Shown here: in pieces, positions 1-64,000 of the stretch | How the letters are laid out: each line of letters begins with the position of its first letter | Numbering within the stretch: position 1 is the stretch's first letter | Origin: Dendrobates tinctorius | Lineage: Eukaryota | Assembly (NCBI RefSeq): GCF_039654945.1 | Contig: NW_027361788.1 | Coordinates: 21,514,001-21,578,000 of the forward strand | Direction: 5' to 3' | DNA length: 64,000 bases | Program-made: the position numbers and the translations under genes | The notes under the pieces: generated by a model | Databases searched by the model: none | The model's input: the letters and a program-made list of their open reading frames with translations, nothing else | Told to the model about the DNA's origin: nothing

Positions 1-2163
1 CTCCTCATGATGTCCTATGCGCAGATGGATATTCTCTACGACCTTGGTCAAGCTCCCCTGGCTCAGTGGAACAGAGTTTCTGGCCTGGACGCTTATAGGC
101 TGGGCTAGCGTCCTACACCTCAGACCATGAGTCTGGACAAAGCGAGCATCCACCAGACCGACTCCTGCTCCGCTGTCCACAAACACCGGTATCACCTCCG
201 GTACCCCGCCAGCCAAGACCTCTGCTGACATGGTACTTAGGGAGGGCAAAATGGAGGAAATGTATACTCCCTGGTCGCCTCCCTCCAAGTGACCAGGGGA
301 ATGCGGCTTCTCAGATGGCACAGATAATTTGGCGCGCAATGGGCAAGCCTTCAGGACATGACCAGTCTGCTTACAGAACAAACATGCCGACACCACTCCC
401 CGAACCGTAGGCAACTCCAAAAACAAACTAGCTCCTCCTACTTGCATGAGTTCATCAGGAGACTTGGCATGAACTGGGCAGGCTCTCATAAATTGGCCAG
501 GCTTCCCACAGGAAAAGCATACCCCCCCCACCACGACAAGCGGCAGACACTCCCTTTTTTGTATCAACAACACCGGGCTGTCTGGGTTCCTCCGTCCGCA
601 CTGGTGGGTCCTCCTACCTAGCGAGGACATCAGGGGGCACTTTTTGTATATGTCTTTCCCTAAGGCGTCTATCCACCCGGATGGCAAGGGACATCGCGGC
701 CTCCAGCGACCTGGGGGCGGCGTACTGCACCAGAGTATCCTGCAACTTAGGAGACAAACCCTGCACAAATTGACTCCTAAGTGCAGGGTCATTCCACTGA
801 GTATTAGTGGCCCATCTCCTAAACTCTGAGCAGTAATCCTCAGCGACCCGGACTCCCTGTTTAGACTTACGGATTCAGGATTCCGCCAGGGCGACGCCAT
901 CAGGATCCCCATACACAAGCGCCAAAGCCGCAAAGAACTTGTCCACGGACTCTACAGATGGAGAATCGTCCGGTAGGGAGAAGGCCCAGGATAGGGGATC
1001 CCCTTTAAGAAGGGACATAATGATTCCCATCCGTTGATCTTCATTCCCTGATGAACAAGGGCGCAGCCTGAAATACAATTTACAGGCTTGTTGAAACACC
1101 AAGAATTGATCTCTCCCTCCAGAAAATCTGTCAGGGAGGGATATCTTGGGTTCTGGCTGAGCCTGTTCCTGAACCAAGCCCCCAGAGCCCACCAACAGCC
1201 GCAGCTGCCGCACCAACCCTCCGCGCAGCCCCCTAATCTCATTAGTAAGGGTCTGCAGCAATTGGGCAAAGGGCTGAACTTGGTCCACGGCTCATCAGAA
1301 AAAAAAGTTGCGGTTGGTGATAATGTCACGTGAACCCGTCCTGTGTGACGCGACCAGCAGGCCGGTAACTAAAACAACAGGACGCGGCACGTGATACTGT
1401 CCTGTGTGACACGGCTCACAGGTCGGTAACTAAAACAACAAGACAAGGGGTAGGGAAACAGTTACAACGGTGGGCCCTGCGATAGGGAAAGGGGACGTGG
1501 AGACCTCCTGCACTCCCCTGAGTCATTGTCCCTAACGCTCCTAACATTCCCTATGTCGGTTCCGCACCGGGCGCCGATCAGGAACCTGTCGCCATAGCAC
1601 ACCCTACACCTATCCCTTGCTAGGGAGCTGGGTGGCGCAGGCACTGGCTCCACCGCTGTACTAATACACACTAAGGAAAAAACACAAACGGGGAAACACA
1701 ACTTAGCTTTACTCTGTTGCACTTGCTCCTGGCAACAGAGTCCACCACCAGCATGCAGCTCTCCTCCTGAGTCGCTGCCACCAAGATCTGTCAGAGCTAC
1801 AAGGAAATCCCCTATGACTCCTTCCACACCAGGGCTAAGACAGTGCTACAAGGAACGCTCTCCAGCTCCTTCCTCCACCAAGGATGGTTGAAATGAACAC
1901 TATCACCAACACTGATTGCAACACCTGTGACTCTTGTATAGCAGAGCCAGCAAACACATCTGTATTATAATCATGTGCACTTAACTAAAGAAACAAGAGT
2001 GCAATGACGCTCACCACCACCGGGGGCAAACTTAGAACAAACGACACCACAGGGCAATAATCCTAATGGCCACCGGGGGCAAAAACCAACCTTAAGCACA
2101 GCTTAGGGAAAAAAAAGGTTACCTGTGCTTTTTATCAGTCCTGATCCAGCATGGATCATCACA
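1..2163 (-). mobile_element. Gypsy (Tf1/sushi-type) LTR retrotransposon, 5' part: 5' LTR 1324-2163 plus decayed gag/zinc-knuckle/protease; runs off the left edge
   Basis: TG...CA LTR (tgtcacg...gatcatcaca). Gag ORF 875-1288 (EPKISLPDRFSGGRDQF...) ends at a CGA>TGA stop. Internal sequence is clearly homologous to the element at 52495-56366. Confidence 0.88.
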
Positions 2164-2477
2164 ATAGGATTAGATACACGGCTCAGCAGTCAGTATCACA
2201 CAGGATAGGATTAAATACACGGCTGAGCAGTCAGTAATACACATGATAGGATTAGGTACACGGCTCAGCAGTCAGTATCACACAGGATAGGGATAGATAC
2301 ACGGCTCAGCAGACAGTATCACACAGGATAGGATTAGATACACGGCTGAGTAGTCAGTAACACATGATAGGATTAGATACACAGCTCAGCATAAAGTATC
2401 ACACAGGAGAGGATTAGGTCCACAGCTCAGCAGACATTATCACACAGGATAGGGTTAGATACACAGCTCAGAAACAG
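2164..2477. repeat. ~41-bp minisatellite (acacaggataggattagatacacggctcagcagtcagtatc), ~7.5 copies
   Basis: Tandem copies visible directly. Confidence 0.9.
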
Positions 2478-2942
2478 GATGTGCCAAAGGAGAGGACATT
2501 TTCATTCCAAGAATTCCACTCATTCCATCTGATTTGTTTTTTGATTTTAAACGCCTCCAGTTTCCAGTTCAACTGCTATTTGCAATGTCCATTAAAAATG
2601 CTCAGGGACAGTCCTTGAAAGTAGTAGGGATCGATTTGCAATCTCCATGCTTTTCTCATGGTCAACTTTACGTGGTCTGTTCAAGAGTTGGAACTGCCAA
2701 AAATCTGTTCATCTTTGCACCGAAAGGATAAATTAAAAATGTTGTTTTTCAAAAGGCTCTTGAATGAGTTGAAAATAAAATACTATCAATACTTGGGTAA
2801 TCGTTTAGTTAATTTGTGTTGCAAATCTGTAGTGTTGAATATATGATGTGAAATGTTTTTATGTGCAATATAATCATTATAATTTGTTATAACTAACCAC
2901 AGTTGGTTACTATGCCCAGGCAACGCCGGGCTCTTCAGCTAG
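2478..2942 (+). mobile_element. Helitron 3' end (PIF1-like helicase C-terminal remnant, hairpin, CTAG terminus)
   Basis: Translation IFIPRIPLIPSD..FKRLQFPV..FAMSI..AQGQSL..VGIDL..PCFSHGQLYV.CSRV matches PIF1/Helitron helicase motifs V-VI. GC hairpin gcccaggcaacgccgggc is followed by CTAG (2939-2942) and then T. Confidence 0.85.
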
Positions 2943-3399
2943 TATTTATATATTTTCACTGAGATGGAAATATACCGTATAATGTTTGTGTGTGTAATAC
3001 ATAAATATATATATATATATATATCCATTGGCATTCGGTTCTGCTAGTTCCAGAGCAGTCAGACTTGCAGTCAGGTGACCACTAGTGTCCGCTGTCAGTG
3101 AATAAACACTGCAGACGCGGCTGACACTAATTGGCACATGACAGCAAGTATGCAGAGCACCTCCTCATGGTTACGTGATAACTGCTGGAAGGGGCAGAGC
3201 CCGACCATGTATATATTAAATTATATGTCTGGTACCTGTATCATCGGGTATCTGCTCTATGCATTGTCTATGGAACTGATGGAAATAGCCGAGTGCAGCC
3301 GTCAGCAGCTCTATAGATAATGGAGAGAGCAGAGGCCGAGCATGCATATATTATATTTCATTATAATGTCTGGTGTCTGCATCATCTGGTATCTGCTCT

Positions 3400-3738
3400 A
3401 CATATGCTGTACATACATATACCGTACATACACACATACACCGTAAATACACACAGATACACATACATATACCGAACATACATACACCGTACATACATAT
3501 ACTGTACATACATACACATACACCGTACATACAGATACACATACATACACCGTACATACATACTGTGTGCTGTACATGCATACACATACACCGTACATAC
3601 ATTTACCCTACATACATCCACACACATATACACATATAGTATACACATACCGTACACAAATATAAGTACACATTTACCATATATACATACACAGATGTAC
3701 AGACACATACATACACACATAGATACCACATATGCATA
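3400..3738. repeat. (TACA/CATA)n degenerate microsatellite; continues at 10786-10840 after the Tc1 insertion
   Basis: Low-complexity tract on both sides of the Tc1 element. Confidence 0.85.
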
Positions 3739-4981
3739 CAGTGGGTGCGGAAAGTATTCAGACCCCTTTAAAAAATGTCACTCTTTGTTTCATTGCAACC
3801 ATTTGGTAAATTCAAAAAAGTTCATTTTTTTTCTCATTTAATGTACACTCTGCACCCCATCTTGATTGACAAAAAAAACCCAGAAATGTAGAAATTTTTG
3901 CAAATTTATTAAAAAAAGAAAACTGAAATATCACATGGTCATAAGTATTCAGACCCTTTGCTCAGACACTCATATTTAAGTCACATGCTGTCCATTTCCT
4001 TGTGATCCTCCTTGAGATGGTTCTACTCGTTCACTGGAGTCCAGCTGTGTTTAATTAAACTGATAGGACTTGATTTGGAAAGGCACACACCTATATAAGA
4101 CCTCACAGCTATCAGTGCATGTCAGACCAAATGAGAATTGTGAGGTCAAAGGAACTGACCAAGGAGCTCAGAGACAGAATTGTGGCAAGGCATAGAACCG
4201 GCCAAGGTTACAAAAGAATTTCTGCAGTACTCAAGGTTCCTAAGAGCACAATGGCCTCCAAAATCCTTAAATAGAAGTTTGGGACCAGCAGAAGTCTTCC
4301 TAGATCTGGCCGTCCAGCCAAACTGAGCAATCGTGGGAGAAGAGCCTTGGTGAGAGAGATAAAGAAGAACCCCAAGATCACTGTGGCTGAGCTCCACAGA
4401 TGCAGTAGGGAGATGCGAGAAAATTCCACAGTCAACTATCACTGCGACCCTCCACCAGTCGGGCCTTTATGGCAGAGTGGCACGACGAAAGCCTTTCCTC
4501 AGTGCCAGACATATGAAAGCCAGCATAGAGTTTGCTAAAAAACACATGAAGGACTCCCAGACTATGAGAAATAAGATTCTCAGCTCTGATGAGACGAAGA
4601 CAGAACTTTTTGGTGATAATTATAAGCGGCATGTGTGGAGAAAACCAGGTACTGCTTATCACCTGCCCAATACAATCCCAACAATGAAACATGGTGGTGG
4701 CAGCATCATGCTATGGGGGTGTTTTTCAGCGGCAGGGACAGGACGACTGGTTGCAATTGAAGGAAACATGAATACGGCCAAGTACAGAGATATCCTGGAT
4801 GAAAACCTCTTCCAGAGTGCTCTGGACCTCAGACTTGGCCAAAGGTTCACGATTTCTACATTTCTGTTTTTCTTCAGTCAAGATGGGGTGCAGAGCGTAC
4901 ATTAATCAGAAAAAAAATAACTTTTTTGAATTTACCAAATGGCCACAATGAAACCTAGAGTTAAAAACTTAAAGGGGTCTG

Positions 4982-7900
4982 TGTTATGATTGAGTCACCG
5001 TAGGAGGCAAAAATAGAAATGCTAGCTAAGTCCAGAAAACCAGAGAAGTTGGCAGCTATCGGATTGCAGACCCCTGAACCTATCAACACAACTAGCAGTA
5101 GCCGTGGGGGGCTCCTACGATGCCCTAGGCCCCTCGAACACAGCCGGAGGACTACATAGCCTAAAGACAGAAAGGGAAATCTAAACTGCCCCAGAGCAGA
5201 CCCCAAAGTAGAAGGCAGCCCCCCACATATAATGACGGTGAAGCAAGAAGAAAGAACAAAACACAGACAGAAAGATAGACTGAGCAAAGATGGGGCCCAC
5301 GCTAGCTTAGATAGGAAAGGACAGGAAGGCTGCTGTCTGCAATCCGTGAAAACCCCTATGAAAATAAGAGCCAACAAACTGACAGTAAAAAAGGCCCTGA
5401 AGATGCTAGGCTTCAAAAAAGCTATGTCAGTACTCAGGAATATTCTGAAGACAGAGCAACAGGCAAAAGGAGATTCAGCTCACCCCAGCAGGGAATGGCA
5501 GAATCCAGAAAAGCAAGGAAAACAAAACACTAATGCAAAAAGGCAAAGCAGAAATCTTAGCCTTAGATGAGCAGGAATCAGACTGGTTTCCTAGAAGTCC
5601 ACAGAGAAATCACCCGCAGGCCAGAAGGGCGTCGGCAGCCTTATATCCAGTCATTAACTCCACTCAGCCAGTCATCATCATCAGCCCCAGGTGTTTGACA
5701 ATCAGGCTCACTACCTTTCTTCACCAGAAGAGGGAGTTCCTCGGGCCTCAGTAGTGAAGGGGAAAATGAACTCACAACAGTACCTCCCCCTTGAGGAGGG
5801 GTCACCGAACCCTCAACCACGCCACCAGGGCGATCAGGGTGAGCCCGATGAAAGGCACGCACCAATCTTTTGGCATGAATATCAGAGGCAGAGACCCAGG
5901 AATTATCCTCCTGACCCTCCCACTTAACCAAATACTGGAGTCTCCGTCTAGCCAGACGGGAATCCAGTACTTTCTCTACCTCATATTCCATGTTACCTTC
6001 AACCAATACAGGGTCTGGAGGTGCAACCCCCGGAACAACAGGTTCAACAAACCTCTTCAACAAAGATTTATGGAACACATTATGGATTTTAAATGTGACA
6101 GGAAGAGCCAAACGAAAAGAGACCGGATTAATAATCTCCAAAATCTTGTAAGGTCCAATAAATCTAGGCTTAAACTTAGGAGAAGCCACCTTCATAGCAA
6201 TATTTTTTTATGATAACCACACCATATCACCAACCTTAAATTGGGGACCAATGGTCCTATGTCGGTTGGAAAACCGCTGGGCCTTTTCCTGGGAGAGAGA
6301 TAACTTATCCACCACTTGGTCCCAGATCTGGTGCATTCTCTCCACCACAGTGTCAACCCCTGGGCAGGCGGAGGGCTCCACCTGCCCTGAAGAAAATCGA
6401 GGATGAAACCCAAAGTTACAAAAAAAAGGAGACATCAAAGTGGCAGAACTAGCTCTATTATTTAAAGCAAGTTCGGCCAAGGGCAAAAATGAAACCCAAT
6501 CATCCTGATCAGCAGAAATAAAACATCTCAAATATGACTCCAAGGTCTGGTTTGTTCTCTCTGTCTGCCCATTGGTCTGAGGGTGAAAAGCAGAGGAGAA
6601 TGACAACTGAATTCCCAGCTTGGAACAGAAAGTTCTCCAAAATCTAGACACAAACTGGACTCCTCTGTCAGATACAATGTTCTCAGGAATCCCGTGCAAG
6701 CGTACCACCTGTTGTAAAAACAGGGGCACCAATTCAGAGGAAGACTGCAACTTAGGGAGTGGTACAAGATGAACCATCTTAGAGAACCTATCACAAATCA
6801 CCCAAATAACAGTCATCCTTTGAGAGACAGGCATATCAGAGATTAAATCCATTGAAATATGGGTCCATGGCCTCTTGGGGACAGGCAAAGGCATCAACAA
6901 CCCACTAGAGCGAGAACACGATTTAGACCGGGAGCACGTCCCACAGGACTGCACAAAATACCTGACATCACGAGACAAGGAGGGCCACCAAAAAGACCGA
7001 CTCACCAGATCTCTAGTACCAAAAATACCTGGATGACCAGCCAAAGCAGAGCAATGAACTTCAGACATCACTCTCTTCTTCCACTGGTCAGGAACATACA
7101 ACTTTCCACTGGGACAACGCTCAGGTTTGTCCTCCTGGAACTCTTCCAGAGCATGTCTCAAATCGGGCGAGATGGCAGAAAGAACAACCCCTTCGCCTAA
7201 GATGGGAGCAGGCTTGGTCACCACAGGAGAATCAGCAAAGAAGCTCCTAGAGAGGGCGTCAGCCTTGACATTCTTAGTTCCAGGAAGAAAAGAAACCACA
7301 AAATCAAAACGTGTAAAAAACAAGGCCCACCTAGCCTGTCTAGGGTTCAAGCGCTTAGCCGACTCTAGGTAAATCAAATTCTTGTGGTCAGTGAGGACCA
7401 CGACTTGATGCTTAGCTCCCTCCAACCAATGTCTCCACTCCTCAAATGCCCATTTCATGGCTAACAGTTCCCGATTCCCCACATCATAGTTACGTTCAGA
7501 TGGAGAGAACTTTCGGGAAAAGAAAGCACAGGGATTCATTTTAGATGTTACAGGATCCTTTTGGGACAAAACAGCTCCTGCACCAATCTCAGAAGCATCC
7601 ACCTCTACCTGGAACGGAAGTGAGACATCAGGTTGCCGCAAAACCGGGGCGGAGGTGAATCTTCGCTTCAGCTCCTGAAAGGAAGAAACAGCCTCTGGAG
7701 ACCAATTTAACACATCAGCACCCTTCTTAGTCAAATCAGTCAATGGCTTGGCAATACTAGAAAATTTTGCTATAAATTTCTGATAAAAATTAGCAAAACC
7801 CAAAAACTTCTGGAGGGCCTTCAAAGAAGTGGGCTGAACCCAATCGTAAATGGCCTGTACCTTGGCCGGGTCCATTTCAATAGTTGACGGGGACAAAATA

Positions 7901-10759
7901 AATCCCAAAAAAGAAATCCTCTGTACTCCAAAAAGGCATTTAGATCCTTTGACATACAGGGAATTCTCCCTCAAGATCCGGAACACAGTCCGAATATGTT
8001 CCACATGAGAATCCCAATCCTTGGAGAAGATCAAAATATCATCCAGATAGATAATCAAAAATTTATCGACAAAATCTCGGAAAATATCGTTCATGAAGCA
8101 CTGGAAGACAGAAGGGGCATTAGTGAGCCCAAAAGGCATCACCAGGTACTCAAAATGTCCCTCCGGAGTATTAAACGCCGTCTTCCATTCATCCCCATGC
8201 TTAATGCGAATAAGATTATACGCCCCCCTGAGGTCAAGCTTGGTAAACCAGCAAGCACCTTTAACTCTGGAGAATAGATCAGAAATCAGGGGTAACGGAT
8301 ACTGATATTTAACAGTAATTTTGTTGAGAGCACGATAATCAATACAAGGTCTTAATGATCCATCCTTTTTGGCTACAAAAAAAAAAACGGCACCTAAGGG
8401 TGACGAGGATGGTCTAATATGACCCTTCTCCAACGCCTCCTTAATATAGGATCGCATAGCCTCGTGCTCGGGTACAGATAAATTGAAGAGCCGACCCTTG
8501 GGAAATTTACACCCCGGGCTCAGTTCAATAGCACAGTCATAACTCCTATGAGGAGGCAGAGACGCAGACTCATTCTCACTAAATACATCATAAAAGTCCG
8601 CCAAATAATCAGGAACATCATGCGACTGAGGAGAGGTGGAAAACACCGGAGCCTCACTAAAGGCACACCGACATCCCCAACTCACCACAGACACAGATTT
8701 CCAATCCAAAACTGGATTATGAATTTGTAACCAGGGAAACCCCAGAACAATAGTATCATGCAGATTATGTAACACCAAAAACCTGCAATTTTCTTGATGG
8801 TCTGGGGCGACCCGCATTACCACCTGGGTCCAAAACTGAGGTTTGTTTTTAGCCAAAGGAGTAGCATCAATCCCCCTCAAAGGGATAGGCGTCTGCAGAG
8901 GTGTCATCGGAAATCCACAACGTTTAGCAAAATCCAAGTCCATTAGGTTTAGAGCTGCTCCCGAATCCACAAAAGCCTTGGCGGAAAATGTGGACAGGGA
9001 GCAGATCAGAGTAATAGCCAGAAGAAACTTAGGTTGAACACCACCAACAGAAAACGTGTGTGCAAAGCGTTTCTCGCGTTTAGGACAGACAGAAATAATA
9101 TGCGAGGCATCTCCACAGAAAAAACACAACTTATTAAGCCTTCTGAACCCCTGACGCTGCTCTCTGGAAAAAACTCTATCACATTGCATAGGTTCAGACA
9201 TCTGTTCAACAGGTGGCAACACCTCTCATGCAGCTCTGCGTTCGCGTAAACGCCGATCAACCTGAATGGATAAAGACATAGAATCGTCAAGACCAGAGGG
9301 AACAGGAAATCCCACCATAGTATCTTTTACGGCTTCTGACAACCCCTTCCGAAAGAGAGCAGCCAAGGCATTATCATTCCAGGTAGTAAGTACTGCCCAC
9401 TTTCGGAATTTTTGACAGTACAATTCTGCAGAATCACGACCCTGGTTCAATGCCAGCAGGGTCTTTTCAGCCTGATCAATGGCATTAGGTTCGTCATACA
9501 ACAACCCCAAGGCCTGAAAAAATGCGTTCACATTAGTCAGAATAGGATCATCTGGTTTCAAAGAAAACGCCCAATCCTGGGGATCGCCACGCAGCAAAGA
9601 GATGACAATTTTAACCTGCTGCGCGGAGCTCCCTGTTGAGTTAGGCTTCAAGGCAAAAAATAATTTACAATTATTTTGAAATTCAAAAATTTAGACCGAT
9701 CCCCAAAAAATACATCAGGTGTAGGAATCTTTGGTTCAGCAGCATGTGAATGAGCAAGGTAGGCGAAATTCCTCACACTTCCGCAGCGAGCTGCTCCACA
9801 CGATCAGACAATTGCTTTATCTCCATTAAGAGAAAAAAAAAAAAATTCCCCCTACGGCCTCAGAGATATAGAGGAAAAAATATACACACCCTTTTTTTTT
9901 TTTTTTTTTTTACAATTCTTTCCTGCTATTGAGTACCCTAGAATCTGCGGTATGGCGGGTGATTCTGTTATGATTGAGTCACCGTAGGAGGCAAAAATAG
10001 AAATGCTAGCTAAGTCCAGAAAACCAGAGAAGTTGGCAGCTATCGGATTGCAGACCCCTGAACCTATCAACACAACTAGCAGTAGCCGTGGGGGGCTCCT
10101 ACGATGCCCTAGGCCCCTCGAACACAGCCGGAGGACTACATAGCCTAAAGACAGAAAGGGAAATCTAAACTGCCCCAGAGCAGACCTCAAAGTAAAAGGC
10201 AGCCCCCCACATATAATGATGGTGAAGCAAGAAGAACAAAACACAGACAGAAAGATAGACTGAGCAAAGATGGGGCCCACGCTAGCTTAGATAGGAAAGG
10301 ACAGGAAGGCTGCTGTCTGCAATCCGTGAAAACCCCTATGAAAATAAGAGCCAACAAACTGACAGTAAAAAAGGCCCTGAAGACGCTAGGCTTCAGAAAA
10401 GCTATGTCAGTACTCAGGAATATTCTGAAGACAGAGCAACAGGCAAAAGGAGATTCAGCTCACCCCAGCAGGGAATGGCAGAATACAGAAAAGCAAGGAG
10501 AACAAAACACTAATGCAAAAAGGCAAAGCAGAAATCTTAGCCTTAGATGAGCAGGAATCAGACTGGTTTCCTAGAAGTCCACAGAGAAATCACCCGCAGG
10601 CCAGAAGGGCGTCGGCAGCCTTATATCCAGTCATTAACTCCACTCAGCCAGTCATCATCATCAGCCCCAGGTGTTTGACAATCAGGCTCACTACCTTTCT
10701 TCACCAGAAGAGGGAGTTCCTCGGGCCTCAGTAGTGAAGGGGAAAATGAACTCACAACA
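4982..10759 (-). mobile_element. Near full-length chromodomain-bearing Gypsy (Tf1/sushi group) LTR retrotransposon; LTRs 4982-5779 and 9966-10759
   Basis: Two ~795-bp TG...CA LTRs differ by about 7 substitutions plus a 4-nt indel. TSD GGTCTG, PPT next to the 3' LTR, and gag-PR-RT-RH-IN-chromo domain order. Confidence 0.96.
5770..9651 (-). pseudogene. Gypsy gag-pol polyprotein (capsid, CCHC knuckle, protease, RT, RNase H, integrase, chromodomain) with two in-frame nonsense codons
   Basis: ORFs 9226-9651, 6208-9222 and 5641-6195 share one frame and are separated by single stops. Motifs: CFFCGDASHIISVC, FVDSGA, YLDDILI, VDASEIG, HPQTNGQTER, RFIGPY, YEVEKVLDSR..YLVKWEG. Confidence 0.92.
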
Positions 10760-12096
10760 GGTCTGCATACGTTTTGAACCCACTGTACATATACATATCC
10801 AGTACATACATATATACATATATTGTACATATACACACACTAATTTATGTCCTCAGGTTTTCAGATAGCCATTGAGGTCAGCCACATAGTGCAGAGATCA
10901 GCTGGGGAGGACTGCAGAACTCACTGTGGGGGATGAGGACACAGCAAAGAGCACTTATATCAGCCCCCTGCTGCTGTGCTGTCCCGTGCAGTGAGCCTCC
11001 TCCCCCGACCTCTTCTCTGTGAGATGCTGCAGCCTACTGGGAATAGAACAGTGAAGGGAGCAGAAGACCCCCTGTAAGTCCTGCATTTCCTCCACTGCTG
11101 TCCCCTGTGTGCTGTGCGGCCCAGGCCCCTGACTACAGGTGACTCACCAGTCACCATTGGGACGCACCATGCTGGAGAACAGAGACTGCAGCCAGTGAGC
11201 GCTCTCATCACTCTGGTGGGGAAAGTGTTAATTGGCCAGCGTCTTTCCCTGCATGACACGCCCCCTTTATGAACTCCTGCACTCTGCACCGCTCTCTCCC
11301 CACCCAGCTCTAGACATTTGCATGACTATGGGACGGAGTGAGAGCGGCCCGATGCATGACACCGGGCCCCTCTTACCTCCCCCGCAATCTTAACTCAGTT
11401 GCCCCATAGCAGCTGCATACTCTGCCGCTATGGGCAGTATGGCCCTGCCTGCAGGGACCCCCCTCAACCTTCAGGCCCCAGTGCAGTTGCATCGGCGGTA
11501 TGTCCACCCCAGGCACCAGCATAATCCTACCGCTGGGGCCCGTGAGCAGAAGAGGCGGGACCTGCTCCCTCTGCTCTCCGGGCCCCATACGCCAGTCAGG
11601 GCAGTAATGACGTGATGGCGGCCCTGGATGCCAGACTCATGCGAGTTTCTCGCAAGTGTGACTCCGGCCTGAAGATCATTCTGGGGATACACACTGCAGG
11701 GGGTGTCTCCAAAACTGGACTTCACAAATCACAAAGCGCTGGCTCTTTATATCATTTACCCCCTAACAGATTACTTATCAGCCTCTTAATGCAGAACTAG
11801 GACAGCAATGTCATATCGGTCCATTGTAGGACGGTAGCTCCCTTAGGTACCATACACATTGTGTCCTGTCAGGTGTGTGCAGCGACTCCCTGCAGACAAC
11901 AGCGTATGTGCCCCAAAATGGTGCCAATAAAAACTACGGCTCATGGCGGCTCCAGGACGGGAACAGACCGTGTAATAGAGAATGCCAGCGTAGTGATGTA
12001 TGGAGGGCTCGGTGTTGTGTTCATTACACCAGGGGGATATTACATCACATCATATCGTGATACTGGGTGTTGGGGGAGTGGAGATGGTTACTTTTC

Positions 12097-12353
12097 GTTG
12101 CTATAGTTACAGTGCATCAGTTTCCACGGGTCACGTGACAAGCAGCTCCAGGACAGAGGAATATTCCATTAGTCTTTGGAAAGGGGGGGATGGAGGAGGT
12201 CACTGCCAAAGAACATGAGCACGGGGCCAAAATTATATCTGTAAAATAGAAATATCCTGTTCAGAAATCCAGTAACTATCACACCTACCTCCCTCCATTT
12301 ACTTTGCTTACTTACCTGTGGAGAATAGTGGTACGGTCCGTTGCTATGGCAAC
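12097..12353. promoter_or_regulatory. RFX X-boxes of the ribc1 promoter: GTTGCTATGGCAAC (12340-12353) and GTTGCTATAGTTAC (12097-12110)
   Basis: Consensus palindromic X-box 0.75 kb upstream of a motile-cilia gene ATG. Candidate non-coding exon donor CAG|GTATGT at 12450/12451. Confidence 0.75.
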
Positions 12354-12424
12354 GAATGTTGCTGGTGACTTATGTCCTCCAGGACATGCACTGCAGCCTG
12401 ATAGCATACAATCTATAAGTAACT

Positions 12425-13025
12425 GGCTGAGACTCGTAGTCCCATATCAGGTATGTAGTAGGTATACTGAGACTTGTAGTTCTTCACAAGGTGTGTAGTA
12501 GATATGCTGAGACTTGTAGTTTCCAACAGGAATTTAGTGAGACTTGTAGTTCCTCGACAGGTGTATCAGTATGCTGAGACCTGTAGTTCTTCATTGGGTG
12601 TGTAGAAGGCATGCTGAGACATATAGTTCTTCAGTTACGAAGGCATGCTGAGACTTGTAGTTCCCAGTCAGTTATGAAGTAGGCATGCTGAGACTTATAG
12701 TCCTTTAGTTATGAAGAAGGCATGCTGAGACTTATAGTTCTTCAGTTATGAAGTAGGCATGCTGAGACATATGGTTCCTCAGTTAGGAAGTAGGCATGCT
12801 GAGACATATGGTTCCTCAGTTAGGAAGTAGGCATGCTGAGACATATGGTTCCTCAGTTAGGAAGTAGGCATGCTGAGACTTGTAGTTACCAATCAGGTAT
12901 GGAATAGGCATACTAAGGCTTGTGGTTCCCCTCCATAGGGTGACCCTTGTAGTTCCATATCAGTTGCAGTCGGCCTTCGGAGACTTCCATTGTTGTCTGG
13001 CTTTGCTGGGCCTTGTAGTTCCCCA
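12425..13025. repeat. ~37-bp tandem repeat carrying GCATGCTGAGACTTGTAGT (ZNF143/THAP11-motif-like) in the ribc1 5' intron
   Basis: About 14 degenerate copies visible. Confidence 0.8.
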
Positions 13026-13088
13026 TTGTTCAGTAGTGTACGGTGACATTTCCTATTCTCCCCATCTCGGCAGGTTCTCCCGGCAGCC

Positions 13089-16000
13089 ATGTATAAGCTG
13101 GATCTCCCCTTAGACGTGAAGGAAGTCGCCGCCATTGAAAGGAGAAGAAACAAGGAACAGCAACGGCAGAGCCGAATCTTCAATGCCAAGTTCCGGAGCA
13201 TTGGGGTGAGTGCGGCGTGCAGGGGTCCTGGTAGGGTCTCCAGTCATGGTCTGCCCTTACATGTGACGCCCTCCGTGTGTAGGTGGATGTGGACGCTCTG
13301 GAGAAGCAGGTGGAGGAGAGGAAGATGATGGAGAGGACGGAGAAGGCTCGGGAGGAGGCGTGCGGTAAATATTACTGAGGCCCCAATGTAGGATCTCTAT
13401 GGGCTCAGCCCCATTGACGTGAATATAGCCACGCTTTAGTACCAGACACCACCTATGGAGAAAAGTGGCGCTGTTTCCAGAAGAAACACGGGAACGGATC
13501 CTTTGTTTTTTTTTTTTTATCTTCCTGGCCCCACAGATGCAGACAGAGAACGTGAAGATAAAGTGGCTCTGATGCTGGAGCAGGGCGAGCACAAACTGTC
13601 CCGTGATCTGAACCGGGCCGTCCAGAATTACAGGGAGCAAAATCAGAAGCCCGAAACCCGGAGGGAATTTGACCTGAACAATCCAGACGCCCTAAAGAAG
13701 GACAGGCCGGCCCGAGTCAGCGACGACGACCCCAGATGTGGAGCCGCCAGCATGCAGAGGTTTGCTGGAGAAGACCTGAGCGAAAAGAAGCGGAGAGAGA
13801 TGCAGACGGATATGACAAAAAAATGGCTGACGGGGCAGATGGACGAGAGGAAGAGGAGGGAAGTGCAGCAAGCGTATGCAGGTTAGAGGGGTATTCCATG
13901 TCCAGGGGACGATGGGGCTACCCCACTCTTACAGCTGCAGGCGGCTCTTTGTAGGAGACAACGATATTTGCTGTACTGAAGCATTGCTATTTATGCCGTT
14001 CCACAATCTAATAAGATCTCTAGCTTTTGGGCTGACATTTTCATTCTTTGCTGCAGATAATCTACACGACAGAAAACGCGTGGAGCTGGACGAGAGGGCT
14101 GAACACCTCAGCAGGATGGAGGATGAGTGTCGGAAGGCAGTGAACATGGCCACCGAAAGCTTCAATCAGGCCTTGGTGAGTGGCGCGGAGGCTCCTCGTG
14201 GGCAGTGTCATTCTGTTGTGCCCGTGACCCTTTCCTCTTGGTCCAGGCCCTGGAAGTGATAGAGCAAAGGAGACGGCACAAGCAGCAGGAGGAAGATAAC
14301 AACCTAGCAGAGATTTACAACCACCTGAGTGGAGACATACTGACGGAGAATCCTGCCGTGGCCGTCAGCGTCTTCGGGCCGCATCGTGTTGTGCCCGATC
14401 GTTGGAAGGGCATGAGTCCGGAGCAGCTCAAAGCCATCTTAGATATTCAGAAGCAGCAATGCCAAGAGAAGCAGGTAACGTCCGAAATCCTGAGCAGTGT
14501 TCCTCCATCCCAGTAGTCCACATTGTATCCCACAGATGTCTGATAGATGCAGGTCCTGACTTCGGGACCTACATCTTTCTTGAGAACGTCACCCCGTCTT
14601 TTACTGCCAGGAAGGAAGAGGCGACCACACATGCTGGCCTCCCTCCACTCACTTCTATAGGGTTCTGGAAATCACCAAGTATCTGCCATGGGAATATCCC
14701 CTCATGCTGCAGATGGATCCTAATACTGCTTTACTGTAATCTCATTTTGCTGTTCTCAGAGGCTGAAGGAAGAGGAGAAACAGCTGAACACAGAGTGGGA
14801 CAGGCAGCGAACACTGGCAGCTCGTGCCGCCATGAACTTGGAACAGCAAGAACAGGAATTCAGCAGAGAAATGAGGAAACGGCTGGACGGGTATAACCAG
14901 CAGCTGAGCCGAGAGCAGAGGGCACAGTGAGTATCTCAGCAGGGTTTTATTTTGTAATCTGAGAGCAGTATGATGTAGGGGCTGAGACCCTGGTTCCAGC
15001 AATGTGTCACTAGGCTGTGTTTTGCTGTCAATACAATCAGTGTTTTATCAGCAGGAGATTATCACCACAGGACTAGGTGTCTCTTTCCTTCTAGTCCAAC
15101 CACGACCCCACTACTGATTGTCAGCTTTCTATCAATGTATAGAGGATTTCCACTGATATACAGGTGCTTCTCACAAAATTAGAATATCATCAAAAAGTGA
15201 ATTTATTTCAGTTCTTTAATACAAAAAGTGAATCTCATATATTATATAGAGTCATTACAAACAGAGTGATCTATTTCCAGTGTTTATTTCTGTTAATGTT
15301 GATTATGGCTTACAGCCAATGAAAACCCAACAGTCATTATTTCAGTAAATTAGAATAATTAACAGAAACACCTGCAAAGGCTTCCTAAGCGTCTAAAAAG
15401 GTCCCTTAGTTTGTTTCAGTAGCTCCACAATCATGGGGAAGACTGCTGACTTGTCCAGAAGGCAGTCACTGACACACTGCACAAGGAGGGTAAGCCACAA
15501 AAGGTCATAGCTAAAGAAGCTGGCTGTTCACAGAGTGCTGTCCAAGTATATTAATGGAAAGTTGATTGGAATCAAGAACAAAGTCAGCGCAGCCATCTAC
15601 CAGGAAATTTTAGAGCACTACATGCTTCCCTCTGCCGACAAGCTTTTTGGAGATATAAATTTCATTATCCAGCAGGACTTGGCACCTGTCCACACTGCCA
15701 AAAATAGCAATACCTGGTTTACAAACAACAGTATCACTGTGCTTGATTGGCCAGCAAACTCACCTGACCTTAACCCCATAGAGAATCTATGGAGTATTGT
15801 CAGGAGAAAAATGAGAGACACCAGACCCAACAATGCAGGTGAGCTGAAGGCTGCTATCAAAGCAACCTGGGCTTCCATAACATCTCAGCAGTGCCACAGG
15901 CTGATCGCCTCCATGCCACGCCGCGTTGATGTAGTAATTGATGCCAAAGGAGCCCCAAACAAGTATTGAGTGCACTTACTGAACATACGTATCAGTAGGC

Positions 16001-16385
16001 CAACATTTCAGATTTTAAAATCATTTTTCAAGCTGGTGTTATAAAGTATTCTAATTTACTGAGATATTGACTTTTGGGTTTTCATTGGCTGTAAGCCATA
16101 ATCATCAACATTAACAGATATAAACAGTTGAAATAGATCACTCTGCAATGACTCTATATAATATGAGTTTCACTTTTTGTATTGAAGAACTGAAATAAAT
16201 TTACTTTTTGATGATATTCTAATTTTGTGAGACGCACCTGTACATATAAAGCATAAAAAGTGCACATGTACAATTTATCTAATTTTTTCTTCTTCTTTTC
16301 AAGCCAAGAGTATCTGGATAATGTGGTTTACACCAACAACCCCACTGCTCACTACCACAGTCAGTTCAACACTGTCAGCCGCTGA
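13089..16385 (+). CDS. ribc1: RIB43A domain with coiled-coils protein 1 (ciliary doublet microtubule inner protein), 379 aa
   Basis: Coding exons 13089-13205, 13283-13364, 13537-13881, 14057-14175, 14247-14474, 14760-14926, 16304-16385; all GT-AG and phase-compatible, sum 1140 nt. Motifs [69 protein letters not shown] at 16456. Adjacent to hsd17b10 as RIBC1 is in mammals, which favours ribc1 over ribc2. Confidence 0.92.
15161..16240 (+). mobile_element. Tc1/mariner transposon, internally deleted, in the last ribc1 intron
   Basis: TA|caggtgcttctcacaaaattagaatatcat ... aattttgtgagacgcacctg|TA with long TIRs. C-terminal transposase motifs [23 protein letters not shown] at 15535-15969. Confidence 0.92.
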
Positions 16386-18835
16386 CTGTCTCCTGACCTC
16401 AGGGAAGCATTTATATAGCGAAGATCCAGTGTATAGCAGACCACTATCATTTATTAATAAAGACCACTGTGGACAGAGTCTCGCGTTTGTATTCAGTGTG
16501 AATAGACTCCTACATGTAATCTATAACTTTAAGCTGCCACTGACAGTCAGGAGGATGATCACCTCCTCCACCCTCCCTGCACATTGACCTCTAGATACAT
16601 CACAGAGCATGCTTACAGAGCTTCCACATAGAAGTCAAATGTTTTCATATGCCCGTCCTGGATAGTTGTTGATCGAATGATCGTTGGGCTGAAGCCTATC
16701 CCTCCTGACATATCCATACACTCGGCTTGACATATGGACTCCACAAGCTGCTGCCACACTCCTCTGGCCGTGGCTTATCTCTGAACAGAAAAAAAAAAAA
16801 ATTGGCCATTGGAAATCCTTCTTTACCTCCTCTAACAGGAGGTATAAGAGTTAGGAGACCCCCACATACATTAAGCTATCAACTGCTGCTGATATGGGCG
16901 AGTTCGGATGACTTGTCTAATGTGTATGGCGACCTTTAAACTCTTTTGTTTTGGCTTAAAATGCCTCTAAATAAATATTGGCACATTTTGGTGCGGTCTT
17001 AACGATTTTTCGACTGCCCATAAACTTTAAACATCCAGGGCCACACTGTACTCTGCATTGACGTTCTCAAATGTCAATACAAAGTAAGCATCTTGCAGAA
17101 AATTGTGCAGTTGTAGGGGCAGGGAGCTGGCTGTCAGACACAGCCAGACTCCTCACAAAGAAGACCTTGCCCCCATCCTGTGCTAATGTCCCTCATTGTG
17201 GCTCCCAGCTTTTAATAATGTCTTCTGTCCTGTACCCCATACTAACAATGTGTATGGGGGGACTTTAGGATTGGAGGTCAACATCAAATCCTTGGGGGGG
17301 TCTGACACCAAGCACCCCCTCTGATCAACTATTTTCAGCTCCTGTGGGGGATGAATGTAAAAAGGGCACAGAGCCAAGCAGCACTCACTTCAATAGGAGC
17401 TGGGCGTCAGTTCCTCATCACCACTAGGGGGGGCTCACCTCTAATAGAAGGTATGAGACCATGAAGTCACTCTAGACCCCAAGTGACATCACAGAAAAAC
17501 CATTGCTCTGCCCTACATGCCATGTGTGATATATTACATGTAGATGGCTACCAGGGTGAGAATAATCCAGAGGGAACTGGAAGATGCAGAATTTGGATCA
17601 GCACTGATTACTAGGATCTCACTGTGTTTATTCAGTGAGGGAAGTTTGCATTGAGCAGCAGCCAGACGTGAGACCTTTCCATCCAATGTCAGAGGGAATC
17701 CAGGAGACAGCTCCTTCTCCAGCAATGCTCTGGGAGTGCTGAACGCCTATGGAGAAAAACCCACACACCAGAAGACTTCTTCCACTTCAAATTTATGTTA
17801 AGAACCTATAACGCTGCCCTTCACCTCGCCAAACAGACCTACTTCACCACCCTGATCTCCTCACTAGCCAACAACCTCAAGTAACTTTTTGACACTTTTC
17901 ACTAACTCCTCAGGCCAAAAGCACAAGCCCTTATCACAGACATTTGTGCTGATGACCTGGCCTCCCACTTTATAGAAAAAATAGATACTATCCGTCAGGA
18001 AATCTGCTCCCAACCACCAAGTGCTGTGACTCCCATCCCTTCCTACATCTCCCCTGGCTCTCTTTCCACATTTGATCCCATCACAGAAGAAGAAGTCTCC
18101 AGACTCCTCTCGTCCGACCACATGCACTACCGACCCCATTCTCTCACATCTCCAGTCTCTCTCTCCAGTCGTCACAACTCACCTAACTACAATCTTTAAT
18201 CTCTTCCTCTTGTCGGGCATTTTCCCATCCTCCTTCAAACACACCATCGTTACTCCATTACTAAAGAAACCCGCTCTCGACCCATCCTGCACAAACAACT
18301 ACAGACCAGTCTCCAATCTCCCCTTCATCTCTAAACTTTTGGAGCGCTTAGTTTACTCCCGCCTTACCCGTTACCTCTCCCCCATCTAGACCCTTCACAG
18401 TCCGGCTCCCTCCCCCTACATTCAACTGAAACTGCACTCATCAAAGTGACTAATGACCTGACAGCAAAACGTAGCGGTGAACACTCTGCTCATTCTTCTT
18501 GACCTATCTGCAGCTTTCGACACTGTTGACCACCATCTCCTACTCTCTAGGCTCCAGTCACTAGGCATTAAGGACACTGCTCTCTCCTGGTTCTCTTCCT
18601 ATCTTTCTGACCGCTCCTTCAGTGTTTTGTTCTCTGGCTCTACATCATCTCCTCTTCCTCTCGCTGTTGGGGTACCTCAGGGCTCAGTCCTTGGCCCCCT
18701 TCCCTTCTCTCTCTACACAGCCCCAATTGGACAGACCATCAGCAGATTTGGCTTTCAGTACCATCTTTATGCTGATGACACACAACTATATACAACATTC
18801 CCCGACCTTACCCCCGCTGTACTACAGAACGCCAG

Positions 18836-19604
18836 TGTTGCGGTTCGCTATTGCAAAAGAGGAAAGCAAAAGGTACCAGAGAGTGGACCCTCTGGGTCAC
18901 GGTTCCAGAGCCCCCGAGGGCGAGCACCCAGGTGAGGACCACCCCCTATACAGGGAGTGTTAGGGACAGACCCCCAGGGGATAGAACCGCGACAGCCGGA
19001 ACCAAAGGGACGACTGGGGCAATAGACTAGAAGGAGGCACTGACGTATCCGTACAGGAGGACACCAGAGAACACAGAGACTTAAGCTGAGCACAGGACCG
19101 GAGAGCCAGGGGCGTCCGGGACGGGAGGCTGCAAAAGAGAGGAAGCACAAAGATACACTAGGCAGGAGGGTAGGCAACAACAAGGAAGGTAACAGGGTTG
19201 GACGAGAGGCGGCAGGACAGAGACGGAGGGAGAAGCACGGAGGCACGAACAGGCAGAGACAGCGCAGGCAGAGAGCCCCAGAGACACAGCGCAGCGCTGA
19301 CAGAGGCAAGGGTGAAGGGGCCTGGAAACACAGAGCACGCCGCACGAGACAGCTCTAACGCATTTGATAGACAGGCGTCTTACCTGTCCAGACACCGGAC
19401 ATATGTAGAGGTGGGCACCGCCATGTTGGAGGCGGGGCCAGCGCGTCACGCTACCCAGGAGGCTGCGCGCCGGGAGTCACGCAGTGTGCAGGTGCCCGAC
19501 GAGAAGGGAACCGGAGGCCGGGCGCGGGGATGCGCCAAGAAGCAGGAGCGCGCCGAGGGGCGCGCGCAGCGCGGTAAGTGGGGGCTGGGGCTGGAGCCGT
19601 TACA
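18836..19604. mobile_element. Solo LTR
   Basis: TGTTGCGG...CCGTTACA flanked by a 5-bp TSD (GCCAG); it splits the L2 reading frame. Confidence 0.85.
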
Positions 19605-19734
19605 GCCAGTGACTGACCGCAGTCTCCAACATCATGTCCGCTCTCTATCTGAAACTCAACCTCTCCAAAAATGAACTTCTTTTGCTCCCGCCGTCTACTA
19701 ACCTCCCTAAATATGACATTTCCCTCTCCGTGGG

Positions 19735-20242
19735 CAGGGCCGGCCCGAACGTATAGGCGAACTAGGCGGCCGCCTAGGGCGCCGACCCAAAGGGGGCGCC
19801 AGAGAAAAAATAGAAAAAATTATAAAAAATCTTTTCAAAAGGCAAAAAGTTTTAGGGATGGAAAGAAAAGTGTACATATTTAAGGGCAAATATGACACAA
19901 GAGAGGTTGGTTGGGTTGGCAACAATTTCGATAGAATCTGAAGTTGCTAAACAAATTAATCTCGGTGACTTAGTGTCATCCTTTTAAAAAAAAAAGGCAA
20001 GGAAACAAAAATTTTAATTACCTATGGTCGTTTTTGTTTTGTGTTATTGATTACTTTGTATATATTTGTCCTATACAACTTCTCAGAAGATTAAAGAGTT
20101 AGGAGAGAGTTAATTAATCATTGTTGTTGTGGTTTATTTTGCTCCTAAATTTATATCCCAAGTTTTCATCTACTGCCAAGAATAGTAGGGGCGCAACAAA
20201 ATAGTTTTGCCTAGGGCGCTGTAATCTCTCGGGCCGGCCCTG
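19735..20242. mobile_element. Non-autonomous hAT DNA transposon
   Basis: TIRs cagggccggcccga / tcgggccggccctg; 8-bp TSD tccgtggg/tgcgtggg (1 mismatch). Confidence 0.8.
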
Positions 20243-21435
20243 TGCGTGGGTGGTACCACAATAACACCCCGGCAGCAGGCGCGCTGTCTGGGTGTTATGT
20301 TTGACACCAATCTCTCCTTCACATCCCATATACAATCTCTTGCCCGCTCTTGCCGCTTACACCTAAAGAACATTCTAGAATCTGCCCTTTTCTCACCATG
20401 GAAACAACAAAAACCCTCACTGTAGCATTGATCCACTCCCGCCTGGACTACTGCAATGCTGTATTAATTGGCCTCCCCATTACTCGACTATCCCCTCTCC
20501 AGTCCATACTTAATGCAACAGCCAGGGTCATCCATCTGGCTAATCGGTACTCGGACACGTTCACTCTTCACCAGTCCTTACATTAGCTGCCCATTCATCA
20601 TAGGATCAAATTCAAAGTAGTTGTTCTCACCAGTAGCTTAGCTACCGGGGGGACGGGGGGGGCGGAGGCCCCAGGCCCGCGCTCTGAGGGGGCCCACCGG
20701 AGCTACACTACACTACACCACTATTCTGCGGAAGAGCAGGGAGAATCGATATCCTTACTCCTTACTCTGCTGCCCGGCCACTATGGGCCCCTGAGAAGGC
20801 GGTGGGGGGCCCCAGTGCAATCAGTGGGCCCCCCACCTCTCAGCCAGCAATGTCGTCCTGGGGTATTCTGTGCGCACAGGACCTGTGATGAGGTCACAGG
20901 AGGGGCGTAGTCAGGGGTCACATCAGGGCCGGACTGGGACTAAAATTCAGCCCTTGCATTTGAAGTTACACAGGCCCTAGTCACATGGTGACTATATAAT
21001 ATCTTTGTACACTTGTAGTTTACAAGAAGTGAAAGGAGATTAACACAACTATATAACATGTAGCCACAGCTGTGCCCAGTATTTCAGCTCAGTCCTATTT
21101 ATTGCTTTTAGGTACAGTACTCCTCCCAAAGCTCTGTCCCCTTTTGTATGCACGGTGACAGAATTCCTGGCAGAACTGCTCTCTATTGGGCAACCAGACC
21201 CCCTGGTCATAGCCGCCCCTATCATACCTCCCAACTTTTGAAGAAGGGAAAAATGGACAAAGACTGTGGCGCGCTGCGCGCGCCGCTGCAAATTTTGGCC
21301 ATGCCCAGCCACACCCATTTCACAACTAGTCACACCCATGTCCACACCAAATCACACCCATTTAGCACTGCTGATCACACTGACTGGTACTGAGGGCACA
21401 GTGGCTGGCATTATGGGCACACTGACTGGCACTAA

Positions 21436-21787
21436 GGAAGAGAGAAAACAGAGAGAGAGAAAAAAGAAAACAGCGAGAAAGAAAGGGGAAAGAAAGAACA
21501 GTGAGAGACAAAGAAAGAACAGTGAGAGACAGAGAAAGAACAGAGAGAGAAAGAAAGAGGGGAAAGAAAGAACAGAGAGAGACAGAGAAAGAACAGAGAG
21601 AGAGAGAAAGAAAGAAGTAAAGAAAAGAAAGAAAGAACAGAGAAAGAGGGAAGAAAGAACAGAGAGAGAAAAAAGAAAGATTAGAGAGAGAAAGAAAGAA
21701 CAGAGAGAGAAAGAAAATGAGGGAAAGACAGAACAGAGAATGAAAGAACAGAGAAAGAAAGAAAAAGAGAGAAAGAAATAAAGAAAG
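21436..21787. repeat. Polypurine (GAAA/GAGA) low-complexity tract
   Basis: About 350 nt made almost entirely of A and G. Confidence 0.9.
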
Positions 21788-22104
21788 ATTCTACAAAGAT
21801 ACTATAGCAGCCCGGCTCCCATTGTAGTGCCCACCTGAGCCTCCCGGTGCAGGACCTATCATGATCCGCTCACATGGCCGGCATCCCCGATTCCAAGGCG
21901 ATCCTGCTGTCTGCGCTGTCGGAGGAGGACACGGTGATGGATCTGAAGCATTCCTGGTTCCGTCACAATCTCCTCAAGAAATTATCTCATTTCCGGTCAG
22001 CTTCCAGCACATCACTTCAGGTGGAACGTCATGTGTGTGTTTTAAAATGCTCCTCGGGGCTCCGCCGTGTACTCCTGTGTCCGTGGGAATAGCCCGCTTT
22101 CTAT

Positions 22105-25100
22105 GCTTTGTACACACTTGGCTCCGCTCCGTACATCCCGTACACATATGGCTCCACTCCATACGCACACGGCTCCTCTCCGTACACCTCGTACACGCAT
22201 GGCTCCTCTCCGTACACCTCGTACACGCGCGGCACCTCTCCGTACACGCAGCTCCGCTCCATACACCTCGTACACACACGGCTCCGCTCCGTACACCTCG
22301 TACACACGGCTCCGCTCCGTACACCTCATACACACACAGCTCTGCTACATCCACACTGTAAATCCTGACCCCACACATACTTACCTCAACCAGCACCATG
22401 ACAACAGCAAAGCAGAGTCTTGCAGACGGTAGAGGCAAGGCTGAGCGCACAGGACCTGTGATGAGGTCACAGGAGGGGCGGAGTCAGGGGTGACATGATC
22501 GGGGGTCTGGACAAAGGCTCCTGATCATGTGACCCCCTGACTCCTCCCCTCCTGTGACCTCATCACAGGTCCTGAGAACAGAGCGAGCAGGCAAGCGAGT
22601 GCGATGCTGTGAGTGGCTGCGGGGGGGAGGGGGTCTCATGCTAAGGCGAGGATGGGGTGCGTGGGGGGGGGGGGGGCGTGGTGGCTTATCTCCCTGCAGT
22701 GCGGGAGGAACTTGAAACTATCACCGCCGTGCTGCAGAGGGCCGGCGGCAGGAGCAACAGTGGCCGCAGCAGCTGGCAAGCGGCCAGATGATCGGGCGCT
22801 GCCGCCCGCGGCCCACGTGACAGCGGCCCAGCGGGAAAATGCCCGGTTGGTTATATTGCCAATCCGGGCCTGGGTCACATGATCAGGGGCTTCAGTGGCT
22901 GCAGGACTCTGCTGTGCTGGTTCTCATGGTGCTGGCTGGATGAGGTGAAGTTTCTGTATGGGGTCAGGAGGGGTTTACAGGGTGGATGTAGCAGAGCTGT
23001 GTGTGTATGAGGTGTACAGAGTGGAGCCGTGTGTGTAGAAGGTGTACGGAGCAGAGATATGCATGTATGAGGTGTACGGAGGAGCAGAGCCATGTGTGTA
23101 GAAGGTGTACGGAGCAGAGATATGCATGTATGATGTGTACGGTGGAGCGGAGCATGTGTGTACAAGGTGCACGGAGCAGAGCCGTGTGTGTACAAGGTTC
23201 ACGGAGCAGAGACGCATGTGTACAAGGTGCACAAAGCGGATCTGTTATGAGCTCATTTTCTGCTCCACCAGTTGAGAGTTCTCCTTCCGTTCTCCCTCTG
23301 GTGGTGACAGGAGGTAGTGAGGTTGGTTTAATTGGTAGTGATCTGCCACCTGGTGAGGAAGATAACGATTGGATCTCTAGAGTATCAGACTGGATATAAG
23401 ACAGCCGACGCTTTATCCTGGTGCTGGTGATTCAGTCTGCTTCTCAGGTCTTGGACTCAGCTCTGTTCCAGTCTTCTCAAGTTAAGTTTGTTTTTGCTAA
23501 TGTTCACACTTGCTCTTGTTGGTCAATTCAGTTTTTTGTGTGGTCAGCCAGCCCGGCTGGGCTGTGCTGAATTTCCACTCTTATTTATCTGTGTTTGCTA
23601 AATTGCCTTTTTTTGTCCCTTATTAGATTGGCCTCTTTTTGCTCTGTCTCAGAATATTTCAGAGTGCTCGTATAGTGGGAGAAGTCTAGTGACTTCAGGG
23701 TTAATTTTGCTATCAGTTGTGTTGGACATTTTGGTAGGGTTTTTGGCAGATTGCAGACAGTGTCTTTCCTTTCCTGTCCTTTCTAGTTAGTTTGGCCCCA
23801 TCGTTTGCTCAGCCTATTTTCCTGCCTTTGTTTGTGTTTTCATCGTGTTTCACCGTCAATACATGTGGGGGGCTGTCTTTCCTTTGTGGTCTGCTCTGGG
23901 GCAGTTAGTTTTCCTCTTTTCCTGCTTTAGGCTTATTTAGCTCTCCGGTTGTGACGAGGCGTTTAGGACCACCGTAGGAACGCTCCACGACTGCTGCTAG
24001 TTGTGTGTTAGGATCAGGGGTCTACAGTCTGCATAGTTACCAACCTCTTTGGTTTTCTGAGACTTAGCTTGGGTTGTTTTTTATTTCCTCCTCGGCGACC
24101 CTTTTCATAACACGGATCCATGTGTGTATGGGGTGTACGGAGTGGAGCCGTGTGTGTACGGGGTGTATGGAGCGGAGCCGTATGTGTACAAGGCGCACGG
24201 AGCAGAGCGTGTGTGTACAAGGTGCACGGAGCAGAGCCGTGTGTGTACAAGGTGCAGAGAGCAGAGCCCCATGTGTACAAGGTGCAAGGAGCAGAGCTGC
24301 GTGTGTACAAGGTGCACAGAGCATAGCCCCGTGTGTACAAGGTGCACAGAGCAGAGTGCGTGTGTACAAGTTGCACGAAGCCGAGCCATGTGTGTATGGG
24401 GTGTACGGAGCAGAGCTGTGTGTGTACGGGGTGTACGGAGCAGAGCTGTGTGTGTACGGGGTGTACGTAGCAGAGCCGTGTGTGTACAAGGTGCACAGAG
24501 CAGAGCCGTGTGTGTACAAGGTGCACAGAGCAGAGCCGTGTGTGTACAAGGTGCACACGGAGCAGAGCCGTGCTTGTGTACAAGGTGCACAGAGCAGAGC
24601 CGTGCTTGTGTACAAGGTGCATGGAGCATAGCCGTGCGTGTGTACAAGGTGCACGGAGCAGAGCCGCATGTGTACAAGGTGCACGGAGCAGAGCTGCGTG
24701 TGTATAAGGTGCACGAAGCGGAGCCATGTGTGTACGGGGTGTACGGAGCAGAGCCGTGTATGTACAAGGTGCATGGAGCAGAGCTGTGTATGTACAAGGT
24801 GCACGGAGCAGAGCAGTGTGTGTACAAGGTGCATGGAGCAGAGCCGTGTGTGTACAAGGTGCACAGAGCAGAGTGCGTGTGTACAAGTTGCACGAAGCCG
24901 AGCCATGTGTGTATGGGGTGTACGGAGCAGAGCTGTGTGTGTACGGGGTGTACGGAGCAGAGCTGTGTGTGTACGGGGTGTACGTAGCAGAGCCGTGTGT
25001 GTACAAGGTGCACAGAGCAGAGCCGTGTGTGTACAAGGTGCACAGAGCAGAGCCGTGTGTGTACAAGGTGCACACGGAGCAGAGCCGTGCTTGTGTACAA

Positions 25101-26400
25101 GGTGCACAGAGCAGAGCCGTGCTTGTGTACAAGGTGCATGGAGCAGAGCCGTGCGTGTGTACAAGGTGCACGGAGCAGAGCCGCATGTGTACAAGGTGCA
25201 CGGAGCAGAGCTGCGTGTGTATAAGGTGCACGAAGCGGAGCCATGTGTGTACGGGGTGTACGGAGCAGAGCCGTGTATGTACAAGGTGCATGGAGCAGAG
25301 CTGTGTATGTACAAGGTGCACGGAGCAGAGCAGTGTGTGTACAAGGTGCATGGAGCAGAGCCGTGTGTGTACAAGGTGCACAGAGCAGAGCAGCGTGTGT
25401 ACAAGGTGCACGAAGCGGAGCCATGTGTGTATGGGGTGTACGGAGCGGAGCCGTGTGTGTACGGGGTGTACGGAGCGGAGCCATGTGTGTACAAGGTGCA
25501 TGGAGCAGAGGTGTGTGTATAAGGTGCACGGAGCAGAGCCGTGTGTGTACAAGGTGCACAGAGCAGAGCCCCGTGTGTACAAGGTGCAAGGAGCAGAGCT
25601 GCATGTGTACAAGGTGCACAGAGCATAGCCCCGTGTGTACAAGGTGCACAGAGCAGAGTGCGTGTGTACAGGGTGCACGAAGCGGAGCCATGTGTGTATG
25701 GGGTGTACGGAGCAGAGCTGTGTGTGTACGGGGTGTATGTAGCAGAGCGTCTGTGTACAAGGTGCACGGAGCAGAGCCGTATGTGTACAAGGTGCACGGA
25801 GCAGAGCCGTGTGTGTACAAGGTGCACGGAGCAGAGCCGTGCTTGTGTACAAGGTGCACGGAGCAGAGCCGTGCTTGTGTACAAGGTGCACGGAGCAGAG
25901 CCGTGCTTGTGTACAAGGTGCACGGAGCAGAGCCGTGCTTGTGTACAAGGTGCACGGAGCATAGCCGTGCGTGTGTACAAGGTGCACGGAGCAGAGCCGC
26001 ATGTGTACAAGATGCACGGAGCAGAGCCCCGTGTGTACAAGGTGCACGGAGCAGAGCTGCGTGTGTATAAGGTGCACGAAGCAGAGCCGTGTATGTACAA
26101 GGTGCACGGAGCAGAGCCGTGTATGTACAAGGTGCACGGAGCAGAGCCGTGTATGTACAAGGTGCACGGAGCAGAGCAGTGTGTACAAGGTGCATGGAGC
26201 AGAGCTGTGTGTGTACAAGGTGCACAGAGCAGAGCAGCGTGTGTACAGGGTGTACGGAGCGGAGCCATGTGTGTACAAGGTGCACGGAGCAGAGGTGTGT
26301 GTACAAGGTGCACGGAGCAGAGCCATGTGTGTACAAGTGCACGGAGCAGAGCTGTGTGTGTACAAGGTGCACAGAGCAGAGCCATGTGTGTACAGAGATG
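22105..26400. repeat. ~30-bp minisatellite (gtgtgtacaaggtgcacggagcagagcc): inverted arm 22105-22360 and main array 22980-26400 around a palindromic centre (22450-22575)
   Basis: More than 80 copies. The arms are reverse complements, and a 517-bp higher-order duplication is visible (ORF track offsets 24480/24997 and 24726/25243). Confidence 0.9.
23243..24112 (+). mobile_element. Solo LTR (related to the 4982-10759 family) inserted in the minisatellite
   Basis: TGTTATGA...TCATAACA, TSD CGGATC, TATAA at 23395. Resembles the reverse complement of the 4982 LTR. Confidence 0.85.
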
Positions 26401-26431
26401 CACAAATAATACTGCCACATGGTGTATAGAT

Positions 26432-27625
26432 AATATTATTTATTATTATAGCACTATTTTTTTCCATGGTGCTTTAAATGTGAAAAGGGGTATACATAAT
26501 AAAAACAAGTACAGTAATCTTAAACAATACAAGTCACGACTCGTACAGGATGAGAAAGGACCCTGCCCGCGAGGGCTCACAATCTACAACGGGATGGGTG
26601 AGGATACAATAGGTGAGGGTAGAGCTGGTCATGCAGCGGTTTGGTGGATCAGTGGTTACTGCAGGTTGTAGGCTTGTCGGAAGAGGTAGGTCTTCAGGTT
26701 CTTTTTGAAGGTTTCCATGGTAGGCAAGAACTTGATATGTTGTGGTAGAGAGTTCCAGAGTAGGGGGGATGCGCGGGAGAAGTCTTGTATGCGATTGTGG
26801 GAAGAGGAGCTAAGAGGGTAGTACAGAAGGAGATCTTGTGAGGATCGGAGGTTTCGTGCAGGTAAGTACCGGGAGATGAGGTCACAGATGTATGGAGGAC
26901 TCAGGTTGTGGATGGCTTTGTATGTCATGGTTAGGGTTTTGAACTGGAGTCTTTGGGTAATGGGGAGCCAGTGCAGGGATTGACAGAGGGGAGAGGCCGG
27001 GGAATAGCGGGGGGACAGGTGGATTAGTCGGGCAGCAGAGTTTAGAATAGATTGAAGGGGTGCAAGAGTGTTAGAGGGGAGGCAACAGAGCAGGAGGTTG
27101 CAGTAGTCAAGGCGGGAGATGATGAGGGCATGGACTAGGGTTTTTGCAGATTCTTGGTTGAGGAATGTACGGATCCGTGAAATATTTTTGAGTTGAAGTC
27201 GGCAGGAAGTGGAAAGGGCTTGGATATGTGGTTTGAAGGAGAGCTCAGCGTCAAGGATTACCCCGAGGCAGCGAGCTTGTGGGACTGGAGAGAGTGGGCA
27301 GCCATTTACTGTAATGGATTGGTCCGTTGGGGGGGTCATGTGAGATGGGGAAAGATGATTAATTCTGTTTTGTCCATATTAAGTTTTAGAAATCTAGCGG
27401 AGAAGAAGGCTGAAATAGCAGACAGACATTTTGGGATTCTGGTTAGTAGGGAGGTGATATCTGGTCCAGAGATGTAGATCTGTGTGTCATCAGCATAGAG
27501 GTGATACTGAAAGCCATGAGATTCTATGAGCTGTCCCAGGCCAAAGGTGTAAATGGAGAGGAGCAGGGGCCCTAGAATTGAATCTTGAGGGACACCGACA
27601 GCTAGGGGGTGAGGTGAGGAGGTGC
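26432..27625 (-). mobile_element. L2-clade LINE 3' fragment
   Basis: [35 protein letters not shown]; L2 3' UTR and (TAA)-type tail. Confidence 0.9.
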
Positions 27626-28119
27626 TGAACTTACCAGGCTGAAGGTTTAGATGGAGATATGGTGCCAATATAATACTGTCACTTAGTGTATAGGTATTAG
27701 TGGGTACATGCCACGCCCAAATAACACCAACACATGGGTTATATCACCGCCATATAGTGTCCAGATTATACCGCCACTTATTGCATCGGTATTGGTGTTA
27801 TACACTGCCAAAATAATAATGCACTGGTTGTATAGGTACCATACCATGCCCAGAGAATACCACCGCGTTATTAGCGCCACACAGTGGCCAAGTGATATCA
27901 TGGAGATGAATCCAAACTGCTGCACAGTAAAGTGTGGCAGTGTTGGCAGCTCAGACGCATATCCCGTTCCCTTTTGCTCTGTAGCCTGAGCTGCACTGCG
28001 CATGCACCGTGTAGTCAGAGCTCTTCTCCATTACATCCGCTTTGCCTTTAAGACCGTACAAGTTTAATAACTCGCCTAAAAGGTAATGTTATGCCTTTAA
28101 CGGTTCGCTGCAGGAGAGC

Positions 28120-28375
28120 TTCCCTGCTATTGGCTGACTTCCTACTACACCGCCGATATCACTGGATGAGAAGTTCACGCCCTCTGTGTAACTCGCCATT
28201 CTGATTGGTGAAGTTTTACAGTCTGCTGATAGGTGATTGGCTGAGTGCTGACTGCTCAGGGTTTCGGGGCATCATGGCGAATTTGAGGAGCTTGAAGGTG
28301 GGTCAGTGGCAGGTGGAAGGTGACGGGTGAGATAGCGTGCACAGGCACGACTACAACTCCCAGCATGCACCGAGC
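28120..28375 (+). promoter_or_regulatory. hsd17b10 promoter: three reverse CCAAT (ATTGG) boxes and a ZNF143/THAP11 motif ACTACAACTCCCAGCATGC just inside intron 1 (~28350)
   Basis: ATTGG at ~28129, 28204 and 28236 upstream of the ATG at 28274; consensus SBS motif downstream. Confidence 0.6.
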
Positions 28376-31300
28376 CACAGGCTGCAGACCGATGCTGTGC
28401 AGCACGTGTGGCCGGGTCATAGGTGCACAGGCTGAGCTGCAGCAGGCAGAGGCCATAGCTACCGTGTAGGTAATAGGTGGTGATGGAGCCAGGAGCCTCC
28501 AGACCTAGTGCTCTGCCCTCCATAGGTCACCTGCCCCCAATCTGGCAGCATTGCCCTCTGAGTGCCCCCTTTAATAACATATTAATAGTCCCTTAGATAA
28601 TGCTGAACCCTCCAAAAGTCATAGTGCCCCCTGCAGACAGTAAAGGTAATAGCTAATCTGAGGGACTGTCCTCTCCTCCCCCTGTAGGGGTGTCATTGTG
28701 CTGCCTGCATCGGACGGGGACATCTTGGCTCCCGTTCTGCCACAGGATACCCCGGTATTGGCGTTATACTGACACGTGTCGCTCACCCGAGGATCCAGGG
28801 CATCCGGCTAATGGGTTCACTAACATATTTTTATTACCTTTTGTATCCTAAAAATTGTAATTCCTGGGCAATCTTCCCTGTGCCCACGTAACACCACTGC
28901 CCCCCAATGTGCTGAGATTACGTCCCATCAGTAAAGCCAGACAGGGACCACAGAGGATCACATCGCGTCCTCCAAAGCAGGTGGTCTTACTGCCCATAAT
29001 AGGTGGGGTGTGTGGACTTGAGTTGGCCTTAGTGAAAAACCCCTTTAATGCTACATCACACTATTAGAGGTAACATCTAAGGGGTTAGATAACTAACCCA
29101 ATTGAGGGTCTGTGTCAACCGTGTAAGGAGGCTGTGTACCCCACCTGTCAGGTCACATTGCTGCCCCTTGGGGTTGGGGGATCACTGGGTACTAGACGCT
29201 GCCTCCCTCCGTAGGGCGCCCTCTGCAGAGAGGATGTAGTGGCCTCTACTACTGTGTAGGCATCGGTATCTCCATAGCTGGGGGGAGGAAGCTGGGGGGG
29301 GAGGCTAGTGAAGGAAGCTATGGGGGGAGGCTAGTGAAGGAAGCTATGGGGGGAGGCTAGTGAAGGAAGCTGGGGGGGAGGCTAGTGAAGGAAGCTATGG
29401 GGGGAGGCTAGTGAAGGAAGCTATGGGGGGAGGCTAGTGAAGGAAGCTATGGGGGGAGGCTAGTGAAGGAAGCTATGGGGGGAGGCTAGTGAAGGAAGCT
29501 ATGGGGGGGAGGCTAGTGAAGGAAGCTATGGGGGGGAGGCTAGTGAAGGAAGCTATGGGGGGGAGGCTAGTGAAGGAAGCTATGGGGGGAGGCTAGTGAA
29601 GGAAGCTATGGGGGGAAGCCAGTGAAGGAAGCTATGGGGGGAAGCCAGTGAAGGAAGCTATGGGGGGAGGCTAGTGAAGGAAGCTATGGGGGGAGGCTAG
29701 TGAAGGAAGCTATGGGGGGAAGCCAGTGAAGGAAGCTATGGGGGGGAGGCTAGTGAAGGAAGCTATGGGGGGGAGGCTAGTGAAGGAAGCTATGGGGGGG
29801 AGGCTAGTGAAGGAAGCTATGGGAGGGAGGCTAGTGAAGGAAGCTATGGGGGGGAGGCTAGTGAAGGAAGCTATGGGGGGGAGGCTAGTGAAGGAAGCTA
29901 TGGGGGGGGAGGCTAGTGAAGGAAGCTATGGGGGGGGAGGCTAGTGAAGGAAGCTATGGGGGGGGAGGCTAGTGAAGGAAGCTATGGGGGGGAGGCTAGT
30001 GAAGGAAGCTATGGGGGGGAGGCTAGTGAAGGGAGCTATGGGGGGAGGGCAGTGAAGGAAGCTATGGTGGCTCAGTGGTTAGCACTGCAGCCTTGCAGCA
30101 CTGGGGTCTTGGGTTCGAATCCCATCAAGGACAACATCTGCAAGGAGTTTGTATGTTCTCCCCGTGTTTGCGTGGGTTTCCTCCGGGCACTCCGGTTTCC
30201 TACCACATTCTAAACACATACTAATAGGGAATTTAGATTGTGAGCCCCATCGGGGACAGTGATGATGATGTGTGCAAACTGTAAAGCGCTGCGGAATATG
30301 TTAGCGCTATATAAAAATAAAGATTTATTTATTTATGGGGGGGGAGGCTAGTGAAGGAAGCTATGGGGGGAGGCTAGTGAAGGAAGCTATGGGGGGAGGC
30401 TAGTGAAGGAAGCTATGGTGGGGGAGGCTCGTGAAGGAAGCTATGGGGGGAGGCTCGTGAAGGAAGCTATGGGGGGAGGCTAGTGAAGGAAGCTGTGGGG
30501 GAGGCTAGTGAAGGAAGCTGTGGGAGGCTAGTGAAGGAAGCTGTGGGGGGGAGGCTATTGAAGGAAGCTGGGGGGAGGCTATTGAAGGAAGCTGGGGGGA
30601 GGCTATTGAAGGAAGCTGGGGGGGAGGCTATTGAAGGAAGCTGGGGGGGAGGCTATTGAAGGAAGCTGGGGGGGAGGCTATTGAAGGAAGCTGGGGGGGA
30701 GGCTATTGAAGGAAGCTGGGGGGGAGGCTAGTGAAGGAGGCTGGGGGGGGTTAGTGAAGGAAGCTGGGGGGGAGGCTAGTGAAGGAAGCTGGGGGGGAGG
30801 CTAGTGAAGGAAGCTGGGGGGGAGGCTAGTGAAGGAAGCTGGGGGGGAGGCTAGTGAAGGAGGCTGGGGGGGGTTAGTGAAGGAAGCTGGGGGGGTATTG
30901 AAGGAGCACCATACAGATCCTTCACAATTGTCAAACATGACTGACTTTGCCAACTGTCAAGGCTAACATTTACTGAAAACATGACCTGTAACATTGTTTT
31001 AGATGCCATAATGCTCTTGGGGACATTTATGGCATTGGTGGGATATTACTTTTCATCACTCAGACCCCTATCTATCTTGATAACAGGACTCTGATTCCTG
31101 CGCTTTCTATTCATTTCTATGAAAACACCAAAAATTAAGTGAACAACCCCTTTAAGTACTTATTTTTCCTCCCATACAGGGTCTGGTTGGCGTTGTCACC
31201 GGTGGAGCCTCGGGTCTTGGCCGGGCCACGGTGGAACGGTTAATCCGACAAGGAGCCAGTGCCGTCATTCTAGATTTACCCACCTCTGATGGGAAAAACG

Positions 31301-34300
31301 TTGCCCAGTCTCTTGGAGAGAAGTGTGACTTTGCTCCTACAGATGTAAGTGGGTCTGGATAACAATGATCCCCCTGCACTCCGCACCGTCCAGCTCAGAT
31401 CCACACCGTCACTGCTATAGGTCTGTGCTGGAGGTCTCTGCAGGTGATAAATGGGGTCTGGATCCTTCATTCTAGGAACAGGTGGGGATCTGGTCCTGGA
31501 ACCACGACCTTGGGCAATATCAAAGGGAGGTGGCTCCTATCCCATCCTCCAAGTCACGCTTACCAGGACCCCTCCAATCTACAGGTCATCAGGTGTCGCC
31601 TGGCATAGAGTTATGTCCTATACAGGTTTCTGGGCAGGTGACGCTGCTGTGAGCAGGATGACGAGTGACAGGCAACAGGACCCCCTATACTTTTATAGCT
31701 GTGGCAATATTGAATATTATTTTTATTTTATTTTTGAATTTATTTATTTTTGGCGTGGAAAAGGGGGTGAATTGAACATTTGTTTACTGGTTACTATTTT
31801 TTTTTTTGTCCCCCTGGGGTCTTGAAGCTGTGATGGTTTTATTACTGCAGTATATTGTCCTAGTACCGATCTCCTAAAAACACGGCCTAGGCTACTAATA
31901 TGGCAGCAATGGGGGTGTCTTATGCAGGCGAAAATAACCCATCAGTTATCTAGTTCGCCCCTGAAGCCTTCTATCCGAATACTGTGGCTAATTTTTGGAC
32001 CCTCCTTGCTAATACTCCTCCTCACTCTTCCCCCAGCTCACAGCTCTGCTGATAACGATCAGGGGGGCAAGTGTTGCTCTTCTTCCCTAGAAGTGGCTGA
32101 GAACAGTAAATTACATCCTGCACTCTCCTGACTGTTTCCTTCATGGTTGAACGTAGGTGACCTCCGAGGCGGACGTGAACAACGCCCTGGAATTGGCGCG
32201 CTCAAAGTTTGGCGGAGTCAATGTCGTGGTGAACTGTGCCGGGATCGCCGTCGCTATGAAAACCTACAACAAAAGTAAACAGAAGCCGCACAACCTGGAG
32301 GAGTTCCAGAAAGTCATCAATGTAAGCCAAGAATAATAGCCTGAAAAACTACAACTCCCAGCCTGCCCTGGTCTGTGTGCATTAAGTGGATCCCTCTTTG
32401 ATTTCTATCTGTAATGCTATCTCTCCCCTGTGGGGGTGCTGCAGGATCTATAAACACTTGATGTTAAGTTTTCCCACAGATTACACCTGATCCATTGAAG
32501 TCACAGCAGTGGAATCTCCACTGATCAGCTTTTTTTTGGAGGGGACCCACTAATAAAAAACAAAAACAAAACAGCTTTATTTATAAAATGATAGTCTGCA
32601 TTTCTCTGTCTCAGGTGAACATCGCCGGCACGTTCAATGTTATTCGTCTGGCGACAGGAGAAATGATGAAGAACGAGCCAGACAAGGATGGGCACAGAGG
32701 AGTCATAGTGAACACAGCCAGCATTGCCGCGTTTGATGGGCAGGTCAGGACCCTAATCAGAAAATGTTAGCGCCTCCATGCATTAGGCTTTCATACACAA
32801 TATAAAGTTTTGGGGGTTTGGGGGGGTCTGTATACTTTTGCAACCAATCTTTATAACGCCAATGCATCTAACATAACTGAAGCAACTTTGCTATCAGTCC
32901 TGATGTTTAAAGGGAATCTGTCACCTACTTTTGGCGGGCTATTTAAATGAGGTTGGTCCGGTCCGATGGGCGGTGTTTCCGATCTTTGCCGCCTCCCCAT
33001 CCTTGGCCACCGTCCGCAGTTTTTCCATGAATAGGAGTAGGTGTCCGCCATCTTTCACGCGTGCGCTAAGGATTCTTGGATCGCGCACGCGCAGTATGGT
33101 TTACCCAACTGCGGGCAAAGCCGAAAAGCCTTACTGTGCATGTGCCGGTTAACTAAGCCCCGGAAGTATTTTGCTGTGCTCCGGGGCCTAGTTAACCGGC
33201 GCATGCGAAGTAAGGCTTTTCAGCTTTGCCCGCAGTTGGGCAAAGCATACTGCGCGTGCACGAGCCAAGAATGCTTAGCGCACGCGCGAAAGATAGCGGA
33301 CACCTACTCCTATTCATGAAAAAACTGCGGACGGCAGCCAAGGATGGGGAGGCGGCAAAGATCGGAAACATCGGACCGGACAGACCTCATTTAAATAGCC
33401 CGCCAAAAGTAGGTGACGGATTCCCTTTAAAGTCAACCTTTTTACATACAACCAGTAGAAGCGCACGGTCTTGTTGCCCCGGTATCTTACAAGTTCAAAT
33501 AGCTTTAGGTGCACCTGCCAGTCTAATATGTACAGAATATGTGCTGATTCTTATGATCGGTAACTTGCTGTCCACTCATTTTCAGTAAGTGGTTTATCTT
33601 ATTAGTGCTCCTCATTCTGTCAGCACTATAGGTGCTGGAACTTCCATTCCCTCAGTTCCCTGCACACTATACTCCTACTATTCTCCAATGACTTACCTGC
33701 CTTGAATTGAATGCCCACCTCTCTTCTTCCTGTATGCAGTCTGATAGGAGTGCAGAGACAAAGCCCTGCCCCCACTTCCCATCATCCATTTTAGTGCTTT
33801 CTGCTGCCACCTAGTGATATTTCAGGTGTAAAGGCCCTTTTACATTTAGCGATGCACCAGCGATCCGACCAGTGATCCGACCCGGTCAGGATCGCTGGTG
33901 CATCTCTAAATGATCGCTAGTGAGCTTTCACACAGGCAGATCTCACAGCGATGCAGCAGCGACGCAGCGCACGATACTCACCTTTCACACACAGCGATCC
34001 TGACATCCTCCCGCCCGCGTCCACGCGTCGCTCGTCGTCACAGCAGGAAGCCCAGCAGGAAGCAGACGACGAGAAATGGAGCCGGCCGATCTCGGGCGAT
34101 GAGTGATGTACAGCGGGGGAGCCGGTCGTTGGTAAGTATCACACATAGCGATATCGCTAGCAATATCGCTATAATGTCACAAAACCGGTGACGTTTTAGC
34201 GATATTGCTAGCGATATCACTTAGTGTAAAACCCCCTTTAGACAACATAATTTTTAAATGCACAATTTGCAAATAACTCTCTATATTATATATATTAAAT

Positions 34301-35104
34301 GCTTAATATATCACATTACCTATTGAATGAGACATTGTCTGCAAGTACAGAGACCATGATATTGTCTGTACAGCGCTGTAGCATACGACAGTGCTATATA
34401 AGTAAGCAAAATAAATACAGTTTTATTTATACCGATTCTATGTAGATAAATGTGTTGTCTAATTATATATTTCTTTTTTCATTCCTAGGTTGGACAAGCG
34501 GCGTACTCTGCTTCCAAAGGAGGAATCGTAGGAATGACTCTCCCCATCGCTCGAGATCTGGCGCCGCTTGGGATCAGAGTGGTGACCATTGCCCCTGGTA
34601 CCTTCCTTATTAATCTCCTGTCTCTAGGGGGTAGTTACACGTCATATATCCCGGTGTATTCTTCTATGACTCCCATCTCCCCAGGCTGCCATTGCACACC
34701 AGTCCTCTCTACCCTTCCTTGCACTGAAGTTTCCACGCTGCCTGTGACACGCACGCCCCTGCACAGGCGCAGCCTGTCGCCTCTCTTGGTGTCTGCAGCA
34801 TATTTTGACCGGTGTTCTATTATGTCCTTAGACACTGATAATAGTGTGATGGTCTCCTACTGACAATCAGTGACAATGCACAATAACCTGAATCTGTTCC
34901 TTTTTTTTTTTAGGCTTGTTTGCCACCCCTCTCCTCCTCGGGCTTCCTGAAAAGGCAAGAGAATTCCTGGCTAAGCAAGTGCCTTTCCCAAGCAGGCTGG
35001 GTGACCCTGATGAGTATGCCCACCTGGTACAGAGCATTGTAGAGAACCCCATGCTGAATGGAGAAGTGGTACGTCTGGATGGTGCCCTCCGTATGCAGCC
35101 TTGA
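28274..35104 (+). CDS. hsd17b10: 3-hydroxyacyl-CoA dehydrogenase type-2 / 17-beta-HSD10 (mitochondrial RNase P subunit MRPP2), 260 aa
   Basis: Coding exons 28274-28297, 31180-31344, 32157-32321, 32615-32743, 34489-34597, 34914-35104 (783 nt, GT-AG). Motifs [19 protein letters not shown]-terminal [22 protein letters not shown] at ~35356. Confidence 0.97.
29282..30905. repeat. G-rich ~26-bp minisatellite (ggggggaggctagtgaaggaagctat) in hsd17b10 intron 1, interrupted by a SINE
   Basis: About 50 copies with variable G-run length. Confidence 0.92.
30066..30335 (+). mobile_element. tRNA-derived SINE with an L2-like 3' tail
   Basis: A box TGGCTCAGTGG and B box GGTTCGAATCC, conserved core (gagtttgtatgttctccccgtg), 3' end tgtaaagcgctgcggaatatgttagcgctatataa plus a (ttta)n tail. 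Confidence 0.88.
32911..33426. mobile_element. Palindromic MITE with TTAA target (Kolobok/T2-like) in hsd17b10 intron 4
   Basis: TTAA|agggaatctgtcacc ... ggtgacggattccct|TTAA; near-perfect ~250-bp arms. Confidence 0.85.
33832..34237. mobile_element. PIF/Harbinger-type MITE
   Basis: Short TIRs (aggcccttttaca / tgtaaaaccccct) in a TAA/TTA context; same family as 41160-41555. Confidence 0.7.
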
Positions 35105-35682
35105 TGACGTGGGCACCATGCAGGAGAAGACTTAGCTCCTAACCCCGTCCTTACCGTGCGCCGTCAGTGCTTCGGTTACACAGGAGCAGCGGGGGGATGT
35201 CCTAATAGACTGCAGTAATGCCCCCGAGCGGTCTGTGATGCCAGGAACGTGTCCAGGATGTTCTTCTAAAGACCTGGAAGAAGATCTGTCCGTGATTGTA
35301 GCCTGAGATTGTACATGAAGGACAAGGCAAAAAATACAGTTTCGTGTTTAAAAAAAATAAATGAATACATTTGACTTTGAATTATTGGAATTTGTTAACG
35401 TTGTATTATTGGGCCAGAACCAAATAATTAGGTGGCATTTTAACCATTTTACAGCCAACACAGGCCCAAGTGGGTATGATCTGAACCCGCAGACACTCAA
35501 CATGCACCCCCTTATACCTCCATAGCACAGAATGCGATGGAACATCACACAATTGGTGTGTTTTTTTTTTTGTTTTTTTCCCTTCCTGATTGCATATGAA
35601 TGAGTGACCACCTCTGTATACCCGATTGCGTATGAATGAGTGACCACCTCTGTACACCCCAAAGGTGATATCCAACGTTCTT

Positions 35683-36016
35683 AGGCTAGTTTCACACTAG
35701 CGTTTAAACGACGCGCGCACGGCGCCGCTAAGCCACGCCCCCTGCCGGCTCCCTGCCCGCCCCTTCCTGTTATCGCCTCCTCCGAGCGCAGAGGGCTGCA
35801 TGCGTTATGCGCACCCTATCTTTAGCATAGGGTGCGCAGGCCGTGCGCAACTATGAATATAGCGTGCGCTGCGCATTTTTGAATGTGCGCCGTGCGCGCC
35901 AAAATGCAACATGCTGCGTTCGGCACGCACGGCGCACCTCCAAAAATGCGCAGCGCACACTATATTCATAGTTGCGCACGGCCTAGATAGGGTGCGCATA
36001 ATGCATGCAGCCCTCT
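35683..36016. mobile_element. Harbinger-type MITE remnant with an internal palindrome (35790-36016)
   Basis: tta|ggctagtttcacact terminus; arms agagggctgcatgcgttatgcgcacccta / tagggtgcgcataatgcatgcagccctct. Confidence 0.6.
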
Positions 36017-36194
36017 TAAGGTGCAGGCTTTATTTTCAAGTGTAGGGGTGTGCAGTATGAGGTTCTGCAGCAGCTGAGGTGTACAGTATGAGATTCTGCC
36101 CCCCCCAGGTTTGATCCTGGCTACGCCCATAGTGTGAATGTAGCCTGAGGATCTAGGCTTTATCTTAGCCGAGATAAGTCATAGTGTGTGTGTA

Positions 36195-36232
<38 letters not shown>

Positions 36233-36234
36233 CA

Positions 36235-37855
36235 CAGTACAGACCAAAAGTTTGGACACACCTCAATCAAAGCGTTTTCCTTATTTTCAGGACTATGAAA
36301 ATTGTAGATTCACTCTGAAGGCATCAAAACTATGAATTAACATGTGGAATCATATAATTAACAAAAAAGTGTGAAACAACTGAAAATACTGTATGTCTTA
36401 TATTCTAGGTTCTTCAAAGTTAGCCACCTTTTGCTTTGATTTCTGCTTTGCACACTCTTGGCATTCTCTTGATGAGCTTCAAGAGGTAGTCACCGGAAAT
36501 GGTTTTCACTTCACAGGTGTGCCCTGTCAGGTTTAATAAGTGGGATTTCTTGCCTTATAAATGAGGTTGGGACCATCAGTTGTGTTGTGCAGAAGTCTGG
36601 TGGATACACAGCTGATAGTCCTACTGAATAGACTGTTAGAATTTGTATTATGGCAAGAAAAAAGCAGCTGAGTAAAGAAAAACGAGTGGCCATCATTACT
36701 TTAGGAAATGAAGGTCAGTCAGTCCGAAAAATTGGGAAAACTTTGAAAGTGTCCCCAAGTGCATTGGCAAAAACCATCAAGCGCTACAAAGAAACTGGCT
36801 CACATGAGGACCGCCCCAGGAAAGGACCAAGAGTCACCTCTGCTGCGGAGGATAAGTTCATCCGAGTCACCAGCCTCAGAAATCGCAGGTTAACAGCAGC
36901 TCAGATTAGAGACCAGGTCAATGCCACACAGAGTTCTAGCAGCAGACACATCTCTACAACAACTGTTAAGAGGAGACTTTGTGCAGCAGGACTTCATGGT
37001 AAAATAGCTGCTAGGAAACCACTGCTAAGGACAGGCAACAAGCAGAAGAGACTTGTTTGGGCTAAAGAACACAAGGAATGGACATTAGACCAGTGGAAAT
37101 CTGTGCTTTGGTCTGATGAGTCCAAATTTGAGATCTTTGGTTCCAACCACCGTGTCTTTGTGCGATGCAGAAAAGGTGAATGGATGGACTCTACATGCCT
37201 GGTTCCCACTGTGAAGCATGGAGGAGGAGGTGTGATGGTGTGGGGATGCTTTGCTGGTGACACTGTTGGGGATTTATTCAAAATTGCAGGCATACTGAAC
37301 CAGCATGGCGACCATAGCATCTTGCAGCGGCATGCTATTCCATCCGGTTTGCGTTTAGTTGGCCATCAGTTATTTTTCAACAGGACAATGACCTCAAACA
37401 CACGTCCAGGTTGTGTAAGGGCTATTTGACCAAGAAGGAGAGTGATGAGGTGCTACGCCAGATGACCTGGCCTCCACAGTCACCAGACCTGAACCCAATC
37501 GAGATGGTTTGGGGTGAGCTGGACCGCAGAGTGAAGGCAAAAGGGCCAACAAGTGCTAAGCATCTCTGGGAACTCCTTCAAGACTGTTGGAAGACCATTT
37601 CCAGTGACTGCCTCTTGAAGCTCATCAAGAGAATGCTAAGAGTGTGCAAAGCAGTAATCAAAGCAAAAGGTGGTTACTTTGAAGAACCTAGAATATAAGA
37701 CATAGTTTCAGTTGTTTCACACTTTAATTATATAATTCCACATGTGTTAATTCATAGTTTTGATGCCTTCAGAATGAATCTACAATTTTCATAGTCATGA
37801 AAATAAAGAAAACTCTTTGAATGAGAAGGTGTGTCCAAACTTTTGGTCTGTACTG
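36235..37855 (+). mobile_element. Full-length Tc1 transposon; transposase 36650-37698 with one frameshift (~37360)
   Basis: TIRs cagtacagaccaaaagtttggacacacct. ORFs 36650-37429 and 37411-37698 contain GPR(GRPR), WSDESKF, KHGGGGVMVWGCF and [12 protein letters not shown]. Confidence 0.95.
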
Positions 37856-39621
37856 TATATATGTAATCGATATTACATAGTGTATTACATATTTACAATT
37901 TATTACAGTTTGTGTTCTAAAGTTGTATTCCAATAAATAGATATTATGTTCTATCTAAATATCTTGATTATTGATCATAGAAATGATTAAATGTCTGATG
38001 TTCACATTGTACTACAATAAATTTTTCACTTAAATATAAGCAATATATGTGGGAGTCGGAGTCGTGGAGTCGGTGTAAGGGAAATTGAGGAGTCGGAGTC
38101 GCAGGTTTGGCTTACCAACTCCACAGCCCTGGTTTCTCCTTAAATTATTTTTAGGGCCTTATGGGCTCAGGATGCCCCTCCAATACTCCAATCCAGGAGC
38201 AGACATGGGTGACACCACCAACAGCAGGCATGCACTGCTCCAGGGGATGGCACCCGCCAGGATGCATAGGAGGAATGGAGGGTCTTGGGAGAAAGAACGG
38301 CCGTAGATTCTGAGCGTTGGTCAACAGGCAGGAAACAAGAAAGAAACAGCCCTTTAATAGTTTCTTGGGGTCCTGGTTATTGAAGTTTCTTAGTTCTGTG
38401 GATGTACAATCTGAACAAAGGAAGCAGATATATTTTCCCAAAAGAAAAATAATTCTGTGTCTAACATTTGTTCATATGTTATATGGAAGAAGTTTCTGAA
38501 TTATTCAGCAATCCGGGTCATGGAAAGAATTTGGACTATTTTTCCATGATGACATAAAAAAGCCCAAAATAGCAACAAGAGAGAAATCTGCCAATAGTTT
38601 CCCGCTACTAGAATAAAAAAGAAGCCAAAATTAGAGCAAAACCAAAGTACAAGAGAAAGCCAGTGCAGAAGTGTGAACAGGTACTTCAAGCAGCAGAGGA
38701 CCAAGACTCTAGTTGGCTGTTTTAAAGGCAATCCGTCAGCAGTTTTTTCTATGTAACATGACAGCAGAATGATGTAGAGGCAGAGACCCTGATTCCAGAG
38801 ATGTGTCACTTAGTTTATACTGGGTGCAGCAGTTGTGATACAATCACAGTTCTCTGCTGCAGATCTAGCAGAGCTCAGAATGCTGAGTTCTGTATAACCC
38901 CACCCACACCACTGATTGGGAGCTTTCTGTGCAAAACCCCAATCACACCACTGATAGGCTGCTTTCTGTGTACACTGTATAGGAACTGAGCTGCTCCTCA
39001 GTGGTGGAGGCTGGGTTGGACCAGGACTTATGAGACACCTAGTCTGGCAGTGATCATCTCCAGCTGATAAAACACTAATTTTATTGAAACATCAAAACAC
39101 AGCCAGTAAGGGACACCTAACTGGAATCAGGATCTCTGACCCCTACATCATGCTGCTCTTGGATTACATAACAAAAAACCTGCCAACAGATTTCCTTTAA
39201 AGGGAAAAACCACTTAATAATCTATCTAAAATATTCCGACATCCACCAATTTACTAAATTATGAGACTACCAAATCTATATACTCAGGGCCCAGAGATAT
39301 CACCAGCATTACAGACTCCACCAATGTGACCACGTGAAAATGCTTTTGGTTAGACTTGTTTCTGTGATCCTGGTATGTGGTCAAGAATTTCTACTAAAAT
39401 AATCATTGGAGGGTGTGCGTTAGATTTATCATGTAAGGACTGAGGCTCGTGTACCATATTTGGGAAATATTTCATAAGGACACAGCTGGGAGAGTACATC
39501 TCCCTGGGGAAGAGCATGAGGGGTCAGACGAAATATATAAAAGTGAAGGGTCTTGGCTACAAATTTATTCTGAAAGTTTTGGTGGAGTTCTGGAAGACGG
39601 ATCTAACCTCTTGAGGCCGTC

Positions 39622-42600
39622 ATGTGTGTCTCGGTACTACTTTTGCTTGGAATAGTTTCGGGGCTCTGTAGCAGCGATCAGTCCTGTCCGGGTGAGATTT
39701 TTATATTTATATATATTTATATTTTTTATTTTTATTTTATTTTTTTTAATGACCATAGGTTTTATTTTATCATTACTTTTAATGCCGTATCTACACATTA
39801 TAATTGTATGATATTTGGGAAATAAATCATTCCAAAATGGTTAAAAGAAAAAAATGCAGCACTTTTTGCCAAATCATAGAAGAAAAACTGCAAACAGAAC
39901 ACAGCTGTAACCTCACGCATAACATGTCTATTACATATTTGCATTACTATTGTCTATATATCTTTTGTAACAAAAATTTTTTCTAACAGAAGTGAAAGTT
40001 TTAGGGATTGGTGAGTTGGATAAGTTGTCAATTCTTCGAGGTTGCCATGGTCATCCTGGTCTTCCGGGTCAGAAAGGAGATGTTGGGACACCAGGAGAAA
40101 AAGGTTGGTACATAGAGAATTACTATTACAGTTTATGGGTTGTGTAGGTTAGTCCTTACATTGTAGTTTCCAATGAATATCTATTGAATATTTCCAAATG
40201 TTTGATCATTCAAGACCCTTTAAATTTACTATATATGTGCATACCTGCCATTGAGAGAGTCCATGTGGCTTCCACCGGGCCCGAGATTGGTCTTCTCCCC
40301 TTTTTAATGACGGGCTAGACCCTTCACAGGGATGTGATGCCGTCATGCAAAAACTATAAATGGGCTAAAATTTAATCTTGGCTATGGGGACCTGCTTCAC
40401 AGTGTAGAAATCTATTGTTTTTTTATTTTCCAGGACAAATGGGACCTCAAGGGACACCAGGAATCGTTGGACTTCCAGGAAAAACAGGTGAGTCAAGAAC
40501 TCTGTGCCTCCATACCGCATTGGTACATGTCTCTGTTGGGTACATGAGGCCTAATAAAAGACTACCAGGAAAAAAAAGGGAAGGAACAATTAGAGAATCA
40601 GCATTGCGATGAAGCCTGGGTGACTGTGACAAAATCATGACCCCATAGCTGCTAACATGGCTGCCCTCATGTGGACATAGTCAATAAAGGATGAAGGATG
40701 GTGCACAGAGATATTTCAGCAAACATCTAATTTATAGGCACTGTTGTAGCAAACCTCTAAAGCTGTTGGGGATGTAGCAAAAAACTGCTCTTATAAAGTT
40801 TCTTATGCATTTATATATTTTTCTTTTAGGAGAGAAAGGGGAAAGTGGTGTTATTGAGCCAGTATACAGTAAGTTAAATGTCTAAATGAGAACGGAAAGT
40901 CTTCTGCTGCTCCACAATCTGTTCTAGATCTAAATTGTCCAAAATACTAGTCACTAAGCAACAACAGAATAAAACAATAAAACCATTAAAAGGAACAACA
41001 AAAGACAAAATCCTCTCTTTAGCCCCATAGTGCCACGAGAGGTGGCGAGTTCTCCTTCAATGGAAATCTTCAAACATAAGCTGGACAGACATCTGTCTGG
41101 GATGATTTAGTGACTCCTGCATTGGACACGATGCCCCTGGAGGTCCCTTCCAACTCTAAAGGTACTGTCACACTTAGAGATGTACCAGCGATCCCGACCA
41201 GCGATATGACGCGGTCAGGATCGCTGGTGCATCGCTAAGTGGTCACTAGTGAGCTGCCACACAGGCAGATCTCACTAGCGACATCGCTGGGGACGGGGAT
41301 CGCTACTTACCTGTCAGACCAGGCGATCCTGTGTCCTCCCGCCCGGCTCCACGCGTCGCTCGTCCTCACAGCAGGAAGCGCCACAGGAAGCTGACGATGA
41401 GAAACAGCCCAGGACGTTCTCGCGCGATCAGCGATAACCAGCGGGGGAGTCGGTCGGAGGTAAGTATCAGACACAGCGATATCGCTAGCAATATCGCTAT
41501 AACGTCACAAGTTATAGCGATATTGCTAGCGATATCTCTTAGTGTGACAGGCCCTTAACATTGTAGGATTCCCCAAGTTGACCATATATTAGTGCCTCAA
41601 AATTTAGGGTATGAGCACACAACATCTTTTTTTTTTAGGCAGATCCCTCCTGGAGCCCAACTGAAAAAGAGCTAAAAATATGTAGAAAAAAGAATAAACA
41701 CATGCACATCAATGTCAAAAAGGACCTACTGTACACATGTTCCTTCTTTTGTCACTTCGTTTAACTGTTTTAGGCTTCAAAAGCTGTGAAGCAACTAACA
41801 TAAATCACTGGTCTATTCTTCACAAAGTTAAGGGCCTGTCACACTAAGCGATATCGCTAGCAATATCGCTATAACTTGTGACGTTATAGCGATATTGCTA
41901 GCGATATCGCTGTGTCTGATACTTACCTACGACCGGCTCCCCCGCTGATTATCGCTGATCGCGCGAGAACGTCCAGGACTGTTTCTCGTCGTCAGCTTCC
42001 TGCGGCGCTTCCTGTGGAGAGACGAGCGACACGTGGAGCCGGGCGGGAGGACGCAGGATCGCAGCGTCTGACAGGTAAGTAGCGATCCCCGTCCCCAGCG
42101 ATGTCGCTGGTGAGATCTGCCTGTGTGGCAGCTCACTAGCGACCACTTAGCGATGTACCAGCGATCCTGACCGCGTCATATCGCTGGTCGGGATCGCTGG
42201 TACATCGCTAAGTGTGAAAGTACCTTTATACATGGAATTTAAAAAAAAAAAATTGTCTGCTGGTCCTGATCTCTGGGGCTGTCTATGTGACAGCGATCCC
42301 ATCATGTCGGATCGTTGGTGGGATCAATGTGACATCGTTATGTGTGATGGGGTCTTAGGGCCCCGTCACACATAGCGACTCACCAGCGATCCCGACGATA
42401 TCAACGTGTCAGGATCGCTGGTGAGTCGCTACATGATCGCTGGTGAGCTGTCAAACAGACAGCTTCACCAGCGATCAGCACCAGTGACGCCGAGCGCGCG
42501 GCGTCGCTGTGTACGTTAGTTACCAGCGCGCTGATGCAGGGAGCTGGTAACTAAGGTACACATCGGGTTTCTAAGCGACGTGCGTCACTTAGAAACCCGA

Positions 42601-45352
42601 TGTGTACCTTGGCTACCAGCTCCCTGCATCAGCGCGCTGGTAACTAAGGTACACATCGTGCTTCTAAGCACCGCCCAGTGCTTAGAAACCCTGCGTTTAC
42701 CTTAGTTACCAGCGCGCTGATCGCTGGTCTCCCGCCTGTCACATGCAGCGATGCGTACTGGCCAGCGGGAGACCAGCGATCAAAAAAATGTTCCTGGCTA
42801 TTCCAGGACGATCAGCAATACCCGGCAGTGGGGCTGGTCGCTGGTCAGTGTCACACACAGCGATCTTGCTGGTGAGATCGCTGTTGCGTCACAAAACTTG
42901 TGGTCTGCTAGCGAGATCGCTATGTGTGACGGGGGCTTTAAGTTGATCACACAGCAAAGAAATCTCTCAGCATGTGTTCTACTCCCCCCCACAGGGGAAT
43001 TGAAGTACTGCACTCAGGGCTTATTTTATTTTATCCTTTGTCTGTGTGTTCACAGATGTGGGGTCCTCCTGAGTATTATTTGTACCCTTTTTTTTTTCTC
43101 TTTGACTTATAGACAATCCGGCATTCAGAACCCTAACCCTCTATTAACTCAAAATGCCCTAAAGATTGTTGGAAAATAATTTTCTAAACCAGACAGCACC
43201 TTTAAATGAAGTTTTATTGTTATATATGTTTCATAGCTGCCAGGAACTGCAAAGAAGTACAGAATCAGGAAGCAGAGTTCAGCGACTGGTACACCATATA
43301 CCCAGATGGCAGCCAGCCTCTGAAGGTCCTGTGCGATATGGACACAGATGGAGGAGGATGGATTGTAAGTATACGGCATCGCAATGAGAAGGTTTTTCCG
43401 GAAACTTTGGACCCATCTCAATAGTATCCTTTCCTATTGAATGGTAGCAGGGGTGTAGCTATATTGGGTGCAGAAGTAGCAGTTATACCCAGGCCCTTGC
43501 AGCTCTATGTTTTCCTTTGTGTCGGAGAATATGTTTTTGTTATAGGGCCCTGTTTAGTTTTTAGGATAGTGGCAGCCTTTTTATGGACTTTATAGTCTAG
43601 ACAAGGTCTGTTCCTACTTGCCCCCAATAAGTTTGCATGACTCAAACATTTCTGTTCTTTTTACTGTTTTAGGTGATAGAGACGTTGGGATGGATCAGTG
43701 GATTTTTTCCGCACATGGGATGATTATAAAAAAGGGTTTGGAAATCGATTGAATGAATTTTGGCTGGGAAATGAAAATATTCATCAAATAACTTCCTCAA
43801 GTAATGATGATTTCTTGGTTATTGCCTGAACTGTTTTGTGCATCTAAAGTGAAAGGGTCCGTAAGAGGCTGGACTAGTTTATCTGGTCCTCTGTTATTTA
43901 TGGATAGTGCTCTATCATCTGTCCATGCTTCGTTGAATGGGAAAGTAGAGCTTAAACCTAACTAGTAACTCTTCGATTTTATTGATTCATCGATCAGCCC
44001 TTGCAAAGTTATGATTTTTTGTAATATACTCCCTTACCTTATTTTGCTTCCCTCACTCTCAAACTTGATGATGAAAGTGCTATATTAACTGCCTTCTTCA
44101 TGCTCTTGAAGACGCCACTCAAACACTCTTTACTAACACTCTCCCTTCGCAGCCTTCTCTGCTCCCCATGCTCAGACATAAAGAGTGTTTGTAGATAATG
44201 TTCAAGTGTGAATTCTTGATAGAGCAGCAGTTCAAATCAGCTTCTAAAAAAACATGAACTAGGCAGGTAAAACAGCACTTTTAGCATGGTGTTTGAGAGT
44301 GTAGGAAGCAAAATAAGGTAATGGAGTATATTACTCAGATTCACAGCTTTGAAAAGGCTGATCAATCATGGAAAAAAGGTTTAGGTACTCTAAGTTTTAG
44401 TTGTCTCTATACACCCAATTTTGGATTTTTGTTATAGACATTCTTTTGTGGAGAGTCACCATCTCTTGTAAGTCAGACCTAATAACTATCTAGTGCAGAA
44501 GTGGAACATAGTGTAAGGTGATTGTCGGACACCTAGTGCATGGCAAATAAACCTGAAGTAATGATTTAGTACATATAGGACTAAAAGGGATTAATCTGCC
44601 TTGACAGGTTGATTGTGGATAGCTGAAGAGTTGGGAGAAACGGATGCTCACCATCTCTCCACCCTTGGGTGTGGTTTTCTTTGTAAAATGAGACATATTT
44701 GTCTCAAAGATGTCAGTGTGTATGGAGGTGTGCAGATCTCCTGGACTGAGTGCCTTTGCTAAAGGACTAAGAAGCTGGACTCTAAGCCAGGCAGGCCAAC
44801 CAGCACTATTGTATGGACTTGCTACTTTATGTTTCACTTTGTGCTGGACAAAGGCTGTATTTAAGTCTTCCTGTGATGTGGTTTATGAGGACTGAAATAA
44901 ACCAGTTGGACTTTAAATAGAAATGGTTCCTCTGATATCTCAGATCAAGTGAGTAGCATTGCTACAATACACATAAGATAGCTAATGGCCAAACCCTTTG
45001 TCGGGCTGACAGTTATCTGTTTCAACATCTCCTTAAGTTGTGGTATATACTTCTCAAGTCAATTATGGGTCATAAGAAGGAACAGAAGAACTAGCCCAAA
45101 TGCTGTGACATATGCCCATCTCAAGATACCACTTTTGGACAAGTTTATTGCTAAGAGTTTTTTAGCCATATTACCTTCCATTTTCTAAAGTTCTTGTGTA
45201 TATCTTACTTTCTAAAGGAACGTGGGAATTACGTGTTGACCTTCAAGATTTTGAAAGTAAAAAGGTGTTTGCCAAGTATGCAAGCTTCAAAGTCTTGGAT
45301 GAGTCTAAGAAATATGAGTTATTAATTGGAGCCTTTAAGGAAGGAACTGCAG
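39622..45352 (+). CDS. Ficolin-like lectin (signal peptide, collagen Gly-X-Y, fibrinogen domain), partial: exon 6 frameshifted, last exon not found in window
   Basis: Exons 39622-39691, 39990-40103, 40434-40487, 40830-40868, 43237-43364, 43673(or 43680)-43800, 45218-45352. Motifs [66 protein letters not shown] at ~39533. Confidence 0.88.
41030..41159 (+). mobile_element. CR1 LINE 3' end fragment
   Basis: aagctggacagacatctgtctgggatg...ggaggtcccttccaactcta resembles a typical CR1 3' terminus. Confidence 0.6.
41160..41555 (+). mobile_element. Harbinger-type MITE (TSD TAA)
   Basis: TAA|aggtactgtcacactt...aagt-like...agtgtgacaggccct|TAA. Confidence 0.8.
41831..42225 (-). mobile_element. Harbinger-type MITE (TSD TTA), inverted copy of 41160-41555
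   Basis: Reverse complement of the previous element with its own TTA duplication. Confidence 0.8.
42358..42937 (+). mobile_element. Harbinger-type MITE (TSD TTA)
   Basis: TTA|gggccccgtcacacatagcga ... tcgctatgtgtgacgggggct|TTA. Confidence 0.8.
43944..44392. mobile_element. Old palindromic MITE in ficolin intron 6
   Basis: Imperfect inverted arms (gatcagcccttgcaaag..ttaccttattttgcttcc / ggaagcaaaataaggtaa..ctttgaaaaggctgatc). Confidence 0.6.
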
Positions 45353-45394
45353 GTGAGAATCAATACGTGCAAAATGTCCTTCATTTTGGTTTAA

Positions 45395-45953
45395 AGCCCC
45401 CGTCACTCACAGCGATCTCGCTAGCGAGATCGCTGCTGAGTCACAAGTTTTGTGACGCAACAGCGATCTCACCAGCGAGATCGCTGTGTGTGATACTTAC
45501 CAGCGACTGGCCCCCCTGCCCGGGTATCACTGATCGTCCTGGAATGGCCGGGACATTTTTTTGATCGCTGGTCTCCCGCTCATCGCTGCGTGTGACAGGC
45601 TGGAGACCAGCAATCAGCGCTTAGAAATCCGATGTGTACCTTAGTTACCAGCGCGCTGGTGCAGGGAGCTGGTAACCAAGGTACACATCGGGTTTCTAAA
45701 TGTCGCGCGCCGCTTTGAAACCCGATGTGTACCTTGGTTACCAGCTCCCTGCACCAGCGCGTTGGTTACTAAGGTACACAGTGGGTAACTAAGTGACGTG
45801 CATCGCTTGTTACCTGCGTGTCGTTGGTGCTGATCGCTGGTGAAGCTGCCTGTTTGGCAGCTCACCAGTAATCATGTAGCGACTCACCAGCGATCCTAAC
45901 AAGGTCATATCATTGTCGGGATCGCTGGTGCGTCGCTATCTGTGACGGGGCCC
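45395..45953 (-). mobile_element. Harbinger-type MITE (TSD TAA), inverted relative of 42358-42937
   Basis: TAA|agcccccgtcac ... gtgacggggccc|TAA. Confidence 0.8.
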
Positions 45954-46485
45954 TAACTCCAAATCCAAAATTACTTCCAGTATGCTGGCTTTCTGCAAGT
46001 AGTATGCATACAGGTGGTGAGGTGAGAACCTGTGCTGGACTCTCCGGAGGAATAACTAGAGAATTGAGATTCATGGAAGGGTGTAGTGGTCTAAATGAAG
46101 GAAAAACCTGTGATGACTCCTGGAGTGGACCCTCTGGGTCGTGATACCAACCCACCACTGGCGTAACTACCGGGGTAGCAGCCGAAGCGGTTGCTTTAGG
46201 GCCTGGGACCCGACTCCGATCGGCGCTACCCCAGGGGCGGACCTACCCAGGGGAGAGGGGGCTCCTCCAGCACCGCATGGCTAATTATTCAAATTAGCCA
46301 TGTGGAGCGCCAGGCACAAGGAGGAAAGGAGCCAGCCCTGAGGTGAGATGATATCAGCGTCAGTCACGCTGTGCTGCGCTGCTGCTGTGGGGGAGGAGAG
46401 GAGGAGACAGACTGTCTCACTCACTGTACCTGTGGCGCTGGCCGGCCGGTGGCTGCAGCCGCAGGTCAGTCAGTCACTTGTGTGT

Positions 46486-46965
46486 NNNNNNNNNNNNNNN
46501 NNNNNNNNNNNNNNNNNNNNNNNNNNNNNNNNNNNNNNNNNNNNNNNNNNNNNNNNNNNNNNNNNNNNNNNNNNNNNNNNNNNNNNNNNNNNNNNNNNNN
46601 NNNNNNNNNNNNNNNNNNNNNNNNNNNNNNNNNNNNNNNNNNNNNNNNNNNNNNNNNNNNNNNNNNNNNNNNNNNNNNNNNNNNNNNNNNNNNNNNNNNN
46701 NNNNNNNNNNNNNNNNNNNNNNNNNNNNNNNNNNNNNNNNNNNNNNNNNNNNNNNNNNNNNNNNNNNNNNNNNNNNNNNNNNNNNNNNNNNNNNNNNNNN
46801 NNNNNNNNNNNNNNNNNNNNNNNNNNNNNNNNNNNNNNNNNNNNNNNNNNNNNNNNNNNNNNNNNNNNNNNNNNNNNNNNNNNNNNNNNNNNNNNNNNNN
46901 NNNNNNNNNNNNNNNNNNNNNNNNNNNNNNNNNNNNNNNNNNNNNNNNNNNNNNNNNNNNNNNNN
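46486..46965. other. Assembly gap (N run)
   Basis: 480 N. Confidence 1.
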
Positions 46966-47213
46966 TGGAGGAGATGCGGACATGAGAAGACTGTGATGAG
47001 GAGAGAAGGCCATGATGCCCGGGGTGATGGGAGAAGGCCATGAGGGGTAATGGGAGAAGGCCATGGGGGGTGATGGAAAGAAGGCATTGATGGGGAGAAG
47101 GCAATGATGGGAGTGATGGAGAGAAGGGGGTGATGGAGCAGGCAATGATGGGAAGAAGGCAATGATGGGAGTAATGGGGTGATGGAGCAGGCAATGATGG
47201 AAGTGATGGGGAG

Positions 47214-50200
47214 TGTTAGGAGTGGCGGAAGGCACTAAAAAAAAAAAATAATTAAAGTGCCTTCGTCACTCGGGGTCCACCGTGCGGCAGGTGATATGAC
47301 CGCTGCTAGAGAGGCAGAGAGCTATGGCATTAGGCTGTGTGCACACGTAGCGATTTTTAAGCGTTTTTGCCGCGATTTTCGGCGCGAAAACGCTGCAAAA
47401 ACGCTTAAAAATCGTGTACAGAACGCCCCCATGCATTCCTATGGCATTCCGCACATGCTGTGCTAATGCTGCACTTTTTTCCGCGGCGGAATCGCATCGC
47501 GGAAAAAATCGCAGCATGCTCATTCTTTGTGCGGAATCGCAAAGAATTGCCGCGATTCCGCATCCATAGGAATGCACGAGAATCGCTTACTTCCCGCATG
47601 TGGCTATGCCCACCATGCGGGAAGTTAAGCGTCTCATGTGCGGTTGGTACCCACGGTGTGGAGGAGAGGAGACTGTCCTCCAGGCCCTGGGTACCATACC
47701 CCTGTAAAAAAAAGAATAAAAAATAAAAAATCGGGGTATATTTACCTTCCGGTGTCCCGCGCTGCATTCCCGGCCTAAGCGTTCCCAGTAATGCCTTGCG
47801 GCAAGGTCCTGTGATGACGTGGTCTCGCGAGATCGCTATAGCAACGCGAGACTACGTCATCACAGGTCTCGCAAGGCATTACTGGGAACGCTGAGGTCCG
47901 GGAATGCAGCGCGGGACGCCGGAAGGTAAATATACCCCGATTTTTTATTTTTTTTAGCATTTTAACATTCTATCTTTTACTATTGATGCTGCATAGGCGG
48001 CCTCAATAGTAAAAACCTGGTCACACTCGTCAAACACTATGTTTGACGAGTGTGACCAACCTGTCAATCACTTTCCAAGCGATGCTTCAAATCGCTTGGA
48101 AAGTGCTTGAATATCGCACGCGAAAACCGCGGCAAAATCGCGATCATAATCGCGGTAAAATCGCGGTGAAATCGCGGTGAAATCGCGCGGAAAAAAACGC
48201 GCGATTTCTGGGAAGGAGTCCGGTTTTTAGTAAGCGTTTTAAAACGCTACGTGTGCACATAGCCTTAATGTGCACGGGGTTAGCTGCACCCAGAGTGCAC
48301 TGAAGCAAGCTCTGTTAAGGACACAGAGCCACAAACTTAAAGCACACTAAAACGCTGTGTCTGTTTAAGTCACAGAACAACAGCGACACGGTATAAAAGG
48401 GTCACAGGAGCAGCCTTCAATGTCAGAACTACTCTGACAAGACCTACCATGAAAAGAGGTGCGAGACGTCGCAACTGCGAACGCTCGAGAAACTGCAGTC
48501 GCAGCGCGGTGTGAACGGAGCCTCAGAGGAGACACCGCAATATCGCTGGCGCGGTGCAGGACGCTAGCTGCTGAGACAGGAATAGCTGGAGCGCGCTGGC
48601 GCTGCTACTGGCGGCTGCCCAATCACTCACACAATCGTATTATCAGAGGGAAGGGGTTTCTTAATAAGTCAGTCACCAGTCCAAACATCTGTCACCAAAC
48701 ATACAGCAGCAGTATGAAATACTAGCGCATGGCATAGCCGCCATGCGCACTTTTATAGCGTACGGGACCTGCCAGAAATCTCCAGAGCCCTGAGCTAAGC
48801 CAATGGAATCAGGAGCAGGACCTGAGCACCTGACTCCTGAACTCCAATGGGAGCTCGTCCCGTGGGCATGCTCAGAAGTTGGAAAAAAAGACAGCCTCTG
48901 GAGACAAATGTGAGAATCTGGATTCTTGCATAGGCAGCATAGAACCCAGATTCCTAAACATTACCCCCCCTCCTAGGGCCCCCTCCTCCCTGAACCTTCC
49001 GATCAGGGGAGACGAGCTCGCAAGGTCTCAGGAGGAACACCCGGGAGACAATAGGAGTGGGAGTTTTAGGAGGAGGCCGCCGTGTAACGGCGGGCGTAGC
49101 CACACTCCGTTCGGGAAGGCTATCCCCGAGCACACAGGGTGCATGCCTGAATAAACTTTTTTACGTTCCAAGCCCTGTGCGGCCACCAATACGAACCGGC
49201 CAGAGACTTTGTGGTCTGCATATAGCCACGATGGCCGTCCGCATTGGGCGCGTGTGCCCACGCGTGGACTTTAGACCGCTGGCAAGGAGGAACAAAAGCC
49301 ACGCCTACCGACTCATGGTCAGACCACTGCGGGGCGCTGTCTTCCGGAGAAGCAGCGGGTGGATGAAAACAACCGCATATGGACTCTTGAGCCGGACATG
49401 TCTCAGATATGGCGCGAGACACTTCCATGGGCTTGGGTAGCGGAAGCTCTGGCTCGGGCGGATCCAGAGATTCAAAAAATTTGGGAGCCGGAGTACCTCT
49501 CCATTTGGAGTGAACTCGCTCCAAACCACGCTCCGAAAATCGGAGGTCAATCCGCGAGGAGATTGATATTAACTCCTCGAGACTGGTAGGAATTTCTCTT
49601 GTGGAGAGAGCATCCTTTACATGCTCCGCTAATCCCTTCCAGAAGACAGGAATCAGAGCCTTGTCGGACCACTCCAACTCGGACGCCAGTGTCCGAAAAC
49701 GGACGGCATATTGACTGACTGTGATCCTTGAGACAAGGAGAGCAGTTGGAGAGAGGTATCGTGTGTAACCCTCGGACCAAGAAACACCTGCTTGATAGCA
49801 GTTAGCAGATTAGTTGCGGTCCGGATATTCGGGTCACCACGCTCCCATAGTGGCGTAGCCCATTCCAGCGCCTTGCCCGACAGTAGGGATATAATAAAGG
49901 CTACCTTGGCCCGCTCTGTAGGGAATTGCGCAGCCAGCAGCTCCAGGTGGATCGAGCACTGGCTGATAAAACCTCTACAGGAGGCGCCGCCATCCCCAGA
50001 ATATTTTTCGGGTAACGGGAGGCGGGTAACTGTCGGCGTAAGGGCGGACATGAACATACACCTTACCGCGTCCGTGAGTGCTTGGACAGCAGCATCTGTG
50101 GCCTGCGAAGCTGCGAGAGCTCGTTCAAGGGTAGCCAAGCGAGTCTCAAACTGTCGCACGCACTGCAACAGTTGCTGCTGATCTGCCATCTCCAGCCAGA

Positions 50201-51029
50201 CCCTGGCGCTAGTATTATGTTAGGAGTGGCGGAAGACACTAAAAAAAATAAATAATTAAAGTGCCTTCGCCACTCGGGGTCCACCGTGCGGCAGGTGATA
50301 TGACCGCTGCTAGAGAGGCAGAGCACTATGGCATTAATGTGCACTGGGTTAGCTGCACCCAGAGTGCACTGAAGCAAGCTCTGTTAAGGACACAGAGCCG
50401 CAAACTTAAAGCACACAAAAACGCTGTGTCTGTTTAAGTCACAAAACAACAGCGACACGGTATAAAAGGGTCACAGGAGCAGCCTTAAATGTCAGAACTA
50501 CTCCGACAAGACTGACCGTGAAAAGTGGTGCGAGACGTCGCAACTGCGAACGCTCGAGAAACTGCAGTCGCAGCGCGGTGTGAACGGAGCCTCAGAGGAG
50601 ATACCGCAATATCGCTGGCGCGGTGCAGGACGCTAGCTGCTGAGACAGGAATAGCTGGAGCGCTGGCGCTGCTACTGGTGGCTGCCCAATCACTCACACA
50701 ATCGTATTATCAGAGGGAAGGGGTTTCTTAATAAGTCAGTCACCAGTCCAAACATCCGTCACCATACATACAGCAGCAGTATGAAATACTAGCGCATGGC
50801 ATTGCGGCCAAGTGCATTTTTTATAGCGTACGGGACCTGCCAGAAATCTCCAGAGCCCTGAACTAAGCCAATGGAATCAGGAGCAAGACCTGAGCACCTG
50901 ACTCCGGAACTCCAATGGGAGCTCATCCCGTGGGCATGCTCAGAAGTTGGAAAAAAGGACTTAGCCTCTGGAGACAAATGTGAGAATCTGGATTCCCGCA
51001 TAGGCAGCATAGAACCCAGATTCCTAACA
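47214..51029 (-). mobile_element. Non-autonomous gag-only Gypsy LTR element; LTRs 47214-48960 (carrying a MITE) and 50218-51029
   Basis: TG...CA LTRs, TSD GGGAG, PPT. The 1.26-kb interior encodes only gag (49653-50189 plus 49120-49677, frameshifted; LPLPEKYSGD..ERAKVAFIISLLSGKALEWA). Confidence 0.9.
47333..48264. mobile_element. Harbinger-type MITE inserted in one LTR
   Basis: TTA|ggctgtgtgcacacgtagcg ... cgctacgtgtgcacatagcc|TTA; the empty site (ggcattaatg) is present in the partner LTR at ~50331. Confidence 0.9.
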
Positions 51030-52494
51030 GGGAGAAGGCAATGATAGGAGTGATGGGGAGAAGGCAGTGATGGGGTGATGGAGAAGGCAATGATGGGGGA
51101 AGGCAATGATGGGAGTAATGTGGTGATGGAGCAGGCAATGATGGGAGTGATGGGGAGAAGGCAGTGATGGGATGATGGAGAAGGCAATGATGGGAGTGAT
51201 GGGGAGAAGGCAATGATGGGGGTGATGGAGAGAAGGCAATGATGGGGGTGATTGAGAGGGCAATGATGGGGTGGTGGGGGAAAAAGAAATGATGGGGTGG
51301 TGGGGGAGAATGCACTGGTGGTGGTGGAAAGGGCAATAATGGGGGTGATGGAGGAGGAGGAAATGATGGAGGTGGTGGAATGGGCAATGATGGGAGTGGT
51401 GGGGGAGAAAGCAAAGATAGGGGTGGGGAGAAGAAAATGATGGAGGTGGTGAAGAGGGCAATGATGGGGTGGGGGAGATGACAATAATGGGATGCGAGGG
51501 GAGGACGACAATGAGGGGTGTGGGGGATTGGGATGTTAGGAAGGGGGACTTATAATGGCCTTAGGAACAGGGGGAGGTGGAGAAAGACGTTATCGCTTAT
51601 TATGTCTAACACAGTCCCTTAGTATATAATGTACTCACTATGTCTAACACAGTCCCTTAGTATATAGTGGACTCACTAATTCTGTATAACACCACCCGTA
51701 GTTGCATAGTTTCCTCTTTTGTTATGTATAACACCATCCCTTATTACGTACCATGTTCTCTAGTTATATATGGTGCCGTCCCTTATTATATAGCTTCCTC
51801 TGCTGTTATGTATAATGCTGTCTCTTACATAGTGTATTCTTGTTAATTTTGTTATTCACAGCGCCCTCTTTTATTACATAGTCCCCTCTCTTGTTAGATA
51901 TAAAATGACTGCTGATGGAGCAGACGGTGACCAAACTACCAGTCCATCAGCTCCTCCATTAGAAAGGAAGCTTTCCCATGCTCCATCAGCCATTATTGCA
52001 TTATACAGCTAACAAGACTGGACGGTATGTAATAAAAAACAGGGCTCTATATAATTCAATATGTAAGGGACGGTACTGTACATAAGAGGGCACTGTGTAA
52101 GGGACAGCAATATACATAATAAAGGAGACTATGTAATATATATACATGTATGCGTATGTGGCACTATGTGCACTATGATTTTGCAGCCTACGCTGCATTT
52201 CTGTGCCTGCTGTGCGGAGCGAAGCACATATTGGGCCCGCCTCCCTGCCTGCAGCCAGTCACAGAGTGTATTGATTCAGACTAGTTCAGTCCCGCTCCTT
52301 CCCTGAGCCCTCGCTGTCTATTAGCTCTCTGCAGTGCTGCCTGCCGCATGGACTTCTGGGAATGTCTTGAAGGGTGTGTGTCTTTGAGGGGGTGTGTCTT
52401 TGAGGGGGCCACGTTTAAAAGTTTGCTATGGGGCCCAATCAGTTCTAGTTACGCCCCTGCAACCCACCCAGGGCGAGCTGACCTAGTGGGGACC

Positions 52495-55400
52495 TGTAAC
52501 GGTCAACGTGGGACTGGACACAGCGCCTCCAGCAGGGCGAATTTATGACACACGTGACCCTGGATACAGTGCCTCCAGCGGGGCGAATTTAAATAATACC
52601 GGGACGTGCAGCCGGATACACCGCCTCCAGCTGGCGAATTTAAAAAGTACACGTAAAACTGGATACCCCGCCTCCAGCTGGCGAATTTAAATAATAAGGG
52701 GAAACACAGGAACAATTACAGTGGTGGGCCCTGTAATAGGGAATAGGGACATGGAGACCTCCTGAGCTCCCCTGAGGCAGCGTCCCTGCACTCCTTACGT
52801 TCCCTATACAGGCTCCGAACCTGTCGCCGCACGCGAACCTTATGCCCTGACTCGCCCTGAACCTAATCCCTCGCTAGGGCATTGGCCGGTGCGGAAACTA
52901 ATCCCACCACTGCACTAAATCACACATAAGGAAAGTCACAAACAGGGGAAATAGAACTTAGCTCTCTCTGTGCAAATGCTCCAGCACAGAGTCCAGCAAC
53001 CGACTGCAGCCTTCCTCCTGAATAGCTGCCACCAAGTTCAGTCAGCGCTGCAAAGAACTCCCTTCTGTGACTCCTTCCACACCAGGACTCAGATTGAGCT
53101 GAGCAATCTCTCCAGCTCCTTCCACCACCAAGGTTGGTTGCAAATGAACAACTATCACCAACAATGATTGCATACCCTGAGCACACCTTTATAGGGTGTC
53201 ACACCTGATCCATAATTAAGTGAACATTAACCTAAACCTAAGGTGCGATACCATTCCCCACCACCGGGCAACTTAGAATGAACGACACCACGTGTGATAA
53301 TTCTAATGGCCACCGGGGGCTATCACGACACACTTTGGAACCAAAGGAAAAAAAGTTCACTTAATGCATTTAATACCGCCAGATCCAACACTGGATCATG
53401 ACAGTACCCCCTCCTTAATGAGGGGCCTCTGGACCCTCAAGACAGCCCCTCCTTAGGGAAACCCCTACAGCGGGGACGCCCAGACCCTGAGTTCACCCCA
53501 CCCTCACCTGAATTCAAATTTATGACAAACACGCAGCTGGTAATTGCAATAAAGTTAATTTTGGAGGCACCACTCATCTTCACAGCGCCGACCTGGGGAA
53601 CGAGTTTATGTATGTGTATGTTTGTTTGTTATGAGCTGATCAGGCTGCACAACACACTTCCACAAGATGTTTTTTGGTGGCACCCATACACGCTCGTTCA
53701 CACACAGGTCCGGACCTGAACGTTTATTGCACACATTCGTTTGTCATAAAACTTGGTGAACTCATTCTGGACCTGATAACAGAGGCGTCCCCCTGTGTCA
53801 CCACACTCACACCCCCGCATTACACCATAGGGTACACCACTCTCCAACCCTTTCCACCACGAGGTCTGCCCCTCACAGGGTTTGCTAGCGGCGAGGGCTG
53901 GAACTTGCCCCTACTCCCCCGCCGCACAATCGCTGCTCTCACTGGAGAGGAAGGGGTCCCCTGAAGAGAGACGGCAGAGACAGTGGTCTCAAGGCAGCAG
54001 CCCCCACACGACTGCCCCCAGCTGACTACTTCCCTAGCTCGCCAATCTATCCCCGGGTTGTGTTTTTTCAGCCAAGGGAAGCCTAAAACGATAGGTAATG
54101 GCATTCCCTCCAAGACGTAGCATGACAAGGACTCCTCATGATGTCCTATACGCAGATGGATGTTTTCTACGACTTGAGTAAGGCTCCCCTGACTCAGTGG
54201 AACAGAGTTAATGGCCTGGACGCTTATAGGTTGGGCCAGCGTCCTACACTTCAGGCCATGAGTCTGGACAAAACGAGCATCCACCAGACTGACTCCTGCT
54301 CCGCTGTCCACAAGCACCGGTACCACCTCCGGTACCCCGCCAGCTAACACTTCTGCTGACATAATACCTTGGGAGGGCAAAATGGAGGAAATGTACACTC
54401 CCTGGTTGCCTCCCTCCAAACGACCAGGGGTCTGCGGCTTCTGAGATGACACAGATATTTTGGCACGTAATGGGCACGCCTTAAGGAAATGACCAGTCTG
54501 CCCACAGGAAAAACATGCCAACCCCACTCCCTGAACCATAGGCAGGCCTGAACACAACCCAACACCTCCTACTTGCATAGGTTCGTCCGGAGACTTGGCA
54601 CGCCCTGGGCAGATTCCCATGAAATGGCCCGGCTTCCCACAGGAAAAGCATACCCCCCCACCACGGCGAACCCCAGGCAACCCCCTATTTGTACCAACAA
54701 CACCGGGCTGCCTGGGTTCCACCAACCGTACCGGGGGGTCCTCACCCCCGGAGAGGACTACAGGGGGCACATTTTGTGTATGTCTTTCCCTAAGGCGTCT
54801 ATCCACCCGGATGGCGAGGGACATGGCGGCCTCCAGCGACCTGGGGGCGGCGTACTGCACCAGAGTGTCCTGCAACTTAGGAGACAGACCCTGCACAAAT
54901 TGACTCCTAAGTGCAGGGTCATTCCACTGAGTGTTAGTGGCCCATCTCCTAAACTCAGAGCAGTACTCCTCAGCAATCCGGGCTCCCTGTTTACACCTAC
55001 GGAGTCGGGATTCCGCCAGAGAGACGCCATCAGGATCCCCATACACAAGCGCCAAAGCCGCAAAAAACTCGTCCACGGACTCTAAAGATGGTGAATCATC
55101 CGGCAGGGAGAAGGCCCAGAATTGGGGATCACCCTTCAAAAGGGACATAATGATTCCCAACCGTTACTCTTCGCTCCCTGAAGAACGAGGGCGCAGCCTG
55201 AAATATAATTTACAGGCCTGCTGAAAAACCAAGAATTGATCTCTCCCTCCAGAAAACCGGTCTGGGAGAGATATCTTGGGTTCTGGCTGAGCCTGTGCCT
55301 GAATCAAACCTCCAAATCCCACCAACAGCTGCAGTTGCTGCACCATCTCACCGCGCAGCCCCCTAATCTCTTCAGTAAAGGTCTGCAGTACCTGGGTAAA

Positions 55401-56366
55401 GGTTTGCATTAGGTCCATAGCTCAGCAGAAAAGAAAAAATGTTACGGTTGGTGATAATGTAACGGTCAACGTGGGACTGGACACAGCGCCTCCAGCAGGG
55501 TGAATTTATGACACACGTGACCCTGGATACAGCGCCTCCAGCGGGGCGAATTTAAATAATACCGGGACGTGCAGCCGGATACACCGCCTCCAGCTGGCGA
55601 ATTTAAAAAGTACACGTAAAACTGGATACCCCGCCTCCAGCTGGCAAATTTAAATAATAAGGGGAAACACAGGAAAAATTACAGTGGTGGGCCCTGTAAT
55701 AGGGAATAGGGACATGGAGACCTCCTGAGCTCCCCTGAGGCAGCGTCCCTGCACTCCTTACGTTCCCTATACAGGCTCCGCACCTGTCGCCGCACGCGAA
55801 CCTTATGCCCTGACTCAACCTGAACCTAGTCCCTCGCTAGGGCATTGGCCGGTGCGGAAACTAATCCCACCACTGCACTAGATCACACATAAGGAAAGTC
55901 ACAAACAGGGGAAATAGAACTTAGCTCTCTCTGTGCAAATGCTCCAGCACAGAGTCCAGCAACCGACTGCAGCCTTCCTCCTGAATAGCTGCCACCAAGT
56001 TCAGTCAGCGCTGCAAAGAACTCCCTTCCGTGACTCCTTCCACACCAGGACTCAGATTGAGCTGAGCAATCTCTCCAGCTCCTTCCACCACCAAGGTTGG
56101 TTGCAAATGAACAACTATCACCAACAATGATTGCATACCCTGAGCACACCTTTATAGGGTGTCACACCTGATCCATAATTAAGTGAACATTAACCTAAAC
56201 CTAAGGTGCGATACCATTCCCCACCACCGGGCAACTTAGAATGAACGACACCACGTGTGATAATTCTAATGGCCACCGGGAGCTATCACGACACACTTTG
56301 GAACCAAAGGAAAAAAAGTTCACTTAATGCATTTAATACCGCCAGATCCAACACTGGATCATGACA
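52495..56366 (-). mobile_element. Non-autonomous gag-protease Gypsy LTR element; 909-bp LTRs 52495-53403 and 55458-56366
   Basis: LTRs differ at about a dozen sites; TSD GGACC; PPT. Gag-PR frame 53820-55418 has one CAA>TAA stop, two CCHC knuckles (CFSCGKPGHFMGIC, CFSCGQTGHFLKAC) and LVDSGA. No RT, RNase H or integrase. Confidence 0.93.
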
Positions 56367-57341
56367 GGACCACCCCCTATACAGGTAGCGTCAGTTGGCA
56401 GACCCTGGGGGGGTAAGGTACCAAGACTGCTGGAACCAGGTGGCCGGCTCACAGAAGACGCGAGAGAGTGTGTCTAGCAAGGTGCAGGAGGGAACACGCA
56501 GGATACAAAAGTGTGCAAAGCGTGGACACAGGGCCACGCTGGGTTCAGGACAATACAGGGTGTGTACGCAGGGGGCACGCTGCGTACTGGACAGTGCAAG
56601 GTGAGTACACGAGAGATAAACATGAAGGAAATAGAGGGCACCACTTATGGATCTCAAACAATAGGGCTCACTAAGGGCCTGAAAACAACATGATATAAGA
56701 GAGCAAGAAAAAGATCATGCCCATATAACAAGGAGCACCTCAATTATATTCAAAAAATAATAGACACTTTATTGAGCAATGATAGTAGAAACAGCAAAAA
56801 CACACAATTCACATTAAAAACATTTAAAATAGAAAAAGGACCTATGATAAATCATGCCTTTTTATGAAAGCAATGATTTTCCACACCTAATAGTCTCCCA
56901 AAAAAACACAAAATGACACAAAGTGAAATGCATAAAAGCCACCATCAATAGTATTGCACAAACAGACTGAATGTTATAGATAACTTCTACATAGATAGAG
57001 AGAGCATATATATATCATACATATGACAACATCAGAAAGTTGATCAATAGCTATAAAGTGCATGTGAATACTGTCATATGAGCCCAGAAAACCACAAGAC
57101 ATGAAGAGGAGAGTGATTAGCCTGTAAAATACAGGTCCCCCATAATGGCTTAGAGTGAGAACTGGAATTGCCCAGGTTTTTAAATTAAGATGACAGATAG
57201 CTCAATGGAATGCATAAAAGTAGTACCATATGGGCCCAGAGAAACACACAGAAAGGCAATATGTGAGGGGAAAATAGTAAGCCTGTTAAATACAGGTCCC
57301 TCAACAATGGCCAAAGATAAACTGGTAGCGCATAGATTTAA

Positions 57342-58820
57342 ACAAGAACTGTCCTCCCACCTCTCCTCCTGTTCCCTCTTTGACCGGTTACAATCTGGCT
57401 TCCGACCGCATCACTCAACTGAAACTGCCCTAGCTAAAGTCACTAACGACTTACTAACCGCCAAGAGCAAGCGACACTACTCTGTCCTCCTTCTCCTGGA
57501 CCTGTCCTCTGCCTTCGACACCGTAGACCATTCCCTCCTGCTACAGACTCTCTCATCTCTTGGCATCACAGACCTGGCCCTATCGTGGATCTCATCATAC
57601 CTAACAGACCGAACATTTAGTGTCTCCCTCTCACACACCACCTCCTCACCTCACCCCCTGTCTGTCAGTGTTCCCCAAGGCTCTGTCCTAGGACCCCTAC
57701 TATTCTCCATCTATACCTTCGGCTTGGGACAGCTCATAGAATCCCACGGTTTGCAGTATCACCTCTATGCCGATGACACGCAGATCTACCTATCTGGACC
57801 CGACCTCGCCTCCTTACTGACTGAAATCCCACAATGTCTGTCTGCTATCTCAGCCTTCTTCTCTGCTCGCTTTCTCAAACTGAACATGGACAAAACAGAA
57901 TTCATCATCTTTCCCCCATCTCACTCTACCCCTCCACCATCAATGTCAACGGCTGCTTTTTTTCCCCAGTCCCGTACGCTCGGTGCCTTGGCGTGATCCT
58001 CGACTCTGCGCTCTCTTTCAAACCACATATCCAAGCCCTCGCCTCCTCCTGCCACCTCAAACTCAAAAATATTTCCTGGATCCGCTCATTCCTCAACCAC
58101 AAAACCACAAAAACACTAGTGCATGCTCTTATCTCCCGCCTCGACTACTGCAACCTCCTACTCTCTGGACTCCCCTCTAGCACTCTGGCTCCGCTTCAGT
58201 CCATCCTACACTCTGCTGCCCGACTAATCCACCTGTCTCCCCGCTATTCCCCAGCCTCCCCCTATGCCAGGCCCTTCACTGGCTTCCTATCGCCCAGAGG
58301 CTCCAATTCAAAACCCTAACCATGACATACAAAGCCATCCACAACCTGTCTCCTCCATACATCTGTGACATGGTCTCTAGGTACCTGCCCGCACGCAACC
58401 TTCGATCATCTCAAGATCTCCTTCTCTACTCCCCCATTATCTCTTCTTCCCACAACCGCATACAAGACTTCTCCCGTGCTTCCCCCATACTCTGGAACTC
58501 TCTGCTGCAACACATCAGACTCTCACCATCAACAGAAACCTTCAAGAAGAACCTGAAGACCCACCTGTTCTGACAAGCCTACAGCCTGCAATGATCCTCG
58601 GTCTACTGAACCACCGCATGACCTGCTCTACCCTCTCCTACTGTATCTTCACCCATCCCTGTAGACTGTGAGCCCTCGCGGGCAGGGTCCCCTCTCCTTA
58701 TGTACTTGTGTGTCCCTTGTCTTACACATGTTTACTATACTTGTCTATATTTCCCCTTTTCACATGTAAAGCGCAACGGAATAAATGGCGCTATATAAAT
58801 GCATAATAATAATAATAATA
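57342..58820 (+). mobile_element. L2-clade LINE 3' fragment with (TAA)n tail
   Basis: [60 protein letters not shown]; same family as 26432-27625. Confidence 0.92.
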
Positions 58821-60126
58821 ACAACAAACGCATTCCCAGGCTGAAGTGCGCTTCACACATCAAGGTAAATGTGGAACCCAGAATCTAAGCCAGAGAAAGA
58901 AGGTGTGGGATAGGTTCCCACGCGTATCGCCACAATTGTGGCTTCCTCATGGAAAAAATAGCATGCTCTTCTTAGCGTTTGTGAAGTACAGTATATATAC
59001 ACACATGTATAATTAGAATATGTTATTCACTTGTACAAATGGAGACCACGAGACGCCGCAAGGAGAGGTATGGACGCGGCCATCTTGTCAATGTCTATGC
59101 ATAAAGTGAATAAAGTTCGATTGAAAATGTGTTCTGCGCATGCGCAGAATGTCAAGGACATAGTGAACGTTTCAGAGACCAAATGCAGACACAATCAGCT
59201 GTGCATGCGCTGGACATGACGTATTTGTAGACACCTCCCTATTAGATACCCAATAACTGTATATATACACGCGTTTATAGTAAACATTACAGATACAAGG
59301 TGCAGTTAGAGAGAGCTGCGTACATGTAGACATGAGGTAATAATGTAGGTGCGTCAAAATCATTTGTTACAGATTATAAATGAATCATTCAAGGATTCAA
59401 AAATTTCACTATTGCGCATGTGTGGGATATAACCAGGCGGTACAATGCATTGAGAGCTGTCTGTGAGAACAGAGAAGCCCCTGCGCATGAGTAAATGACA
59501 GATGGACTCATCTGGTCATATTAAATACCAATGAACAAATATGCGCACGTCATTCATTCATAAGATATGCACGCCTAGTATCCTTATGACGCATAGAAAT
59601 GCTGCAGCGCACGTGCACTCAAGTTGAACATGAACTCTCTAAAAAGAGTAAAAAAATGCACATAGCCATATTTATTTCTCTCATTACACAAGAGTAGAGG
59701 CATAGAAAATGCCGCACTATTCTTAATGAGTATGTCACACATGGAACAAGCAGGATATATTTATAAAATATTAGACACTTACTACATATATATATATATC
59801 TTCGAATAAAGCATACCCGTGTGCAAGGCATGAAACATGCGATACACAATTTTAAATTGGGGTAAGCTGTGTTTGATAAATTCATTACCACGCATATGTT
59901 TAACGTGGGAAAAATAACGCAAGTATGTTAGAGATGTCTAGTCACAAAAGCAGGACAAAAAATATAGATCACTAGTATGCTCACATGGTGCAAGTGGAAG
60001 TGAAAGATTGCGAACACAATGTCCCATTATGAGATATATACTCGATAAACCCAGGAACCACAGATACTGTATATACACATGTGTAACGCAAAAACTACCA
60101 TTCCTACAACAAAAGATAATAAAATT

Positions 60127-62071
60127 TTAAAAAGGAGAAAACGGAGTGACGGATCCAAAATATATGCAAAAGTATAAATTTTATTAGTACTCACATCAAG
60201 TGCTGACAAGTATACAAGTTGACTAAAATAGGGGGGATAAGCCCCAATGATACAACAATCAGGACAGACAAGGACAGGGTAAATAAAATGATACCAGTGC
60301 TCGAAATCTACATGGCACAACGTTCAGTCAGCCCATGGGCATTGCACATAACAGACATATGTCTAATGGTAAAAGATAGTCAAATATGGCATACTCAATT
60401 AAATGTGTATTGTACATAGTTTTATTTTTTAGGCCCTATCAACGTTCGGTTTGTATGATTTTAACTTTTTGTCTTTTTATATTTTTTTTAGTTTCCCTGT
60501 GTTTTCTGTGTTGGCTACATGTGGACTCACTGGTACCATTGTGTGGTGTGGACCCCTCTATTCTGGATGTCCGTACCCACGCCTGCGTTTATTATCTGTT
60601 GGATCTGGAAAGAATATCTACCTTCATCATCGTTTCACAGCATATTGATATTATGGAGAATGCGGACACTCCATCGTGTTCGGGTCACTCATCTATTACT
60701 ATATAAAAAAAAAAAAGTTTCTCTGGACTGTTGCATCAATCTTATTGTGTGCCTTTACAATCCTTACTGGTGCTCTGGATTTTTGGTAGCACACACTATC
60801 ATATAATGTGTTTATATTGTTTGCCCCAATTATGATTGATGTCACTATCTTTACTGTATTTCCTCCATGGTCTGTCTTCGTGACCTTGGTTTATTATTTA
60901 TTTTTTATTTATTTTATTTTTTTAAAAATTTTTTTTTTTTTTTTATATTTTTTTTTTTATTTTTTAATTTTCTTCTCCTGATTCTTTATGCTGTGACCTT
61001 AGTGCGCATACCTGCGCTCACCCGTTGCTCCGATATGGGTTTGGGCGTCTGCCCGCCTCAGGTTATACACGGGGTCAATTTCCCTCTGTGTTTTCCCTGA
61101 CGCGTGACGCCTGCCCCATTTCCTGGAGGACTGAGGTGTTGCACTGAGTAGGCGCCGCTATTATGGTCTGATTACATCTTTATCATTCATTGAGCTCTGA
61201 CACTTTTTGTCAACGCAATACACTGCGCAGGCGTCTAGGGTAACGATGCTATCTAGTTTTTCATATGAGTGCGGTTTTGTCCCGCCTTTTTTTTTTTTTT
61301 TTGTGACCATACTATTGATCACTTCCTGGTTTGAGTGAGCTGCACTGCGCATGCTCTGTCCGCTGCCTTTGGTTGGTAGACCTGCCCCATGTGACCGCTT
61401 TCAAGTGGGAGGTCTTTCTGCATAAAAACATGGTGGTTCACCTCAGTCAACACTCCCTTGATAAAGCGCCTGTGGCGGGCGCGAAACGTACGTCGGGGGT
61501 CGTTGCATGGGCCTTCACCTCCTCTGCTCCCCGGTAAGCAGCCTGCCTTTACTTGTTTCCACACTTCGGTCATTTGGACCGCTGGGCGGGTCGTCTCCCG
61601 GGTTCTCTCTGGCACAATTGCGCAGTTTTTGATATGCTGATACATATGTTATTAACTATTTAAGAATCCTTTCACATGTCATTGATTCATTTATGTTCAG
61701 TGTCGATTGGACTTGCACATTGACCCCTCTGGATGTTTTTTTTTTTTTTTGTTTTGTTTTTTTTTGGCGCTCTAGACATGTACAACTATGTACAATACAC
61801 ATTTAATTGAGTATGCCATATTTGACTATCTTTTACCATTAGACATATGTCTGTTATGTGCAATGCCCATGGGCTGACTGAACGTTGTGCCATGTAGATT
61901 TCGAGCACTGGTTATTTACCCTGTCCTTGTCTGTCCTGATTGTTGTATCATTGGGGCTTATCCCCCCTATTTTAGTCAACTTGTATACTTGTCAGCACTT
62001 GATGTGAGTACTAATAAAATTTATACTTTTGCATATATTTTGTATCCGTTACTCCGTTTTCTCCTTTTTAA
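60127..62071. repeat. ~290-bp inverted repeat pair (60127-60421 / 61784-62071) in the Penelope-like 5' region
   Basis: Near-identical reverse-complement copies visible directly. Confidence 0.85.
61452..61500 (+). ncRNA. Minimal type I hammerhead ribozyme (PLE-type variant core)
   Basis: ACTCCC-TTGATAAA-GCGCCTG(TGG)CGGGCGC-GAAAC-GTAC-GTC-GGGGGT gives stems I and II, a palindromic stem III and a GUC cleavage triplet. Confidence 0.7.
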
Positions 62072-62210
62072 GATTAGCATATGGAGTGGTAATCCATGCA
62101 CAAGGCGTTTTTGGACCATGGTCACCGCCTTGTCTCGTTCTCTGATACTGGGCATTATCATATATGTATTGATTGTATCTGTGTTTTTCACAGAATTTTC
62201 CTGCCCAAAT

Positions 62211-64000
62211 ATGGATTTTCGTGCACGCGACACGACGTGGCGTGCGCAGCTTAATGATGCTTTCCAGGACAGTAGTGGCGGGGACACTGGTGGTTGCAGC
62301 GGTGATATGCAAGCAGCTATGTTAAAATTCAGAGATCTGCTCAGGAAACGCACACGCATATGGTGGAACCATGAATTTCTTGACAAATATATTCAGAATA
62401 ATCTTATCCCTAGGGGTCTGCGTATCCAGGTCTTCCCCTCTTTCCCCATTCAGGATGATGATTTCAAAGCCAAGTGGGAGGAGTTGGCCAATGTATGTTC
62501 TATGGGTTTTTTGGACCTATTGAAAACACAAAATAAAAAAACGCTTACTCTTCTTGAGAGTGAGATCGAAATTATTCAATTGGATTTACAAAAAGGCTTA
62601 ACTGGGGAATCACTCAAAAAGTTTAACGATGAACTTGATGTTGACCTCCAAAAATGGGCCCAAGAAACACAAGCAACCAAGACGAAGAAACTCAAACGAG
62701 ATATACAGGATAAATTAACGCCCCATGTGTACAGATGGCGCCATCCTCCTGATAGATCCAGACAGTTACATAGGAGTATGTCACGTTCTCGATCTAGATC
62801 TACATCTATTAAATCCACTGTTTCTGTTGACGACGAGGCATCGGTGCAGCTGTCTCATCCAGGTGGTACCCTCAGCTCCAGCTCTGACCCCGTAACTAAA
62901 CGTGTGGTTACACGGCAATCTGCCAGAAAGAAGACATACACCGGACGCAATTTTACTGATTACTCAGCTGGTGGCCTTCAGGTAGTTAACCTCTCAACAC
63001 ATGCTCTTACACAACCCCAGTTGGAGGTTTTGAGTCGTGGACTGACTTTCTCCCCCACTAATCCTTTTAACTTTTTTGTAGCACTGAAGGATCTTCACCT
63101 GTTCTCCAGAAAGCTACTATTACGCAAGCTACACCATAAGAATATCTCTCAGGAGTCGTTGACGGAGAGTGAGATGGAGGCACTTCGAGTTTTGGAGGAT
63201 CTTCTCGATGAGCAGACACCACCAAGTAGGAGTAAGTTTCCTCCACACGTTTTGCCGAAATCCACGAGATTCCCCCCCCTGTCTCTCAGTCCCGCCATCG
63301 ACATTTTCACAAAACTAGTCGCAGAGGATTTCAGAAAATTACCATCTAGACGTAAATTTGACAACCTCACATGGAGACAGCGGAACGCTATCTCCGAATT
63401 ACAATCACTTTCGGGGGTGGTTTTCAAACCTGCTGACAAGGGGGGGAATGTCGTGGTATGGCCTACACATATGTATGAACGTGAGGCACATAGGCAATTG
63501 AGAAACCGTAATACTTACGAAAGGTTATCCTATAACCCGACTGCCTCCTTCTCACTCTCCCTTCAGCGTATTCTTGTTCGAGCTTTGGAGGGGGGTATTA
63601 TAACCAAAACGGTCTTTGAGGGGCTGATGGTCCGAACCCCAAAGACACCCACCTTCTATCTCTTGCCTAAGATCCACAAGGACGCCGTCGAGCCGCCTGG
63701 CCGTCCGATTGTGTCTGGTATTGAAGGGCTCTGTGACCCAGTATGTAAATTTCTTGACTTCTACCTCAAACCACTGGTTGAATTATTACCATCTTACATT
63801 AAAGACACAACGGACGTCCTCACGCGGGTTGACGGCGTCCTTGTGGACGGTCATACCTTTTTGGTGACCGCGGACGTAGAGTCCCTTTATACATGTATTG
63901 ACCATACCCTCGGTTTGGATGCGGTCCGCCTCTTCATGGGGATGTCCGACCTGGACGGCCCGATGTGTGGACTACTCCTTGAGCTGCTGCAGTTTGTCCT
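62211..64000 (+). CDS. Penelope-like retroelement ORF (N-terminal domain plus reverse transcriptase), open to the window edge
   Basis: ATG at 62211, no stop in ~596 codons. Motifs IPRGLRI, VVNLS..L..GLTFSPT, KPADKGGNVVVW, PTFYLLPKIHK, PPGRPIVSG, SYIKDTTD, LVTADVESLYTCI. Not in the ORF track, presumably because no stop codon falls in the window. Confidence 0.9.
   Translation, partial: MDFRARDTTWRAQLNDAFQDSSGGDTGGCSGDMQAAMLKFRDLLRKRTRIWWNHEFLDKYIQNNLIPRGLRIQVFPSFPIQDDDFKAKWEELANVCSMGFLDLLKTQNKKTLTLLESEIEIIQLDLQKGLTGESLKKFNDELDVDLQKWAQETQATKTKKLKRDIQDKLTPHVYRWRHPPDRSRQLHRSMSRSRSRSTSIKSTVSVDDEASVQLSHPGGTLSSSSDPVTKRVVTRQSARKKTYTGRNFTDYSAGGLQVVNLSTHALTQPQLEVLSRGLTFSPTNPFNFFVALKDLHLFSRKLLLRKLHHKNISQESLTESEMEALRVLEDLLDEQTPPSRSKFPPHVLPKSTRFPPLSLSPAIDIFTKLVAEDFRKLPSRRKFDNLTWRQRNAISELQSLSGVVFKPADKGGNVVVWPTHMYEREAHRQLRNRNTYERLSYNPTASFSLSLQRILVRALEGGIITKTVFEGLMVRTPKTPTFYLLPKIHKDAVEPPGRPIVSGIEGLCDPVCKFLDFYLKPLVELLPSYIKDTTDVLTRVDGVLVDGHTFLVTADVESLYTCIDHTLGLDAVRLFMGMSDLDGPMCGLLLELLQFV

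Follow-up and report, generated by a model that had tools for sequence, protein, structure and literature searches.

A Tf1-type self-priming signature in LTR retrotransposons of the frog Dendrobates tinctorius

What primes reverse transcription in an LTR retrotransposon that has no tRNA-type primer binding site (PBS)? The question is raised by four elements, A, B, C and D, all on the minus strand of the 64,000-nt stretch of Dendrobates tinctorius DNA analyzed here (the window). An earlier note on this DNA had stated that none of them has a TGG-type tRNA PBS, and TGG is indeed absent from the 18 nt past the LTR in all four. The same note proposed that these families self-prime, each with its own primer, a proposal that the results below support and that agrees with all of the sequence evidence.

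Element anatomy and protein content

The elements share LTR pairs, terminal TG..CA and 5-bp target duplications (Table 1), and G-rich polypurine tracts ending in GGTAC or GGTAA lie just before the 3' LTR. The 3' LTR of A is off the window, and its junction was read by alignment with D. The LTRs of A and D are 76% identical overall and ~92% identical in a 65-column block around the tract described below, with an identical PBS; tblastn with the D gag-protease as query gave 73-83% identity to the A internal part. The A 5' LTR is inserted in a 41-nt minisatellite (tandem array 2164-2471) and the C 5' LTR in a 26/49-nt minisatellite, and the 932-bp element within the 3' LTR of C has no part in the self-priming signature. 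The solo LTR E is 77% identical to the B LTR by blastn over its 3' ~475 nt and 67% in a whole-LTR alignment, and carries the conserved TATA box (TATAAG at 23395) and a tract homologue (GCTGGTGATT, 23423-23432) with one difference from B; being a solo LTR, and so without a PBS, it was set aside as a pairing test. An assembly gap at 46486-46965 lies 248 bp from C (47214-51029) and also outside A, B and D; because each pairing is confined to one LTR plus 11 nt, the signature is independent of continuity across the gap. An Rfam search of the window returned zero family matches.

Table 1. Positions of the elements and of the candidate priming sequences in the window
Feature	Position	Strand	Details
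A internal part (gag-protease)	1-1312	-	continues past window edge; 87% identity with D 54132-55464
A PBS TATCACCAAC	1313-1322	-	
A 5' LTR, about 841 nt	1323-2163	-	boundaries by D LTR alignment
A predicted self-primer GTTGGTGATA	1901-1910	-	30 nt downstream of TATACA at 1940
B 3' LTR	4982-5779	-	tract copy 5608-5617; 98.6% identity with B 5' LTR
B SH3_Tf2-1 and chromodomain ORF	5641-6195	-	Pfam; enters 3' LTR by about 140 nt
B internal region	5780-9965	-	gag, pol, chromodomain ORFs; polypurine tract adjoins 5780
B protease, reverse transcriptase, RNase H, integrase ORF	6208-9222	-	Pfam
B gag	9226-9651	-	Pfam
B PBS AATCACCCGC	9955-9964	-	
B 5' LTR	9966-10759	-	target duplication CAGAC(C)
B predicted self-primer GCGGGTGATT	10588-10597	-	28 nt downstream of TATAA at 10625
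E, solo LTR, B-like family	23243-24112	+	target duplication CGGATC; within 30-nt minisatellite
C 3' LTR, distal piece	47214-47332	-	96% identity with 50218-50336
932-bp element	47333-48264	.	20-bp terminal inverted repeats, TTA duplication; inside C 3' LTR
C 3' LTR, proximal piece	48268-48960	-	tract copy 48718-48728; 95.2% identity with 50323-51027
C internal region	48961-50205	-	Pfam: gag (DUF4939, Retrotrans_gag) and integrase zinc-finger fragment; polypurine tract adjoins 48961
C PBS AATACTAGCGC	50206-50216	-	
C 5' LTR	50218-51029	-	target duplication CTCCC
C predicted self-primer GCGCTAGTATT	50785-50795	-	30 nt downstream of TATAAA at 50825
D 3' LTR	52495-53403	-	tract copy 53153-53162; 98.5% identity with D 5' LTR
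D internal region	53404-55446	-	Pfam: only gag, zinc knuckle, protease (ORF 53820-55160); polypurine tract adjoins 53404
D PBS TATCACCAAC, same as A	55447-55456	-	
D 5' LTR, 909 nt, first bases TGTCATGA	55458-56366	-	target duplication GGTCC
D predicted self-primer GTTGGTGATA, same as A	56116-56125	-	31 nt downstream of TATAAA at 56156

Within the window, pol is present in B and absent from A, C and D. The long B ORF matches the Pfam families gag-asp_proteas (24.0 bits, under the cut-off of 28.2), RVT_1, RT_RNaseH, Integrase_H2C2 and rve, which is the Ty3/gypsy order, and the ORF that follows matches SH3_Tf2-1 (6.8e-15) and Chromo (1.6e-10), which places a chromodomain at the C-terminal end of the integrase and identifies B as a Ty3/gypsy chromovirus. 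Frogs and fishes supply the best matches, vertebrate polyproteins named 'Gypsy retrotransposon integrase-like' or 'Tf2' that have the same Pfam set, and the nearest sequenced relatives of these families are Ranitomeya proteins (75-81% identity). The gags are of the Retrotrans_gag/DUF4939 (PEG10/RTL) type, those of A/D and C being 37-50% identical to that of B. C and D have internal deletions and are non-autonomous, each flanked by a 5-bp target duplication; C keeps gag and an integrase fragment, and D keeps gag-protease. The earlier note had called the families recently active, which finds partial support: the two LTRs of B are 98.6% identical, those of D 98.5% and those of C 95.2%, and no target duplication is damaged, but in B a frame check found stops and a single frameshift in the coding region, and internal sequence is missing from both C and D.

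Complementarity at the LTR-PBS junction

The LTRs of B, C and D end in ...ACA, with a single base between them and the PBS; A reads likewise by alignment with D. In each of the four elements, the reverse complement of the PBS has a perfect 10-11 nt match within the element's own LTR. A single copy of this tract is found per LTR, in the 3' as well as the 5' LTR of B, C and D; its first base is always G, and the base before it is always T. The complementarity is confirmed in all four elements at every coordinate that had been reported. The tract had been placed 28-31 nt downstream of the TATA box, and the measured spacing is 30 nt in A and in C, 28 nt in B and 31 nt in D. A and D have one primer sequence in common, which leaves three distinct pairs among the four elements, in agreement with the claim that three different sequences keep both pairing and spacing. 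A canonical polyadenylation signal downstream of the tract was not found in the LTRs. For the transcript start, public runs gave Logan contigs, none of them recorded as RNA; over 50200-56199 these were short and multi-copy, and contigs of this kind do not show starts.

Two kinds of background were computed for these matches. When each LTR was shuffled 5000 times, a match of the same length at any position in it arose with p = 0.0006-0.018 per element, values obtained before the position of the tract within the LTR is considered. For internal 10-mers, the reverse complement is found in the element's own LTR in 7 of 24,841 cases, as against 7 of 7 elements tested when the 10-mer lies at an offset of 1-2 nt past the LTR.

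The comparison was extended to ten related LTR-PBS junctions from Ranitomeya imitator and other assemblies; locus L003, in which just 269 nt are repeated and the LTR ends are not definable, was excluded. Pairing is perfect in seven of the ten, two have one mismatch (9/10 in L007 and in the first L008 junction), and one is degenerate; L009a pairs at about 8/10 although its LTRs are 98.4% identical. The fetched relatives contribute six further primer/PBS pairs: GGCTTCCTGT / ACAGGAAGCC in L001 (R. imitator), GTCAGATCCTT / AAGGATCTGAC in L002, GCGAAGTCTT / AAGACTTCGC in L004, L005 and L006, GCGGTTTATA / TATAAACCGC in the second L008 junction, GCCTGTTATT / AATAACAGGC in L010, and GCTCCTTGT / ACAAGGAGC in L009b. 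In these relatives, the PBS lies 1-2 nt past the CA and the tract 28-31 nt past an A/T-rich box. Nine distinct pairs thereby keep their pairing over 14 junctions, four in the window and ten fetched. Two R. imitator subfamilies, represented by L001 and L009b (LTRs about 83% identical to each other's family), are separated by two compensatory double changes: tract positions 5 and 7 have changed, and so have precisely the PBS positions that pair with them, 6 and 4. B and L001 have alignable U5 regions and entirely different primer/PBS pairs. The covariation across families that had been claimed for the window elements is thus broadened by the relatives, from three pairs to nine.

A self-priming model and its alternatives

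Most likely, the Ty3/gypsy elements A-D belong to the vertebrate chromovirus lineage (Tf1/sushi group, V-clade, Amn/sushi-like) and self-prime like Tf1 instead of using a tRNA. Four lines of evidence lead to this reading. First, B is chromoviral. Second, the PBS lies at the required start site of the minus strand. Third, its partner lies at the start predicted from the TATA box. Fourth, nine pairs keep their pairing. In the proposed sequence of events, RNA polymerase II would start about 30 nt past the TATA-like box of the 5' LTR, on the opening G of the tract, a start suggested by the TATA spacing and by the T|G dinucleotide at that point. The RNA 5' end would then fold back across 580-670 nt of R-U5 and pair with the PBS, a step for which the basis is the observed complementarity and its position, with the PBS beginning one base past the terminal CA of the LTR. 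The element's RNase H would cut the RNA where the duplex ends, and the released 3' OH of the 10-11 nt RNA would prime minus-strand strong-stop DNA. Plus-strand synthesis would later copy the primer back into the PBS, so that a change in the tract would be inherited by the PBS in the next generation; such inheritance would account for each family having its own perfectly matched pair. Despite their internal deletions, C and D each retain a primer, a PBS and a polypurine tract of their own, and their clean 5-bp target duplications suggest that they were presumably mobilized in trans, by enzymes that recognize structure and not sequence.

The predicted folding of the leader is consistent with a fold-back. 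When whole leaders are folded, the minimum-energy structure contains the primer-PBS duplex in five of eight cases (A, B, D, L001 and L006); its pair probabilities there are 0.93-0.99, reaching 0.99 in A, where the predicted duplex extends into the LTR end to give about 15 pairs in all. The duplex is absent from the unconstrained minimum-energy fold of the C, L002 and L004 leaders, and it forms in seven of eight two-fragment cofolds. Flanking duplexes of the Tf1 'pretzel' type were sought with RNAduplex, pairing the 40 nt after the primer with the 40 nt before or after the PBS, with shuffled controls; in 9 of 11 elements they did not rise above shuffles, with Z mostly between -1 and +1.

The alternative that survives best is a variant of the self-priming model in which the primer is supplied in trans, by the 5' end of another RNA packaged together with the first, and not by fold-back within one molecule. 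The 580-670 nt that separate primer and PBS would suit it, as would L009a, whose PBS departs from the prediction of its own tract at 2-3 of 10 positions despite its nearly identical LTRs, as expected if it were copied from the primer of another subfamily. Against this, intramolecular duplexes are predicted with high probability, and the lone discordant copy may be mere decay; we regard priming in trans as unlikely.

Less probable still is that the complementarity closes the leader into a long-range stem serving packaging, dimerization or translational control, with another primer in use. The duplex, with a span of 300-670 nt, would by prediction close off the entire leader, the A duplex grows to about 15 pairs by running into the LTR end, and the Tf1-type flanking duplexes are not seen above shuffles, all of which such a stem would accommodate. 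It would not explain why the 3' arm always lies 1-2 nt past the LTR CA, the sole minus-strand start that regenerates the LTR, nor why the 5' arm always lies at the TATA-predicted start. Moreover, the LTR is followed by no alternative TGG... PBS candidate, and relatives of Tf1 have been found by experiment to self-prime (PMC4600332, PMC10085805).

That priming falls to a tRNA of the host, to an internal fragment of such a tRNA or to some different small RNA, with the LTR match secondary, is very improbable, even though half-tRNA priming occurs in some Ty1/copia lineages (PMC6317226) and the sequences scanned with ARAGORN, the window and loci L001-L007, contained no tRNA gene with which to compare the PBSs. 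No PBS starts with TGG; each of nine different PBSs finds its match in its own LTR, always at the same place relative to the promoter; and a host primer would keep the PBS constant, without co-variation with the LTR, contrary to the two compensatory double changes between subfamilies. Finally, a single match is just 10-11 nt long, but a chance origin is ruled out by the shuffles and the internal 10-mer background, another 9-10 LTR-PBS junctions in other genomes carry the signature, and the likelihood of chance is practically nil.

Returning to self-priming, the primer/PBS pair could be viewed, as a speculative and rather doubtful extension, as a fast-evolving, family-specific address that renews itself each cycle, works across leaders of 0.3-0.7 kb without a 'pretzel', and lets deleted derivatives replicate without host RNA. 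Such a pair may help elements to escape the silencing that 3' tRNA fragments direct at tRNA-type primer sites, and, if true, this escape could contribute to the success of chromoviruses in large frog genomes.

Relation to known self-priming elements

The elements described here provide a statistically secure Tf1-type signature in several frog families, with real compensatory changes between subfamilies, and deleted non-autonomous derivatives that keep it. They are useful for the annotation of frog transposable elements because LTR finders that require a tRNA PBS miss or mis-score such families, and they offer natural variants for studying primer/PBS co-evolution.

The mechanism is already known, and A-D are probably a new example of it, not a new mechanism. 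The closest experimental parallels are Tf1, Tf2 and Tj1 of fission yeasts, which are experimentally self-primed and, like the frog elements, are chromodomain Ty3/gypsy elements without a tRNA PBS, with a PBS after the LTR CA that is complementary to their own RNA start (predicted here); the C-terminus of the B integrase matches Pfam SH3_Tf2-1. Tf1 has a target duplication of 5 bp, as do the frog elements, and its primer-PBS distance is much shorter than the 580-670 nt in the frog. Further differences are that the host here is a frog, that the mRNA start and the RNase H cut are predicted, that the 10-11 nt primers have other sequences, and that the 'pretzel' duplexes of Tf1 were not detected above shuffles. 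In Tf1, the LTR CA is followed by a PBS that can pair with the first ~11 nt of that element's mRNA (PMC4600332, PMC10085805).

Predictions of the same kind have been made outside animals and yeasts: plant Tcn1-clade chromoviruses and TAR Ty1/copia elements are without a tRNA PBS, and self-priming was predicted from LTR-PBS complementarity (PMC6317226). Those cases differ in their hosts and, for TAR, in superfamily, and are likewise predictions. Within vertebrates, sushi-ichi (Takifugu), Amn-san (Xenopus tropicalis) and Amn-ni (zebrafish) belong to the same lineage by protein content and best matches and share the PEG10/RTL-type gag, and the V-clade is known from amphibians (PMC2774666). Three papers that cite Butler et al. 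2001 (PMC10085805, PMC6317226, PMC4600332) call self-priming a common feature of Tf1/sushi elements, vertebrate ones included, and credit Butler et al. 2001 with the earlier proposal for the vertebrate group. Relative to that group, the frog families described here are new, and the window also holds the deleted non-autonomous elements C and D, which keep the signature.

Pairing of the primer-binding site with the LTR

The four LTR retrotransposons A, B, C and D lie on the minus strand, and their limits were set by comparing the window against itself. In each, the primer-binding site (PBS) just inside the 5' LTR is the reverse complement of a tract within that same LTR, the predicted self-primer. 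Reading the minus strand at all four places bore out the coordinates proposed in the earlier note, together with the complementarity, the distance of 28-31 nt from a TATA-like box to the tract and the lack of a TGG-type tRNA PBS: TGG is absent from the 18 nt following the LTR in each of the four elements. In B, C and D the LTR ends in ACA, followed by a single base and then the PBS; the junction of A, whose 3' LTR falls outside the window, has the same order by alignment with D. A single copy of the tract is present in each LTR, the 5' and the 3' LTR of B, C and D alike. Every tract begins with G and has T just upstream, a pyrimidine-purine step of the kind typical for polymerase II starts. 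G-rich polypurine tracts with a GGTAC or GGTAA end directly precede the 3' LTRs. The assembly gap lies outside all four elements, and continuity across it is irrelevant to the pairing because each pairing is confined to one LTR and 11 nt.

Features of the window and the sites of predicted primer pairing
Feature	Position	Strand	LTRs or repeat unit	Target duplication	PBS	Tract	TATA box	Spacing
A, 5' LTR (internal part leaves the window at position 1)	1323-2163	minus			TATCACCAAC 1322-1313	GTTGGTGATA 1910-1901	TATACA at 1940	30 nt
B	4982-10759	minus	798 and 794 nt, 98.6% identical	CAGAC(C)	AATCACCCGC 9964-9955	GCGGGTGATT 10597-10588	TATAA at 10625	28 nt
C	47214-51029	minus	95.2% identical	CTCCC	AATACTAGCGC 50216-50206	GCGCTAGTATT 50795-50785	TATAAA at 50825	30 nt
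D	52495-56366	minus	909 nt, 98.5% identical	GGTCC	TATCACCAAC 55456-55447	GTTGGTGATA 56125-56116	TATAAA at 56156	31 nt
E, solo LTR of a B-like family	23243-24112	plus		CGGATC
U5 tandem repeats, A	1327-1444		61 nt
U5 tandem repeats, D	55523-55659; 52516-52696		47/98 nt
Stop codon separating gag from pol, B	9228-9226
Minisatellite at A	2164-2471		41 nt
Minisatellite at E	22990-23221; 24121-26403		30 nt
Minisatellite at C	46992-47213; 51030-51490		26/49 nt
Tc1/mariner-type remnant	36228-37862 (ORF 36650-37429)
Inverted repeats bordering the remnant	36228-36507; 37590-37862		89% identical
Assembly gap	46486-46965
Element splitting the C 3' LTR	47333-48264
ORF with RVT_1	57190-57996	plus

The LTRs of A and D are 76% identical overall, rising to ~92% over 65 alignment columns around the tract; the PBS does not differ between them. 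The least conserved part is the U5 end, where short tandem repeats lie just before the PBS in both elements.

In A, B, D and two relatives from other assemblies, L001 and L006, the minimum-energy fold predicted for the whole leader (366-728 nt) includes the primer-PBS duplex, at pair probabilities of 0.93-0.99; the corresponding folds of C, L002 and L004 lack it. Two-fragment cofolds form the duplex in seven of eight cases. In A and D it reaches into the LTR end by one G-U and one U-A pair.

Co-variation among relatives

The pol of B retrieves thousands of vertebrate chromovirus polyproteins, best matched by Ranitomeya imitator proteins at 75-81% identity. Ten fetched loci coding for such polyproteins (L001-L010) served for comparison once their LTRs had been located; most share the LTR-PBS architecture of the window elements, and L003, with only 269 nt of repeat to define its LTR ends, was kept outside the junction comparison. 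In all that share it, the PBS begins 1-2 nt past CA, with a TATA-like box 28-31 nt upstream of the tract. The pairs are GGCTTCCTGT / ACAGGAAGCC in L001 (R. imitator), GTCAGATCCTT / AAGGATCTGAC in L002, GCGAAGTCTT / AAGACTTCGC in common in L004, L005 and L006, GCGGTTTATA / TATAAACCGC in L008 (second junction perfect, first 9/10), GCCTGTTATT / AATAACAGGC in L010 and GCTCCTTGT / ACAAGGAGC in L009b, within L009. L007 has the PBS of L004-L006, with 9/10 positions paired.

Co-variation, which the earlier note had proposed as a check, was found across the window and the fetched loci, which together hold nine distinct primer/PBS pairs. The strongest single piece of evidence is the comparison of L001 with L009b, which have alignable LTRs: tract positions 5 and 7 change from T to C and from C to T, and PBS positions 6 and 4, exactly their partners, change from A to G and from G to A, making two double changes that are compensatory. 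U5 is alignable between B and L001, yet their pairs are wholly different. In L009a (L009:2687-8489, Ranitomeya imitator; LTRs 98.4% identical), the PBS ACTGGAGGCC differs from its own tract's prediction at 2-3 of 10 positions, leaving ~8/10 paired. This mismatch appears to exceed what decay after insertion would give, and the RNA of another subfamily may have supplied the primer from which the PBS was copied.

ARAGORN detected no tRNA gene, against which the PBSs could be compared, in the window and loci L001-L007. A host primer would keep the PBS constant, whereas the PBS co-varies with the LTR. Chance matches are ruled out. When each LTR was shuffled 5000 times, 0.06-1.8% of trials per element gave an equally long match, allowed anywhere in the LTR and at offsets 0-5. 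In the real sequence of seven elements, 7 of 24,841 internal 10-mers find their reverse complement within the LTR of the same element, as against 7/7 elements for the site 1-2 nt past the LTR. The partner tract also has a consistent place 28-31 nt downstream of an A/T-rich box.

Coding content and neighbouring repeats

B encodes protease, reverse transcriptase, RNase H and integrase, then SH3_Tf2-1 and a chromodomain, a Pfam domain set that makes it a chromovirus. By the same database, D codes for gag, a zinc knuckle and protease only, and C for a gag of DUF4939/Retrotrans_gag (PEG10/RTL) type and an integrase zinc-finger fragment. Compared with the gag of B, those of A/D and C show 37-50% identity. 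C and D are derivatives by internal deletion, and no copy is intact, B having several stops and one frameshift. Gag and pol of B share a frame with one stop codon between them. A single stop at this place is a natural read-through design in Tj1; the stop in B may reflect a similar design but could equally be decay.

E matches B at 77% over the 3' ~475 nt (blastn) and 67% over a whole-LTR alignment. It keeps the TATA box and spacing, and its tract, GCTGGTGATT, is one base off that of B, which predicts the PBS AATCACCAGC for its family. Of the LTR insertions, five in all, three (A, E and C) lie inside minisatellite arrays. This may be due to guidance by the chromodomain towards repeat-rich chromatin, or just to the local repeat density.

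Within the 3' LTR of C, and dividing it in two, is a non-coding element of 932 bp. It has 20-bp terminal inverted repeats (GGCTGTGTGCACACGTAGCG and its complement), lies between the two copies of a TTA duplication, and resembles a miniature DNA transposon of the Harbinger/PIF type that inserted later than C. The Tc1/mariner-type transposase remnant carries HTH_Tnp_Tc3_2 and a Sleeping Beauty HTH. The ORF with RVT_1 (3.4e-31), outside all LTR pairs, is probably a non-LTR (LINE-type) fragment.

Proposed mechanism and known systems

Judged from sequence, Tf1-type self-priming is the best reading of the window elements, in line with the earlier note's interpretation. What the analysis shows is where the two sites lie and that they are complementary and co-vary, which enzyme domains are present, and that internally deleted copies transposed cleanly. 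We infer the start site, the RNase H cut and the priming itself: the transcript would begin at the tract, its 5' end would base-pair with the PBS, RNase H would cleave at the duplex end, and the resulting RNA of 10-11 nt would prime minus-strand DNA. The primer would then be copied back into the PBS during plus-strand synthesis, so that tract and PBS would co-vary automatically.

Self-priming has been implicated from fungi through vertebrates (PMC4600332), and PMC6317226, citing Butler et al. 2001, states that self-primers are described in the Tf1/sushi group of yeast and vertebrates. Amn/sushi-like 'V-clade' chromoviruses occur in fishes, amphibians (Amn-san, Xenopus tropicalis) and amniotes (PMC2774666). 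The Tf1 RNA 'pretzel' has two further duplexes flanking the primer-PBS duplex; in 9 of 11 elements examined here such duplexes are no stronger than in shuffled controls. The signature is a sound further example of an already known mechanism; what is new are the frog families, the retention of the signature in internally deleted derivatives, the long leaders and the natural compensatory variants.
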